Assembly: GCA_047495785.1 (NCBI GenBank)
Contig: JBLDXI010000073.1
Location: forward strand, 310,001-374,000
Source: Lepidodermella squamata
Taxonomy: Eukaryota; Animalia; Gastrotricha
DNA length: 64,000 nucleotides
Reading direction: 5' to 3'
Below, one piece after another: positions 1 through 64,000 of the stretch. The notes beneath the pieces were generated by a model. It ran no database searches. It saw only the letters and a list, made by a program, of their open reading frames with translations, and was not told where the DNA came from. Positions within the stretch are counted from its first letter, which is position 1; every line of letters starts with the position of its first letter. Both the position numbers and the translations under genes were made by a program.

Positions 1-582
1 AACAAGCTCTCCACTCTGGCTCAGAAGGCCGCAAATTAAGCCGTCGCTAAGCAGTCAAGTCGGGTTGATGAGCAAATCGAAAAATCACAACCGGGAAATA
101 AGGTTAGCAACGCGAAGAAATCTAAGCGAGCTGTGGTCGTGGATGATGACGATCCGATCGAGCAGAGGCCGTCTGAAAAGGTGGCTAAAGTAGGAGATGA
201 AATAGGTGGATGCACCTGTAAACAAGGTTGCAAGGCGAAGTCCAAGAGATGCAAGTGTAAGAACAGTGGAAAATATTGTGTTAAAGATTGTCACGGCGGG
301 AAAAAGGGCCAAAACGTGTGATTCCGTGTTATAAATTGAGTGTGTTGAGGAGAAACGGAAATAAAATATTCCCCTTGCTTTGAATTTCGTTTTTGTTTGA
401 AAATCTAGATTTTTGAGGGAGCTTTATAAAAAGATCTAGATTTTTCAGCGATTTGCTCCACTTACGTCAATAATAATAATTTGCCCTTAAATCTAGATTT
501 TTATGGAGGAATAGAAATGGAGTTGGAACTGCGCTCAGGTTATTTGATGGAGCGCGCGCGCGCAGCCGCTCGCTTACTTACA
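1..582 (+). mobile_element. 3' end of a degenerate DNA transposon (possibly Ginger2/TDD-like); C-terminal Cys-rich motif
   Basis: Frame 1 has an in-frame TAA at 37-39, then reads ...GCTCKQGCKAKSKRCKCKNSGKYCVKDCH* (stop 321), a CXC-like motif seen at the C-terminus of integrase-type transposases. Candidate ...TTACTTACA terminus at 582. The catalytic domain is outside the window. Confidence 0.35.
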
Positions 583-1979
583 ATAGAGCGTGTTACGCAA
601 CCGCTGTAGTGCATTGCCGCAAGCCGCAAGTGCTTCTGCGGTAAAACTAACGCCGCGTGCGGTAAAAATTAACATACGCGGCGGCGTTAGTTTTACCGCA
701 CGAGCATTAAGGTAACCTTATTTGCGTGCTGCGGTAAAATACTTACCGTCAAATGGAGACTTGTACCGAAACGCTAACGAGCTGTAGCCTTCAGCAGGCG
801 CAATTGATGACGATTCGCAATCAGGTATCAGGAATTACCTGAAAAACCTCCAAACCAAGAAAAATATCAAATTTACCGTTATTTGTAACATCTCTTTCTT
901 AATCCCAATCCCGATTAGACTTGGCAACTCAAAGGGTGTTAGTCATGGATGTCGCCAGATCCATTATCAGTGCTGTCTTTGTATATCCACTATATTTAAG
1001 GTCGGTGGTCGACCCTTCACCCTTCAATTAGCTGCCGTTGAATAATAAGCGCAGCGAGCTTTACCTGACGGTATTTTTGGAGATTTTTTGTCGGGAGTAG
1101 CCGGAAATCGCTTAAAAAATCCTCCTCCATTGGCCTCATAACGGGATTTCTCTAATCACCGAAGTTCCAAACCAAAATGATGGAAGATAACTATTTTTCT
1201 CAATTCCACTGAAATCATAAAATTTTAAACTGCCCGACCGAGCTGGGGTGTCGCTTCGATAAGGCTGTAATGGCGTTGCACCCTTTTTCTCGTGAGTAAG
1301 CAGTGTATCCTAAATTATGTCTATGGCGTTCGCGCACAAGTCCACATTTACCCACTGGTTACACCATTAATGTTGGGGGCCGCGCGAAAGGGGCCCCGGA
1401 ATTGAGCCTATAAAAATGCTACACCATGAACATGATGCATAATTTCGGAATTCTGGACTGCAGAGATAAAGCGGAACGCAGCTTACATGGGAAGTTTCAG
1501 CACGATAGATAGCAACACGTAGTCTTTTTGCGCAATTATTTGCGAATGGGCTTCATATCAAATTATGCTATCTGCACTTGTCATTTATTAGCTTACTATT
1601 TCGCTTGCTACAGCAAGTTTTGCTCATTTTTGCCAGCAACATTATCAAGCAATAGTTGATTTATTGGCTCCGGAATTTATCCCTGGCAGCTCCACGATCC
1701 AAGACTTTGAGCTTGGATTAAATCGTCAACCCCAATGTCAATGGTACCCGAACAAAACAAAGTTTATCAATTGCGAATTGTTAGAGTTATTTAGCGTTAT
1801 TTCGAATTAGGGTTTTTCGGAATTTAATTTGAAATTAGCGTAATTGATAATGATCATTGATCATGTGTTGTTCGTAAAGTGATTACCAGGCTTTGTACGG
1901 AAAATCACGGATAATTTAATAGTCATCACATAGACAACACTGTAACAGAAAGAGGAAACCAACGATATTTCCATAGTGA

Positions 1980-2379
1980 AGAGTGGTTTTGATTTGATTT
2001 ACACCCTATTTTCACTGATTTAGATTTAAAATGATTGATTTACGCAGAGAAGCATTTTCATTTGATTGATTTTGATATAGCTTCTGTGATGCTATCGAAA
2101 AACTTGATACCGCGGAACCAAAATCTCTCCTCCGTTTTGATGAAAATGCGCTCTGGAAAGGGATGGTTATTTCATAATCGCGTTATTTCATTCATTTCCT
2201 GAAGCTTCGAAGCCCCAGCTTCCTGAAAATCCCAATGTTTCGCGATTTATTACGATTTATGGTTGTCGATGACTTGATTGATTTTGTCCTCGAAAATTGG
2301 GACAATGATTGATTTTGATTGATTGAAGGAGGTCCGTGATTTAAGCCGTAAATCAAATAAAATCAAATCCAAAGCTCTG
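1980..2379. mobile_element. hAT-like MITE
   Basis: Imperfect TIRs (AGAGTGGTTTTGATTTGATTT / AAATCAAATCCAAAGCTCTG); flanking ATAGTGAA direct repeat at 1973-1980 and 2380-2387. Confidence 0.65.
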
Positions 2380-2747
2380 ATAGTGAATGTATTCGAGCCG
2401 TTATTGCAAAAAGGGCGGCATGCGATCACTTTTTAATAACCCAGCGCCCTATCCGGCCATTATTACAATTTTAATAAATTTAAAAATTGAAGGAAATCAA
2501 TGTCACCTAATCTAGCTTCAGAAGATGAAGCCGACTAAATCGATAGAGTTGACTTCAGAGAGCTTCGAAGAGAGCTTCGAAAATAACCCTCAACCTTCAC
2601 TGTGCCTCACCGGTGTCGTGACAATAAATCAAGCCATTTTTCATCCGATACATAATATTATGGGTCTTTCTAGTGCGTCATATTTTTCTAGTGAATAAGG
2701 TTTTCAGTTTTCAGTTCGTCTAATTTGCTTACTGCAGTTTTCGAAAG

Positions 2748-3643
2748 ATACTTTAATCCGCAGCAATTTCTTTCTTTTCGCAGCAAATTTGTTCTTTCCG
2801 CAGCAATTTTGTTTTCTCGCAGTATCACTTTCTTTTCGCAGCAAATCAACTTTTTTTCCGCAGTAAACGCTAAATGAATTACTAATTGAAATAATATAGA
2901 CACCGAACTATATTAAGGCTATTCAATATTTAAAATCACGCCAGGTGATTGTAGCGAGCACGAGCCCAAAATTTGTCGCGACTTGAGCGAGTGGAACGAT
3001 GGCTTTAGGTCGTTATAACAAATTCTTTTTCACATGTTAATCATCGCGACTTGATTAGCCGCCAAACTTAATTACTAAAATGTATGAATTATTCACGCCG
3101 TCTCCATCAACAATCGTTAGCTCTTCCGACAAGAGGCAGCAAATGCTCGAGGGTCAAATGTTTCCTACTATACCGTGAAGAAATGCCCCAAAAACCTTTA
3201 AGAAATAGCCCCACAATGTTTCTCGTTGGGCAAATCTTGATGCGGTACGAAATTTCATTTCACTCAATACCTAATGCTCGGCCGCGATAGAATTATTCGA
3301 TACCTAACTATTTTATTCGGTTATTTAACTGGTTAGGGTTAGAATTAGGGTTAGAGTTAGGGTTAGCTTAGGTTAGGTTTAGAGACTGGGTCTTAAAACC
3401 GGGAACGGATTGGTATATTTTGGTATGAGGATATTTTAAGGCTCTGAGCCGTCCTAGATTTTCATTTTCGTAGACTATAATTATTATTCCCTGTTCTTTT
3501 CCCATTTTAGTTAATAAAATTAAATTGCTGCGGAAAAAACGTTGATTTGCTGCGAAAATAAAGCGATACTGCCAGAAAAATAAATTGCTGCGGAAAGAAA
3601 AAATTTGCTGCGAAAAGAAAAAAATTGCTGCGGAAAGAAGTAC
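2748..3643. mobile_element. MITE-like element with long TIRs of TTTCCGCAGCAA repeats; internal TTAGGG-like patch
   Basis: 2748-2870 is an imperfect reverse complement of 3520-3643; degenerate GGTTAG repeats at ~3331-3385. Confidence 0.55.
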
Positions 3644-3730
3644 CGTCCCAGTTTTCGCTTGAGAAAACTAATCCATACAATCCAACACATACGACTAAAA
3701 ACCTTTCTCAGATAACTATCTATATATGAC

Positions 3731-3965
3731 AGATAAGGTGGATAAATACGAGCAAGACAACTTTGATCATTTGTTTGCACTAGATAGCTATCATGAGAAT
3801 TGAACGGTGAGGGAAATATGATAATAAATAGGCCTTTCATTGTAACCGAAATGTCGTTTCGGCAAAACTCTTGGGTGAGTGGACACGCGACCTTTTTTAT
3901 TCACCCACCACCCACCTATCCGCCCCAGGGAAAACGTTTTATTTCCACAATTTGCAATAACATAT
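3731..3965 (+). repeat. transposon-end repeat; inverted copy at 7650-7882
   Basis: AGATAAGGTGGATAAATACGAGCAAGACAACTTT... matches the reverse complement of 7650-7882 over ~230 bp. Confidence 0.7.
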
Positions 3966-4380
3966 TTCTGAATACTAGAAGCGCAACTCTATCGAATATG
4001 TCCCGTCTCATGTGTCGTCTTTTTTCCTAGCTTTTTTCTCAAGGTTGGTCACTTTTAATCGAAAAGTCTACAAAACCACTTCTCGAGAAAAACAACAAAA
4101 ATTTTTGACGGGTCGTCCAAATTATCCGTAGCCTAAATTTTCATGGCGATCATGATGGCATACTCAAAATGTACAAATAAAGCGTCTATTGGGCTGGAGA
4201 ACGTCATTGCTGGGGAACGTCATTGTAGACTTTAGGTATTAGCGTAAAAAATAAGTTAATTTTTGAAAGTTGTTATTTGTACCACAAAGGATGTTAACTA
4301 TCCCACAATAGCAATACCCAGCGTTTTTAAGCACATTTTATCGATTTTGGATGAGTTTTGGAAGTAAAAAGCAAAAATTT

Positions 4381-4579
4381 CCATTTAAAATTGGCACCTA
4401 AATCTGCATAACCATGCTTGCAAAATAGCTGGTACCTTATAAAGGCAGGATTAGGATAATTCGATCCCGCGGAGCAAGAATCTGAGGTCAGATTTGAGAT
4501 ACTGAACTGTCCTGCCTTTATAGGGTACCAGCTATTTTGCAAGCATGGTTATGCAGATTTAGGTGCCAATTTTAAATGG
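4381..4579. repeat. palindromic MITE-like hairpin
   Basis: ~68-bp near-perfect inverted arms (CCATTTAAAATTGGCACCTAAATCTGC... / ...GCAGATTTAGGTGCCAATTTTAAATGG). Confidence 0.7.
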
Positions 4580-5934
4580 CAATGCATTTTTACGGCGGGG
4601 GAGGAACCCCAAATTGCATAATTTTAATTTTTCGCACGCCCTTAACGATTTCTCCGCAACGGTGAGGAATTTTTTCCTGAGTGAGCACTCATTCTGAAGG
4701 TAATTTTGTTGGCTTCAAGTGGCTAAATGCTCGGTTGGTTGGCATCGATGGCCTTGACACAGTGCGGTTGAGAGTGAAGTGTGTCAGAAACTATGCAGCA
4801 TAAGGAGCTTTAACCCTAGGTTGATATACCCTATTTACAAACACAGTGTATTCCAAATTAGGCGTATTTGGCAAAACATTCATGAAAAATGTTATTTTCA
4901 GGGCTGAAAAGCGTGAAAACCCCGAAACATCGTAGTAATAATACAAAAATAAATCGAACGAATGATGTCTGAAGTCCATTTAATTGTGGACTTGACACAA
5001 AATTTGCGCGCGCAACAATACCTCTCTTGTGACGGGACTTTATACAACATAATCTAGATCGAATTTTGAAAAACGGATTTTACCACGAGATCGGGCGTAT
5101 CGAGTATAGTAATTTGCTCTCCTAAAGTAATTGTCGTGAAAAAGTGGACACTTTTCCTGGCGTCGATTACGTAAGAGTCATTTTGGGCAATAAAAGGTTC
5201 GGCATTATTTTCCGAAACATGGTATTATCTTATCTAGTAATACAATAAGGACATTCGCTGCAGATAGGACTTTTTGGTGGATTTTTTCATTTTTTGTTCG
5301 TGTTTTTAATGTTGTGGTTCGAGTCCTTGCGGAAGCATTCATTTTTAGCCGATTTTGACGACTTATTTTCACTTGGCATCGAATACCGCACTGACTCATT
5401 GCCATTTGTTGTCGTGTTCGAATAATTTTCATGATGCGCATAGCACTTTTGTGCCCTTTTCGAAATTATGCTATGTAGATAGCACTTCTTCAGATGAATC
5501 AGATGCATTTTCCGCTAGTCCAAACTGCTACATATATTAGTTCCGAGAATATACTTTTTGAATTTATGATTACTATCTGAGTCTCACTTTTTTATCTATT
5601 TATCGCTCGTGTATGATTCACCATTGTCCTGAATCTTTTTTACTGTCCTGCCCTCCTTGGGTGATATAATCCTTAAATAAATAAACAAAAAATAAACTAA
5701 CCATACTGACTGGTTTCTAGCTTAAATTTCAATTCAAAGTTTTCCAAAACTGAAGTGATTTTCGAGTTTGGAAACTGCAGTGACTGTTGACAGTTGACAC
5801 TGATTATCAGGATGGAATAAATGACAGCGACTAATGCAACTGCCATTCCTATTGAAATCGAGTGAAAATCGTATGCAATTTTTCCATTTAGACATTATTG
5901 GTGCTATCATCTGTCTCAATTCACGATCTGTATC

Positions 5935-6521
5935 ATGAATACCCCCAAACTGATTCCGCTGTTCCTCGTTGGAACACAACTTGTGTTTCTAGCTTCAAGT
6001 GTCAAACAGTGCTATAAATGCACTCCAAGCGAGACTATCCATTGCGGCCATCGAGAAAACTTGGAAGTGTTCGACTGTCCTCTAGATTACAACTACGCAT
6101 GTGTTTATTTCGAAGGTCTACTGTAAGAATGCTACGGTCTACATTTTCTTAATTCTTGAATCATATCGATTTAGAAGGCGGTATGCGCGGTTGCATCGAT
6201 GCAAAAGGATGCTCTGCAAGCAGATTGATGCATTGCTGTAAAGGAGAATTATGCAACAACCAAAACGCTATCTCAATACAGACTACAAGACAGTTAAGGA
6301 TCAGCTCTGGTCTAACTTCGCCGATTCCAATTGAGCTCGAATATGGACTTTCAAGCGCTGGAATAGCCGGCATAGTTTTTGCTGGGGTGGCACTGGTGTT
6401 AATATTTGCCGCTGGCCTCGTTCGCGTCAGAAAATTGCGAAGCTTGTGTCTGCGAAAAATCAAAAGCGGCGCACCAGATTGCAAAAATGAGGATGAATTG
6501 AAGGATCACCTTGAAGCTTGA
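5935..6521 (+). CDS. Ly6/uPAR (three-finger) type I membrane protein, copy 1; 2 exons
   Basis: Signal peptide, CYKC...CC-x4-CN with 10 Cys, S/T stalk, TM helix (GIAGIVFAGVALVLIFAAGLV), short basic tail. Intron ends at 6174; an in-frame join needs the donor at 6116, because the GTAAG donor at 6123 gives a frameshift. Confidence 0.75.
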
Positions 6522-7649
6522 AGCTTAGAGCATTTGCTAACTATTGAAAGATCTTTCATACCTATCCTGCATATGACTTGTTCTTCTGTATTATGAAGTT
6601 GATTTAATTCATCAGATTTGTTACGCTCTATAATATTGCGCTCGATAAATAACTAAGCAATCTTGGATGGCTCAGAATACAGAAACATTTTTCTTGTACG
6701 AATGACTCTATGAATCGAGGATCCGCAGGAATACTCTTCTATACTCCTGATACTCTCCTCTGTATCTACTAAAAGCTCGGAGACACGTAGCTAGAAAGTG
6801 CGGGAAAAAGTGATCTTGTACGCCATTTATATAGGAAAATGCGATAATAAAAAGTCCATCTTAATAAAATTGTTTCTGTATTGTACAGGAATACAGAATA
6901 ACTATTTCTTTAGTTTGCTATTACGTATGCGGACCCGCCCCTTTGGAGTTAAGTAGTTCAAAGCATTCTCTATCTCCATGCAAAAAATCATTTAAATCGG
7001 CGACACGCTCTTTGACGAAAAAATTCGTTGAAAATGAGCTATTTTTGCGCAATTTTTCGCTGAATTTTTTCAGCTTCAGAAGGGTGCCAAGGCTTGGCCG
7101 TTGCACATATCGGCCCAACCTTTTGCGATTTTGAAGTTCAAGTCCAGGTCTATTCACGAAAAAAAGGGGAATCCGATTTGAAGTAGTACAGCCGGAGAAA
7201 AGCTTTGCCGAAAATTAATGGGTTCGAGCGAGAAAAGTGCGCTAAAAAATTACGCGTGTTTTGTGAAAAGATCCGGCTTAAAAAAACCGCTTCGAATTAA
7301 TGTTTCAAGTTTCCAGCGCGAGTTTCCTCTCTTGTACTTCTGTTCTCTATGTATGCCGGTTATTAAGATTCGTAAAACGCAACGAAATGCAAGGCAGCAT
7401 AAGGACTCCGTTTTAAAAATACAGGGAGTTGCCCTAAAATTCCTAAACAAAACAGCAGAAGCTCGATGCATCTTTCACATTTCTTCCGCTGTTTTGTCGC
7501 AAAATATACAATTTCCTATTTCGTCGTATTCGCTGTTTTGTCGCGCTGTCTTATAACGCAGTGTAAACATAATCCGTATATGGTATATACGGTGGCTTCT
7601 AGTATTCCGAAATATATTATTGCGAATAAAACTTTTTCCCTGGGAATTT

Positions 7650-7882
7650 TGGAAAATAATTAAAAAGAGTAGAACAAATTACAATGGCCGAATAGGTGGG
7701 TGGTGGGTGAATAAAAAAAGTCGCGTGTCCACTTACCCAAGAGATTTTCCGAAACGACATTTCGGTTACAAAAACAAGCCTATTCATTATCATCATTTAC
7801 CCTCACCGTTCAATTATCATGAACGCAATATCTAGTGCAAACAAATAATAAAAGTTGTCTTGCTCGCATTTATCACCTTATC
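7650..7882 (-). repeat. inverted copy of the 3731-3965 transposon-end repeat
   Basis: Direct sequence comparison. Confidence 0.7.
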
Positions 7883-7939
7883 TCTCAATTATATCTGAGT
7901 CATCTGAGTCAAACGTAGAAACCTAAAACTCGTTATTCC

Positions 7940-8365
7940 CTTATCACGGATTGCTATCTCGAAGTCGTTTATTCGCTCCCACGTTAACCCTTCAGGTCCA
8001 GGTCTGGAATGATAAAACAAGTGCGAAGTCGAAATTACGGGTGATAAGACTTCGCGAATCATCGGCAGTAGGCTAACTATTCGCTGAGCCGTAGGTAATG
8101 AACAACTGTGACGCTCGCCGGCCCAGAACGGCCTACAGCATTGGATACCTGAACTATGCATAGGATACCTGAACTAGGCAACAGCGGCAAAGCTCAGCAG
8201 CAACTAGCGATTTCGCAGCCCAGTGCGTCGCGTAGGCCCAGATCGGCCGAGTTTACTGCTCGAGCTTCACGCGGACATGGCAAGATTCCGGGTCGATGCC
8301 TGTCTCAGCATCGCTGTAGCCAACGCTACGAATGACGTCACGCACCACTGCTAGGCATCATTCAT
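7940..8365 (-). pseudogene. S-adenosylmethionine synthetase (MAT) pseudogene fragment 1
   Basis: Minus strand reads VVRDVIRSVGYSDAETGIDPESCHVRVKLEQ*, then after a large deletion ...[37 protein letters not shown] and TWE; contains stops and frameshifts. Confidence 0.85.
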
Positions 8366-9284
8366 CTGGAAAAAAGGGCAAAATAATAAGCTTTTCGTTT
8401 TCGTTTCGAAATGATATAAAAGGGGCTAAAGATGATATGATTGCCATTAACAAGTTGAAAATGAAATTATCGCATCGGCTACTCGCGCTACTCGGCAGTT
8501 CCTTACGTTAACAATGGTCATGACTGAGCAATAATAGCGATGCCTTCTTTCACATTCCCTCTCTTCGTCGCCCAGTTTTTACGATAAGGTTGGTGTAGGG
8601 ACTGCACATTGGGGCACAGCCAGGGTGCTAAAAAACAAATAAATAAAGCCAATTCGCTTTGGCGCGAACAGCTGGGACAATATTGGGGATAACTCTTTGG
8701 TTCGCACAACAATGAAGCTTGCTAAAAACACGGTCATGCCATTTGAGCAGGTGGAATATTTGGCAAGTGATCTGATCTTCCCGCAGCGAGCTCGAAAATA
8801 GGTGAAGCAGTCGCGGACAGAATTTTCGTCACCAATTTTTTCTCTCACACCCAATTCAAATGAAAATTTGAGGAAAGTTTACCGCAGTTGGTTTTCACTT
8901 CTCTATCGACTGGTGAAAACCACTTTAAAACATTCCTCATGGTTGAAAAGTTATTGAAAAAATGCGAGTCAACAAAAATATTACGCATACTCTAGCTATT
9001 GCGGGCGCTTGTCACTTTTAAATTGAATGAATGCCGAAATCAGCAGCTTGGAGGTGAGATACAAAAATGAAGGCTCAAGTGAAAGAGCATCCTTAAAAAA
9101 TGTCGAGTTGTACGTGTGAATCATTGCCATTTGTGAATTTTCACACTAGAATTCGCTGGAATACTTGTACAATCCTATATCCAATGCTCCGTTATTATCC
9201 GATAATCTCGTTTATCTGTTTTTTGGTAGATCGCCCAACTTCTCTGGTTCAGTTTATTCTATTTCACAATACGGTGTCAGCTGG

Positions 9285-9820
9285 TCAATTTTGAGTCAGG
9301 GCTTTGTGAATTTCCGACTTTTTCGTTACAACTCCGGATATCAATCTGAAAGCTGAGATGTAGTCATTTCGGCTTGCATCAAAGTCATTTTGAGCTCCAT
9401 TTTGCAACAAAAACGCCACTATTTCTTCCTTGTCGCCGGGAGCCGCCAAATTCAGAGCGCTAAACCCACCTTGGCATCGATCGTTGATGTCTACATGGCC
9501 ATTTTTCAGCAGAGATCGAACTGTATCGAGATGGCCGTTGTAAGCTGCTATCATCAGAGGTGTAAACTTGTAGTCGTTTGTTAAATCTTCGTTAGGATCA
9601 CTGCCAAGCTGCTAAAGCAGCTCAATGATTTCAGTCTTTCCTATAAAAAAGGAAGAAAAATGAGTTTCCAGATGAGTTTCAAGATTTCAAGAACTAGAGT
9701 AGGTATGGCGACAAAGCAGCAACTTGGCAGAACAGCAGATGCAACACAGCTGCAAATTTTTTTATTTCTCGACCAATCAACGAAAACTTGTAAGAGATGC
9801 ACCGTGTTTCTGCTGTTATT
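9285..9820 (-). pseudogene. orphan duplicate of exon 2 (plus intron part) of the RING-ANK gene at 25086-26904
   Basis: Closely matches 25086-25780 apart from the MITE there; acceptor at 9641, premature TAG at ~9612 (LLL->LL*), no exon 1 upstream. Confidence 0.85.
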
Positions 9821-9840
9821 TCGATATTCTTGACTCAAGA

Positions 9841-10368
9841 ATGCTTCCGTATTGAAGGATCAAAGTCAACGTTGTCACGTGATATGAAAAGCTAGTTCTG
9901 AGGCGTTATTTTTTTCGTTGCTTCGTCGTTTCGTCGTTTCGTCACTTCGTAATCCTTTACAAAAAAACTGACGAAAGAAAAAAGTGGGGGGAAAGGAGGA
10001 TTGGAACCCGGGACCACTGGGTTATGACGCACAAGGCGAAACCACTGAGCAATAGTGCTGGGTCATGGTAGTCATCTTCGTTCGGCATTTTTATATACTA
10101 AACAAACGCTACGTTAAGCGTTTTTTGCCGGTTGTAGATAGAAAGCCTCCTATTGTATAGTGGCTAAAATCCATGGTTCTGATCCTTGAGGTTCCGGGTT
10201 TGAATCCTCCTTTTTCTCCATTTCTTTTTCTTTCGCCAGTTTTTTTTGTAAAAGATGACGAAGTGACGAAACGACGAAACGACGAAGCAACGAAAATTAT
10301 AACGCCTCAGAACTAGCCATTCATATCTCGTGACAACGTGGACTTTGATCCTGCAATACGGAAGCATA
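9841..10368. mobile_element. MITE with ~180-bp TIRs containing (TTCGTCGT)n and tRNA B-box-like motifs
   Basis: ATGCTTCCGTATTGAAGGATCAAAGTC... / ...GACTTTGATCCTGCAATACGGAAGCAT; related pieces at ~37820-38030 and ~40095-40480. Confidence 0.75.
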
Positions 10369-10476
10369 ATGGCCTCGCTACTGGGATTTCTGCCTGCGAT
10401 TCTTTGTAATTTGCACATAGTACCTATAAAAGTTTCCTGATTCAACAGAAGCTGCGAGCAGAGCTGTATGAAAATG

Positions 10477-10585
10477 TTGTGCCATCATCTAAACTGATGC
10501 AACCTTACGCAATCTGCTAATCCGAATACGTAAGGTTTAGCGTGTACGAATACGTAAGGTTGCATCAGTTTGGATGACGGCACAA
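10477..10585. repeat. short palindromic element
   Basis: TGTGCCATCATCTAAACTGATGCAACCTTACG / CGTAAGGTTGCATCAGTTTGGATGACGGCACA. Confidence 0.65.
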
Positions 10586-11689
10586 AAGGGGGTGCTAAGG
10601 CGCCGGAGTGCAGAAAGACAATTTTTCTGACCTATTGATTTTTCATCTATTTCTGAGTAATTCGACTACGCTGAGTTCAGCGTGATTTACAGAATCGTTC
10701 TGGTCTTAGTATGTTTTCATCTACAAGATAGGCATCGCTAGGACGACGCCGCGGCCGCGCACGCCCAGCTAACGAACGAACGACCGGTGGGCTTATTAGC
10801 TGGCGCGATGCCTCTCGGCTCTCGGATTTATAAACCGCTAGAAATTTCCGCGGCTACAGGCGTGCACGTACACGGAGCGTAAAATTGCTGCTGAATGCAA
10901 ATGACCATAGATCCAAAAGATGATCCAAATCAACATTGTTGGCTAGTTGGCCATTTTGAATTAATTTGCCGTAAAAAATATCCTTTCGTCCAAAAACTTT
11001 CGGATCCTTTAGAAAAAATGACTTCCTCATTCAGCTTTGCTTAGATATGGCTTACCACTCTAAGCAACGTCTCCTGGTAACTTGGAAAATCGCTGCTAGG
11101 CAATTATGATTTAGGATTCATCGCTAGGACTTTTACAGCCGCCTTTAGTTGAATACCTACATAATTGCATGACACACAGCCCGAGCCCGTGCACCAATTG
11201 AGAGAGCTGATTAGCTGTTAGCTGGCAGCCATATTTGACGATACAACGGAACCAATTTCGCAAAAATCTTTATTTATTCCATGGGTTGAAGTATGTGTTG
11301 AAGTATTTTTAAATGCAAAAAACTCGAAAATCGTTGTTCATTCGCAGTCTCAAAAAGCTCAAAAAGTGAACACATAAAAGCCGAAAAATCTTGGTTGTTT
11401 GGTTGGTGAGATAACACCGCGTGGCCGTCAAGTTTCCTCCAATTATGATTATGATACCTCCAACAATGATTTGATTTTTTAAGGAACCCTGCTCTGACCT
11501 TCTGACCTTCTTTCAACGCCGAGGTGCGTGCGGCACAAGTAGTTTGAGCATAGGTTCAGGATTGAATATACACCAACTAGTCGATGGTTTTAGTTCGTTT
11601 TCCCGACGGAATTCTCGGAAATTCCTAGAAAATCAGGATGAAATCATCCGCTCCAAGCTCCAGGTTCCCTCCCAATATCAAAAAGTAGC

Positions 11690-11908
11690 TCTTTATGTTG
11701 AGAATCTACTTTCGTGAACAACTTCAATTCAACTTTCTTCGAAGCAATTGTTATGGTTTATTTTTAAATCCTAACAATTTTCTTCTACAACACTTTTCCT
11801 GTCCTAAATGTGATCCTGTCCTGCAATTATATGTTGTTTTCCTTATACTTTGTCAAGCTTCCCTCTTTGGGTGTAATAGCTTCTAAATAAATAAATAAAT
11901 AAATAAAT
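11690..11908 (+). mobile_element. probable 5'-truncated LINE 3' end with (TAAA)n tail
   Basis: CTTTGGG...CTAAATAAATAAATAAAT tail resembles the 3' end of the LINE at 16218-19040 and a similar end at ~5650-5690. Confidence 0.45.
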
Positions 11909-12167
11909 TTTGACTGGTACAACTCTGACAACTCTTTGGTAATGTTAATGCCATAGAGAAAAAAATGACCAGAGTAAGCACTCAAGATTAGCGCGTACAG
12001 TCGAACTTTTTTCGACTGCACGCGCTAATCTTTTTACTCAAACTATCGAAAACAAGTTAACTATCAGTAAGCACTCAAGCTAAAATTTTGATCTGCGTTA
12101 TTATAGAAGTGCGTTCTCAAAACGGATATCTCCGTTTTTTACCAAATTTTGCATGCCTCTAGAACGC

Positions 12168-12326
12168 GAGCTGCTCTTTCACGTGGTATAAGATTTGAGG
12201 TGGGAAATTGCTGCTCAGTCTTGAACTCATCAAAACTAATAAAACCATAGTGAAAACGAGGTTTTTGTATCGCAACAACGGTTGGGTTGTCCACCTCAAA
12301 TCTTATACCACGTGAAAGAGCAGCTC
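12168..12326. repeat. inverted repeat within a degenerate DNA-transposon remnant
   Basis: GAGCTGCTCTTTCACGTGGTATAAGATTTGAGGTGG / CCACCTCAAATCTTATACCACGTGAAAGAGCAGCTC. Confidence 0.65.
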
Positions 12327-12906
12327 GTTGAATTTTTAACTCTCCCCGGTATATCTATAAGACCGAAATTAAGTTAAAAGTGGGTTTTGTCGAAAATTGT
12401 GACTAGTGAGAGTTTTGTGCCGATTTTAGTATTATTGAAAATCCGACACACTATAAATTCAGATGCTAATTCATTTTTGCACTATCAATATTTCCATGGG
12501 TAATCTGAGGTGAGGAATCTCGCTTTATATTCTAAAATTATGTTGGGATCAAGCTGGTGTCTGTAGGACAACCTGAATCGCTGACACTTTCCAGGACATC
12601 TCTGGGGGTTTCCTTGTTTTAAGGAGGATGGGAGCATCCTAGAGGTCTGAATTCTAAATCCTCAAGAAAAAATTGAGCTAATACGACTAGGAATTCGAGA
12701 ATCGTCCCTCTTCAAGTAACAAAATACAGAAAATACGCCAAGCCCTACTTTTCACTTTTTTCGGTCATATCTTACATCTATACTTACGTCTATGACATAA
12801 GCTCACAATTTGAGGGGTAATTCAATATCATGCCTACAATATTTAGATTATCGCCTTTCAAAACTCTACTTACTATCTGATTTTTCGGAATTACTGGATT
12901 GTGGCC

Positions 12907-13450
12907 ATGACAGCACTGATGGTTACAAGCAGGGTTCATTTTTCAAACGCCTTGGTTGAGCGATGCTACAGGTGCATTCCAAGCAAGACTACCAATTGCG
13001 AAGATCCAAACAACTTCGAAGTGTTCCAGTGCCCATCGGATTTCAATTATGCGTGTGTTTACTTCTACAGCGAACTGTGAGCATTTTATAGTTTAATTTA
13101 CTTTTGTGATTCGCTTTGCTTTCAGGGAAGGCGGTTTACGCGGTTGCTTGGATACAAGTAGTTGCAAATCATATCAATTGGGACAGTGCTGCACAGAAGA
13201 CCTGTGCAACAACCAAACAGCAACGCCACTGCCGACTAAAACTGTGATGGAGATGGATACCAGTCTAATGGATCCCAGTTTGAATGACTTCACAGCGTCT
13301 GATACCGTTGTCTTAATGTGTGTCGTGCTTTCAGTGGTCGCTGGCGTTTATTACTTCAGGATAGTGCAAAGGAAAAATATTACTTCGAATAACGTCTCCG
13401 ACGTTGAAAAATTGACTTTGAATGATAACGACCAACAACATGCCGTATAG
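12907..13450 (+). CDS. Ly6/uPAR (three-finger) type I membrane protein, copy 2; exons 12907-13076, 13126-13450
   Basis: CYRC...CC-x4-CN with 10 Cys, phase-2 GT-AG intron in frame, TM VVLMCVVLSVVAGVYYF; the start and signal peptide are uncertain. Confidence 0.8.
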
Positions 13451-13855
13451 ACTGCAGAAAATGATCCTTTGACGGGGGATAATGTTTGGAATTGTTTTAC
13501 TATCAAATATCGAACATGTGAATTTCAGCTACACAACATTATTTCAATTAAGATGTGAAGTCTTAATGTTGAGAAGTACTTTGTTTCGTCAGTGAGGTGC
13601 CTTTCATAATTAACTGTTTTTTCTATTTGCTCCGATCGAAAATGCGATAATTGCAAGCCATTTCGATGTAAATAAATAAATAATTAAGACATACTGCGTC
13701 GGCTACAGTAAAAGCTTGTTTATTCGCATAAACTATTTTCGCAATCGTTAAATTTTGATGTAAGCTATCTGATGAAGTTATATTGTCGAAGCATCACCTC
13801 ATCTTTCATAGATGTGAGTCCAACAGTTCATCTAGCCTAAAATTGTTATAGCTTA

Positions 13856-14373
13856 GGGAGCATCCATGAATAACGTCACGCTCAAAATCGCGATTTTTCG
13901 ACCCCTCCCCCCCTTGATGTCACAAAAGCTGACCCTCCCCCCTCTACCCCGATGTCACAGCCTATAGTCGCCCCTTTTCTCGTGAAAAATAGTAACATTT
14001 TTTATACTCTTCCGCACCTAACCAGGAAAAACCTATCATCCAATTATCAGACGCATTAGCAATTGAATTGAGTTGTTCTTTGTTTACTTTCCGTGTGTCG
14101 AATGCACACCTCACATGACGCAACACCTGTTCTTCAACCGGCATTAGTGCGCCCATCTTGCCTCATTTCACACTCAGAAAACATTTTAAAAGAATAAGAA
14201 TATGCAGATGAGTAAGATAGTACGCTTAGCGTTGTTTCACAAATGGGATGCGGTTTTGGCGTTTTTAAGAATAAACTCTTGTCACACCACGTCAGACCCC
14301 CCTCCGTCTCATGTCACACTTTAGCTGACCCCCCCTCCCCCCTCGGAGCGTGACGTTATTTATGGATGCTCCC
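13856..14373. mobile_element. PIF/Harbinger (Tourist-like) MITE
   Basis: TIR GGGAGCATCCATRAATAACGTCACGCTC at both ends; TTA TSD at 13853-55 and 14374-76. Confidence 0.9.
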
Positions 14374-14384
14374 TTATTGTTAGT

Positions 14385-14745
14385 CTATCTTTTTCCGATT
14401 GCATCAGCTATCTCAAGTTCTCTCACAATCTCGCACTTGGATTCCGCCTCGTTGCGCTCAATATGGCCGTAGCAAGCCGTTCGGCGATAGTTAGACCACT
14501 TCAGGTCCAAATCTCGAATGATGAAACCATGGTGAAGGTCGAAATTACGGGTGATAGCACTAAGCCGGCAGCTACGAGCGATTTTGCAGCCCAGCAAGAC
14601 GCGTAGGTCCCAGATCGGTCGACTTTGGTCGGATCCTTATTAGAAACGGCTCCTCCGTATGTAACGACGATTATCTTCGGGCCAGCCAGACCCGCATCAC
14701 CCTTCGTCCAAGCGAATGAACGAACCACTTGAGTTCAGGATCATC
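14385..14745 (-). pseudogene. S-adenosylmethionine synthetase (MAT) pseudogene fragment 2
   Basis: [55 protein letters not shown] / [31 protein letters not shown]; internal deletions and frameshifts. Confidence 0.9.
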
Positions 14746-14983
14746 TCACGGATGATCACGGAAATATTTCATTCCGGAGTCATAGCAACGCTCAATTGAC
14801 CAATCAGCGTGCGCACCTAAGTTCAACTTCCAAATTAAAACGGACGGTAGAATAACACCTCCGCGCTATCACAGGTTTCATTTACTTAATTTTGCGCACA
14901 TACATCCTCCTATTGATGGCCGACAAATTGAACACGAGCTGCTGCGAAAACAGGAATTTTGTCATTGTCGTTATACGCACTTA

Positions 14984-15362
14984 GGGAGCATCCATAAAAG
15001 ACGTCCGGCTAAAATGGCATTTTTCTGACCCCTCTTCCCGCTGATGTCACATCTACTGAACCCCCCTTTTCGCATGTCACAAACAGGACAAGATCAAACA
15101 ACTTGAAAATGCCAATAGCAACACCTAGCATCTAAGGATAGCGCGGATTATTATCAGCACCCATATTCGCTAGCCACCATCAATACCGACTTAATAACTG
15201 CGTCCTCGTTTTGTCACTCTGGTAACAGCTGTTTCAAATACGCCGCGTGTGACTGCGCACTTATCTCAATGAAAATTAGCGAAAATCTCGCGTGTCCGGC
15301 ATCGCTCGACCTCACTTAGTCGCGAGTCACACTTTGGTCGACCCCCCCCCCCCCCCCCCCCC
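14984..15362. mobile_element. PIF/Harbinger MITE relative, right end lost
   Basis: TTA|GGGAGCATCCATAAAAGACGTC left end; subterminal GTCACACTTT...GACCCCCC as in 13856-14373. Confidence 0.65.
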
Positions 15363-15835
15363 GTCCGCGACAAGTCATCCGGTGACAACTCATCCGCGAC
15401 AACTCGTCCAGCGACAACTCATCCGAAATTAAATTAATATTTTAATAATTATTTTTAGTGACAACTCATCCGGTGACAACTGGTCCGGCCCGGCCGAGTT
15501 GTCGCGGATGAGTTGACACAAAAATTAAATAATTAATTATTTTTTAATTATTTCGATTTTCGGACAACTCGTCCACGGTCAACTCGTCCGAAATTCGAAA
15601 TATAACATGAGTTAGTAAATTCAGGATGAGTTGTCCGTGGACGAGTTGTCCGAAAATCGAAATAATTAAAAAATAATTAATTATTTAATTTTTGTGTCAA
15701 CTCATCCGCGACAACTCGGCCGGGCCGGACCAGTTGTCACCGGATGAGTTGTCACTAAAAATAATTATTTAAATATTAATTTAATTTCGGATGAGTTGTC
15801 GCTGGACGAGTTGACCGCGGATGAGTTGACGCCCC
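15363..15835. repeat. long palindromic (foldback) element with GACAACTCRTCC sub-repeats
   Basis: ~210-bp near-perfect arms (15386-15595 / 15617-15830) around a ~20-bp spacer. Confidence 0.85.
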
Positions 15836-16217
15836 ACGAAAATTAGCTGAAGGTTCGATTTGCAAGCAATTTAAACCACTTTGATGCAAAAAATGTCAGA
15901 CCTTGGCATTTTGCAAAATTATAAATAATAAATAATTACCTATAATATTCATTTACCGCTTTTAAATCGATAGTCTCCACTTTAGTTTTAATTTTCAATT
16001 AAATGGCGGCAAGTGCTACCCCTATTTGTTTATGTCCAACGCTCAAATGTATCGTTCATTTTTGTCGAAATAACCGCAAGATGATCGCAATGCACACTGA
16101 GCCTGAGCTGGCTGCAAGCCATTCATAAATTCGTGTTGTAGTGACCTAATTAATTATTGTGTGGAAATGGTTGTGTGTTGCAAACAAAGCGTGAGCAAGT
16201 TTTATTGCTATGTGATA

Positions 16218-19040
16218 TTTATTTATTTTATTTATTTAAGAGCACAAATCCCAAAGTTGAGAGCTCATAGAAAAGAAAGTTTGCTTGAAGTAAAAATTAG
16301 TAGCAGATTATCTTGTCAATTCGGTCCGTTTCAGCATCAGTATTTCCAACAAAGATTCAACAATTATATTTTTTTCAGATTAGGTTTAGATAAAAAATAT
16401 TTATAAACAAGTTGACGGCAAGAAAAGGCATCGTAACAAATTTTGAAACCACAATCACATCTTGGCGGTAGGTTAGTGTAGTTCATAATGTCGATTGGGC
16501 GATGATGAGGGCAGTGAAAATATAAAGGTAGAGTGTTGAACAGACTAGGACCGGTGAAGCTAAGAGAGGCCTGACCGTAGTCCAGACGCATACGCGGTAT
16601 TTTGAATGAGAGCTGGGAGTAACGAGTGCGAGACGGAGGCTTCAGTACAAAAATAGATTTGATGGACACAGGCGCGTCGCCGACAACACAACGGTACATG
16701 AGAGTAGCAATATGTACATTACGCTTGCCTTGCAGGTCGAGCCATTCTAATTCATCACGAAGAGGAGAGGCGTCAGCGGAATCAGAAGCATTCATAATTA
16801 TTCTCACTGCTTTGTCCTGAAGAGATTGCAATCGTTTCAAAGATGTGTCACAAGCTTCACCAAGTAATACAGGGTGACTTTTTTATAGTGGCAATAATCC
16901 ATGTTAGCAATAATTGCGTCTAGTACTGAATCATCTTTGTATGGCGAGTACTTGCATGTCGATTTCTCCAAACTTAACGAACTCGTGCTAGCAATAAAAT
17001 TTTATGAATGGCCTGGTATTACGCGATAATTATCAGATAGAGTTTGAAGAGTTTGGAGAAATCGACTTTAGTGCAGTGCAAGTACTCGCAATACTAGACA
17101 GTACTAGTCCCGATTAATGCTAACAAAGATTATTTCCACTATAAAAAAGTCACCCTGTACATCGCAATACTGTAAATGAGAAAAAACTAGACCATTAGCC
17201 ATTAATTTCAAGCAATTCCTGTTTAGTCCGTTCTTAGACGCTAGATGAAGAGCAAATAAGCCTTTGCGAGCTTTGGTACAGGCCTTGTCTATTTGCTGAC
17301 TGTATAACAGTTTTTCGTCGAGAATGAAGCCTAGAAGAGTGATAGAGTTGGTTTGATCCAGCGAGTTATCGTTAATACTTATAGAAATTTTTCTGGCGGA
17401 TTTACTAAGCGAGACTATCATGAGCTGCGATTTCTTACCGTTAACCTTAAGACAGTTTGAGCCTAACCAGTTGATAACATTATTAAGGTCGTTTTGAAGT
17501 ACTGATTCCAATTCAGAATCATTTTTGGCAGCAAAATAAATGGTGGTATCGTCAACGTATTGGATTACGGTGGATTTTAGTGATGAAAGTGGCAGCTCGT
17601 TAATATAAATTGTGAAAAGTAAAGGTCCCAATACAGAACCCTGTGGCACTCCATACTTAAGATCAGCTGTGTTCGAAATTTTTCCATTTACTTTGGTCAA
17701 TTGTTGGCGGTTAGAAAGATAGCTAGTTAATAATTCGATAGCCGGCTCGTCGAAACCTGCACTATGTAAAGATGACAGAATACCAGGCGTGGTTAAGGTG
17801 TCAAAGGCTTTACTCATGTCAATGCTAACTATCGCGATTGTCAAACCTTTGTCAAGAGCGCAACGCCAGTCGTTTGTCATTTTAGCTAGGCAAGTTTCGG
17901 TAGAGTGGTGCTTCCTAAATCCGAATTGTGAGGGCGAGAGAAAATCAATCTTTTTCATATAATTCTTAATTTGAAGAGAGAGGCAGCGCTCAAAGGTACG
18001 AAATAAAGGCGATAAGATTGAAATAGGACGATAGTTCCCGACAAGGTCTTTCGAACCTTCTTTGAACAAAGGCGTTACTGTAGCTAATTTCCAGGCGGCT
18101 GGAATCTGGCGTTCCAACAATACTTTATTGTAAATTAAAGCTAAATGCGGCGCTAGGAAATCGGCTGCCACCTTGAGAACACACTCAGGTATTCCATCTG
18201 AACCCGTCGTAGGCTTGCGCGGTGACAATTTGTTCAAACACTCTTTAACGGTTGACGTAGATATGGTTTGAAAATGAAAAAGTGACTTCGTTTGAACCTT
18301 TCTGTCAACGACTTGAGGTGTGTCGATGGATTCGGCTGTTTTGCTACCAATGCTAGCGAAGAAATCATTGAATTCGTTCGCCTTCAGAAGAGATTGATCA
18401 CTATCAAGGTGGGAAAAATTGGAACCTTTGTTTTTCTTGGGTCTGAAGTTTTCGATAACTTTCCACATTTTTCCTGAATCTCTGCCGGCCTCAGCTACTT
18501 GACGGCAATATCGAGCTCTCCTGACTTTACGACGATGGCGTTGATCATATCGAAGCTTTTCTCGAGAGGATAGCAAGAGATCAATATCACGATTGCTCGT
18601 CTCCACGTGGTTGGATTTTTTCGACTTCATTGACTTACGGTCGGGCACTGTTTCGGATATTGCTTCGAGAATAGCAGCATTGAGCTCGTCAAGCTGTTCC
18701 TTTGCGCTTTTCTCTGTTGGAAAAGGATAGTCCAAGCGTTTCCGAAGAGCGTCGATGAACCTGTTGGTGTTCATTTTGCTGAAATCTTTCCCCACGTTCA
18801 TCGAAGTTGGATCGACCTCTGACTTTTCGGTTTTCTCAGTTTCTAAGACCAAAGTGATTCCACGATGGTCGCTGATACCTTCAGTTGCGCCAGTTAGCGC
18901 TATTCTCTTTGAAGAGTAGGAAGTACAGAAGTAATCGAGCATTGTTTTGGATGCGGGCCTGGTTATTATTTTCCGAAATGCTAAATCCAAATTATGGCTT
19001 TGAAGTAAGTCGAGAAAATTGCTTTCATTATCACAATTCA
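16218..19040 (-). mobile_element. 5'-truncated L2/CR1-group non-LTR retrotransposon (end of APE + RT)
   Basis: ITRPASKTMLDYF (APE end), NYRPISIL, QFGFRKHHST, IDMSKAFD, GVPQGSVLGPLLF, YVDD; (TAAA)n tail at ~16218-16238; the ORF is split only by the MITE at 16870-17157. Confidence 0.93.
16870..17157. mobile_element. Tc1/mariner-type MITE inserted in the LINE ORF
   Basis: TIR CAGGGTGACTTTTTTATAGTGG, TA TSD (16868-69, 17158-59); removing it restores YCDV|LLGEACDTSLKRLQSLQDKAVRII. Confidence 0.92.
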
Positions 19041-19979
19041 CAATTCACAACATATATTACAATTGCAGGAAAAAACTATGGCCAAGAAAGCAGCGCGTAT
19101 GAACGTAAACTGCCATACTGTAATGACTCGCAATGACAACCTCGCCCTTGAATAACGAAAAAACTTAATCTCGGTTATATCAAAAATTTACTGAAATTCC
19201 TAATTCGCAGTCCACCTGTAAAAAGCTGTGTTCAGGATTAAGGTGGTGATAACAACCAGCCTTTTTCATTTCAGTTTTCCGCGCTTTCAATTGACAATTT
19301 TCGTTGAATTTTTTGGCGATCGATCTGGGTGATTTTTGCCGATTGCCAATTACGTAATTCTAACGTTCAGCTAGGAGTTAAAGGCGAAATGTTGACATAC
19401 GGGTGAAAAAATCACAGCCTTCGCTTATTTTTTCAAATACTGATTTCACTGGATTTTGAATTTTTTAGAATTTTGTTGCAATCATTCTCACAAAAAATCC
19501 TATTTCAAATGCATCTGAAAATGAGGCTCTTTTATATGCGTCGGTCTGCATTATTAACCACAAATCTGTCAAGTCGACGGTTATTTTGTTTCGCAGCGGC
19601 ATTAGTGCGACTCCCGCGTTCATTTTTAAATCGACCAATGGCGTGCGAGCAAATAATTGTTAGAGAAAACTAGCATTTCACAGTTATTTAGTGACCGGAG
19701 GAAACCACCGCGGATCCGTAAATGTGCACTTGGTCAGGCCTTGCTTAAAAAGAATTTCAAATGTTGCTTTTTCATTTCTCAGGTCTGAATTGAAGCGTGT
19801 TTTAACCGGATGTTTTCAATTTATAATCTTGTTTAAGAATTTTACGCCGAGCCCTGAGTTAGCCAACATTTGAATCATATTCCGCAGTAGACAGGTATTT
19901 CATCAATATTACATTCGTTTTATTCATTATTATATTATATTATATTATATACATAATATACGAAAAATACACTTTGAAT

Positions 19980-20013
19980 AAAGCTGCACGTTTACGCGCA
20001 CACACGAAGAAGG
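19980..20013 (+). promoter_or_regulatory. conserved upstream motif of the protease-ANK family
   Basis: AAAG(C/T)TGCACGTT(T/C)ACGC..CAC(A/AT)CGAAGAA is shared with 33540-33572 (-) and 41487-41517 (-), ~30-50 bp upstream of each ATG. Confidence 0.5.
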
Positions 20014-20041
20014 TTTTGTTGGTTTTTCTTGAATTTACAAA

Positions 20042-22702
20042 ATGCGCCACCCATTAGCTTCAATAATCCCCTTCCTCGTGCTGACATTCGGAGCCTGCCG
20101 AAACATATCATGCAACCTGAATTTTGATATTGGAGAAAATGTTGTAATTGCTTGTCAAAATAACGAGACCTGGTCCCAGTCTGGTTTATGTGTCCCCAGG
20201 CAGCGAAGGCCAGTAAGTTTACTACAAAGACATGTACAGCCGGAGTAATTTTTGGGGGGTTCTTCTGTCAGCGGAACCAAATTTACGGTGAGCGAAACCA
20301 AATATGCTGTAGCGGAACTAAATTTTGGAATTTTCTAGTAGCCTGAAATCGCTTTTTGGATATCTCTTGCAGGTCAAGATTGGCCACAATAATTCTAGAA
20401 AACTCACCAATGAATTAAGCGCACCATTCGCTATAAGACGAAGTGTTCAGTTCAAAATTCATCCTTGGCCTAAGTTTCGTAGAAATATTCAAAAAATGAA
20501 TTTTGGCATATTTCGACTTTGGTTCCGCTACAGCAAATTTGGTTCCGCTACAGCAAATTTGATTCCGCTCACCGTAAATTTGGTTCCGCTAAAAGATATT
20601 CCGATTTTTGGGTCCCCTTATCCGTATTGATATAAGGAGCTTGCATTCGTTGCGGATTGCGATATGCTGAGATGACCAAGGCTTTTTTAAAAAAGGAAGA
20701 AACATCCAAAAGGTAACTACTTGCGATGTTTTCAGCCTGTTTCCTGCTCCGGTTTCCCTAATCTCTTAGTTTCCGCTTAGTTTCTTGCGGAATCTCAACT
20801 TTCTGATGGCTGTCTGTTCTTGCATTTTAGGTTCGTGAAGTGTACGAGCAGTTGTGGAATGTAACAGCCCTCACGGACGACTTGGAACAGGTGCGGCAAC
20901 TCGTTGCAGAGATCGACGAATCCACTGGGCGCAAATTTGACCCGAACTGGCGCAACCCTAATGAGGTCAACTGTGCTTCTGAGTATGACAAAATGAAAAA
21001 TGGCACCCTGCTGCACCGTGTCATGTGCAATCGGACGCAATCAGACCAGCGGTTACAAATTGCGCAGATCTTCGTGGATCGTGGAGCTGATGTGAATTCC
21101 AGAGAGGAAAAGTATGGCTTGACTGCGTTGATGTTTGCGGCTCGGATAGGGCACATTGAAGTAGTGCGCCTGCTGCTGGATCGCAACGCTGACATCGAGG
21201 CCAAAGATAAAAATGGCTGGACGGCGTTGATTCACACGGCTTGGAAGGGAGATCCTACAACACTCATACTACTCCGATTGTTGTTGGACCGCAACGCTAC
21301 CATCGACGCCAAGGATAACTTAGGCCAAACAGTACTTATGATTGCAGCTCGGATGGTGCAAGTCGAAGTAGTTCGACTGTTGTTGGATCGCAACGCTGCT
21401 ATTGAGGCCAAGGATAACGATGGCAGGACGGCGTTGATGTGGGCGGCTGCGACTGCGATTGAGAAGATCGAAGTAATTCGATTGCTGCTGGATCGCAACG
21501 CCGACATCGAGGCCAAGGATAAAAATGGCTGGACGGCACTAATGGTTGCGGCTAATAATGGACACATTGATGCAGTTCGAGTGTTGTTGGATCGCAACGC
21601 TAACATCGAGGCCAAGGTTAACGATGGTAAAACGTTGTTGATGATTGCGGCTAGGGATAGGAACATTGCAATCATTCTACTGTTGCTGGATCGCATCGCT
21701 GCTATCGAGGCCCAGGATGACACATCGTTAATGTATGCAGCTAGGTATGGGCAAATCGAATTAGTTGGAGTGTTGCTGGATCGCAACGCTACCATCGACG
21801 CCAAGGATGACAATGGCTGGACAGCCTTGACGTGGTCGGCAAGGTATGGGCAAGTCGAAGTAGTCCGAATGCTGCTGGATCGCAACGCTGACATCGAGGC
21901 CAAGGATAATATTGGCTGGACGGCGTTGATGTATGCGGCAGGTAACGGGCGAATCGACGCAGTTCGAGTGTTGCTGGATCGCAACGCTACCATTGACGCC
22001 AAAGATGACAATGGCTGGACAGCGTTGATGTTCGCGGCTTCTTATGGGCACGTCGATGTAGTTCGACTGTTGCTGGATCGCAACGCTGCCGTCGGGGCCA
22101 AGTATGGCTCTGGCATTACGGCGTTGATGTTCGCGGCTTCTTATGGGCACGTCGATGTAGTTCGACTACTGCTGGATCGTATCACTGCTGTCGAGGCTAC
22201 GGCTAACACTGACGGGACAGCGTTGATGTGGGCGGCCAGATATGGGCAAGTTGAAGTAGTTCGATTGCTGCTGGATCGCAACGCTGCAATCGACGCCAAG
22301 GATGACAATGGCTGGAGAGCCTTGACGTGGTCGGCAAGGTATGGGCAAGTCGAAGTAGTCCGAATGCTGCTGGATCGCAACGCTGCAATCGAGGCTAAAG
22401 ATAATATAGGCTGGACGGCGTTGATTTTTGCGGCTAGGTATGGGCAAGTCGAAGTAGTTCGATTGCTGCTGGATCGCAACGCTGCTATCGAGGCTAAGGA
22501 TAGAGATGGCTGGACGGCGTTGATGTGGGCGGCCTGGCATGGGCACGTCGAAGCAGTGCGACTGTTGCTAGATAGAGGCGCAAATAAGAACGTCAGAAAT
22601 TCAGACGGCGATACAGCTCTCGATATCGCAATTTGCCGAAACGATACTGCTGCGGCCTTGCTGAGGACGCGAGGAGCAACTCGTGCAAAGTCATCCTGTT
22701 GA
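20042..22702 (+). CDS. predicted secreted protein: signal peptide + partial CCP + ~17 ankyrin repeats; exons 20042-20212, 20831-22702 (~680 aa)
   Basis: MRHPLASIIPFLVLTFGA signal; ISCNLNF..IACQNNETWSQSGLC CCP half; phase-0 GTAAGT/TTTTAG intron; uninterrupted ANK ORF ending AKSSC. Confidence 0.85.
20265..20600. mobile_element. MITE with AGCGGAACCAAATTT sub-terminal repeats, intronic
   Basis: Inverted arrays at 20270-20326 and 20518-20592. Confidence 0.7.
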
Positions 22703-23498
22703 AAGTTGTAGGCAGTGAATCAGCGATCAGTGATATCACTGATTACCCCTCTAAATTCAGACAGTACTCTTCCCAATGATTTCCGACATTTTCGAGATGC
22801 CGTTTCTTGGGTGTGACAGCTTTAAATTAAATTTAAATAAATTAAATTGTTATCTGCATCAAATCAACCGCTGTTATTACTTATTTGTGTTTCGCTAGTA
22901 GTCAAGTATTCAGTGGCTCAGAAGTTCTGATCGTCCTCTGCGGCCAGGAGATCAGAATTCGAAATTTCAACCATCACTTTCTCCGCACATAAAGGTCGCA
23001 TCAGTAAGAACCAAATGCCAGCTGATAGATCTCTTCTAGGAGAAATTCATTGATATTTTTTCAAATTTAAATAATGAAAGAACTCAAGCATGGTGCGAAT
23101 TACAGGGGTGCTGAAGTGTCGCGACACCCCAGCTCCAGGACTCCAATCAGAAGAAGGCTTAAAAAACCACAGGGGGGGCCCTTTGCTTTCAAAGAAATTG
23201 ATGAATAAGCAGACCAATTGGCGCCCATGGCGTTACACCCTTTTTCTCCTGATTAGTTAGTCTATAGTGATATTATGTCTATGCTGAATCAAACAATATT
23301 CGTCCATTCGTCGTTGAGGAGAACATGTTTACAATGTTGAGCAGTTATTTTAGTGGCTACCAATTCGATTCTCAACATAATTTAAAATTCGGAGCATTAT
23401 ATATTAATGAATGAAACGCGCTTTCAGTGGAGTCGTGGCATACAGAAGATCGATTTAAAATATATTCGAAAAGCTGTGACGCATTTTGAGTTGATTTC

Positions 23499-24916
23499 AT
23501 GATGCCGAAACGACGAAAAAATTACTCACCCGACTTTTTAGCATTCAGGCCCCTTTACATCCCTCTTAAAATTCTGGGCCTACTGCCAAACTGGCCAATA
23601 TACGACTTTGATAACGGCAGTTCAAAGGCATACAAAATCTACGCTGCGACGCTGCAATTCATCGCATGGATAAACGGTGTCCGCATTTTCACGGTTTTCG
23701 TCTGGGTCAATCAATCTAACACGCCCCTTTTCGCTATGTTATATCAAGCGATTACCGGCTGTTATCATTTGACAACAGCTGTGGTAAGGTGGAACCTATT
23801 CATTGGCTGCTGGAAGCGGAAGTTACTGAACCTTTTAACCCTGAAAGACGTACAACAGTCGATTTGCCGCGATGAGATCGCCAGCATAGATTCAATATGG
23901 CCGAAACGCCACTTTCACTTCGTCCTAATCACCCTGACTTTCGTCTTTTGTTGGTTCTATAACGCAGCTCTTGTTTCTTACCTTTTGATAAACAACCGAA
24001 AAGATTTTGGAGTCATGGCCGCTCCTCTCAACCATCTAATCATCGATGATTCTACGTGGAATATAGCCTCTGTCGCTATGTTCATCCCTTTCAGTCTGGT
24101 TGGCGATGGCGGGCTAATGTTTGCAATGTCCTTTTTCACCATGGCCTGCGTTACATTAGGGCGTAAGTTCCGAAACCTCTCGGATGAAATCGGAAAGTAC
24201 GCCAGGCAGAGTTCGATGAAAATTCGCCCATTGTCCGCCCATCAACAACAGGAACAATTTCTATGCTCTGAGATCGAGTTCTTGCAACGTGTCCGAGATC
24301 GGCATTTGTACCTTGTGAGATGTGGCCGCCGTTTAGACAGAGAAATGAGGTTGACAATCTTCGCGAGCCTGACCTACGGTTTCATTGGAACTCTCGGAAA
24401 TCTGTATCAAGCAATTTGGGGAGGTCTCGCGAGTTCCTTTTTGAAGAACCTTGAGAGTAGTTGGCTGGTATATGCCTTTTGGATGCTTATGGCTGCTATC
24501 GGGCCGTCAGCTTACATCTGCCACAACGCTGACCGGGTCAGGGAGAAGTTGTTCACGTTGAGACTGCAATCAAAAGGCACGGCTGTACAGATTCAAGTAA
24601 ATTTTCCTTGTTAAGTAGGAAATGGTTTCTAGCAAGGCATTTTTCAGCTTTCGATGCTGATTGGTCAGGTGACCACGGAACAGGCCTGTCTAAATTATAT
24701 CGGTGTTATGCCACTTAAGAAAGAGACATTCATGGCGGTAAGCTTAAATCGTAATCCTCGTTGCAGCGCACCCAAAATTGTATTTTTTTCTAGCTTCTTG
24801 CTGGCCTGTTGACCTATTTCCTGATAATGATCGACTACATTTCTGGTGAGAAGAGTCGTCAGAATATGCTGGCTTCTGAAGAGGTCTTAAATGCGAGCAA
24901 TCATTCCGCTTTTTGA
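23499..24916 (+). CDS. gustatory receptor-like (GRL / 7TM ion channel superfamily); exons 23499-24596, 24648-24737, 24794-24916 (~436 aa)
   Basis: N-terminal FRPLYIPLKILGLLP, multiple TM helices, C-terminal TYFLIMIDY (GR motif TYhhhhhQF variant), two phase-0 introns near the C-terminus as in GR/GRL genes. Confidence 0.85.
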
Positions 24917-25085
24917 CAATTGTCAATAAATTTAAAAAATAAGTACATCTCGCGTTCGGCGATGATTTCACTTCCCATATCCACGAAACAAAGGATTTGT
25001 CCCCAGTTAACAATTTATTGATAAAACGCCCATTACAGCGCTGGTTCAGTACATTCTACAAGATCAGCTGAGCGATTAAGTGCGA

Positions 25086-26904
25086 TTAATTTTGAGTCAA
25101 GGCTTTGTGAATTTCAGACTTTTTCGATACTAGTCCAGATATCAATCTGAAGGCTGAGATGTAGTCATTTCGGCTTGCATCAAAGTCATTTTGAGCTCCA
25201 TTCTGCAACAAAAACGCCACGATTTCTTCCTTGTCGCCGAGAGCCGCCAAATTCAGAGCGCTATACCCACCTTGGCATCGATCGTTGATTTCTACATGGC
25301 CGTTTTTCAGCAGAGAACGAACTGTATCGAGATGGCCGTTGTAAGCTGCGATCATCAGAGGTGTAAACTTGTAGTCATTTGTTAAATCTTCGTTAGGATC
25401 ACTGCCAAGTTGCAGAAGCAGCTCAACGATTTCAGTCTTACCTAGAAAAAAAGGAAAAAATAATTCCAGATAAGTTTCAAGATTTCGAGAACTATGCGAC
25501 AAAACAGCAACTTGGCAGAACAGCAAATGCGACAAAACAGCAAATTGTTTTTCATTTCTCGACGAATCAACGAAAACTTGTAAGAGCACCGTGCAGTGCG
25601 CGAAGTAGCGGGAAGACTGGGAGTACGGTACTCCCAGTTCGAAAGGTCTCGGCAAGAAAACCCGAAAAAAACCACAGGGGGGACCCTTTGGTCTGCAATT
25701 TCGGGCCAGATAATGCCTGAAAGTACCCCCAACTCGAGCATCCTACTTCGCGCACTGGCACCGTGTTTCTGCTGTTATGTCGCAAGTTGGAAAATCTGCT
25801 GTTTTGTCGCGTTTTGCTGTTTTGGGTATTTGCTGATGTGACGGTGGATATTTTTCCAATTTCATGGGATGTTTTCAGAATATTTTAACATTCCTCATTT
25901 TACAGAATTCTATAAAACCTTTTGAAAAATTACATGAAATTCAAAACAGAGTTTTCGCAATTGTTGAACATTTTCGCTGAATTTTTAGTCGCAAGATTTT
26001 TTATTTTTGTCTTACCCTTTGAAGCCGCATGTGTTAGAGCTGTCCAACCATTCGAGTCCTTTGTATTGATAGCCGCATCCTTCTGAACCAAAAGCCGTAA
26101 GGTCTCTGCATCGCCATGCCTCGCCGCCATTATTAAGGCGGTCTTGCGACTATCGTCCAGCCTTGCATTCACATGCGCCCCTTTCTCTATCAAAAGCCCT
26201 GCAATCCTGGATTGATTATACTTAACAGCTGCTAATAACGGCGTCCAGCCACCCTGGCCTTGAAAATTCACGCACGCCCCACATTGATCGATAAGATACT
26301 CAGCGATTTGCAATTTCCCATGACGGGCGGCGAACATCAAAGGCGACCAGCCATTTTTCGAATCTCCAGCATTAAAATCCGCCCCTTTATCGACCAAATC
26401 CGTAGCCGCATTGAAATCACCACGGCAGCAAGCTTCGATCAATTGCGGGGTCAAACTCGCGTCTTTCACATGATTTCTCAATCGATTCGCCTCGATTAGG
26501 ACGATATCTTCAGGATTCCGGCCAAGTAAATCTCGAACCTCGATGATATTGATAGGCTGCGTACAGGCCGGGCATTGAAATTCGTAACGGCCGTCGGCGA
26601 TTTCGAGCTTCAAATAGCTTTTAATGCAAGAACGGCATGCTCGGTGCTTGCAGGCGACGTTCGTCACGAAAAGTGTTTCGAGGGGCTTGTTCAAGGCCCA
26701 GCAGATGCAGCAGTAGCCTGTTTGGGAGGCAGATAACGGCGGCGTGAAGCTTTCGTCGTCGTATTCCGAATCGGATAGATCGCTCGGCCTTCGAAGGCTG
26801 TCGCTCGAAACCGATGAAGAGCAACTTCCGCCTGATCCATGGTAACGCATCGGCTTCTCAGAGCCAGATGACGCTAATTCGTCCTCGTTCTGCCCGGACT
26901 CCAT
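25086..26904 (-). CDS. RING (RBR RING1-like C3HC4) + ankyrin-repeat protein; exons 26904-26016, 25441-25086
   Basis: CCIC..CKHRACRSCIKSYLKLEIADGRYEFQCPAC followed by ~7 ANK; a phase-1 intron joins HAASKG|KTEIVELLL in frame. Confidence 0.85.
25594..25757. mobile_element. hAT-type MITE (164 bp)
   Basis: TIR CAGTGCGCGAAGTAG; 8-bp TSD GCACCGTG; empty site present in the duplicate at ~9799-9806. Confidence 0.92.
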
Positions 26905-27443
26905 TATTCAGCTGTAAAATGGTTTGAAAATTGTTCTGAATAGCTATCTCGCTAATGTGAGTAGACACTATTGAGATCAATGGGAATCACGGTTCAATGA
27001 GCGTCAAGTGGCAAGCGAGTTTTTGTGCTACGTGTGAATAGCTGCTGGGCTGTAAGAAAAACAACACGCTTTGCACTTCAGAGGCGCTTGCACCTGTTTT
27101 TTATGGTTAATCAATAGATTCACCGTGATTGCTTGCTGTGGTGCGAGGTTCTGACGATCAATGGATCTGGGAAATTATAATTAATCATTCATAACAATCG
27201 AACTTCGAATTAAATCAGTTCTATTATATTTCTTTTTGAAGCAAAAGTTTGGCATACATTCATTTTTCACTCAAATTGGATGCAGCTTGAAGGATGAATA
27301 TTTCACTGGGAATCTTTTGAGTTTTAATTTTCCCTTCGTCCATTTCGAGATCTGTTCAATCGCCGATTTTTGTTATAACAACATATTTACTTAATCAAAA
27401 ATTATAAATCAGATTAAGATGACAAAGGAATAATATATCGAAG

Positions 27444-28999
27444 CTAGTAGGGCATTGTCATTGGTCGCATATATTGAGGTTTCGTCGACTCATCCAACAT
27501 TTTCTGAATCAGAACGCCATCGGCAACAGCTGAGCACACTACGGCGAGAATCCCTATAGCCAAGTCCATTATATCGATAACGCGTGTGCTCATTTTCCCA
27601 AGTTGCAAGATTGTTCGATCGAAGCAACTCGACTTGGCCAATCGAAGTGCTACCATGGTGTACAGAGTTAGAAATGCTGCGATGCCGAGTTTCACTTCAA
27701 CTAAGATTGCAAGGTAAATCGGCTCAGATGTCTTTGGAATCACCCCATATGTCATGCTTCGGATGAAGAGAAACGCGAGGATGACTACAATGTTGAAAAC
27801 AGGACGGTATGCAATTATAGCGGGCATTATCAGGCTTAGAAGTTGGAGCACTGCCAAGATATAGCAAGGCACAAGTACTTGCTGGAGAATGGGACCGGGC
27901 TTGCGCTTGAAGGTCAGGGGAATTCGGCATTCTCCGTAGCATGAAATGCTGCCTTCCTTGTATGTCCATTCAATATTTGGATCTTCCAGACGTTGCTCGA
28001 ATGCGATTGTCGTTTTGTCGCTGCGCATTAGCAAGTCTACCCCGTATAGTATAATAGTGCAGTCGAATGTATCGAAGGGAAACCTTGAAATTTCCAAATT
28101 ATTTGTCATTTCTTCGCACTGAGATTCCAATTTGACTGAAGCTGCCCATGACGAAATGCCAGAGAACATGTTGATTTTAACCGAGGACTCTATTATTGAC
28201 CTGAAAATAGGATAAATTCATCTTTATGCCTTGAAAGCAGAAAAACAGACTAGTTGATGGTTTGGGATTAAGAGGTTGGGGTTGGGGGTAGGTTTAGGGT
28301 TAAGGTTAGGATTGAGGTTAGGATTGAGGGTGAAGTTAGGGTTAGGGTTAGGGTTAGGGTTAGGGTTAGGGTTGAGGTTGAGGGCAAGGTTGCAGCTGGG
28401 GATAGGGCTAGAGCTAGGGATTATGGTTAGGGTTAAGGATAGGGTTAGGGATGGCAGTAGGATTATAACGTTAGGGCTATATTTCATGATTGGATGAATT
28501 TTTCAGTTTTTATCTCCCTAAATTTTTCGCGAACTTACTCTATGACAGCCGCCTTATTAGATACAGCATTCGAGTGGAGTACGCGTGGGTGCCAAACATC
28601 TCCGATGGGCGCATCCATGAAGAAATTACCATAGCGCTTCCATTCGCAGCCGGTCGTGATGTTGGCAGCCGCAAGATTTTTGCAGAATGCCGCCAAATCA
28701 CACGGCCAGCCCCAGTGAACGTTCATTTCAGCGGTGAGTGATATCGACTGGCTGTTTGTGTCGATCTCGAGGGGTTTTCTCAACTTCAAGTCTACCTTGA
28801 CTTCCATCAGCGATTCCACCATCGGGTCTTTTTTGGCGCTGATCAGAATGTTCGGCAGCCATTTGTAAAAGGCAAAGTGACAGGAATAGCGGAAAACTTC
28901 GTGGATTACAGCTAAATCGTTGTATTTCAATTCAGCGGGGAATACAGGTGAAATTGCTATGACGAAGAGAGCCGCAATCGAAGCTGTTGGACATTTCAT
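27444..28999 (-). CDS. divergent pentameric ligand-gated (Cys-loop) ion channel subunit; exons 28999-28539, 28200-27444
   Basis: Signal peptide, VWHPRVLHSN (loop A WxP), C..RFPFDTFDC, EW, FKRKP pre-M1, M1 VPCY, M2-M3 PKTS, four TM helices; phase-2 intron in frame. Confidence 0.88.
28277..28480 (+). repeat. degenerate interstitial (TTAGGG)n-like tract, intronic
   Basis: Perfect TTAGGG units at ~28336-28371 flanked by variants. Confidence 0.85.
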
Positions 29000-30104
29000 T
29001 TTCAGATCTGATCACTTTTCCTACTTTAATCTTAAAATATTGAAACCTATGATGATAGGTGTTTGAAAAGCTAGTCGAGTCGAAACAGTTCTGCGGAAAA
29101 TAATAAGCTACCTGTTCTCAGTAAATACAGCGAGGAGTCAGCTCGGCGGGGGTTTTCATTTCCGTTCAAATAATCCCTCGAGCGCAAACGCAACATGTTC
29201 GATTGTTATCTAAAATATTGGAAATCTCAGGAAATGAGCACCTGTTCGTTGCTCAGTTTTCCATTTTCCCCGTTCATTTTCACATAGCCGCTTTCGCCTT
29301 GAATGAGAGATCGACGGTGTTTGCTTGAAAATCGGCGTTAAAAGCATAAATATCAAAGTGTTTATCTATTGAGTGTTGAGTGAGCATCGACAGCCAAAGC
29401 GTGGGTTGGATAGAATCATATAAAATCTGCAGTTCTAACATTTTGTTCAGTCGATTGCAATGAAACCTAGTCGTTCCTGGCGCGGAAGAACCCGCACTTT
29501 TTTGCATTGTACTGATGATGAAACCATCAGAGTACGAAATTCACTGATTTGCACAAGCAAGTATGCAGAAAGTGAACGCACACAACGCAGGTAAATATAT
29601 GTTATTTTGGGAATCTGGAGCTTCTGATTCCAAAAATCACTAATCGATAATAGACTCGAATTCAGAAAAGCGATAAGATTCAAAATCCCCGCACCTCACT
29701 TGACTGATGGTGAGAATGGTGTTACTGTGTTACCACCTGGGCTCCGCTGGACTCCTCACTCAACGCACCATCCATCATCCATCATCATCCCCGACAACGA
29801 ACCGACAAATAACGCAGCCCTGGATCATCAGATTGCACTATATTTGATGTCATTGCCTACGTCGAAGCATGGTGAGCCGACGAAATTATACATGACTCAT
29901 GAGATGCGAGCCCGACAGAAAGCCCTCGTCGTTCTTTGTCAGTTAAAAATCGCTGACAGCCTCTCAAATATAAATTTTACAGATTTGTTCCGCTAGGGAA
30001 GCACACAAGAAAAGGGCCAAAAGAGAAAAAAACACTCATAAAACCGATTTTATTAAATATCACAAAAAATTGCTCTCGAGGCCAATATCCATCGTGACAT
30101 CAAT

Positions 30105-30266
30105 CGTGATATATGGTGTAACAAGGGAAACCTTGACGTTTCCTATCCATTTTTCATTTCTCCGCACTGAATTTTCATTTTGGCCGTAGCGGGCTACCCA
30201 CGACGAAATGCTGAAAGGTATGTCTATTTTACAGAGTCTCTTGGACTCTTTTATCGACCTTCGACC
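30105..30266 (-). pseudogene. short relic of the Cys-loop channel exon 2
   Basis: CCCATTTCAG acceptor, then SIKES..VKID..SISSW..IQCGEMKN..SRFP with frameshifts. Confidence 0.65.
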
Positions 30267-30438
30267 TGAAATGGGAAAAAATTCAGATTAATGCCTCGAA
30301 ACCAGAAAGTGAAAAAGTTGGGGTTATAGTTAGGGTCAAGGTTATAGGCCATGGTTAGATCTGGACTCACTAGGAAAAATCAGCTAACTCAGGTTAGCCA
30401 AAGCCAGCTAAAAAGTGATTGTGTGTGTGATTCCTCAG

Positions 30439-33400
30439 TCAGCAGGATGACTTTGCTCCAATTGCTCCTCGCGACCTCAGCAAATTGTCCACAGTGCTTC
30501 CGCAATTCGCAAAATCAAGAGCTGTCTCGCCGTCTAAATTTTTGACATCCTTATTCGCACCTCTATCTAACAAAAGTCGAACTACTTCGACGTGCCCAAA
30601 CCGTGCCGCATGCATCAACGCCGTTGTGCCATCGTTATCACTGGCCTCGATGTTAGCGCTGCGATCTAACAAAAGTCGAACTACGTCAACTTGCCCATAC
30701 TTAGCCGCCCACATCAACGCCGTCCAGCCATCGTTATTCTTGGCTCCGATTGCAGCTTTGCGATCCAGCAACATCCGAGATACCTCGACTTGACCATACG
30801 CAGCCCCGTGCATCAACGCCGTCCAGCCATTGGCATCCTTGGCGTCGATGGCAGAGTTGCGATCCAGCAACAGTCGAACTGCTTCGAGTTGCCCACTCTT
30901 AGCCGCCCACATCAACGCTGTCATGCCATAAAGAGCCTTTACGTCGATGGAAGCGTTGCGATCCAGCAACAGTCGAGCCACTTCGACTTGCCCATATGCA
31001 GCCGCATGCATTAACGCAGTCATGCCATCGTTATCCTTGGCGTCGATGCTAGCGTTGCGATCCAGCAACAGTCGAACTACGTCGATGTACCCATACGCAG
31101 CCGAATACATCAATGCCGTCCTGCTATTGCCATCTTCTCTGTAATTCACATCAGCTCCTCGTTCAATGAACAACTTTGCAATTTGCAGTCGCTGGTCTGA
31201 TTGCGTCCGAATGCAAGTGACGCTGTGCAGTAGGGTTCCATTTTTCATATGATAGTTCGTACAGGATAATTGCTTTGAGTTGCGCCAGTTCGGGTCGAAT
31301 TTGCCGCCGGTTGATTCGTCAATCTCCGCAACGAGTTGCCGCACCTGCGCCAGATCGTCCGTGTTAGCTGTTACATTCCACAACTGCTCGTACACTACAC
31401 GGACCTAAATGCAAGAACAGACAGACAGCTCAGATTCAGCTACATATACAGTAGAAGCTCTATAATCCGGACACCATCGGTCGCGGAAAAGCGTGTTCAG
31501 AGAGCGAAGTACCGTTAGGAATGGTAGGGATCATCCCTAACAGTCACGTTGGTCCGTACAGTGAGCTCATTCTCAGAGGGGGGACCCTTCTGTCAATTGT
31601 TCAAGTCCCTAGTCCCTACCAATTTCGCTCAGCCTAACCAACCAGCCCATCTCACCAGGCCCCTGAACCGCCCATCATCGTGAGATCCCAACTAAGCCAT
31701 TCTCGAAAATGTTCCCAAATTTTGAGCAGTGGCAACTAGAATTTCGTTAGAAATTTCAGTAACCACTCGGCCCGTCTTAAAACTGCAATTTCATTCAAAA
31801 TCGCAATTTCCCATTGTAGTTCCGTTTCAGCCCGCCGAAGGTTTTGGTTTTGTTTCTTGTTTCAACTACGTTTCGATTTTGTGGGGAATGATCTTTCAAG
31901 AAAATTTACAGGTCTTCGCTGCCTCGAGACGCAAAGACCAGGTTGAGACCAGGTTGCGTTCGAGAGGCACGTTATCGCAGTGTTGCCTTGAATCTGAAAT
32001 TTCAGATTGCACGATATGCTTCGGTTTGCTCCGAAGATTGACAGACCAGAAGATATGTTACCGTTTTGAATCGTGGGAACGGGACCGCAGCCTTAACAAC
32101 ACGTATTACAGAAAATAAGAGGCGTATAGGAGATGCTTTGAATCCTTACCTACCATTAATTACCGAAGGGGAGCACCTTCCATTTATTACCGGTCGAAAT
32201 GGAGGTAGACAAGTGGCAAAATTGACAGGGTTGGAATATGTATAACCAGGGTTGCATTTAACGCTAACAGCCCCTCCTCTTTCCACTGCAGTTCCAGGCT
32301 TTAAAACTTCGCCAGTATCTTCCGAAGTTTCTGGATCCACACGAGTCACAAATCCCGCAGATACGTTAGGCACTGGGCAAGACTGCTCTAGCGTACTTCT
32401 ACTGTCAGAGACTACTAGTGTCTGGCTGCGAACATCAGTGTTCTCCGAAATCCAATCGAGAACTTTGCAGACTCTGCTGTAGATACCAGGAGTGTATCCC
32501 TTGCATGACGCGTCGCCATTAGATATTATGCCGAGAATGTAAGTCTTCCCGGATTGCAAGCACATGAGAGGGCCTCCGGAATCCCCGTAGCAGACGTCGC
32601 TATCATAGGCGGCTAAACACATCTTCGAGTCAGTGATAGTGACCGGATCTGAGCGACCGCGGGAATACTCCAGCGAGCAATTTCGGTAGGATCGAACTTG
32701 AAGATCCAGCTTTCTCGGGATATCAGATAGTCTGGCTAAAATAGGAGGAAGCGATAAGGAAGGTAGAGGGCTGTGACTATGTTAAATTTCGGAACATACT
32801 GTATGCAAAGTGACCCCAGCCAGCCGCCACCGCTGAATCACATCCGTCGATCGAATTGGCGGTGATAGGGTTGGCTCGGCACATTGTAGCCGCGTCGGGT
32901 AGACAAATCGGTTTGATCTGCTGTGAGAATCTGGAAACTGGGGTCGTCAGTCGCAAGAGAGCGAAATCAAAGTCGTAGAAGTTCTGACTCCCGTTGTACA
33001 GCGGATGGACCAAAGCAGGCAGCGACACTACAGACTCGTAAGAGCCCGCCTCAGACCTCAAACTGATATTATGGCGACCTAGCATCGCTTTGATACTGTA
33101 AAAAGGACAAATATACATGCAATTTAGTCAGGTAAATTTGCAGTTCTACGTACAAAATGGGGGTCTCTCCGGTATTCCAAACGCAATGAGCAGCTGTGAT
33201 GAGCCATTGCTTCGAGATGAGGGAAGCTCCGCAGTAAGAAGCTGACGATTCGCCGCTTTTGTATATCTCAAGGAAGACCTAAGCGACAAACATCCTGTTT
33301 TCGTTGAATTACATTAACATGGAAGTGAAACAGACCAGCCACGGGTATTCGTTGGGTCCTGCTGGCTGGCTGCCTGGGCCCCGTGATTTCGCTGTAGGGT

Positions 33401-33491
33401 TCACAACACCGCATTCGAAATTATCCTGCGCAACGACTACTCCGCATACCAGTACAAAGAAGGCGATTACTGAAGCTGTTTCGTGATGCAT
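30439..33491 (-). CDS. secreted S1 serine protease - CCP - CCP - ankyrin-repeat fusion; exons 33491-33336, 33278-33154, 33095-32800, 32735-32154, 32091-31910, 31404-30439 (~768 aa)
   Basis: Signal peptide; TAAHC, DFALL, DVCYGDSGGP; CCP1 CPVP..KCNPGY..TC..RC; CCP2 CGPVPTIQNG..ISC..TC..WSQPGLC; ~8 ANK; all five GT-AG introns are phase-compatible with no stops. Confidence 0.88.
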
Positions 33492-34156
33492 TTTGAACAT
33501 TTTTCAAGAAAAGCATCTACTAACAAAGGCTTCATAGAACCTTCTTCGTATGTGCGTAAACGTGCAGCTTTCGTATACCTACGTATAACGTTTTTGTGTA
33601 TATTTCTCTGTTTGTCATAGTGATGAGATACATCTAACGCAAAATTCAAAGCCCGTGTTGGTAATACTCAGCGAAGAAAAATCTGAGGCTAGGTTTGAAA
33701 CATCCGGTTAAAATACCAGAACTTGAAAACCTGAAGGTAAGAAAATATGACAATTGTCGACACAGCTTCCTTTGTCTGTTTTTATTTATGCACTTAGACT
33801 TAGAAAATTCACACCATCAAACACGTCTGCAGTGAAACCCCGATTCCCCATCCTCTTCGGTGTCATGAAAGTCGAAAGCACCTACCAGCTCGAAAACTGT
33901 CAAATCATACTAATGCTAGACTTTTACCCTTGAACCTAAAAGCAAATTACGATCTGTAGGATCAACACAGCCGAACTTCATTCATTATTACGTTAGGCTC
34001 TTAAAAGTACGCCTGAATGGGTCATCAAAGTGGTTTTTTGGCGCTTCGCTAAGGCTCATCACAGGAGTTTAAGGAGTTTAAGGTTTCAGGTGGAGCGATA
34101 AAGGCTCACGCAGCAGGTATTATCTATCGCAGTTGGGTTAAATCACGAATCATGAA

Positions 34157-34935
34157 TCAACATTTTTTTACATCGTTCCAAAGTATTCGCGCTGAAATAT
34201 AGGTTTCGTCGACTCGTCCAACATTTTCTGAAACAGAACGCAGAACGCCGTCAGAAGCTGCTGAACACACGACGGCGAGAACCACTATTGCCAAATCCAT
34301 TATATCGATAACGCGCGTGCTCATTTTCCCAAGTTGAAAGATTGTTCGATCGAAGCAGCTCGACTTTGCCAATCGAAGTGCTACCATGGTGTACAGAGTT
34401 AGAAAAGCTGCGATGCCGAGTTTCACATCAACCAAGATCGCAAGGTAAATCGGCTCAGATGTCTTTATGGAATCGCCTCATACATCACGCCTCGGATGAA
34501 GAGAAGCGCAAGGAGGATAACAATGTTGAAAACAGGACGGTATGCATTTGTAGCAGGCATTATCAGGCTCAGGAGTTGAAGCACTGTTAAAATATAGCAA
34601 GGCATAAGTACTTGCTGGAGAATGGGGCCGGGCTTGCGCTTGAAGCTTAGCGGCATTTCGCACTGTCCGGAGCCTGCAATGACGCCTTGTTTGTATGTCC
34701 ATTCACTATTTGCATCTTGGTCGCGTTGCTCGAATGCGATTTTAGTCTCGTCTGGACGGAGGTCGAGATCTACTCCGCTTAGTATATAATAGTGCAGTCG
34801 AATGTATCGAAGGGAAACCGTGGAATGTCGACTTTATTTGACATTTCTTCTCATTGAGTTTCCAATTTAATCGTAGCTGCCCATGACGAAATGCCGGAAA
34901 ACATGTCGATTTTGACCTTGGACTGTTTTATCGTC
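34157..34935 (-). pseudogene. Cys-loop channel exon-2 pseudogene
   Basis: Paralogous to 28200-27444; the first Cys-loop Cys codon is TGA; several frameshifts; no exon 1 upstream. Confidence 0.88.
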
Positions 34936-35259
34936 CTGAAATGGGATAAACGATCATTAAACGATCATTTCGCGAACAATTTGATAGTGAGCAACAGAGT
35001 ATTTTCATAGTTGTCTGGTGTCTGTTTGTTTTAAATTCTGGGAAAAACCCTGAACCCTACGGAAAACATGCTTGTAAATCCTAATTTTGAATCAGTTGAA
35101 GAAGTTGAAGATTTCAACTGATTCAGAATTAGGAAGAAATTGAAAGGAAAAAAGTCATTTGCGCGTGGTAAACATTTAGGAATAGAAAGAAGACAAATCT
35201 GCATGATTTCAGTCAACAGTTCAGCTAGGTTCATTTTTTTACGTCAGGCATAATTTCAG

Positions 35260-36435
35260 TCAACAGGATGACTTTGCTCGTCTTGCTCCTCGCGCCCTCA
35301 GCAAGTCGGCCGCGGCGGTTTTATTCCAGCAAATTGCGATATCGAGAGCTGTCTTGCCGTCTGAATCTCTAGCATCCTTATTTGCACTTCTATCCAGCAA
35401 CAGTCGAACTGCTTCGACTTCCCCATACTTAGCTGCAATCATCAGCGCTGTCTCGTCATTTTTATTCTTGGCCTCGATGGCAGCTTTGCGATCCAGTAAC
35501 ATTTGAATTGCTTCCAAATGCCCAAGCCTTGCTGCCCACATCAACGCCGTCTCGCCATTGTTATCCTTGGCCTCGATGTCAGCCCTGCGATCCAGCAACA
35601 GTCGAACTACGTCAACTTGCCCATTCCGAGCCGCATAAATCAACGCCGTCACGCCACTGTTATCCTTGGCCTCGATGGTGGCATTGCGATCCAGCAACAG
35701 GCGAACTGCTTCTTGCCCGTACACAGCTGAATACATCAACGCCGTCCAGCCATTGTCATCTTTGACGTCAATGGTAGCGTTGTGATCCAGTAACATTCGA
35801 ACAGATTCGACGCGCCCTCCCTTAGCCACAATCATCAACGTCGTCAAGCCACCGTTTACCTTGGCCTCGACGTCAGCATTGCGATCCAGCAACAGTCGAA
35901 CTACTTCTTCTGCTCCATACAGAGCTGCATATAGCAACGCCGTCATTCCATAATGAGTTTTGGCCTCGATGAAAGCTTTGCGATCCAGCAGCAGTCGAAC
36001 TAATTCGACGTGCCCAGAAACAGCCGCAAACATCAACGCCGTTGTGCCATCGTTATCCTTGGCCTCGATTGCAGCGTTGCGATCCAGCAACATGCGAGCC
36101 AATTCATTCTGCCTATTCCCTGCCGCATACGTCAATGCGGTTAAGCCATTGTAATCTTCCCTGTAATTCACATCAGCTCCACGGTCCATGTACAGCTGAG
36201 CAATTTGCACTCGCTGGTCTGATTGTGTCTGATTGCACATAACACGGTACAGCAGGGTGCCATTTTTCATTTTCTCATACGCAAGCACAGCACAGTTGAC
36301 CTTATTAGGGTTGCGCCAATTCGGGTCGAATTTGCCGCCAGTGGATTCGTCGATCTCTGCAACGAGTTGCCGCACCTGCGCCACGTCGTCCGTCAAGGCT
36401 GAAACATTCCACAGCTGGTCGTACACTTCAAGAAC
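35260..36435 (-). CDS. intact orphan ankyrin exon (~10 repeats) of the protease-ANK family
   Basis: Phase-0 acceptor CACTTAG|GTT CTT GAA GTG (VLEVYDQLWN), open to AKSSC*; I found no upstream exon of its own in 36440-38420. Confidence 0.7.
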   Translation of the reverse strand, partial: VLEVYDQLWNVSALTDDVAQVRQLVAEIDESTGGKFDPNWRNPNKVNCAVLAYEKMKNGTLLYRVMCNQTQSDQRVQIAQLYMDRGADVNYREDYNGLTALTYAAGNRQNELARMLLDRNAAIEAKDNDGTTALMFAAVSGHVELVRLLLDRKAFIEAKTHYGMTALLYAALYGAEEVVRLLLDRNADVEAKVNGGLTTLMIVAKGGRVESVRMLLDHNATIDVKDDNGWTALMYSAVYGQEAVRLLLDRNATIEAKDNSGVTALIYAARNGQVDVVRLLLDRRADIEAKDNNGETALMWAARLGHLEAIQMLLDRKAAIEAKNKNDETALMIAAKYGEVEAVRLLLDRSANKDARDSDGKTALDIAICWNKTAAADLLRARGARRAKSSC

Positions 36436-38424
36436 CTAAGTGTAGCAAACAAAGATTTAAATTCCTGAATTACTGAAAAAGAAACTGAAGCAAGTAATTA
36501 GTTGGAAACTGGAGAGGAACCGGCACTTAACCAATAAACGTTCTCCGTTCTCCGGCACGTGTATCGCCTTGATACTTATATAAATCCCTGGTTAGATGTC
36601 ATTTTCTACGAGTAGGGAAATATGAAAGTGGCAACTTTCCTTGTACTCTCGTAATACAAAGTTTGCCGCAGTTTAACGAGGCTTCAACGACAAAGCTTCC
36701 TAAAACGTCGCAAAAAACGGCAAGCAAGATCCACGGTAAGAACTAAGAACACGCTAAACGCTAAATAACGCTGCAGTATAATCACGGCAAAAAATAAGTG
36801 AAAGCAATGTTTCCGTACGGTCACCGATGTTAAAACTTGCCATTCCAAACTGGTACTTGGGTGGGCTACGGTCTGATAGTTTTGATCCGTAAAAACACGG
36901 TAAAATTTTATCAAGTTGGCTCGGGACCAAAAAGGAAAAAGACGGCACATTTGATTGAAATGACAGCTCGTAAAACAACGAAAAATGCGCGGCAACGACA
37001 GCGGCAAAACCCACGGTTAAAAAGGCTTGCTATCCACACCGGTGATCTCATTAATACGTCCGAATATCCGCACTATAGCAAAGCTGTAGGTTGCCAAGCT
37101 TGCCATCCTTGTTGGTGCACGTTTAGTGCCACTATTAGGGTAACGCCATTAGCTAGGTACTGCCGTTGCACGATGTTTTGGTGAGGTTACTGCTAATCTT
37201 GATCGCGGTATCGCGGCATTTCAGAGCAGTTCGAGACCGTCCCAGCAGTGTAAAGATAGAACTATGTACTAGTATTGCTGTCATCAGCCAGGTTCCCCCC
37301 GGCGCTACTGCATCAGCAAAGCTGTTTGCTGTGGCCATTTTTCAATCACGCACCGTGCCGGTAAAGCGGAACAATGGAATTATTTAGATCGAGTGATGCA
37401 GATAACACCGTGTTCAGCCTATTTTTGACTATCCCCAGATTACCAAACTATCACCTTGATAAGCTGATAATGGTGAAAACCGCACATTTCTATCTATCAC
37501 CGTTAGGAAGGTTTTTAGGGTGGGCCACTGCCTAAATAACCGCACCTATGCTGATCACCCTGGAACGCTCATAATCGTGCGCAGTAAACATCATAGCCTA
37601 TTTTGACTACGCGGAATCGATTGGTTTTATCTCGATGCCAATGGCTCGAATACCCCTTTTCGCTGTTCCGCACTTACCTGCCTAGGGACTGGAAAGCGCA
37701 CTCTGTGTTTGAGGAGGGACAGGCGCAGGAGGGGCAGTATCGCACCTATTTGAGTATTACCTCAAAATGCTCCCCATAAATCAGGCTACCTGGTGATAGG
37801 TAGACCATTATACTTCCGTTTTGCAGGTCAAAGGTCACACGTGAACAAAACGTGTGATCGAAACACTAAACTTTTAAGTTGTTGCTTGCTGTTAAGTTGG
37901 TGGTAGTTTCGTCATTTCGTCATTTCGTCAATTCCAAAACTTCCAAAAGACTGAAGAAACTTAGAAAAATAAAAGAAATGATGTGAGCAAGATTCGAACT
38001 ATCAACCTCTGGTTTCGAGTGCTAGTGCTTGACAACAATCAAACAGTTGTTTTTCCGAAAATTTGATGGGTGCATACGAAAAACCGCGCTCTGGCGTGGT
38101 CTATGCTAGAAGGTGCTTCAAACTGCAAACCGCTCAGCTAGGTAAATTCGCTACATATTTTAGTGCAGATGATCCTTAACAATTGTGTTCCGACTTAACG
38201 GGTGTTGCCACTTGCCTCCTTTTACCCTTCATGTCAGAAAAGAAGTGGGCACAAAGAGGACAAAGTCTGAGACAGTTCGCGGAAGACACTAGTGGGAAGG
38301 CAGAGGGATGGAATTATCACCAGCTGATGATTTATCGGCAAATAATAAGGATAAATTGTAATTTGCACTTGAGTAAAGAAAATTCAGGAATAGAAAGATG
38401 ATAAATCTGCGTGATTTCATTGAT

Positions 38425-41400
38425 TCAACAGGATGACTTTGCTCGACTTGCTCCTCGCGACCTCAGCAAATCGGCCGTGGCTGTATAATTTTTACAAATC
38501 GCCATATCGAGAGCTGCGCTGCCGGCTGAATTTTTGACATCCTTATTTGCACCTCTATCCAGCAACAGGCGAACTACTTCGACTTTTCCATTCGCAGACG
38601 CAATCATCAACGCCGTTGAGCCTTCAATATCCTTGGCCTCGATATTAGCGTTGCGATCCAGCAACAGTCGAACTACTTCGGCCTGCCCTAACTCAGCCGC
38701 AAGCATCAACGCCGTATAGCCATTTTTGTCCCTGGCGTCGATAGCAGCGTTGCGCTCCAGTAACAGTCGGGCGACTTCCACTTGCCCAGTCCCAGCCGCA
38801 TACATCAACGCCGTCCAGCCATTTTTGTCCTTGGCGTCGATAGCAGCGTTGCGCTCCAGTAACAGTCGGGCGACTTCCACTTGCCCACTCTCAGCCGCAC
38901 ACATCAACGCCGTCCTGCCATTGTCATCCGTGGAATTCACATCAGCGCCACGATTTACGAGCAGCTGAGCAATTTGGAATACCTGATCTGATTGCAACTG
39001 TTTGCACGTAACACTGTGAAGCAGGGTGCCATTCGCAGTAATAATTTCTTTTGTTGCGCCAGTTCGGGTCATACCTGCCGCCAGTGGATTCGTCGATCTC
39101 CGCAACGAGTTGCCGCACCTGCGGAACGTCGGCCGTAGAGGCTGTTGCATTCCACAACTGCTCGTACACTTCAGTGAGCTAAACGCAAGAACAGGCATAC
39201 ATCAGCCAGTTGAGATTCATGCAACTCGTGCAACTCATGCACTTTGTTGATCTTCCAAGAAAACATACAGGTCTTTGCTGCCTCGAGACGCAAAGACCAG
39301 GCTGAGACCAGGTTGCGTTAGAGAGGCACGTAATGAAAGCATTTCCTCGAATCTCAAAATTCAGGCTGCATGATATGCTTTGGTTGGATCCGACGCTTGC
39401 TGGACCAGGGGATACATATATCCGTTTAGAATTGTGGGTGGAGATCCACAACCTATATGCGAAGATTATCTTAGAAGAACGAGCTTATATGAACTGTTAC
39501 CTACTTGACGGGTTGCACCTTCCATTAATCACCGGTCGAAATGGAGGTAGGCAAGTGGCAAAATTGACAGAGGTGGAATATGTATAACCAGGGTTGCATT
39601 TAACGCTAACAGCCGCCCCTTTTTCCACTGGAGTTCCAGGCCCTAGAACTTCGCCAGTATCTTCTGAAGTTTCCGGATCCACGCGGGACACAAATCCCCT
39701 GGATTAGTAGGGTACTGGGCAAGACTGCGCCGGGGTACTTGTCTGGCTGCGAACATCTGTGTTGTCTGATATCCAATCTAGAACCTTACAGACTCTGCTG
39801 TAGATGCCTGGAGTGTATCCTTTACATGACTCATCCCCATTGGATATTATGCCGAGAAGGTAAGTCTTCCTCGATTGCGAACACATGAGAGGGCCCCCAG
39901 AATCACCGAAGCAGACGTCGCTGTCATCGGCGGCTAAACACATCTTCGAGTCAGTGATAGTGACCGGATCTGAGCGGCCGCGGGAATACTCCAACGAGCA
40001 ATTTTGGTAGGATCGAACTTGAAGATCCAGCTTTCTCGGGATCTCAGATAGTCTCGCTAAAACACGAGAAAGAGATACAATATGTTTTCGATTTTCAAGA
40101 TCAATGATCAAAGTCCGCTTGGTCACATGGGATGAACAGCTAGTTCTGGGGTTGTGCTTTTTCCGTTGTTTCGTTGTTTCGTATATTTTCGTCATCTCAC
40201 AAAAAAATTGAAGAAAGAGAACAATGTAGCAAAGGAGGATTCGTACCCGGGATCTTAAGGATTCGAACCATGGGTTGGGGGTACTATACAATGGGAGCCT
40301 TCCGATTCTAAACTGATTCAAAACTGAAAACGCTTTTATTTGTCTTTTTTTTGTTTCGTATATAAAATTGCCTGAAGATTATGACCACCACGACTTGCCA
40401 CTATTGTGCAGTGGTCCAGAGTCCAGAGTTCGAAAACTCTTTTTGCTTTATTTCTTCTGTTTCGTCGTTCGTTTTTTCTTATTGCTATTTCATTTTTTAA
40501 CGTTCACTTTTTAAACTCGAATGTTTTTGCATTTGCAGTAATCTAAGGCTTTAAGAGGTCTCTTGTATCAGACTAAAAAAATATTGAACGAGATTGGGTT
40601 CGAACCTCGGCCGCCTTCCATCACTCAGTGATTTTCACTTTTAAGCAACAGAAGGCAACTGTTTTTTTGTTTTCACTATTTAGTTCATATTTTTTCTTTG
40701 ATGTGAGACTTTTTCTATCAAGTAAAAATTCGGGGAGGGGGTTTGGTGATGTTAAAGTACGAAACATACTGTATGCAAAGTGACCCCAACCAATCGCCAC
40801 CGCTGAATCGCATCCATCGATCGAATTCGCGGTGGTGGCGTTGGTTCGGCACATTGTAGCCGCGTCGGGTAAACAAATCGGTTTATCTGCTGCGAGAATC
40901 TTGGAACTGGGGTCGTCAATCGCAGCAGTGCGAAATCAAAGTCGTAGTAGTTCTGACTCCCGTTGTACAGCGGATGGACCAAAGCAGGCAGCGACACTAC
41001 AGACTCGTAAGAGCCCGCCTCAGACCTCAAACTGATATTATGGCGACCCAGCATCGCTTTTATCCTAAATAACAGGCCGAAAATAACATGGGAAATAGGG
41101 AAAGGACCCACAAAATAGGGGTTTCCCCGTTATTCCAAACGCAATGAGCAGCAGTGATCAGCCATTGCTTCGAGATGAGGGAAGCTCCGCAGTAAGACGC
41201 CGACGATTCGCCGATTCTGTATATCTCAATGAGGACCTGCGACAAACATCCTGTTTCTGTACAATTACATCGAAATGAAACAGACCAGCCATGGGTAATC
41301 GTGCGGTCCTGCTGGTTGACTGCCAGGACCTTTTATTTTGGTTGCTGTAGGGTTCTCAGCGCCGCATTCGAAATTATCTTGACTACTAACGACTACTCCG

Positions 41401-41447
41401 GATGCTAGCGAAAGGAAGACGATTGTTGAAGCTATTGCGTGGCGCAT
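38425..41447 (-). pseudogene. paralogue of the protease-CCP-CCP-ANK gene with inactivating lesions (~6 ANK)
   Basis: Same six exons (ATG 41447, ANK acceptor at 39179); 1-bp deletion at ~40884, in-frame TAA at 39706-39704, frameshift at ~39040. Confidence 0.85.
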
Positions 41448-42119
41448 TTTGAAATGGAAGAAAAACCAACAAAAACTTGATAAGACTTTCTTCGTGTGCG
41501 CGTGAACGTGCAACTTTTTTCAGAGTGTATTTTTGTATAGTACTTATTTTGTTAAAATTCGTGTTTTCCTCCGTTTTTGAAGGGGTGTGCACAAACAGGC
41601 GAGAAAAAAGTGTAAGTGAAAAGAGCAATGTTTGACGCCGTGCAACTGTTTTTTCCTTGAAAAACCAATAGGCCAGATAGCTCGACTGTTTGCCCATCTG
41701 GCGCCTTAGTACCCCTTTAGGGGTGATCTTGAGTCATCTTTGCGTTTCCATCTTGCACCGAAGCTTCGAGGCTGCCAGCCATGCGGGTCGCAAGATGTTG
41801 TTGAAGTTTTACGCAATCGTCTTTAGACGGATGCAATCTTTCCTTGTTTTTCTTAACTTAGCAATCTCCTTAGTAACGACATACGAGTAGGAATCAAATT
41901 TCACATCGAAACCTGATTGCGCAATAACTTGTTTATTACCTTGAGACGAAATTTAGCTCAAAACTTGTTTGAGAAGCAAATGATTGATATACATGGGAAA
42001 ATTCAAGACTCTGCAATGAAACGCAAACAGAAACAATGATCAAAACAACAGCGATATTTTAGAATTAGAAGCTTCCAAGGTTGTTAAAATCAGTATAATA
42101 ATTGTAAACAACTGAGTGT

Positions 42120-44777
42120 TTAATTTCGCTCGGGTACTGATAAACGCAAACCGCCCTCCTCGGGCTGTGGGGCATCTGCAGCGTTGCATTGAACTGCTGG
42201 CTCGACGATTTCCGGAGCAGGACCAACCAAGACCGGAGGAGCTACAGCAATCGAATCTTTCGTCGTTTGATACGGAGTTACGATAGTTCTTTGCTGCAGC
42301 GAATCTCCAGCATTATTGACCGATGCATTTTTCGGGATAACATTCGCCCCTCCATTCGCCTTGAGAGCATTCCAAAAAACCGCGAGGCTAATCAAGCCAG
42401 AGTAGATTATCGAAACAAAAGCTAGGGCTATCGCCTGAGAATTCCCAGCCGACATTCCGCCAGATTCGAGTAAGAACTCAATCGCAACCGAGCACGCAAA
42501 CATTGTGAGCGAAAGCGGGACTGCGACCATGTACGGCTTGATCACGTCCAAATTCGCCATAACTCGCTGCCGCATATAATTACGAGTCGAAATCGTCAAA
42601 TAAACAGACCAAGACACAATCGCGATATTCAACCCGATTTGTGTCGCTAGGAAGTTCAGCATATTCTCAGACTGGCATGAAACCCTTCGAATTTTCGAGA
42701 AGGTATCCGTATCCAAGTTGTAAGTCGCTACAGTTCTCTCCGGATCTTCAACCACCTCGCCCAATCCGTCGTATGCCAGCCAAACTATCGTAACAATCAA
42801 ACTCATCGTTACCAAAATCGCCGTGATAGTCAGAACATAAGGATCACTCAGTTCGATGAGAACTCGCTTCGGCGCGAAACTAACGACAGACATCATAGAC
42901 ATTGATGACATTGTAGAACGAGGGCGGCGTCTTCGGCTTTTCTTCGAAGCGTTCGACTTACTAGCAGCAGATTTCTTACTAGCAGCCAACGCGTCTCGAT
43001 ATCGATTCCTCGCCCTGTATCTCAACTCATTCAAAGCATGTTTCGCCGACATGATCGAACTCATGATAGTGCTGTTAAGTAGGGTTAGCCCCGTTGATAG
43101 GAAGAAAACCTGAAGTTGGCAATACGACGAGCCGCCCTGTTGGACTAGGAAAATCGCGCCAAGGTCGATCATTAGGAATCCGAGGAACAAAACGAAAGGA
43201 ACCGGCAATAGCTGGCCTGAATCTCGCCTCATAATCAGGAAGGACCGAAAAGCTAGGCATAACTGCACGACTATCAGCCAAATCGAACTAACAATCACTG
43301 CGGATGAGATTGCCTGAGGTGTAACTCCTAGGGTGACTTCAAGGGTCGCTGTATCTTTCGGAAGTTTCCAGGGGATCTCAGCTACCTCTTCAAGAAGGAA
43401 CGAGCTAACGTTGTAACAAGTTGTAGTCTCGGATCGGCAGGTAATTTGGTGCGATACGACTAGTTTTTTCCTCTCAGCCGACCAATACGTAACGAATTGA
43501 GGCTCGTAGTCATACTCAAGCCGCGATGAGTATTTGAACCTACCGAATCGAAGGTTGTTGAAATCAACATTCGCCGCACTTCGATTCGCGGCTAGCATAA
43601 CCTCTCTAGGGTTCGTTTTGAAGTCTCTCAGCGACATATTTCGCTTCTGGAGTGACGTCTCAGTATCATTAAGGATGATTAAAGCCGTAAGTAGGCGGTC
43701 GTAGCACAAATGACGGAAATCGTAATCAGCAGTCACCGTTCCGTTAGTGAAATTCGTGAATAAGACCTCGAAATCTCGAACAGTATGGCCTAGGGCTGAT
43801 CGGCCAGACATTGGCTTCAAAATATCGAGCGGACTCCCGATGAACAGTGAAATTTTAAATTGCTCGATGATTATGCTTCGATTACACCCCGGGTAGATCT
43901 CAAACGGCACCGTGTAGATATCGACGTAGGCGAAAAATTGGAAAATGAACATGTATCTATTGCCGGTCATGCCGAATTTGTACGCCTGGCATAGGAAACG
44001 AAGCCCGGCCGAAGTTTCGGAGGATTCCATGGTGAAGATACGGATGTCGCGTGACTTGAGACTACTCATCACGTCATCGTTGAAGTCGAGACTGCCCTCG
44101 TAGGCTAGGACTTTGAACCCGTTTTCCACGGCCATTTTGTTGAAGAGGGTTGCTACGTCGAAATTGAACGAATTCGCGTTGTTGAATGTGATGCCTAACG
44201 ACCGGATGTTCGTCGCCATTTTCAGCCACGTCAGTCGAGCGTATAGGATTATTTCAACCCCAGCCCTAATTCGGTACATATTAGGGTTGAGGCCTCGTTT
44301 CGCTGTTTGAACTGGAGCCGTGCAAGAGCCGCCAATCGTCAATCGGTTGAAGTATTGGACAGTCGATCCCCAGGACTTGCAGCCAGCATTAAGCATCGGC
44401 CCCATGCTGACCGGGGCTGGGATGAGGTCTTCCTCCTGAGAAGCTTCGATTCGCCTGACGTAGTCGATCGCAACAGCCATTGTGTAGAACGAGTTGACGG
44501 CTTCGTTTTGGAAATCTAGGACGATGTGGTAGTCGGGTAGGATGTCCAGGCGTTGGTTGACGATTTCAGTCACCATTTCTTGCGAGGCTCGGCACAGCAT
44601 GTTGTCACGCGGGCTGTAGCCAGTGAACAGCATCATTGAAAGTAGAGAGAGCCGATAAGGCTTGATCCGGGTCGAATTCACGGATTGGGATTCCGAAACT
44701 TGAAAATTTAACAGGAAGATTAGACACCCTGCTGTTACTGCTAGGGTGAAGGTACGGATTTTACTTTCGTATTTCAT
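42120..44777 (-). CDS. intronless class C GPCR, GABA-B-receptor-like (~885 aa)
   Basis: Signal peptide, Venus-flytrap domain (VNQRLDILPDY), no Cys-rich domain, 7 TM, ECL2 CQSEN. Confidence 0.82.
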   Translation of the reverse strand: MKYESKIRTFTLAVTAGCLIFLLNFQVSESQSVNSTRIKPYRLSLLSMMLFTGYSPRDNMLCRASQEMVTEIVNQRLDILPDYHIVLDFQNEAVNSFYTMAVAIDYVRRIEASQEEDLIPAPVSMGPMLNAGCKSWGSTVQYFNRLTIGGSCTAPVQTAKRGLNPNMYRIRAGVEIILYARLTWLKMATNIRSLGITFNNANSFNFDVATLFNKMAVENGFKVLAYEGSLDFNDDVMSSLKSRDIRIFTMESSETSAGLRFLCQAYKFGMTGNRYMFIFQFFAYVDIYTVPFEIYPGCNRSIIIEQFKISLFIGSPLDILKPMSGRSALGHTVRDFEVLFTNFTNGTVTADYDFRHLCYDRLLTALIILNDTETSLQKRNMSLRDFKTNPREVMLAANRSAANVDFNNLRFGRFKYSSRLEYDYEPQFVTYWSAERKKLVVSHQITCRSETTTCYNVSSFLLEEVAEIPWKLPKDTATLEVTLGVTPQAISSAVIVSSIWLIVVQLCLAFRSFLIMRRDSGQLLPVPFVLFLGFLMIDLGAIFLVQQGGSSYCQLQVFFLSTGLTLLNSTIMSSIMSAKHALNELRYRARNRYRDALAASKKSAASKSNASKKSRRRRPRSTMSSMSMMSVVSFAPKRVLIELSDPYVLTITAILVTMSLIVTIVWLAYDGLGEVVEDPERTVATYNLDTDTFSKIRRVSCQSENMLNFLATQIGLNIAIVSWSVYLTISTRNYMRQRVMANLDVIKPYMVAVPLSLTMFACSVAIEFLLESGGMSAGNSQAIALAFVSIIYSGLISLAVFWNALKANGGANVIPKNASVNNAGDSLQQRTIVTPYQTTKDSIAVAPPVLVGPAPEIVEPAVQCNAADAPQPEEGGLRLSVPERN

Positions 44778-45530
44778 TTTGAAAAGTAAGTTTGACCTTT
44801 GAAAGGTTGGAAAATTGAGTAGAGCGAAATATATGCACCGACGTATATGTCTTGAATATTGCACTCTCAAATGTAACGCGTTTTGTCTTTGAGAATCAGA
44901 TTTAATCAGCTAATGCTCGTTACGAGGTCTGAACAGAATTCAAAGCCGTCTTAACGATAAGTAGGAAATCAATTGAACTAATTTAATCACAGAAAAAGCA
45001 GCTGCAGTGACGATTATAGAAAAAGTTGCCTAATTGGAAAGATTGTCTCTCGCATTTGCCCTGCGGTTGTGAGCTTCTAAAGAGAATAAGTCTCCCCGAT
45101 CAAAGTCCACAAGGCAGTGTCATAGTAATGCCATCCCATTAGGAGATTGAAAGTTCATGCCTCTCAGACATTTACCACTGACAAATGATACGGGATTGAA
45201 TGTGTTCCTTTTACTTCTGTTCTAAGGAAGGACAGACTCCTCCTCAGCTAGAATTTTAGTCCGCGAAGTTCAAAAGGATAAAATAACCTCAGGTGGAGCC
45301 CAAATACCCAACAAACTACAGGGGAACTTTATGGTCCTTTTACGTACCCGAAAGTACCCCCAAGCGATCCTACTTCAGAAACATTTGCTTTTTGTACTTT
45401 GAATTTAAGATAATGTACAGATTGTTACGCTATGAAGGAAACAACAATTGAAGATTGCAAGACTTCAACTTTATTTGAACCGAACTTTCAAGGTACTCAT
45501 TATACTGAATCCGTTTAGTTTATTCGAGAT

Positions 45531-47431
45531 TCAGCGCCTTGCTCCTTTCGATCGCAGGAACTCAACAATAGGGGTGTACTTCTTCTCCGTCGCAAACTTG
45601 AGTGCCGACTCGCCATGAGGCCCTCGAATCGTCACATCAGCCCCGAGGCCAATCAATTTCTCAACAACCGGCAAATTGCCATTCCCAGCCGCGTACATCA
45701 GCGGCGTGAAACCAGTTTCCTTATCAATCGCATTTACATTAACGCCACGCTCCAATAGGACCAAAGCTCCCTGGGTGTGGTTACCCTTCGTAGCCCAGGT
45801 CAACGGAGTGCCAGTCGCAGATTCGGCCTCAACATCAGCCCCCTTCTCGAGTAGGTACTTCAAAGTCTCAGGGTAGGCCGTGGCATAATGAAGGGCTGAT
45901 CTACCATCAGAGTAACCAGCCTTATTATTGATATCAGCCTTTGCCTCCAGCAGGACTACAACAGTCTCGTAACTGCCCTTACTAGCCGCATGCATCAAAG
46001 CAGTCCGACCTTCACCGTCCTTCGCATCAGGGTCAGCGCCCTTCTCCAGGAGCTTCGCAGCAATCCTAGCGATATTACACCTAGCAGCAGCCATTAATTG
46101 GGTAATACCCCCAGAAACCGTAGCCTTTAGATCGATAGCCAAATCCAACTTGTGTTCAATCAAATAGTTAGCAACATCGAACTTGCAGGACGTCAAAGTG
46201 TGGAAGAACGGAGTTTCGCCTCGGGAGTTCTTCGCGTTCAAATCAACGTTGAGATTGATCAACTCACGAACCAATTTCAAATCGTTAGCTTCAAGCGCGA
46301 TGTGGATAGCGTTGTTACCGTCATTCCGCGGCGTGTCCTTATTACATCTCGTCGCGCCGAGGATTTTCACGCATTCCAGATTCCCGGCGGTAACAGCTGC
46401 GAGAAAGGCAGTTGAGCCATCTGAAGATTTCGCGTCCAAATCGATAGATTGAGCCCTCAGGAGTGTTTTAATCATGTTACAATGGCCGGACATAGCTGCG
46501 ATGATCAGCGGCGTGGTTTCGTCCCCTTTATGATGAACATTTGGGTTCGCGCCTCGGGTTATCAAAGGCTCGGCAATCCTTGTATCGCCATTCTTCGCGG
46601 CTAGATACAACAACGTGTCCCCGGTCGATTTTTCGATAGCGTTCGTATCAGCGCCTTTATTGATTAGGTACAATGCGATTTCGGTCCGTTTTCTCGACAC
46701 TGCGATTGAGAGGGGCGTCCCAACCTCGCCATCAGCCCCTAATTCAAGACTCGCCCCTGCATCGACCAAAAGTCGGACCAGCTCACTATCGCCGTTTTCA
46801 ACCGCGAATGCCAAGGCCGTTTTTCGGCCTAGTTTCGCCGAAATCGCGTTGACATTCGCCCGTCGAGCCATTAGAGCCATAGCCACGTCTTTCGCTCGAT
46901 TCTCAGCCGCGATCATCAGAGCAGTTTGATCTGTGTCCAGCGTTTTCGATTCAATATCAGTTTTTCGTTTCGTTATCAGGAAATTCATGATAGCTAGGCG
47001 ATTGAATTTCGCCGCGAAATGAATCACCCTCCAGCCGTTTTTCGACAACTTCTCGAACAGAGCGTTGACGTTCATGAGAGCTTCGAAGCACGACATATGG
47101 CCCTTTTCTGCCGATATCATCAGGGCGGTTTTACCTTCGGAATCGGCGATATTGACGTCAGAAGCTCTTCGGCCCAGGATGGTTGCTAATAGGTCGCATT
47201 TCCCGTTTTCAGTCGCGATGATCAAGCAGCTTTTCCCGGCTGGGTCGATGTAGTTAACATTTTGGTCGGTCATAACTTTGGCTACATCTTCTGCCGAGCC
47301 ACTCCTGCAGGCCTCGAGTAAAGCTACATCAGCTGTTTTTACAAAGGTTCAAATGTTATTTTCACTTTAAATGGGATGAACATGCCTTTTGTTAGAATGG
47401 GTAGAAGAAGCAGCAGCGCCAATTTCATCAT
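45531..47431 (-). CDS. predicted secreted ankyrin-repeat protein (family 2); exons 47431-47386, 47332-45531
   Basis: MMKLALLLLLPILTKA signal joined via a 53-bp phase-1 GC-AG intron to DVALLEAC...; ~17 ANK; no TM. Confidence 0.8.
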
Positions 47432-47689
47432 TTTTTAAAGAAAGCTAACAAGTTGCTAGTTTTAGTGGGCTAAGCAGAGGTTTGCAGACCGGTGCGCGAA
47501 AATTAGTGATTCCGAACAGGATTCCACGTTAGTCTAGGCTTATAGACAGGTTCTATTCCTATCACGTCCCCCCATTTCAAGAGTGATCATAGCAAACCGA
47601 TTAGTCCAAAGTCTAACCCATGGTTCGATATTCTTATATTATGATAAGCCAGAGCTGGAGCCTTTTTGGCACCCTGAATTTAAGGTGTC

Positions 47690-47846
47690 CAGTGCGCGAA
47701 GTAGAATCCTCGAGCTAGGGGGTATTTTTTGGGCCCCAATTTTATGACCAAAAGGTCCCATCTGTGATTTTTTTGAGGTTTTTCAACTTTGGCCTGCCGA
47801 ACTGGGGGTACGATACCCCTCATTTTCCCCCGTTCTTCGCGCCCTG
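47690..47846. mobile_element. hAT-type MITE, same family as 25594-25757
   Basis: CAGTGCGCGAAGTAG / TTCTTCGCGCCCTG ends; TSD AAGGTGTC/AGGGTGTC. Confidence 0.8.
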
Positions 47847-47906
47847 AGGGTGTCCATGAATAGCTAGTGTAATCAACAAGATCCGCATTAAAAATTTGAA
47901 CTCAGT

Positions 47907-49379
47907 TTATTGGGAAAATGAATTTGCCATTGAGGCTCTGCGGTTGCGTAGAAGCAGTCCTTTCCATATGGCAAAACCCATCAGGGTAGTTGAACATTCA
48001 GCTAAGAAATGCAGCATATTGTAACTCTCCCGCATCAGCTCAATCACATCACAAGCGTAAACAGCATCTTCTGGTTCAAAATAGTTCAACACCATTTTGT
48101 AAGCTGCAGCGTATAGAGCGTGAATCAGAAATAGCGTCTTGATTAAAAAATAAATGATTGTCATTCTTTTCTCTTCATTCTCCTCCATTCCGTATTTGGA
48201 AATCGACCATCTCCGCGTTTTTGTATGTTTTCGGCGTGTTATCAAGGCTGAGCAGATGAAGTAGTAGCAGTAGATCGCACAGCCTGTTGTCGCCATGGAA
48301 ATGATCTTTTCGAATCCGTTGATTAATTGCTGGCTCCAGGTTCCTGGCACGGGAGGCTCGGAAGCGACTCGCCATATGTCATCAGCCGGGCCTTTGCGCA
48401 CCTTGTAGATCAGTTCAACGCTTATCCATACTTTCACGGCCGCAATCTGGAAAAATATACGTTAAAGGATCGAAATGCTCACGTCACTCCACAATCAAAA
48501 CGGGGTATTGATGAGTTAGAGTACTGCCACGGCCATATTTAAGTATTGATTCGGAGTGGTGTCAATATCCTGGGGTTATGGTTAGGGTTAGGGTTAGGGT
48601 TAGGCTTCTACCCTCATTCATGGGGTTTTGCCTGGGTAAGCCTAAGGACTGAAAATTTGGTTTTGCCGAGGTTAGGCCTAGTTGAGCTAAGAGGGAGCTT
48701 GCCATTGAAAGTTGAGGTTAGGGTCAGGGTTAGGGTTAGTTTTAATTTTTGGGTATTAAGTCAACATTATCAATTTAATTTAGGTTTAGAATTAGAAACT
48801 AGAAATTCGGTTGGATTTTAGTTTGGTATTTGTTTCAAGAGCTATCGTCCACTCTAAAAAAAAACGTTCACTCACCTGTATGGCGAAAAAATAGCTGTAG
48901 AAAGCGGTATTAGGACTATAGCTACCAGAACCCTTTAGCCGAAGGTATCGCTCGATGCCAAACGAAGCGACCACCATGTAATTGCACCAATGAGCTATAT
49001 CATTGCCCAGCAGCGAGAAAGATTTGACGAATAGCGCCAGAACATAGCCGGGCGCGCCGCTCTGAGGCCCGCCGACCACCGGGAAGGACGCCTTGAAGAA
49101 AATGTGAGGAATTTTACACAGGAAATACATAAAAGTGTTGAAATTGATGATTCGCAGCAGTTGATACGCCGGCTCCCAGAAAATGTTGCCGACAAAGCCT
49201 CGGAAGGCGAATTTCCGGTTTAACTCTCGAAACAGCGCTACATTTAGTATCATGAATATCATGGTTCCGAATGGGTAGACATAGGTTGCGAAGATTTGCC
49301 GAGCGTACGCGCCGTAACAACAAACGCCTCGATAGCCCATTGCAGTCTCATTGGGGCAAGTGCCAAGCGAAACGCTCAT
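47907..49379 (-). CDS. orphan rhodopsin-like (class A) 7TM receptor; exons 49379-48876, 48446-47907 (~347 aa)
   Basis: TM1 ..MILN, TM3 ASFGIERY (DRY-like), seven hydrophobic segments; phase-0 GTGAGT/TTCCAG intron. Confidence 0.75.
48572..48795 (+). repeat. degenerate (TTAGGG)n-like tract, intronic
   Basis: GGTTAGGGTTAGGGTTAGGGTTAGG and variants. Confidence 0.75.
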
Positions 49380-50019
49380 GTTCGCGACAACATGCGACAA
49401 ATGAGTGAGCAGCCGGTTTTACTTTGACTTATCGCCCCGTTCTACTTTATCAGTAGCAATGGGCCGCCATGATATTGAAATTCGCCAGGTGGGCTAACCG
49501 ATAAGATTCCTACTTAATTAAAAACTATCGGCTATTCTATTTCAACAGATGTGATCCATTTTTTCGTAGAATCACTCTAGTGTAAAAATAAAACAAAATT
49601 TATTTGGCTACGTAATAAACCTTGTTTGAATCGAAGCTAGCTCGCAGTAGCTGGTCATTGGTTATCTCCTCCTTCGGATCCATTTGAGTCTTGCAGCTCA
49701 GAAATGATGAAAATGACGAAAAATTCGTACTAATTGGCTATTTCTTTATTATGTATCTCATTCAAGTATTTCTAATTCAAGTTCTACTGTGGGGGTGGGT
49801 GAGGATCATTCTTTACCTGCCTTCGCCCTCTTCAAAACCGGAAAAGGTACATGACGTTTAGTCCCGAAGAGGAAAAATAAAACTATTATTATTATTATTT
49901 TCAAGTATGTACTGCTTAAGTGATTTCCCTAACATTTCAACTCATCTGAAATGTTGTAGCTCGGAACAGGAACTATTTATAATTCATCGATTTTTCAAAA
50001 CAAGTTAGAATTGTTAATT

Positions 50020-52057
50020 TCAATTAAGCTTCGTTCTCTCTCGAGGGTGCACGGTCTCATCATTCCGTTCTCCGGCTGAGATGAGAATGTCAATGGTTTT
50101 CAGCTTGTTTTCAACCGACACGAAATCCTCGCAATTCTGAGCGAGGAGTAGAGCTGTCCAGCCTGTCGACGGCGCTCTGTAATTGGCATCAGCTCCCGCC
50201 TCCCGTGTTAGAACATCTACAACGTTGTGGTGGCCTTTCACTGCTGCACACATGAGTGGTGTCATCCATTTTTCAGGCGATTTTTGACCGAGTATCCTCG
50301 ACAACCGGGATGAGACCTCATTGTTGATGCACAGAGCATTTACATCGGCATTGAATTCCACGGCTAGATTTCTCACGATTTCCGCGTGTTCACTCCGAGA
50401 AGCATAATGCAAAGGAGTCTCGCCATCTTCGTCAGATGCATTAACGTCAGCTTTGAATTCTCCGACAAGAATTCTCACGATTTCCGCGTGTCCCTTCTCA
50501 GCAGCGTAATGCAAAGGTGTCCTGCCAATTTCATCAGAGGCATTAACGTCAGCTTTGAATTCTCCGGCAAGAATTCTCACGATTTCCGCGTGTCCATTTC
50601 CAGCAGCGTAATGCAGGGGAGTTTCGCCAAATTTTTTAGAGGCATTAACGTCAGCTGTGAATTCTCCGGCAAGAATTCTCACGAATTCGGCGTGTCCATT
50701 CTCAGCAGCGTTATGCAAGGGAGTATCGCCATCTTCAGCAGAGGCATTAAAGTCAGCTTTGAATTCTGCGGCAAGAATTCTCACGATTTCCGCGTGTCCG
50801 TTTCGAGCAGCGATGTGCAAGGGAGTCCAGCCATATCGATTAGAGGCATTAACATCAGCCTTGTATACTTCGGGAAGAATTTTCACGATATCCTCGTGTC
50901 CATTTCGAGCAGCGATGTGCAAGGGAGTCTCGCCTTCATGATTAATGTCTCCAACATTGTCTTCTTTGGCAATAATTTTTAAGATCTCAGCGTGTCCTTC
51001 TCGGGCTGCGATGTGTAGCGATGTTGTTCCATCTCTCGATCTTGCGTTTGCTCTAGCTTTGAGTTCCACCACAAGTAAAACAACCAAGTCTATGTGGCCT
51101 CTAAGCACGGCCAAATGTAAGGGTGTATAGCCCGAATTCATAGTCGTGTTCACATCTTTTGTGAATTCAGTTGCTAGAACTCTTGCAAGTTCCACATGGC
51201 CTTCCATTGCAGCAGCATGTAACAAAGTCATGCCTTGCTCATTCGTTATTTGAGTGTTCGCTCCCATTTCTTTCGCTAACAATTTAACAGTCGTAGAGTG
51301 GCCGTTCTCAGCTGCAGCCCATATCGGTGTCTTACCATCTGCAGCTGCCGTCTCAACACTTCTCTGTGGCAACTTTCCAAGAATTCTGGCTATCTTTGCT
51401 CGACCATTATCAGAGGCAACGTACATCGGCGTTCTTCCCAATTTGTCCGTAGATAATGGATCGGCGTTGAATTTTGTCACCAGAAGATCGACTATATCAT
51501 CACGGCCCTCTTGTGCAGCCAGAAACAATGGGGTAACACCTTCATCATTCTTGCAGTTGACATCTAACTTCAAAGTTGATAACAACGATTCAATTTCTCC
51601 CGTTTTGTGGTGTCTGATGAGACGAAAGAGACGCTGGAACGACATGGAAGAGTATAACTACAATTTTTGTATCGAGTTCGCATACCATCTGCGGTGAATT
51701 TGGATCAAACAACTGTGCTGGATTGATCTCCTGAGAGGTGTTTATGACTTGCTGGGAATTCGGATCATTCAGCGAGTTTAGAAGAACCAGCGGCTCGATG
51801 CGGCTTGATCTATCTTTAACTAAACACGCCAATATAATGTTTCGGAATGCAGGCGAATAACCGCGTGTATTGTCAAACATTGGAGAATTTCTGCTAATAC
51901 ACCGTAGAGATTATCCACTATAAATTCTGGGCTGAAACTTACGTCAAGATTTCCAGGACACTTTTGAACTGAAAAGAACCCACGGGGTGACATGACGTGA
52001 AAAGTTTGAAAATAAAACTAACAGGCAAGTAAAAATTCGCTAGCTCGAACATCGTCA
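50020..52057 (-). CDS. kinase-ANK unit C, 5'-truncated: part of exon 4, exons 51968-51943, 51893-51686, intact ANK exon 51633-50020
   Basis: Near-identical to unit A from 59128 down to the deletion point (offset 7071); lacks kinase exons 1-3. Confidence 0.7.
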
Positions 52058-55000
52058 TTCTCCGGCAAGAATTCTCACGATTTCCGCGTGTCCCTTCTCA
52101 GCAGCGTAATGCAAAGGTGTCCTGCCAATTTCATCAGAGGCATTAACGTCAGCTTTGAATTCTCCGGCAAGAATTCTCACGATTTCCGCGTGTCCATTTC
52201 CAGCAGCGTAATGCAGGGGAGTTTCGCCAAATTTTTTAGAGGCATTAACGTCAGCTGTGAATTCTCCGGCAAGAATTCTCACGAATTCGGCGTGTCCATT
52301 CTCAGCAGCGAAACGCAAGGGAGTCCAGCCATATAGATTAGAGGCATTAACGTCAGCTTTGAATTCTCCGGCTAGAATTCTCACGATTTCGGCGTGTCCA
52401 TTCTCAGCAGCGTTATGCAAGGGAGTTTCACCATAGTGATTAGAGGCATTAACGTCAGCTTTGAATTCTCCGGCAAGAATTCTCACGATTTCCGCGTGTC
52501 CTTTCTCAGCAGCGATGTGCAAGGGAGTTCCGCAAAATAATTTAGAGGCATTTACGTCGGCTCTGAATTCTCCGACAAGAATTCTCACGATTTCCGCGTG
52601 TCCATTCCGAGCAGCGATGTGCAAGGGAGTTTCGCCGCTTTTGGAATTGGCATTAACGTCAGCTTTGAATTCGCCGGCAAGAATTCTCACGATTTCCGCG
52701 TGTCCATCCCTAGCAGCGTAATGCAAGGGAGTCTCGCCAAATATATCAGAGGCCTTAACGTCAGCTTTGAATTCTCCGGCAAGAATTCTCACGATTTCCG
52801 CGTGTCCATTCCGAGCAGCGATGTGCAAGGAAGTTTCGCCGCTTTTGGAATTGGCATTAACGTCAGCTTTGAATTCGCCGGCAAGAATTCTCACGATTTC
52901 CGCGTGTCCAAACTGAGCAGCGCAATGCAAAGGAGTCCCGGCAATTTTATAAGAGGCATTAACGTCAGCTTTGAATTCTCCGGCAAGAATTCTAACGATT
53001 TCCGTGTGTCCTTTCTTAGCAGCGATGTGCAAGGAAGTCTCGCGTTCATGATTAATGTCTCTAACATTGTCTTCCTTGGCAATAATTTTTAAGATCCCAG
53101 CGTGTCCTTCTCGTGCTGCGATGTGTAACGGCGTCATGCCAGCTCTCGATTTAGCGTTTGCTTTAGCTTTGAATTCCGCCACAAGTAAAATAACCATGTC
53201 CATGTGGCCTCTGAGCACGGCCAAATGTAAGGGTGTATAGCCCGAATTCATAGTCGTGTTCACATCTTTTATGAATTCAGTTGCTAGAAATCTTGCAACT
53301 TCCACATGACCTTCCAACGCAGCGACATGTAACAAAGTCATGCCTTGCTCATTCGTTTTTTGAGTGTTCGCTCCCATTTCTTTCGCTAACAATTTAACAG
53401 TCGTAGAGTGGCCGTTCTCAGCTGCAGCCCATATCGGCGTCTTACCATCTGCAGCTGCCGTCTCAACACTTCTCTGTGGCAATTTTCCAAGAATTCTTGC
53501 TATCTTTGCTCGACCATTATCAGAGGCAACGTACATCGGCGTTCTTTCCAATTTGTCCGTAGATAATGGATCGGCGTTGAACTTTGTCACCAGAAGATCT
53601 ACTATATCATCACGGCCCTCTTGTGCAGCCAGAAACAGCGGCGTAAAGCCTTCGTCATTCTTACAGTTCACGTCCAATTTCAGCGCTGAGTTTGATAACA
53701 ACGATTCGATCTGTTCTGTTTTGTGTTGCCTGATGAGTCGGAAGAGATACTGAAAAGACGAAGTAAAACTAAGAATTCGTTATAGAATATTGAATTCACT
53801 TACCATCTGCGCAACTTTTGGATCTAACAACTCCGTGAAACTGAACTCATGAGCGCTGTTCATGATCAGCGGAGAATATGGATCATTCAAAGATTTGAAT
53901 AGATCTAGCGGCGGGATACGGCTCGAACTGTCTTTCACCAAAAATGCCAAAATTATGTTTCGGAACTCGGGCGAATAGCCACGCGAATCGTCAAAAGGTT
54001 TTCGAATGTTTCTGAAAATGTGTTATCGTGATTCTCCTAAGATTTTAAGGCATAGAACTTACAGCATGATATCCAGGGCATTCTCAAACTGGGAAGAAGC
54101 CACGTGGTAAAAAAGTAAAAGACTTGGAAATAAAGCTAACAGGCCTGTAAAAATTGGCCAATTCGAACAAAGTTACACCCAACGACCACCAATCGCTTTC
54201 ATTCGAGTGCTCATTTTTGCCAAATAATTCAGGCGCCATGTACAGCTCGGTACCAAGCCTGAAGTTGTACGCTGTCCTTTGGATACTGTTTGATGAGCTT
54301 GAAGAGTTGTTGACACATTGTGGAACAGTTATTGTAATGAATCGATTCATCAGTTTTTACCTATCATAAATCTTCGTCAGACCGAAATCGCCGAGTTTCA
54401 CCGCACCGTTTTGCAGGAAAATATTTTTCGGCTTGATGTCTCGATGGAGCGCTTGCTTTTCATGCAGAAAAGCCAGAGCCGAAGAAAGTTGTAGCGACCA
54501 TTTTAAGAGCAAATCTTGAGGAATGGGCGCGTTTGCTTTCTTCATGTAGTCATCCAAGTCTCCACCCGAACAGTATTCCATGACAAGGTAATAAATGTCA
54601 GAACGATGAGCGTCTTTTTCTGAAAAAGGAGAAACCATAATACAGTATGGGGCGTAAATGTTGAGACGAGTTCAAGTCCTCACAGCTCCCCTGATTTCCG
54701 GCTGGACAATTTTCATCAAACATATACACCATTGGATAGCCCAAGAAAAAAGGATCCTTGTCGCAAATTTGCGTTCAATTTGGAATCTCTGGCCTAAATT
54801 GCATGCTCGTTCAATTTTAATGTTTTTTCTCGGGCTTCTCATCAATTGGGTAAAATTCAGTACTACCTACCTAAGAAAGCTCCATGAACTTGAACAATAA
54901 ATGGGTGTGACAATTTGGCCAATTTTTCATGCTAGAAATGTAAAAAGACTTATAAATAGGTTGTAAACGGAGCACGGTGAAAATCGTTACTTCTGCCTTG

Positions 55001-55209
55001 CTCAACTTGACCAGTCTTTCTGCGAAACTGGGTTCCGTGGAGTAAATTTCAAGAATTCGCGTAAGGTTTACAGCTTTGACAGCGAAAGGCGCCACGTCGT
55101 TGCATGTCCGCCTGCATAGCACCGTTGAGCCGAAGTAACCGCTCCCTAATGACTTCTCGATTACGAACTCCTGCATTGAATAAAACGTATCATCCACTGC
55201 TGCAGCCAT
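52055..55209 (-). CDS. NEK-like Ser/Thr kinase + ankyrin repeats, unit B; exons 55209-54991, 54931-54871, 54619-54361, 54297-54141, 54088-54063, 54011-53804, 53749-52055 (~874 aa)
   Basis: GSGYFG, AVK, MEYCSGGDL, HRDIKPKNIFL, DFG, GTELYMAPE, DWWSLG; all introns phase-compatible; the ANK array ends at the junction with unit C. Confidence 0.85.
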
Positions 55210-55774
55210 GATCTCGATGAACGAATTAATTATAAAATTAGGTAACGCTAGTACATTTAACATTTAACTAGCTGATAAATCATACGGCGCCACTTTACTT
55301 AAGTGAGCTGCGATTTCAAATGAAATGCGATTTTGAAGTCCTGCATTGAAAAATACGTATTTTCCACACCTGCAGCCATGATTTCCACTCGTTGAACAAA
55401 ATGAATTCACAATACAGTATGCAATTGGCTTAAAAAAAAGTTACGCATTAGGTTGAAAAACGATGACTATATGGTATATACTATAGGTATGACATTGGAA
55501 TAATTGTATAATATATAGTCGAGTGTACTCGTACGCCAGAAAATGAACACAACACTATGCGCATTTTTTAACGAAACATTTACTTCCAGGCCGGATAAAC
55601 GCAGTAGATTTTCCGCCGGTTAAATGGAGAAAAGTTCGATCTAATATAATATTCAGTCTCCTCCTGAGCAGTACTTCATGACAAGGAAAAAAATTAAATA
55701 TACAGAAGCTACCCTGAGATGAAAATGTAATCAACGTTGCTGTGGAAGAAGTCGACAGAAAAGAGAGTTACAAG

Positions 55775-56018
55775 CAGGTTGCGATCTTCGATCCCCGAGC
55801 TCCCAGGGATGGAAAAATCTTTTTTGCTGTTTTTGCCAAAATGACGAGTCATCCGAGCGAAGCGAGAAAATTTTTGAGATTTTCCACTAAAACACGCCCC
55901 AGAACCTTCCAAAATTAACAAAACAGTGGGATAAATTCTCATTTTGCTGTCTGGCCCGGCCGAGCTGGGGGGGATGATCCCCCCCCCACCCCCCCCCCCC
56001 CCTGAAAGTCGCACACTG
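55775..56018. mobile_element. hAT-type MITE
   Basis: CAGGTTGCGA / TCGCACACTG ends; perfect 8-bp TSD GTTACAAG. Confidence 0.85.
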
Positions 56019-56132
56019 GTTACAAGGCGTTTGAAGTGATATGTGGTCGAGTGAAACTACTTTGTATAGCGATTTCTACTTCCTGTTTTTACTTTTTTCC
56101 CTCTTTTGCTATGAATAATGCGGATGAATGAT

Positions 56133-56270
56133 GCCGACTTATTTTCACTTGGCATCGAATACCGCACTGAGTCATTGCCATTTTTTGTCGTGATCGAATA
56201 ATTTTTGTGATGCACATAGCACTTTTTGTGCCCTATTCGAACTCATGCTATGGAGATAGCACTTTTTCTG
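56133..56270 (+). repeat. dispersed repeat, also at ~5355-5500
   Basis: GACTTATTTTCACTTGGCATCGAATACCGCACTGA.TCATTGCCA is shared between the two sites. Confidence 0.75.
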
Positions 56271-56590
56271 ATGGAAAAAGAATGACCTGGAAAAAAATCC
56301 ACGAATGTGGAGATAGGACTTTTGATCCCTGGCGAATTTTGAAATGCGTTTTTCATATTATTGACCAGCGTGAAAAACTGAGTTAGGAACTGGAAAAAAC
56401 CCAATTTCGATTTTTGATGGAGATAGGACTTTTAGCCGCACCAACGACGATTTAGCTACGTAATAAGCCTTGTTTGAATTGAGGCTAGCTCGCAGTAGCT
56501 GGTAATTGGTTATCTCCTCCAGCGAATCCAATCGAGTCTTGCAGCTCAGAAATGATGAAAATAATGAAAAACTAGAACGAATTGTTAACT

Positions 56591-59500
56591 TCAATTAGGC
56601 TCCGTTCTCTCTCGAGGGTGCACAGTCTCATCATTCCGTTCTCCGGCTGAGATGAGAATGTCTATTGTTTTGAGCTTGTTTACGTCCGACACGTATTCGC
56701 AATTCTGAGCGAGGAATAGAGCTGTCCAGCCTGTCGACGGCGTTCTGTAATTGGCATCAGCTACCGCCTCCCGTGTTAGAACATCTACAACGTTGTAGTG
56801 GCCTTTCACTGATGCACACATGAGCGGTGTCATCCATTTTTCAGATGACGATTTGTTACCGAGTATCTTCGACATCGGCAACCGCGATAAGGCATTTTCG
56901 ATGCACAGAGCATTTAAATCGGCATTGAATTCGCCGGCCAGAATTCTCACGATTTCCGCGTGTCCATTCCGAGCAGCTTTATGCAAGGGAGTCTCGCCAT
57001 CTTTATCAGAGGAATTAACGTCAGCTTTGAATTCTCCGGCTAGAATTCTCACGATTTCCACGTGTTCATTCCGAACAGCGATGTGCAAGGGAGTAATGCC
57101 ATGTTTATTAGAGGCATTAACGTCAGCTTTGAATTCTCCGGCAAGAAATCTCACGATTTCCGCGTGTCCATTCTCAGCAGCGTCATGCAAGGGAGTATAC
57201 CCAAAACATTCAGAGGCATTGACATCTGCTTTTAATTCTCCAGCTAGAATTCTCGCGATTGCCGCGTGTCCATTCTGAACAGCGATGTGCAAGGGAGTTT
57301 CGCCAATTATATTTACGCCAGCTCTGAATTCTCCGGCAAGATATCTCACGATTTCCACGTGTTCATTCCGAACAGCGATGTGCAAGGGAGTTCCGTTATT
57401 TCTATCACAGGCATTAACGTCAGCTTTGAATTCTCCGGCAAGAATTCTCACGATTTCCGCGTATCCTTTCGAAGCAGTGATGTGCAAAGGAGTCTCGCCA
57501 TATCGATTGGAGGCATTAACGTCAGCTCTGAATTCTCCGGCTAGAATTCTCACGATTTCCGCGTATCCTTGCGAAGCAGCGTAATGCAAGGGAGTCTCGC
57601 CACTTTTGGAATTGACATTAACGTCAGCTTTGAATTCTCCGGCAAGAATTCTGACGATTTCCGCGTGTCTATACAGAGCAGCGAAGTGCAAGGGAGTCTC
57701 GCCATCTTTATCAGAGGCATTAACGTCAGCTCTGAATTCTCCGGCAAGAATTCTCACGATTTCCGCGTATCCTTTCGAAGCAGCGATGTGCAAGGGAGTT
57801 TCGCCAAATCTTTTAGAGGCATTAACGTCAGCTCTGAATTCGCCGGCAAGAATTCTAACGATTTCCGCGTGTCCTTGCAAGGCAGCGTAATGCAAAGGAG
57901 TCTTGCGATATTGATTAGAGGCATTAACGTCAGCTTTGAATTCTCTGGCAAGAATTCTCACGATTTCCGCGTGTCCATTCTCAGCAGCGTCATGCAAGGG
58001 AGTATCGCCATCTTCAGCAGAGGCATTAAAGTCAGCTTTGAATTCTGCGGCAAGAATTCTCACGATTTCCGCGTGTCCGTTTCGAGCAGCGATGTGCAAG
58101 GGAGTCCAGCCATATCGATTAGAGGCATTAACATCAGCCTTGTATACTTCGGGAAGAATTTTCACGATATCCTCGGCACGGCCAAATGTAAGGGTGTATA
58201 GCCCGAATTCATAGTCGTGTTCACATCTTTTGTGAATTCAGTTGCTAGAACTCTTGCAAGTTCCACATGGCCTTCCATTGCAGCAGCATGTAACAAAGTC
58301 ATGCCTTGCTCATTCGTTATTTGAGTGTTCGCTCCCATTTCTTTCGCTAACAATTTAACAGTCGTAGAGTGGCCGTTCTCAGCTGCAGCCCATATCGGTG
58401 TCTTACCATCTGCAGCTGCCGTCTCAACACTTCTCTGTGGCAACTTTCCAAGAATTCTGGCTATCTTTGCTCGACCATTATCAGAGGCAACGTACATCGG
58501 CGTTCTTCCCAATTTGTCCGTAGATAATGGATCGGCGTTGAATTTTGTCACCAGAAGATCGACTATATCATCACGGCCCTCTTGTGCAGCCAGAAACAAC
58601 GGGGTAACACCTTCATCATTCTTGCAGTTGACATCTAACTTCAAAGTTGATAACAACGATTCAATTTCTCCCGTTTTGTGGTGTCTGATGAGACGAAAGA
58701 GACGCTGGAACGACATGGAAGAGTATAACTACAATTTTTGTATCGAGTTCGCATACCATCTGCGGTGAATTTGGATCAAACAACTGTGCTGGATTGATCT
58801 CCTGAGAGGTGTTTATGACTTGCTGGGAATTCGGATCATTCAGCGAGTTTAGAAGAACCAGCGGCTCGATGCGGCTTGATCTATCTTTAACTAAACACGC
58901 CAATATAATGTTTCGGAATGCAGGCGAATAACCGCGTGTATTGTCAAACATTGGAGAATTTCTGCTAATACACCGTAGAGATTATCCACTATAAATTCTG
59001 GGCTGAAACTTACGTCAAGATTTCCAGGACACTTTTGAACTGAAAAGAACCCACGGGGTGACATGACGTGAAAAGTTTGAAAATAAAACTAACAGGCAAG
59101 TAAAAATTCGCTAGCTCGAACATCGTCACACCCAAAGACCACCAATCACTCTCGATTGAGTGCTTGCCATTCCTGTCAAACAATTCCGGCGCCATGTACA
59201 GCTCGGTACCAAGCCTGAAGTTGTAAACTGACTGCTTGCTATCTGAAGAGCTATTGACGTTATTGACAGTTTTTTTGAAAATTCATCATGACGAATAGAT
59301 TAATATTCTCTCACGTAATATCTTCATAAATCTTCGTCAACCCAAAATCGCCAAGTTTTACTGTATCGTTGTGCAGGAAAATATTTTTCGGCTTGACGTC
59401 ACGATGGAGTGCTCGCTTTTCATGCAGAGCAGCCAGTGCCGAAGCTAGCTGTCCCAACCACTCTAACAGCAAGTTTTCAGGAATGGGAGCTATAGCTTTC

Positions 59501-60126
59501 TTCATGTACTCGTCCAAGTCTCCACCTGAGCAGTATTCCATTACGAGGTAATAGATATCAGCTCCAGAAGCTCCCTCATCTTTAAAAAAAAAATAGGAAT
59601 CCGGGTGTAGGGAATTAAAGAATTTTTCGAAATGTGTCAAATTTTGATCACAGTGCAAAAATGTATCCCTCGCTGTCGTCAAACTAGGTTAAAAGGGTTA
59701 AGGTTAACATATTTATGAGTTTCAATCGGTTGATATTGCAAAGTGCGGTGAAACATATCAAACCATGGTATTCATTCCATACGACCTATCTCTTACCTCT
59801 AAATGCACCGTAAACATTTACGATATGTGGATGTGTCAATCGTGCCAATTTTTCACCCTGCAATAATAATTACTAAAATATATAGCTTCTGGAAAGTTGA
59901 GCATGACAACCTCGTCCTCGTTCAGCTTTACTAGTCGCTTAGCAAAATCGGGATCCTTTGAATAAAGATCACGAATTCGGGAGAGGTTTACTGCCTTCAC
60001 AGCGTAAGGCGCCACGTCGTTGATTCGACTGCATAGCATCGCTGTGCCGAAGAAACCCTCTCCCAGTGTCTTCTCATAGTTGTAGCCATGAAGTGAAAGA
60101 AACTCCTCATCCACAGCTTCAGCCAT
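56591..60126 (-). pseudogene. NEK-like kinase-ANK unit A; intact kinase exons, frameshifted ANK exon
   Basis: Exons 60126-59911, 59857-59797, 59579-59315, 59250-59094, 59039-59014, 58964-58757, 58704-; a 208-bp deletion at 58175/58176 relative to unit C gives a stop at 58162, while the downstream ANK frame stays open to 56591. Confidence 0.8.
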
Positions 60127-61453
60127 ATAGTTACGGCAGTCTTCTGATGTGAAATGAACCTGATGCAACAGAAACAGCTAATTTACAGATATACACTACC
60201 AAAGCCATGTTTTCGAAGAATTTTGCTGTTACTGATAAGTGTTTATAATATAAAATTGACGATTATGCGTCTCTATTCCGGGCTAACACGCCGTTCCGCC
60301 GCTTGATAAGACGAAAGCATTTAAGAATGTACGTGCTAATTTATCATTCTGGGGTAATAGAGATAAAACAGATGTATCTTTAGAGACGCGCTCTAAAACA
60401 AGTATAATTATGCATTGTTAAGTAAAAAGTAAATGGCGCCATTGACCGTCAATGGGAACGAGTAACAGGGCCTTAGCACTGGGCCCTATTTAGCGGATTT
60501 CACAAGATGAAAGAATCTTAAATATTTAGGTGATCGCACGACTGAAAGTTTCACACGGGAGTCACAAGTCTTAGTAACGATCGATTGATCAATCGGAGTG
60601 AGCAATTGAATAGGACGTTCGAGTGATTGCATTATAACAGGTGAAATCATCCTCGATCAGGAATGAAAACTGATGCAGTTGAATTCAAGGCTTGAAACTC
60701 ATCTCGGGATTGTTGAGGATTGTTATAAAATATTACCACTGTCGGCCTGCGGCCTTTGACAGTTGACGGGGAACTCCGTGACTTTGACAAGCACATGGGC
60801 ACGTGTGACCTAAAACATGCATAACCTAACACCTAACACCTAAATATAACGTTTTCGTGCACATCCTTGAATTGCTGCCCAGCTTTGCGCATTGCGCACA
60901 GAAACCATGTAGCGTGTCACCCACGCGCGACGACGGCGTAATTCGCAGGATTGATCCTTCATTTGAGAGTCATTCGGTAACCGCCACCTACACCACTTGG
61001 CATTAGGGTCCATATCACGCAGCTTATCAAGTTACGCAGTAGCCCGGGCTCTTATTCGAGAAGTGGGCTTGCAAGTCAATGCATCGTTGCTTAGGTCGGC
61101 TTCAATTCAAGCTGCAAATCACGAATGTGCTAGTATTCGAACATGTACGTGTTAGTCACATTTGCTTATTATTCGATAAAAATAGCGCGCATAGTAATGG
61201 TTTTTACGTAAACGTAAGCGTGTCTGGGAATGTGGAATGTGCTATTACCGTTAGTCGCCGGTCAAAAGTTGCCATGTCGCAAAATAGTACGAATTGCGTG
61301 TACTAGGAAGCTTTTTTTAAAGGAAAGACAGGTGAATCAGGTGAAAGACGCCATGTCACAAGAGTCAGCATATCATCCGATGTTGTGCGTCGATGTCGTG
61401 CGCACAACTGCGCAGCAACTGGCACACCCTAATCCTCCAGTAAATGGGATTCA

Positions 61454-61700
61454 TTTTTTAACACTCCCTACTGATGCTTTTTGCCGACGGACCGACATAA
61501 CGGAAAACGACCCACGGTAAAGGGAGTTCGCAGTCACACGACAACTCATTTTTTACTGCTACACACACATCCTCCTTGAACACAGGACTCATTTTTTACG
61601 CCTCGTCGTCGCCTGAACGCAGTCTGAACGGACGGACGGACGGACGGACGGACGGAACGAACGAAGACGCCCCACGACAACGGGGAGTTCCCCGTCATTA
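61454..61700 (+). mobile_element. Helentron-associated (HINE/DINE-1-like) element
   Basis: TTTTTT-AACACTCCC start, internal inverted AAGGGAGT, (GGAC)n microsatellite at ~61628-61655, terminal hairpin ACGGGGAGTTCCCCGT then TT. Confidence 0.6.
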
Positions 61701-62124
61701 AGGCGAACTGCATTTCGAGACATTTCCAATCATAGGTTGAAAGGTTTGAACTACTCTAACCTTTTCCGCAGATGTAATTCTGCAATCGGGAAAGCTTTTC
61801 CTATGGAGGAAGTAGGATCCTCATTGAGCTGTGGGTTTCGGCCGCGAATCTCCAAACCTAGAGATTTTCTTCGAATTTTGGGCTACTCGCGCTTGGGGTA
61901 AAGGTAAGTGAACCGTCTACCGTCTTGTACTGATGTACTTCGCACACTGATCGGTATCAGTTTTTCATTTGCATCCATTGAACTGTTGAGCTCTTCATCT
62001 TTTTCTTGCATTTACATAACCATCAACCCTTTCTGGTCTAGACCGACGTGTGATTAGAATAAATATCCTGCGCATTCCTCGATGATTCTTTGCCCAAGAA
62101 AGATCTCAAGAGAAGCCCAAAGAA

Positions 62125-64000
62125 ATGTCCTCACGGCTACTTCTCGTACTATTGCTTCCGCTAATTGGATTCACCTATGGTAATTTTACAGTGATTTTAC
62201 GTGAATGAAAGATTGAAGATCTAATAATTTATTCAGGTAGCCAATTTCTACAAGTATGCAGGGATGACGATAGGGACAAATTCGAACCACTACTTGAAGT
62301 CGAAGGCAATGCTAAATCAGTTGACAACGATGGCAAAACGTGCCTGATGATCGCTGCTGAACATGGCCACTGCAAACTCGTCAGGAAAATCATGAAAATG
62401 CGAGACGCAAATGAAAACGCTCAAAGCAACAACGGCTACACAGCGTTGATGTATGCAATCGCGGCCGAAAAGCCAGATTGCGCTGAAGAAATGCTGAAAG
62501 AAATGAGAGGCATTTTGGATGTTAACATAAAATCGAAGGACAAAACTACGGCTCTTCACCTGGCTGTTAGAAAGAATTACATCGAAATTGTTGGAAAATT
62601 AGTGGATAAAGGAGCGAAACTTGACGAAATCGATGACAGAGGGATGACTCCTTTAATGGTCGCAGTTGAGTCTGGTTCGACAAAATCTGTGAACTTCCTA
62701 ATCGAGAAAAAATCGAATGTGAATGCCGCGACTTTGAAGGAATTCAACCGAACTGCCCTTCATTTCGCAGCAGCAAAAGGCGATCTGGTCCTTATTCGGA
62801 AATTAATCTCATCAGGAGCTCAGTTAGACACAGGCGCTAATGAAACCCCTCTTATTCGAGCGATTGAGGAGAATCATTCCGATGCTGCGTTGTTCCTCCT
62901 TAATCAAAAGGCGAATCCTGATGCGAAGAGTAACAAACCCCTATTCTACGCACTTCATTGGGCAGTTTCGAAGAATAATTCGAAAATCGTCGAGGCTTTA
63001 CTAAGGTTCAAAGCTAAGGAAGATGTTAGGGATGAAGCGAATCGAACTCCGCAGATGTTGGCCGCTGAACTCAAATCTTGCGATTCTGTTCGGAGATTCG
63101 CATCGCTACGGCCGAATTCTCTAAATTTGAAGGGAAATCTGAAAAACAACGAAACTGCCTTGATAATCGCAGCTGGGAATGGTAGAATCGACTGTGTCAA
63201 AGCTCTTCGAAGGTCTGATTTGAATATGGCTAGAGATTCAGACAACAATACGGCTCTGCACCTTGCTGCTTCGCGCAATCATTCCGAAGTTGTGAAGTTT
63301 CTTCTCAAGCTCAACGCCGATCCAACGATGTTGAATAAGGCAAAACAAACACCGCTTTTCGAGGCCTTGAACACTTGCAGTAAGGAAACTGCGAATCTTT
63401 TGTTGATGGAGAATAACAGCTCTAGTAACAGTTCAGATCCTCAACTGAAGGCGAACTCTCCAGCTTCAGGTCTTGCTCTTCTCCACCTGGCTGCTAGATG
63501 TAATTTCGGCAAAATAACCTTAAAATTGATCGGAAACGGAGCTGCTATGGATCTGAAGTCTGCGAATGAAGATATGTCGCCTCTAGTCTATGCTACTTCT
63601 CACAAATCATGGAAAGCTGCTAGATTGTTGATCGAATCCGGCGCTGATGTGAATTCTCTTACTTCAAAATTCAACAAAAAATCTGCGCTGAATTTCGCGG
63701 CTGCGGAGAATAATTTCGAGGTCGTGAAGGCTTTGTTAGATGCGGGGGCTGAAATCGAATCTGGAGGAATCGAGACTCCCTTACTCTCTGCTTGTCGAGG
63801 CAATGCGACAGGTTCGGCGTTGTTGTTGCTGGAATCTGGAGCTCAGGCGAATGCGAAGCTAAGCGATGCTACGGCTGAAACGTGTTTGCATATGGCTGCG
63901 AAGGCAAACGACATAGAGCTGGTTGATAGATTGGTTAGACTTGGAGCAGATTTGAATGTGCGGAATGCTGGGAAGAAAACTGCGCTGAGTCTTACGGCTA
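62125..64000 (+). CDS. predicted secreted ankyrin-repeat protein (family 2), 3'-partial; exons 62125-62179, 62237->64000
   Basis: MSSRLLLVLLLPLIGFTYG signal, 57-bp phase-1 GT-AG intron, frame open to the window end (absent from the ORF track); Cys pattern shared with 47431-45531. Confidence 0.88.

What the first reader, a model, noticed from the sequence alone, without database searches (positions are those of the whole stretch)
20831..39178. Four ANK cassettes with Cys-pair caps, glycosylation sequons and DARPin-like hypervariability
Seen: the four terminal exons (20831+, 31404-, 36435-, 39178-) share a phase-0 acceptor. Each has a constant N-cap (YEQLWN...DPNWRN..C..NGTLL...C) and C-cap (TALD...C...RGA..AKSSC*), so two Cys at each end and almost none inside. 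N-x-S/T sequons are conserved (WNVT/WNAT/WNVS, NGT, and NDT/NKT/NYT in three copies). Repeat number differs (~17, 8, 10, 6). The framework VEVVRLLLDRNAxIxAKD is fixed while residues in D-x-x-G-x-TALM-x-AA-x-x-G vary. Established: these are the beta-turn and helix-1 binding-face positions randomised in DARPins, and disulfide caps are how extracellular LRR receptors such as VLRs are closed. Inference: a natural library of extracellular ANK binders.
Basis: partly seen in the sequence, partly recalled or inferred. Interest (0 to 1): 0.85.

Follow-up and report, generated by a model that had tools for sequence, protein, structure and literature searches.

The report
Secreted cysteine-capped ankyrin-repeat exons
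Four related end-exons of an unidentified small animal encode ankyrin-repeat coils, normally an inside-the-cell binding module. Two sit in intact genes behind an export signal, so they probably work outside the cell, but their variable binding face is no more variable than in ordinary intracellular ankyrin genes next door.

Summary
The four cassettes are real. They are 99-nt-period ankyrin (ANK) terminal exons with one shared phase-0 acceptor, a conserved N-cap and C-cap, and exactly four conserved cysteines.

- **Status of the copies.** Only two lie in intact gene models. c2 is signal peptide, trypsin-like protease, two Sushi modules and ANK. c1 is signal peptide, half a Sushi module and ANK. 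c4 belongs to a pseudogene with four disabling lesions, one inside the N-cap. c3 is intact and constrained, but no 5' exon was found.
- **Location.** No membrane span or hidden exon separates Sushi from ANK, so a secretory or extracellular location is well supported by sequence. No RNA run was available.
- **Cysteines.** The two inner cysteines both sit at repeat position 13, in the first full unit and in the last unit. Their partners lie in the flanking loop and at the C-terminal residue. Two end-stapling disulfides are plausible but could not be measured.
- **Variability.** Variation does peak at positions 2, 3, 5, 10, 13 and 14. Kinase-linked ANK arrays without a signal peptide in the same window show the same profile and the same dN/dS of about 1-2. 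Sequon density is also the same there.

"Extracellular ANK" is therefore supported; "hypervariable library" is not shown. Notes of this scan report the same family elsewhere in this genome.

The parts
20042..20212 (+). c1 exon 1. It holds the start codon, a signal-peptide-like N-terminus and the C-terminal half of a Sushi module with 4 Cys. It ends ...RQRRP before a GTAAGT donor in phase 0.
   Evidence: Read directly. Partial Sushi match, E 0.0018. Homologous to the 5' end and the Sushi-2 exon of c4 and c2.
20831..22702 (+). c1 ANK terminal exon: N-cap, 15 internal repeats and a C-cap ending AKSSC then TGA. Intact.
30439..31404 (-). c2 ANK terminal exon: N-cap, 6 internal repeats and a C-cap. 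Intact. The AF2 model with a 5-row alignment has mean pLDDT 92.7 and forms one continuous ANK solenoid.
31910..33500 (-). c2 exons 1-5: signal peptide, trypsin-like protease and two Sushi modules. Exons are 33500-33336, 33278-33154, 33095-32800, 32735-32154 and 32091-31910. The last ends ...SRQRRP at a phase-0 donor.
   Evidence: Searches give 1350 nt with no stop. Pfam Trypsin and Sushi.
35260..36435 (-). c3 ANK terminal exon: N-cap, 8 internal repeats (one is 32 aa) and a C-cap. The reading frame is intact, but no upstream exon was identified.
   Evidence: No homologous or signal-peptide-like exon in 36436-38424. Cap dN/dS 0.31-0.36 against c1 and c2.
38425..39178 (-). c4 ANK terminal exon: 4 internal repeats, broken by a frameshift in the N-cap loop, with one extra interior Cys.
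39269..41453 (-). c4 upstream exons (signal peptide, protease, two Sushi modules) with a 1-nt deletion near 40884, an in-frame TAA at 39706-39704 and a 2-nt insertion near 39416. This is a pseudogene.

Best explanation
The four cassettes are paralogous 3'-terminal exons. Each encodes a complete, self-capped ankyrin solenoid made of:
- a helical hairpin plus a degenerate ANK unit as N-cap;
- 4-15 near-consensus 33-residue repeats, whose number changed by unequal exchange in 99-nt register;
- a last ANK unit with a 9-10-residue tail as C-cap.

In the intact genes the exon is spliced in phase 0 behind secretory-pathway modules. In c2 these are a signal peptide, a trypsin-like protease and two Sushi modules. 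In c1 they are a signal peptide and half a Sushi module. The solenoid is therefore made in the ER and most likely exported (inferred from gene structure; no transcript was seen).

Four invariant cysteines probably form two local disulfides. Each would link Cys at repeat position 13, in the first full unit and in the last unit, to a Cys in the adjoining loop or at the C-terminal residue. This would staple the two ends, where ankyrin stacks start to unfold (inferred).

The concave-face residues at positions 2, 3, 5, 10, 13 and 14 differ between repeats and copies, as in any ANK array. They probably give each protein its own ligand, so the array would serve as the targeting arm of the protease (c2) or as a stand-alone secreted binder (c1). 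Copy 4 is a dead gene. The usage of copy 3 is unknown.
For: - **Exon limits and paralogy:**
- **ANK identity and fold:** Pfam. AF2 mean pLDDT 92.7. Foldseek TM 0.83 to ankyrin-1 over 310 columns.
- **Secretory context:** c2 has a 450-codon open upstream model with Trypsin and Sushi matches and a phase-0 junction. c1 has a signal peptide and half a Sushi module with a GTAAGT phase-0 donor. There is no hydrophobic span beyond the signal peptide. No in-frame hydrophobic exon lies in the last intron, which is about 90 nt in c4. The ANK exon has no in-frame ATG near its start, yet the N-cap is under purifying selection, with dN/dS 0.21-0.36 among c1-c3.
- **Cysteines:** the count is even. There are 20 in the mature c2 upstream part, 4 in c1 exon 1 (8 in the whole c1 model) and 4 in every intact ANK exon. 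The loop Cys is the only invariant residue in an N-cap loop that otherwise varies in sequence and length.
- **Caps as weak points of ANK stacks:** PMC8683736.
- **Sequons:** at two cap sequons the N and S/T are kept while the middle residue changes.
Against: - No RNA run holds the locus. The only run found is DNA, so no splice junction was observed.
- No Cys-Cys distance could be obtained, because model coordinates are not exposed.
- The C-terminal residue has pLDDT of only about 60, so the last Cys could equally form an intermolecular bond.
- Interior Cys absence (0 of 957 residues) is not significant against the matched cytosolic repeats (3 of 1023, p=0.25).
- Sequon density equals that of the cytosolic control.
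- No homologue of the caps was found in 1.84 billion representative proteins, in a word-index search or in metagenome contigs, so there is no cross-species support.
- c3 has no identifiable 5' exon.
Confidence: 0.6

Rival explanations
1. A true diversified recognition library. The face positions are under diversifying selection, and the family acts as a variable extracellular receptor or opsonin repertoire, by analogy with VLRs and DARPins.
For: - Face-position dN/dS is 1.30-1.59 with the global dS as denominator.
- One recent repeat pair, c4_r1 and c4_r2, differs by six replacements, at positions 2, 5, 10, 13, 14 and 33, and one synonymous change. Positions 15-32 are identical between the two repeats.
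- Summed contig depth over the N-cap and repeats is about 15-37 times the single-copy level, which hints at many close copies elsewhere.
- Notes of this scan claim more than 100 such genes (untested here).
Against: - The signal-peptide-less kinase-ANK control shows the same entropy profile (r=0.69) and a face dN/dS of 1.7-2.0.
- The confidence interval for the a-priori DARPin set includes 1.
- With the face codons' own dS, the ratio is 0.8-1.1.
- The other recent pair, c1_r8 and c1_r13, has no face change.
- The striking pair lies in the pseudogene and was picked after looking at the data.
- Nothing here suggests somatic assembly.
Confidence: 0.15
2. The ANK arrays are ordinary intracellular ankyrin domains. 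The apparent fusion to secretory exons would be an artefact of reading neighbouring genes as one. The cap cysteines would then be free, or the terminal one lipid-modified.
For: No transcript evidence was obtained. ANK domains are overwhelmingly cytosolic (general knowledge). c3 has no secretory exon upstream. Interior Cys scarcity and sequons do not distinguish these arrays from the cytosolic ones.
Against: - The exon lacks a start codon, yet its first 42 codons are strongly conserved.
- The same Sushi-to-ANK phase-0 junction is kept in three gene copies. In c1 it survived a deletion that removed the protease but kept the signal peptide in frame.
- The last intron of c4 is about 90 nt and has no room for a promoter plus a first exon.
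Confidence: 0.12
3. The family in this window is largely decaying, and the pattern has no present function.
For: c4 carries four lesions. c3 is an orphan exon. At c4's lesion density, an intact 1.2-kb exon would still occur with a probability of about 0.06 (my estimate). c1 has irregular repeats with insertions and deletions.
Against: c1 (680 codons) and c2 (771 codons) are fully open. Cap dN/dS is 0.21-0.36 among c1-c3 and higher for pairs with c4. Framework dN/dS is 0.33.
Confidence: 0.08

Closest known systems
DARPins and consensus-designed ankyrin repeat proteins
   Same: - 33-residue repeats in the same register, with a fixed framework and dedicated N- and C-capping units.
- Variation at positions 2, 3, 5, 13 and 14.
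- PDB sequence and fold matches to DARPins and to ANK-N5C.
- A C-cap of the G-x-TALD-IA type.
   Different: - These are natural sequences.
- Position 33 is fixed as K.
- Positions 10, 16 and 29 also vary.
- Asn replaces the usual Gly at position 27.
- The caps carry cysteines and sequons, which DARPins lack.
- The variation pattern is shared with cytosolic arrays of the same genome, so it is not evidence of a library.
LRRNT/LRRCT disulfide caps of extracellular LRR proteins (VLR, TLR, Slit)
   Same: A solenoid used outside the cell, with cysteines confined to the two capping modules. This comparison rests on general knowledge.
   Different: Here there are two Cys per cap, not four. The fold is different, the disulfides are unproven, and each exon is complete in the germline with no sign of somatic assembly.
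Latrotoxins (spider venom proteins with long ANK arrays)
   Same: They are animal ANK arrays that act outside the producing cell. Alpha-latrotoxin, alpha-latrocrustotoxin and delta-latroinsectotoxin are among the PDB sequence matches.
   Different: The latrotoxin N-terminal domains are absent. These genes have a classical signal peptide with a protease and Sushi modules instead. The ANK match is generic.
Toxoplasma RON9
   Same: A signal peptide, ankyrin repeats and a Sushi module in one secretory-pathway protein (PMC3299665).
   Different: RON9 is apicomplexan, has PEST repeats and a C-terminal membrane span, and has no protease. No sequence relationship was found.
Complement-type mosaic serine proteases (C1r/C1s/MASP, Limulus factor C)
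   Same: A secreted trypsin-fold protease combined with CCP/Sushi modules and a separate recognition part.
   Different: The domain order is inverted, with the protease at the N-terminus. There are no CUB or EGF domains. The usual IVGG activation N-terminus is replaced by GPGS after an Arg. The recognition part is an ANK array.

Membership tests
Ankyrin repeat superfamily (Pfam Ank, Ank_2) | Tandem 33-residue helix-turn-helix-loop repeats that match the ANK profiles and fold as a solenoid | tested here: met
   Ank_2 E-values of 1e-75 to 1e-153. AF2 mean pLDDT 92.7 with paired helices every 33 residues. Foldseek TM 0.83 to ankyrin-1.
Secreted / extracellular protein | An N-terminal signal peptide, no membrane span, and companion domains that are extracellular | tested here: met
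   Hydrophobic N-termini with small residues at -1 and -3 in c1 and c2, and no other hydrophobic 19-mer above 1.65. Trypsin and Sushi domains. No hidden exon. This is a heuristic only; no SignalP run and no transcript.
Secreted / extracellular protein | Transcript or protein evidence that the ANK exon is joined to the secretory exons | not testable with these tools
   Only one run holds the locus, and it is DNA.
Disulfide-capped solenoid (LRRNT/LRRCT-like logic) | Cap cysteines conserved and paired within each cap | tested here: inconclusive
   All four Cys are conserved in all four copies, including within a variable loop. Distances could not be measured because no coordinates are exposed.
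DARPin-like variable library | Variation confined to the binding-face positions on a fixed framework | tested here: met
   Entropy of 2.3-3.1 bits at positions 2, 3, 5, 10, 13 and 14, and at most 0.6 bits at positions 4, 6, 8, 12, 21, 23-26 and 28; other framework positions lie in between.
DARPin-like variable library | Face variation beyond that of ordinary ANK arrays, or dN/dS clearly above 1 | tested here: not met
   The control kinase-ANK arrays have the same profile (r=0.69) and a face dN/dS of 1.72, against 1.30 (0.89-1.93) in this family.
VLR-type somatically assembled receptor | An incomplete germline gene flanked by donor cassettes that are copied in | tested here: not met
   Each exon is a complete capped array with its own acceptor and stop codon. 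No partial cassettes carrying the cap motifs occur elsewhere in the window.
Complement-type CCP serine proteases | An N-terminal CUB/EGF/CCP region followed by a C-terminal protease domain | tested here: not met
   The order here is protease, Sushi, Sushi, ANK. No CUB or EGF match was found.

The most novel reading that the evidence does not exclude
This animal may have turned the ankyrin solenoid into an extracellular recognition module. On this reading, disulfide-stapled and glycosylated ANK arrays of variable length and face would serve as exchangeable C-terminal targeting cassettes on complement-like proteases, and as free secreted binders. That would be an ANK-based counterpart of LRR- or Ig-based recognition systems, encoded by a large lineage-specific family.
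Probability: 0.25. Interest if true: 0.85.

Novelty: new variant of a known kind. Interest (0 to 1): 0.6.

Why it matters
Ankyrin repeats are treated as an intracellular module. I know of only scattered secreted examples, such as latrotoxins and RON9, and a full-text search found no paper using the phrase 'extracellular ankyrin repeat'.

A germline family that puts capped ANK arrays behind a signal peptide, with cysteines only in the caps, would show how a cytosolic solenoid is adapted to the oxidising secretory pathway. It would also offer natural designs for disulfide-stabilised caps, which is relevant to DARPin engineering.

The negative result matters as well. A 'fixed framework, variable face' pattern and a dN/dS of about 1-2 at face codons are generic to homogenised ANK arrays. 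They should not by themselves be read as an immune-type library.

Tried and rejected
- **Homologue searches for the N-cap.** All came back empty: the word-index search, the exhaustive phmmer search of 1.84 billion representatives, which returned only generic ANK hits to residues 50-94 such as a bacterial ANK protein, and metagenome contigs.
- **RNA evidence.** Only one run holds the locus and it behaves as DNA, with contigs spanning introns. Its single joint (30832 to 31284, side 22 nt) is too weak to count as repeat-number polymorphism.
- **Single-sequence AF2.** This gave pLDDT below 50 in the caps. A 5-row alignment fixed that, but coordinates are not exposed, so the Cys-Cys distance test could not be done.
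- **Tree-based counting of codon changes.** I used disjoint sequence pairs instead.
- **Sequon enrichment.** Rejected as evidence, because the cytosolic controls have 1.1-2.1 sequons per 100 aa against 1.1-1.5 here.
- **Interior Cys depletion.** Weak: p=0.25 against the matched control and 0.001 against the pooled ANK genes of the window.
- **A hidden membrane-span exon in the long last introns.** None found. The extra intron length in c1 includes a 62-nt inverted repeat.
- **The AKSSC-like peptide in the neighbouring membrane-protein gene.** It is not shared at the DNA level.
- **A 5' exon for c3.** None found, either homologous or signal-peptide-like.
Full report
**What is there.** The window is animal DNA with short introns of 57-64 nt and GC of about 0.38-0.49. 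Four long open frames of ankyrin repeats lie at 20831-22702 (+), 30439-31404 (-), 35260-36435 (-) and 38425-39178 (-). I call them c1 to c4.
- Each starts directly after a pyrimidine-rich ...ttag acceptor, in phase 0.
- Similarity between copies ends at a TGA stop.
- The N-cap DNA motif and the last 14 coding nucleotides each occur exactly four times in the window, against 0-0.1 expected.
- TRF reports 99-nt arrays of 13.1, 5.6, 7.1 and 3.7 copies.
- A profile built from clean repeats tiles the exons into 15, 6, 8 and 4 internal 33-residue repeats.

**Correction to the observation.** Copy 4 is broken. The stretch YEQLWN...DPNWRN is in one frame and NGTLLH onward in another, with 19 nt between them. 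Its upstream protease and Sushi exons carry three further lesions:
- a 1-nt deletion near 40884;
- an in-frame TAA at 39706-39704;
- a 2-nt insertion near 39416.

The c4 unit is therefore a pseudogene. It also holds the only interior cysteine of the family.

**Gene context.**
- *c2.* Upstream of c2 I could join five exons (33500-33336, 33278-33154, 33095-32800, 32735-32154, 32091-31910) into 450 open codons. They encode a hydrophobic signal-peptide-like N-terminus and a trypsin domain. Reading the sequence, this domain has the His, Asp and Ser motifs and an Asp at the S1 position. Two Sushi modules follow (Pfam). The last exon ends ...SRQRRP at a phase-0 GT donor, which matches the phase-0 ANK acceptor.
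- *c1.* This copy has a single upstream exon (20042-20212). It encodes a signal-peptide-like N-terminus fused to the last half of a Sushi module, and ends ...PRQRRP before GTAAGT. Its 5' part is homologous to the 5' end of the c4 and c2 genes. c1 is therefore a protease-less derivative that kept the export signal in frame.
- *Whole models.* They are 680 and 771 codons long without a stop. Neither has a hydrophobic 19-residue window above 1.65 apart from the signal peptide.
- *Last intron.* It is 618 nt in c1, 505 nt in c2 and only about 90 nt in c4. No in-frame AG...GT segment with a membrane-span-like stretch exists in any of them.
- *c3.* It has no homologous or signal-peptide-like exon in the 2 kb up to c4.
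- *Start of translation.* The ANK exons have no start codon near their 5' end. Yet the first 42 codons are the most conserved part, with dN 0.05-0.09 among c1-c3. Translation must therefore enter from an upstream exon.

No RNA run holds the locus, and the one run found behaves as genomic DNA. All splicing here is inferred.

**The caps.** AF2 with the five window sequences as alignment gives mean pLDDT 92.7 and pTM 0.88 for the c2 exon.
- It predicts a helical hairpin (residues 2-32), a loop with short beta bridges, and then regular helix pairs every 33 residues to residue 311.
- Foldseek aligns 310 columns to ankyrin-1 at TM 0.83.
- The 'N-cap' is therefore the array's own capping repeat pair. 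The 'C-cap' is a normal terminal ANK unit of the G-x-TALD-IA type plus a tail.
- Placed in the repeat register, the second and third cysteines both fall at position 13, the end of helix 1, in the first full unit and in the last unit.
- The first cysteine is the only invariant residue of a 6-15-residue loop that otherwise differs in sequence and length between copies. The fourth is the C-terminal residue.
- Cysteine numbers are even throughout: 20 in the mature c2 upstream part, 4 in c1 exon 1 and 4 per intact ANK exon.

Two local staples at the ends fit the known behaviour of ankyrin stacks, which unfold starting from their caps (PMC8683736). I could not measure the distances, because coordinates are not exposed. 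The last residue has a pLDDT of only about 60, so an intermolecular bond for the terminal Cys remains possible.

**Is the variability special?** Entropy over the 33 internal repeats peaks at positions 5 (3.08 bits), 13, 14, 10, 2 and 3, and also at 16 and 29.

I then applied the same analysis to 31 repeats of three neighbouring ANK arrays at 50-58 kb. These have no signal peptide and lie downstream of protein-kinase exons on the same strand (Pfam Pkinase).
- Their entropy peaks at positions 1, 2, 3, 5, 10, 13 and 14. The two profiles correlate (Pearson 0.69, Spearman 0.55).
- I ran Nei-Gojobori counts on disjoint nearest pairs, with the global synonymous distance as denominator. I take the DARPin library positions (2, 3, 5, 13, 14, 33) from my own knowledge of Binz et al. 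2003. For that set the family gives dN/dS 1.30 (bootstrap 0.89-1.93). The remaining positions give 0.33.
- The cytosolic control gives 1.72 (0.95-3.16) and 0.39.
- All-pairs estimates for the family are 0.9-1.35 at face codons, with dS of 0.5-0.9 between repeats.
- One recent pair in the pseudogene differs only at positions 1 (synonymous), 2, 5, 10, 13, 14 and 33. The other recent pair shows no face change.

The face is therefore unconstrained or mildly diversifying, exactly as in ordinary ANK arrays of this genome. It does not single out this family as a library.

**Sequons and cysteine scarcity.**
- Sequon density is 1.1-1.5 per 100 residues here and 1.1-2.1 in the cytosolic control, so density carries no information.
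- The modestly suggestive point is that the first cap sequon (WN[VA][TS]) keeps N and S/T in all four copies while the middle residue changes. The C-cap sequon does so in three of the four copies.
- Absence of interior Cys (0 of 957) is not significant against the matched control (3 of 1023, p=0.25). It is significant only against the pooled other ANK genes of the window (p=0.001).

**Evolution.**
- Cap dS between copies is 0.24-0.47, so these are not recent duplicates.
- Cap dN/dS is 0.21-0.36 among c1-c3 and 0.36-0.61 for pairs with c4, as expected for a pseudogene.
- c1 shows a recent internal duplication: repeats 8 and 13 are 95% identical.
- Summed contig depth in the DNA run rises from about 80 to about 1300-3000 over the first N-cap half and the repeats. 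This is a rough hint of many close copies elsewhere.
- Notes of this scan on other pieces of the same genome describe the same architecture, with about forty protease-linked copies and more than a hundred Sushi-ANK genes. I did not test those numbers.
- No relative of the caps was found outside this genome.

**Verdict.** The structural observation holds, apart from the dead copy 4. The secretory location of the ANK solenoid is well supported by gene anatomy in c1 and c2, but it lacks transcript or protein evidence. The disulfide caps are plausible and untested. The 'DARPin-like hypervariable library' inference is not supported beyond what any ANK array shows.

Known parallels are latrotoxins, Toxoplasma RON9 (PMC3299665), LRR caps and DARPins. 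None is a relative, apart from the generic ANK similarity of latrotoxins and DARPins. A full-text search found no paper using the phrase 'extracellular ankyrin repeat'.

Noticed in passing
window 31910-31927, 20195-20212, 39269-39286: A conserved basic motif, (S/P)RQ(R/Q)RP, ends the Sushi-2 exon right at the junction with the ANK exon in c2, c1 and c4. The attached protease has an Asp at the S1 position, so this could be a processing site that releases the ANK array.
   Followed up: no
window 33336-33400: The c2 protease lacks the usual IVGG activation N-terminus. The sequence after the Arg reads GPGS, although the His, Asp and Ser motifs are present. Activation may be non-canonical.
   Followed up: partly
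window 28274-28450: An interstitial array of about 29 degenerate GGTTAG units (TTAGGG-type, telomere-like motif, 69% matches) lies between two ORFs of a membrane-protein gene.
   Followed up: no
window 27444-28999 and 34157-34656: A multi-pass membrane-protein gene lies downstream of c2, and a partial duplicate of its hydrophobic part lies downstream of c3. The duplication unit therefore included the ANK gene and its neighbour. Pfam gave no match for the hydrophobic part.
   Followed up: partly
window 50020-60168: Three kinase-linked ANK arrays of the TPLH type. Some repeats are 100% identical between genes at the DNA level, pointing to very recent duplication or conversion. They served as the cytosolic control.
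   Followed up: partly
window 20264-20325 vs 20535-20596: A 62-nt inverted repeat, 90% identical, inside the c1 intron, flanked by 20-21-nt tandem repeats. It is probably a small inserted element that accounts for part of the longer intron.
   Followed up: no
window 45531-47273: A different ANK gene of 580 codons with 8 cysteines and only one sequon. Another note of this scan calls it a second secreted ANK family. I did not examine it beyond Pfam.
   Followed up: no
window 25086-26904: A RING-finger plus ANK gene on the minus strand, between c1 and c2. The window as a whole is unusually dense in ANK genes of several unrelated architectures.
   Followed up: no
window 17104-19041: A 645-codon ORF of a non-LTR retrotransposon reverse transcriptase lies just upstream of c1.
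   Followed up: no
window 38352-38419 vs 35144-35211: The first 70 nt or so after the stop codons of c4 and c3 are 79% identical. The duplicated unit therefore included the 3' flank, which fits a tandem duplication of the terminal exon.
   Followed up: partly

Follow-up and report, generated by a model that had tools for sequence, protein, structure and literature searches.

In animals, the ankyrin repeat is the classic protein-binding module of the cell interior, and S1 proteases joined to CCP (sushi) modules are known from secreted proteins such as C1r/C1s/MASP, factor B/C2 and horseshoe-crab factor C. A locus in the gastrotrich Lepidodermella squamata raises the question of whether a single gene unites all of these parts and, if so, what a protein built in this way might do. 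We analyzed it within a window of 64,000 nucleotides (contig JBLDXI010000073.1 of assembly GCA_047495785.1, positions 310,001 to 374,000); all coordinates below are positions in that window.

Gene model and domain order

The gene, here called gene A, runs from 33491 to 30439 on the minus strand in six exons, with a coding sequence of 2307 nt (768 aa) containing zero internal stops. Its start codon is at 33491, with a second in-frame ATG at 33500, and its stop codon (30441-30439) lies in exon 6. A preliminary description of this DNA had joined the six exons in frame (phases 0,2,1,1,0), and the join held, as the 768-aa frame is open and every intron is GT-AG. Exon 1 (33336-33491, minus strand like all that follow) encodes the signal peptide, the propeptide and activation Arg37, exon 2 (33154-33278) the N-terminal part of the protease with the catalytic His, exon 3 (32800-33095) its middle part with the catalytic Asp, and exon 4 (32154-32735) its C-terminal half together with CCP1. 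Exon 5 (31910-32091) carries CCP2 and a VSRQRRP linker and is separated by intron 5 (31405-31909, 505 nt) from exon 6 (30439-31404), which holds the ankyrin array. This order of signal peptide, S1 protease, CCP, CCP and ankyrin array had also been proposed before and is upheld by Pfam and by alignments, with CCP1, which falls below the Pfam cut-off, as a probable module on AlphaFold and Foldseek matches. We consider, with moderate confidence, that gene A is a single, intact gene and belongs to a lineage-specific family that is young and duplicates in tandem, in which a signal-peptide head would be joined by cis-splicing, in phase 0, to a terminal exon holding the whole ankyrin array, the head of gene A being a putative trypsin-like S1 protease with two CCP modules.

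The signal peptide comprises residues 1-21, with an n-region of 7 and an h-region of 14 residues followed by V-V-A|Q, and cleavage is predicted after VVA (33431-33429). In a 19-residue Kyte-Doolittle scan, the lone window above 1.6 covers residues 1-30, that is, the signal peptide; no transmembrane segment besides it was detected at this threshold, in agreement with the earlier statement that the protein lacks one. The C-terminus, KSSC, is hydrophilic and shows no retention or GPI signal, and the mature protein contains 24 cysteines, with an even count in each domain. By its n- and h-regions and its hydropathy, gene A has the sequence features of a classically secreted protein, which supports routing of the product into the secretory pathway; it would enter the ER and then be exported.

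The protease domain matches the S1A profile on three successive exons (Pfam Trypsin 31.4, 32.1 and 59 bits on exons 2, 3 and 4, cut-off 20.6; E 2.1e-7 for exon 2 and 7.9e-16 for exon 4). The catalytic triad and Asp189 had been described as intact, and alignment to matriptase, chymotrypsin and relatives confirmed this: His83 (TAAHC; 33188-33186) aligns with the TAAHC of relatives, Asp137 (DFALL; 32968-32966) and Ser245 (GDSGGP; 32580-32578) match the catalytic residues of matriptase and chymotrypsin, and Asp239 (32598-32596) occupies chymotrypsin position 189. In the S1 pocket, Gly216 and Gly226 are retained in 'SNGD' and 'PGIYSRV' and Trp215 is replaced by Asn, and the usual disulfide cysteines of S1 proteases are present. 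The activation site is unusual. The propeptide keeps Cys27 and a cleavable arginine, Arg37 (33383-33381), but this is followed by GPGS (33380-33369), so that the site reads R37|GPGS, and K|GPGS in the neighbouring paralogue B, versus R|IVGG in relatives; Ile16-Val17 is lost. Because R|GPGS replaces R|IVGG, normal zymogen activation is doubtful, and the protease is probably zymogen-like or cofactor-dependent rather than a constitutively active trypsin. Factor B and C2 likewise lack classical Ile16 N-terminal activation. The best relatives of the domain (~100-117 bits, 33-40% identity) are TMPRSS9/polyserase-like S1A proteases of annelids, arthropods and amphioxus; the closest named matches are scattered over an annelid, mites, insects, shrimp and amphioxus and are taxonomically uninformative.

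CCP2 (Cys388-Cys440, in exon 5) is a clear Pfam Sushi match (35.6 bits, cut-off 20.7) that retains four cysteines and the conserved Trp. CCP1 (Cys312-Cys380; 32379-32173, minus strand) occupies the 3' part of exon 4 after a linker of ~20 residues and stays under the same cut-off at 15.8 bits (E 0.019), with the conserved Trp missing. It has four cysteines at CCP spacing, its AlphaFold (AF2) model has a pLDDT of 83, and its top PDB matches in Foldseek are nearly all CCP modules (TM ~0.6, E 0.01-0.3). Comparison of CCP1 with CCP2 by BLASTP gave no significant similarity.

The junction between CCP2 and the ankyrin exon

The join on which this architecture depends lies across intron 5. Exon 5 ends in a phase-0 donor, CCT|GTAAAT, after a CCP2-ankyrin linker of 7 residues (VSRQRRP), and RQRR (residues 443-446; 31924-31913) is the sole RX[KR]R motif of the protein, placed exactly at the CCP2/ankyrin junction. 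On the other side, the ankyrin frame begins precisely at an AG acceptor that is itself part of an in-frame TAG, in gene A as in the cassettes C and D described below, and its first 52 codons hold no in-frame ATG. Among A, C and D, the first 42 codons of this exon have a dN/dS of 0.09-0.25 at a dS of 0.30-0.56, and over 54-56 codons the value is 0.22-0.42. At the sequence level, the ankyrin exon therefore has no means of initiating translation by itself, and purifying selection acts on its first codons. Nor was a hidden exon or a poly(A) site plausible in intron 5, which contains no signal-peptide-like exon, no repeat and no AATAAA or ATTAAA.

These features bear on a quite unlikely alternative, in which there are two transcription units, a secreted protease-CCP-CCP protein ending soon after exon 5 and a spliced-leader ankyrin gene beginning at 31404, whose product would be a cytosolic ankyrin protein translated from the internal Met53 or from a leader-borne AUG. 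Intron 5 is indeed eight times longer than the other introns of gene A, a frame continuing past the exon 5 donor meets a stop after 15 codons, and cassette C presents an acceptor with no visible head. However, strong purifying selection acts on the 52 codons ahead of the first Met, intron 5 has no poly(A) signal, and the homologous intron in paralogue B, between CCP2 and the ankyrin exon, measures 90 nt only. Under this alternative gene D would be senseless, a signal peptide with a 35-residue stub, but its frame is intact and its donor and junction are conserved. The placing of cysteines and sequons in the ankyrin cassettes likewise suits a protein of the secretory pathway. Because the frame opens at the acceptor, the ATG-less codons are constrained, gene D repeats the junction and the intron of B is so short, the CCP2-to-ankyrin join, as read from the genomic sequence, is well supported.

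Neighbouring paralogues

The preliminary description had reported that the exon chain recurs at 41447-38425. The order of the exons and their orientation were borne out in this paralogue B (minus strand), but it is a pseudogene and not an intact copy. Exon 3 has lost 1 nt (~40884), CCP1 is interrupted by an in-frame stop (39706-39704), exon 5 has gained 2 nt (~39416) and the ankyrin N-cap is shorter by a net 17 nt (39052-39035), which makes three frameshifts and one premature stop in all. In addition, RQRR has become RQQR, and intron 3 is ~700 nt long versus 64 nt in gene A.

Given a sister copy with four disabling lesions 5 kb away and the non-canonical activation site of its own protease, gene A could be imagined to be intact by recency only, a silent or decaying member of the cluster with no functional product. 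We regard this as very unlikely, since gene A retains 768 open codons over six exons with all splice sites canonical, its catalytic and disulfide residues are kept, and the framework of its ankyrin repeats has a dN/dS of 0.2-0.4 against C and D at a dS of ~0.4-0.6.

Better paralogue support for the architecture of an intact gene A comes from gene D than from pseudogene B. Gene D (20042-22702, plus strand) is an intact, protease-less derivative of 680 aa. Its exon 1 (20042-20212) combines a signal peptide with RQRRP and, between them, the C-terminal half of CCP2, and exon 2 (20831-22702) encodes ~17 ankyrin repeats. Its junction, RQRRP|V in phase 0, and its acceptor are the same as in gene A, with which it also shares a homologous 5' flank; a MITE-like element lies inside its intron. 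Cassette C (35260-36435, minus strand) is an ankyrin exon, likewise intact, that belongs to this subfamily and shares the acceptor and the N-cap. No head exon was recognizable within 2 kb upstream of it, and a signal-peptide-like ORF just past the stop of B (38420), considered as its first exon, was rejected for want of a phase-0 GT donor. Across the cluster the number of ankyrin repeats varies from 7 to 17.

The ankyrin array

Exon 6 consists of an N-cap with a Cys pair (31263-31261 and 31215-31213, minus strand), about seven 'TALM'-type repeats of 33 residues, and a C-cap with a second Cys pair (30504-30502 and 30444-30442, minus strand) before the KSSC end. Its identity as an ankyrin array is evident from the Pfam Ank_2 match (E 1.5e-103), the exact 33-residue spacing and the helix pairs in the AF2 model. 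In A, C and D alike, the cassette has exactly four cysteines, all of them in the caps and at equivalent places, with zero in the internal repeats. Sequons NV[ST] and NGT are conserved across the same three, and B reads NAT and NGT in its broken frames, although the 4 sequons in the 321 aa of the gene A exon are not clearly more than expected by chance. In the AlphaFold model of the exon the N-cap has a pLDDT of 28-52, and the cap disulfides have no structural support there. The four cap cysteines and the sequons nevertheless fit a fold of the secretory pathway, and two cap disulfides together with N-glycans may be what adapts the ankyrin domain to export.

The concave surface of the array would form a variable binding face. 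Entropy among the repeats peaks at the positions that are randomized in DARPins, and dN/dS is 0.21-0.42 in the framework versus 0.69-2.7 at DARPin-type positions, a test that is partly circular, as the positions were picked from the same repeats, and in which the orthology of repeats between paralogues is uncertain. The birth-and-death pattern of the cluster and these fast-evolving surface positions fit a putative recognition or effector role towards other organisms.

Since RQRR sits on the junction and is kept in gene D, the ankyrin tail may be separated from the head once the protein has been exported. A furin-type convertase may cut RQRR and release the ankyrin module as a separate secreted binder, in which case the CCP remnant of gene D would act merely as a pro-piece; proline at P1' (RQRR|P) is unfavourable to both furin-type and trypsin-type cleavage. 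With GPGS in place of the Ile16-Val17 N-terminus and a possible cut site at the junction, the idea in the preliminary description that the ankyrin array targets the protease loses ground.

Comparison with known proteins

Had this combination of domains been seen before? The preliminary description knew of no described animal family with a Trypsin-Sushi-Ank architecture, and our searches of databases and literature likewise found neither a published description nor a database protein. Ankyrin repeats were absent from the best 150 protease relatives in a HMMER search of exon 4 against 1.84 billion representatives, with a phmmer check, and the matches listed were distant S1 proteases only. Conversely, neither PF00089 nor PF00084 occurred in the best 120 relatives of the whole ankyrin exon of gene D, which were generic ankyrin proteins of fungi, bacteria and protists. 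The ankyrin N-cap (region 1-100 of the gene D exon) searched against 5.8 billion proteins gave five weak, generic ankyrin matches only, and an N-cap alignment applied to JGI metagenomes gave 599 pattern matches, 0 of them confirmed.

In the complement-type proteases, CCPs lie N-terminal to the protease and beside CUB/EGF, vWA or lectin modules, and we know of no ankyrin repeats in any of these mosaic proteins. Gene A shares with them the pairing of S1 protease and CCP but differs in its order, protease-CCP-CCP-ANK, and in having no CUB, EGF, vWA or lectin modules; the CUB-EGF-CUB-CCP-CCP-protease order of MASP/C1r/C1s is not found, since CUB and EGF matches are missing and the CCPs follow the protease. 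The ECG...R layout of the activation peptide is common to gene A and TMPRSS9/polyserase-like S1A proteases, whereas the latter have R|IVGG sites and, in many cases, a membrane anchor or multiple protease domains. Bacterial ankyrin proteins with a signal peptide (metagenomic P0001 and P0002, for example) resemble gene A in that an export signal precedes 'TAL'-type repeats, but they are prokaryotic single-ORF genes with no protease or CCP. A bacterial origin of the 'TALM'-type cassette was considered and set aside, as among the matches the motif occurs just as often in proteins of fungi and Giardia; it is uninformative on origin because it also occurs in cytosolic ankyrin proteins of fungi and protists. 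DARPins and lamprey VLRs, as repeat-protein binders with one variable surface, are functional analogues of the putative binding array of gene A; however, DARPins are engineered and VLRs are built of LRRs by somatic assembly, whereas the diversity of the gene A cluster is germline and spread across paralogues.

Ankyrin effectors of bacteria and viruses act inside the cells of other organisms. An unlikely alternative accepts the same gene model and supposes a venom- or effector-like secretion, in which the ankyrin part is freed at RQRR and acts inside the cells of prey, host or symbiont, the protease-CCP head serving as carrier, as an aid to processing or as a weapon in its own right. The sole dibasic convertase-type motif at the junction, kept in protease-less gene D, would fit such a protein, and a birth-and-death cluster with a pseudogene and 7 to 17 repeats, as well as the fast evolution of the ankyrin surface, would suit it. 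Latrotoxins and bacterial toxins show that ankyrin repeats can act away from the producing cell, alpha-latrotoxin of widow-spider venom being an animal protein whose repeats are active outside it (PMC3482391). Latrotoxins are, though, released by disintegration of gland cells and not by a conventional signal peptide, have N-terminal and C-terminal domains of their own around the repeats (PMC3482391) and contain no protease or CCP; gene A has both of these, a classical signal peptide and, in exon 6, Ank families only (Pfam). No translocation or pore-forming domain accompanies the array in exon 6, which tells against action inside foreign cells, and the cap Cys pairs and sequons suggest a fold kept in an oxidizing, extracellular setting.

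Significance

By its architecture, gene A should export a binding module that normally stays inside the cell. More tentatively, and with considerable doubt, we propose that this lineage has turned ankyrin into an extracellular recognition scaffold, with germline-diversified arrays that would be secreted, disulfide-capped and glycosylated, would carry protease, CCP or minimal heads, and would possibly be released by a convertase. If true, the ankyrin fold would be naturally adaptable to extracellular work. The arrays would then be nature's equivalent of DARPins and, next to immunoglobulins and LRR-based VLRs, a third repeat-protein means of recognizing non-self or other targets. Gene A would also stand for a new class of mosaic serine proteases, and its relatives would give protein engineers natural examples of an ankyrin scaffold stabilized for secretion. 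For the animal itself, it would mean that an invertebrate may hold a previously unseen repertoire of recognition or effector proteins.

Gene model and domain order

Six minus-strand exons assembled from positions 33560-30400 yielded a coding sequence of 2307 nt (768 codons, no internal stops) for gene A (33491-30439), the candidate fusion of a signal peptide, an S1 protease, two CCP (sushi) modules and an ankyrin array. Exon 1 (33491-33336) is followed by three exons matching Pfam Trypsin (33278-33154, 33095-32800 and 32735-32154), the last of which contains CCP1 in its 3' part. Exon 5 (32091-31910) encodes CCP2, matching Pfam Sushi at 35.6 bits (gathering score 20.7), and exon 6 (31404-30439) matches Pfam Ank families (E 1.5e-103). 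All introns are GT-AG, in phases 0, 2, 1, 1 and 0; introns 1-4 span 57-64 nt and intron 5 spans 505 nt. The in-frame chain of six exons in the preliminary description is thus confirmed, and so is its domain order, although CCP1 is sub-threshold in Pfam (15.8 bits) and the conserved Trp is missing from it. Its four cysteines are spaced as in CCP modules, and a single-sequence AlphaFold model of its 79 residues was confident (pLDDT 83). The best PDB matches of this model were nearly all CCP modules (TM ~0.6), including those of beta-2-glycoprotein I, CR2, factor H, C4BP, CD55, C2 and factor B, and we accept the protease-CCP-CCP-ankyrin architecture behind a signal peptide. Paralogue B (41447-38425, minus strand) and gene D (20042-22702, plus strand), a protease-less relative, have starts homologous to the one at 33491. 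Gene A is a real, intact gene model.

Paralogue B preserves the exon order of gene A at 75-92% nucleotide identity, as had been described, but the copy is dead: exon 3 has lost 1 nt (about 40884), CCP1 is interrupted by an in-frame stop (39706-39704), exon 5 has gained 2 nt (about 39416), and the N-terminal cap (N-cap) of the ankyrin array shows a net loss of 17 nt (39052-39035). Its intron 3 (40062-40764, minus strand) measures ~700 nt; the gene A counterpart has 64 nt, which makes an insertion likely.

The probable junction with the ankyrin exon

The CCP2 and ankyrin exons could instead belong to two separate genes. In gene A, gene D and cassette C (an ankyrin exon at 36435-35260, minus strand), the ankyrin frame begins precisely at a conserved acceptor, the AG of which supplies the last two letters of an in-frame TAG, and the first in-frame ATG lies 52 codons downstream. 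For the 42 opening codons, dN/dS is 0.09 between A and D (dS 0.56), 0.19 between A and C (dS 0.47) and 0.25 between C and D (dS 0.30), values low enough to argue that the codons before the ATG are clearly translated, contrary to the two-gene alternative. Gene D shares with gene A its 5' flank, the RQRRP|GTAAGT donor and the acceptor, and intron 5 of gene A contains neither a poly(A) signal nor a signal-peptide-like hidden exon. The corresponding intron of paralogue B is only 90 nt long, with room for neither a separate promoter nor a first exon. Two separate genes are therefore unlikely, and a cis-splice joining CCP2 with the ankyrin exon appears to be the best reading of the opened frame, the constrained codons, the gene D junction and the content of intron 5.

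Predicted export

Kyte-Doolittle 19-residue windows above 1.6 are confined to residues 1-30 of the gene A protein, and its C-terminus (KSSC) is hydrophilic; we therefore recognize no membrane span, in agreement with the earlier reading, and no GPI-type tail. The intact ankyrin cassettes of A (321 aa), C (391 aa) and D (623 aa) have exactly four cysteines apiece, two in the N-cap, 16-19 residues apart, and two in the C-cap, one of them the last residue, while their internal repeats, up to 17 in number, have none. The mature gene A protein contains 24 cysteines in all, and every domain has an even number of them. Two N-glycan sequons (NVT/NVS and NGT) are retained in A, C and D despite changes in their own letters; paralogue B, read in broken frames, has NAT and NGT there. 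Because the sequons in total do not clearly exceed chance expectation and AlphaFold modelled the N-cap at low confidence, disulfides in the caps are plausible at most. From these sequence features, predicted secretion of the gene A product is well supported.

Protease domain

Asp102 (DFALL) and Ser195 (GDSGGP) line up with their catalytic counterparts in matriptase and chymotrypsin, and His57 (TAAHC) with the same motif in protease relatives. Asp239 aligns with chymotrypsin position 189 and Gly216 and Gly226 are retained, indicating a trypsin-type pocket; the intact triad and Asp189 reported previously are thus borne out. The domain has twelve cysteines where S1 proteases usually have them, one being the propeptide Cys (ECG) shared with chymotrypsinogen. 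The preliminary description overlooked the activation site, where the alignment places R37|GPGS opposite R|IVGG of the closest relatives (K|GPGS in paralogue B). Ile16-Val17 normally drive the switch from zymogen to enzyme; as GPGS replaces IVGG, the protease may behave like a zymogen or depend on a cofactor even though its triad is intact.

Ankyrin array and linker

The repeats are very regular 33-mers (consensus ...G-W-T-A-L-M-W-A-A-R-Y-G...L-L-L-D-R-N-A) with entropy peaks at positions 2, 3, 5, 10, 13, 14, 16 and 29, among which fall the positions randomized in DARPins. In the last three internal repeats, dN/dS is 0.21-0.42 in the framework versus 0.69-2.7 at the entropy-peak surface positions, a contrast that is at most suggestive of a binding module with a fast-evolving surface, since the test is partly circular and presumes positional orthology of the repeats.

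Seven residues (VSRQRRP) link the last CCP2 Cys to the first cap helix. RQRR is the only RX[KR]R motif in the gene A protein; it is conserved in gene D (PRQRRP) and lost in pseudogene B, which has RQQR. Furin-type cleavage at this motif, freeing the ankyrin module, is a reasonable inference, and gene D would then be a simple pre-pro-ankyrin. Pro at P1' speaks against efficient cleavage.

The surrounding cluster

The window is an ankyrin gene cluster with four cassettes of the 'TALM' subfamily (A, B, C and D). Gene D (exons 20042-20212 and 20831-22702, plus strand) is intact and encodes 680 aa; an internal deletion joined its signal peptide to the C-terminal half of CCP2. Its intron holds a MITE-like element (20264-20596) with inverted arms of 62 nt that are 90% complementary, lie 209 nt apart and are made of 20-nt tandem sub-repeats; the insertion probably accounts for the intron's length. 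Cassette C is an intact exon of 391 codons in which the acceptor and caps are conserved. The 2 kb separating it from pseudogene B showed no recognizable exon for a signal peptide, protease or CCP module; the cassette may be an orphan duplicate, or its head may be a distant or an alternative one.

At 50-59 kb lie several ankyrin genes of the ordinary 'TPLH' type, including 50020-51645 and 56591-58716 (both minus strand); they have no signal peptides, in contrast to the signal-peptide-bearing 'TALM' subfamily. The N-termini of two of them are identical (MSFQRLFRLIRHHKTG...), suggesting that they duplicated recently. Other minus-strand features are a LINE-type ORF of 645 codons adjoining gene D (17104-19041; RVT_1, E 2.5e-34), a single-exon ORF with a weak RING finger (zf-C3HC4, E 3e-4) and ankyrin repeats (25930-26904), for which an exact look-up gave no database record, and a class-C GPCR-like ORF of 916 codons (42120-44870) with weak Pfam ANF_receptor and 7tm_3 matches, for which word-sharing candidates from a 5.8-billion-protein database included no relatives at E<=1e-10.

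Comparison with known proteins

Gene A belongs to the S1A, CCP and ANK domain families; in sequence its protease is remotely related (~35% identity) to the TMPRSS9/polyserase-like enzymes found in annelids, arthropods and amphioxus. It falls outside the MASP/C1r/factor C architecture, whose domain order and accessory modules it does not share. None of the 150 best representatives of the protease relatives had ankyrin repeats, none of the 120 best ankyrin relatives had Trypsin or Sushi among their listed domains, and the N-cap had no relatives among 5.8 billion proteins or in JGI metagenomes. Among the domains that accompany trypsin in animals, one survey names Sushi, ShK, MAM, SRCR and others, with no mention of ankyrin (PMC6767649), and in the literature searched the phrases 'secreted ankyrin repeat' and 'extracellular ankyrin repeat' turned up in just two papers, both on microbial effectors. 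Latrotoxins are known animal ankyrin proteins that act outside the producing cell, and no classical signal peptide takes part in their release (PMC3482391). As far as these databases and literature can see, the architecture is undescribed, in line with the original remark that no described animal family was known to have it. A targeted protease, a released binder and an effector are candidate roles for the gene A product; an extracellular ankyrin-based recognition repertoire is a tentative, somewhat doubtful prospect.
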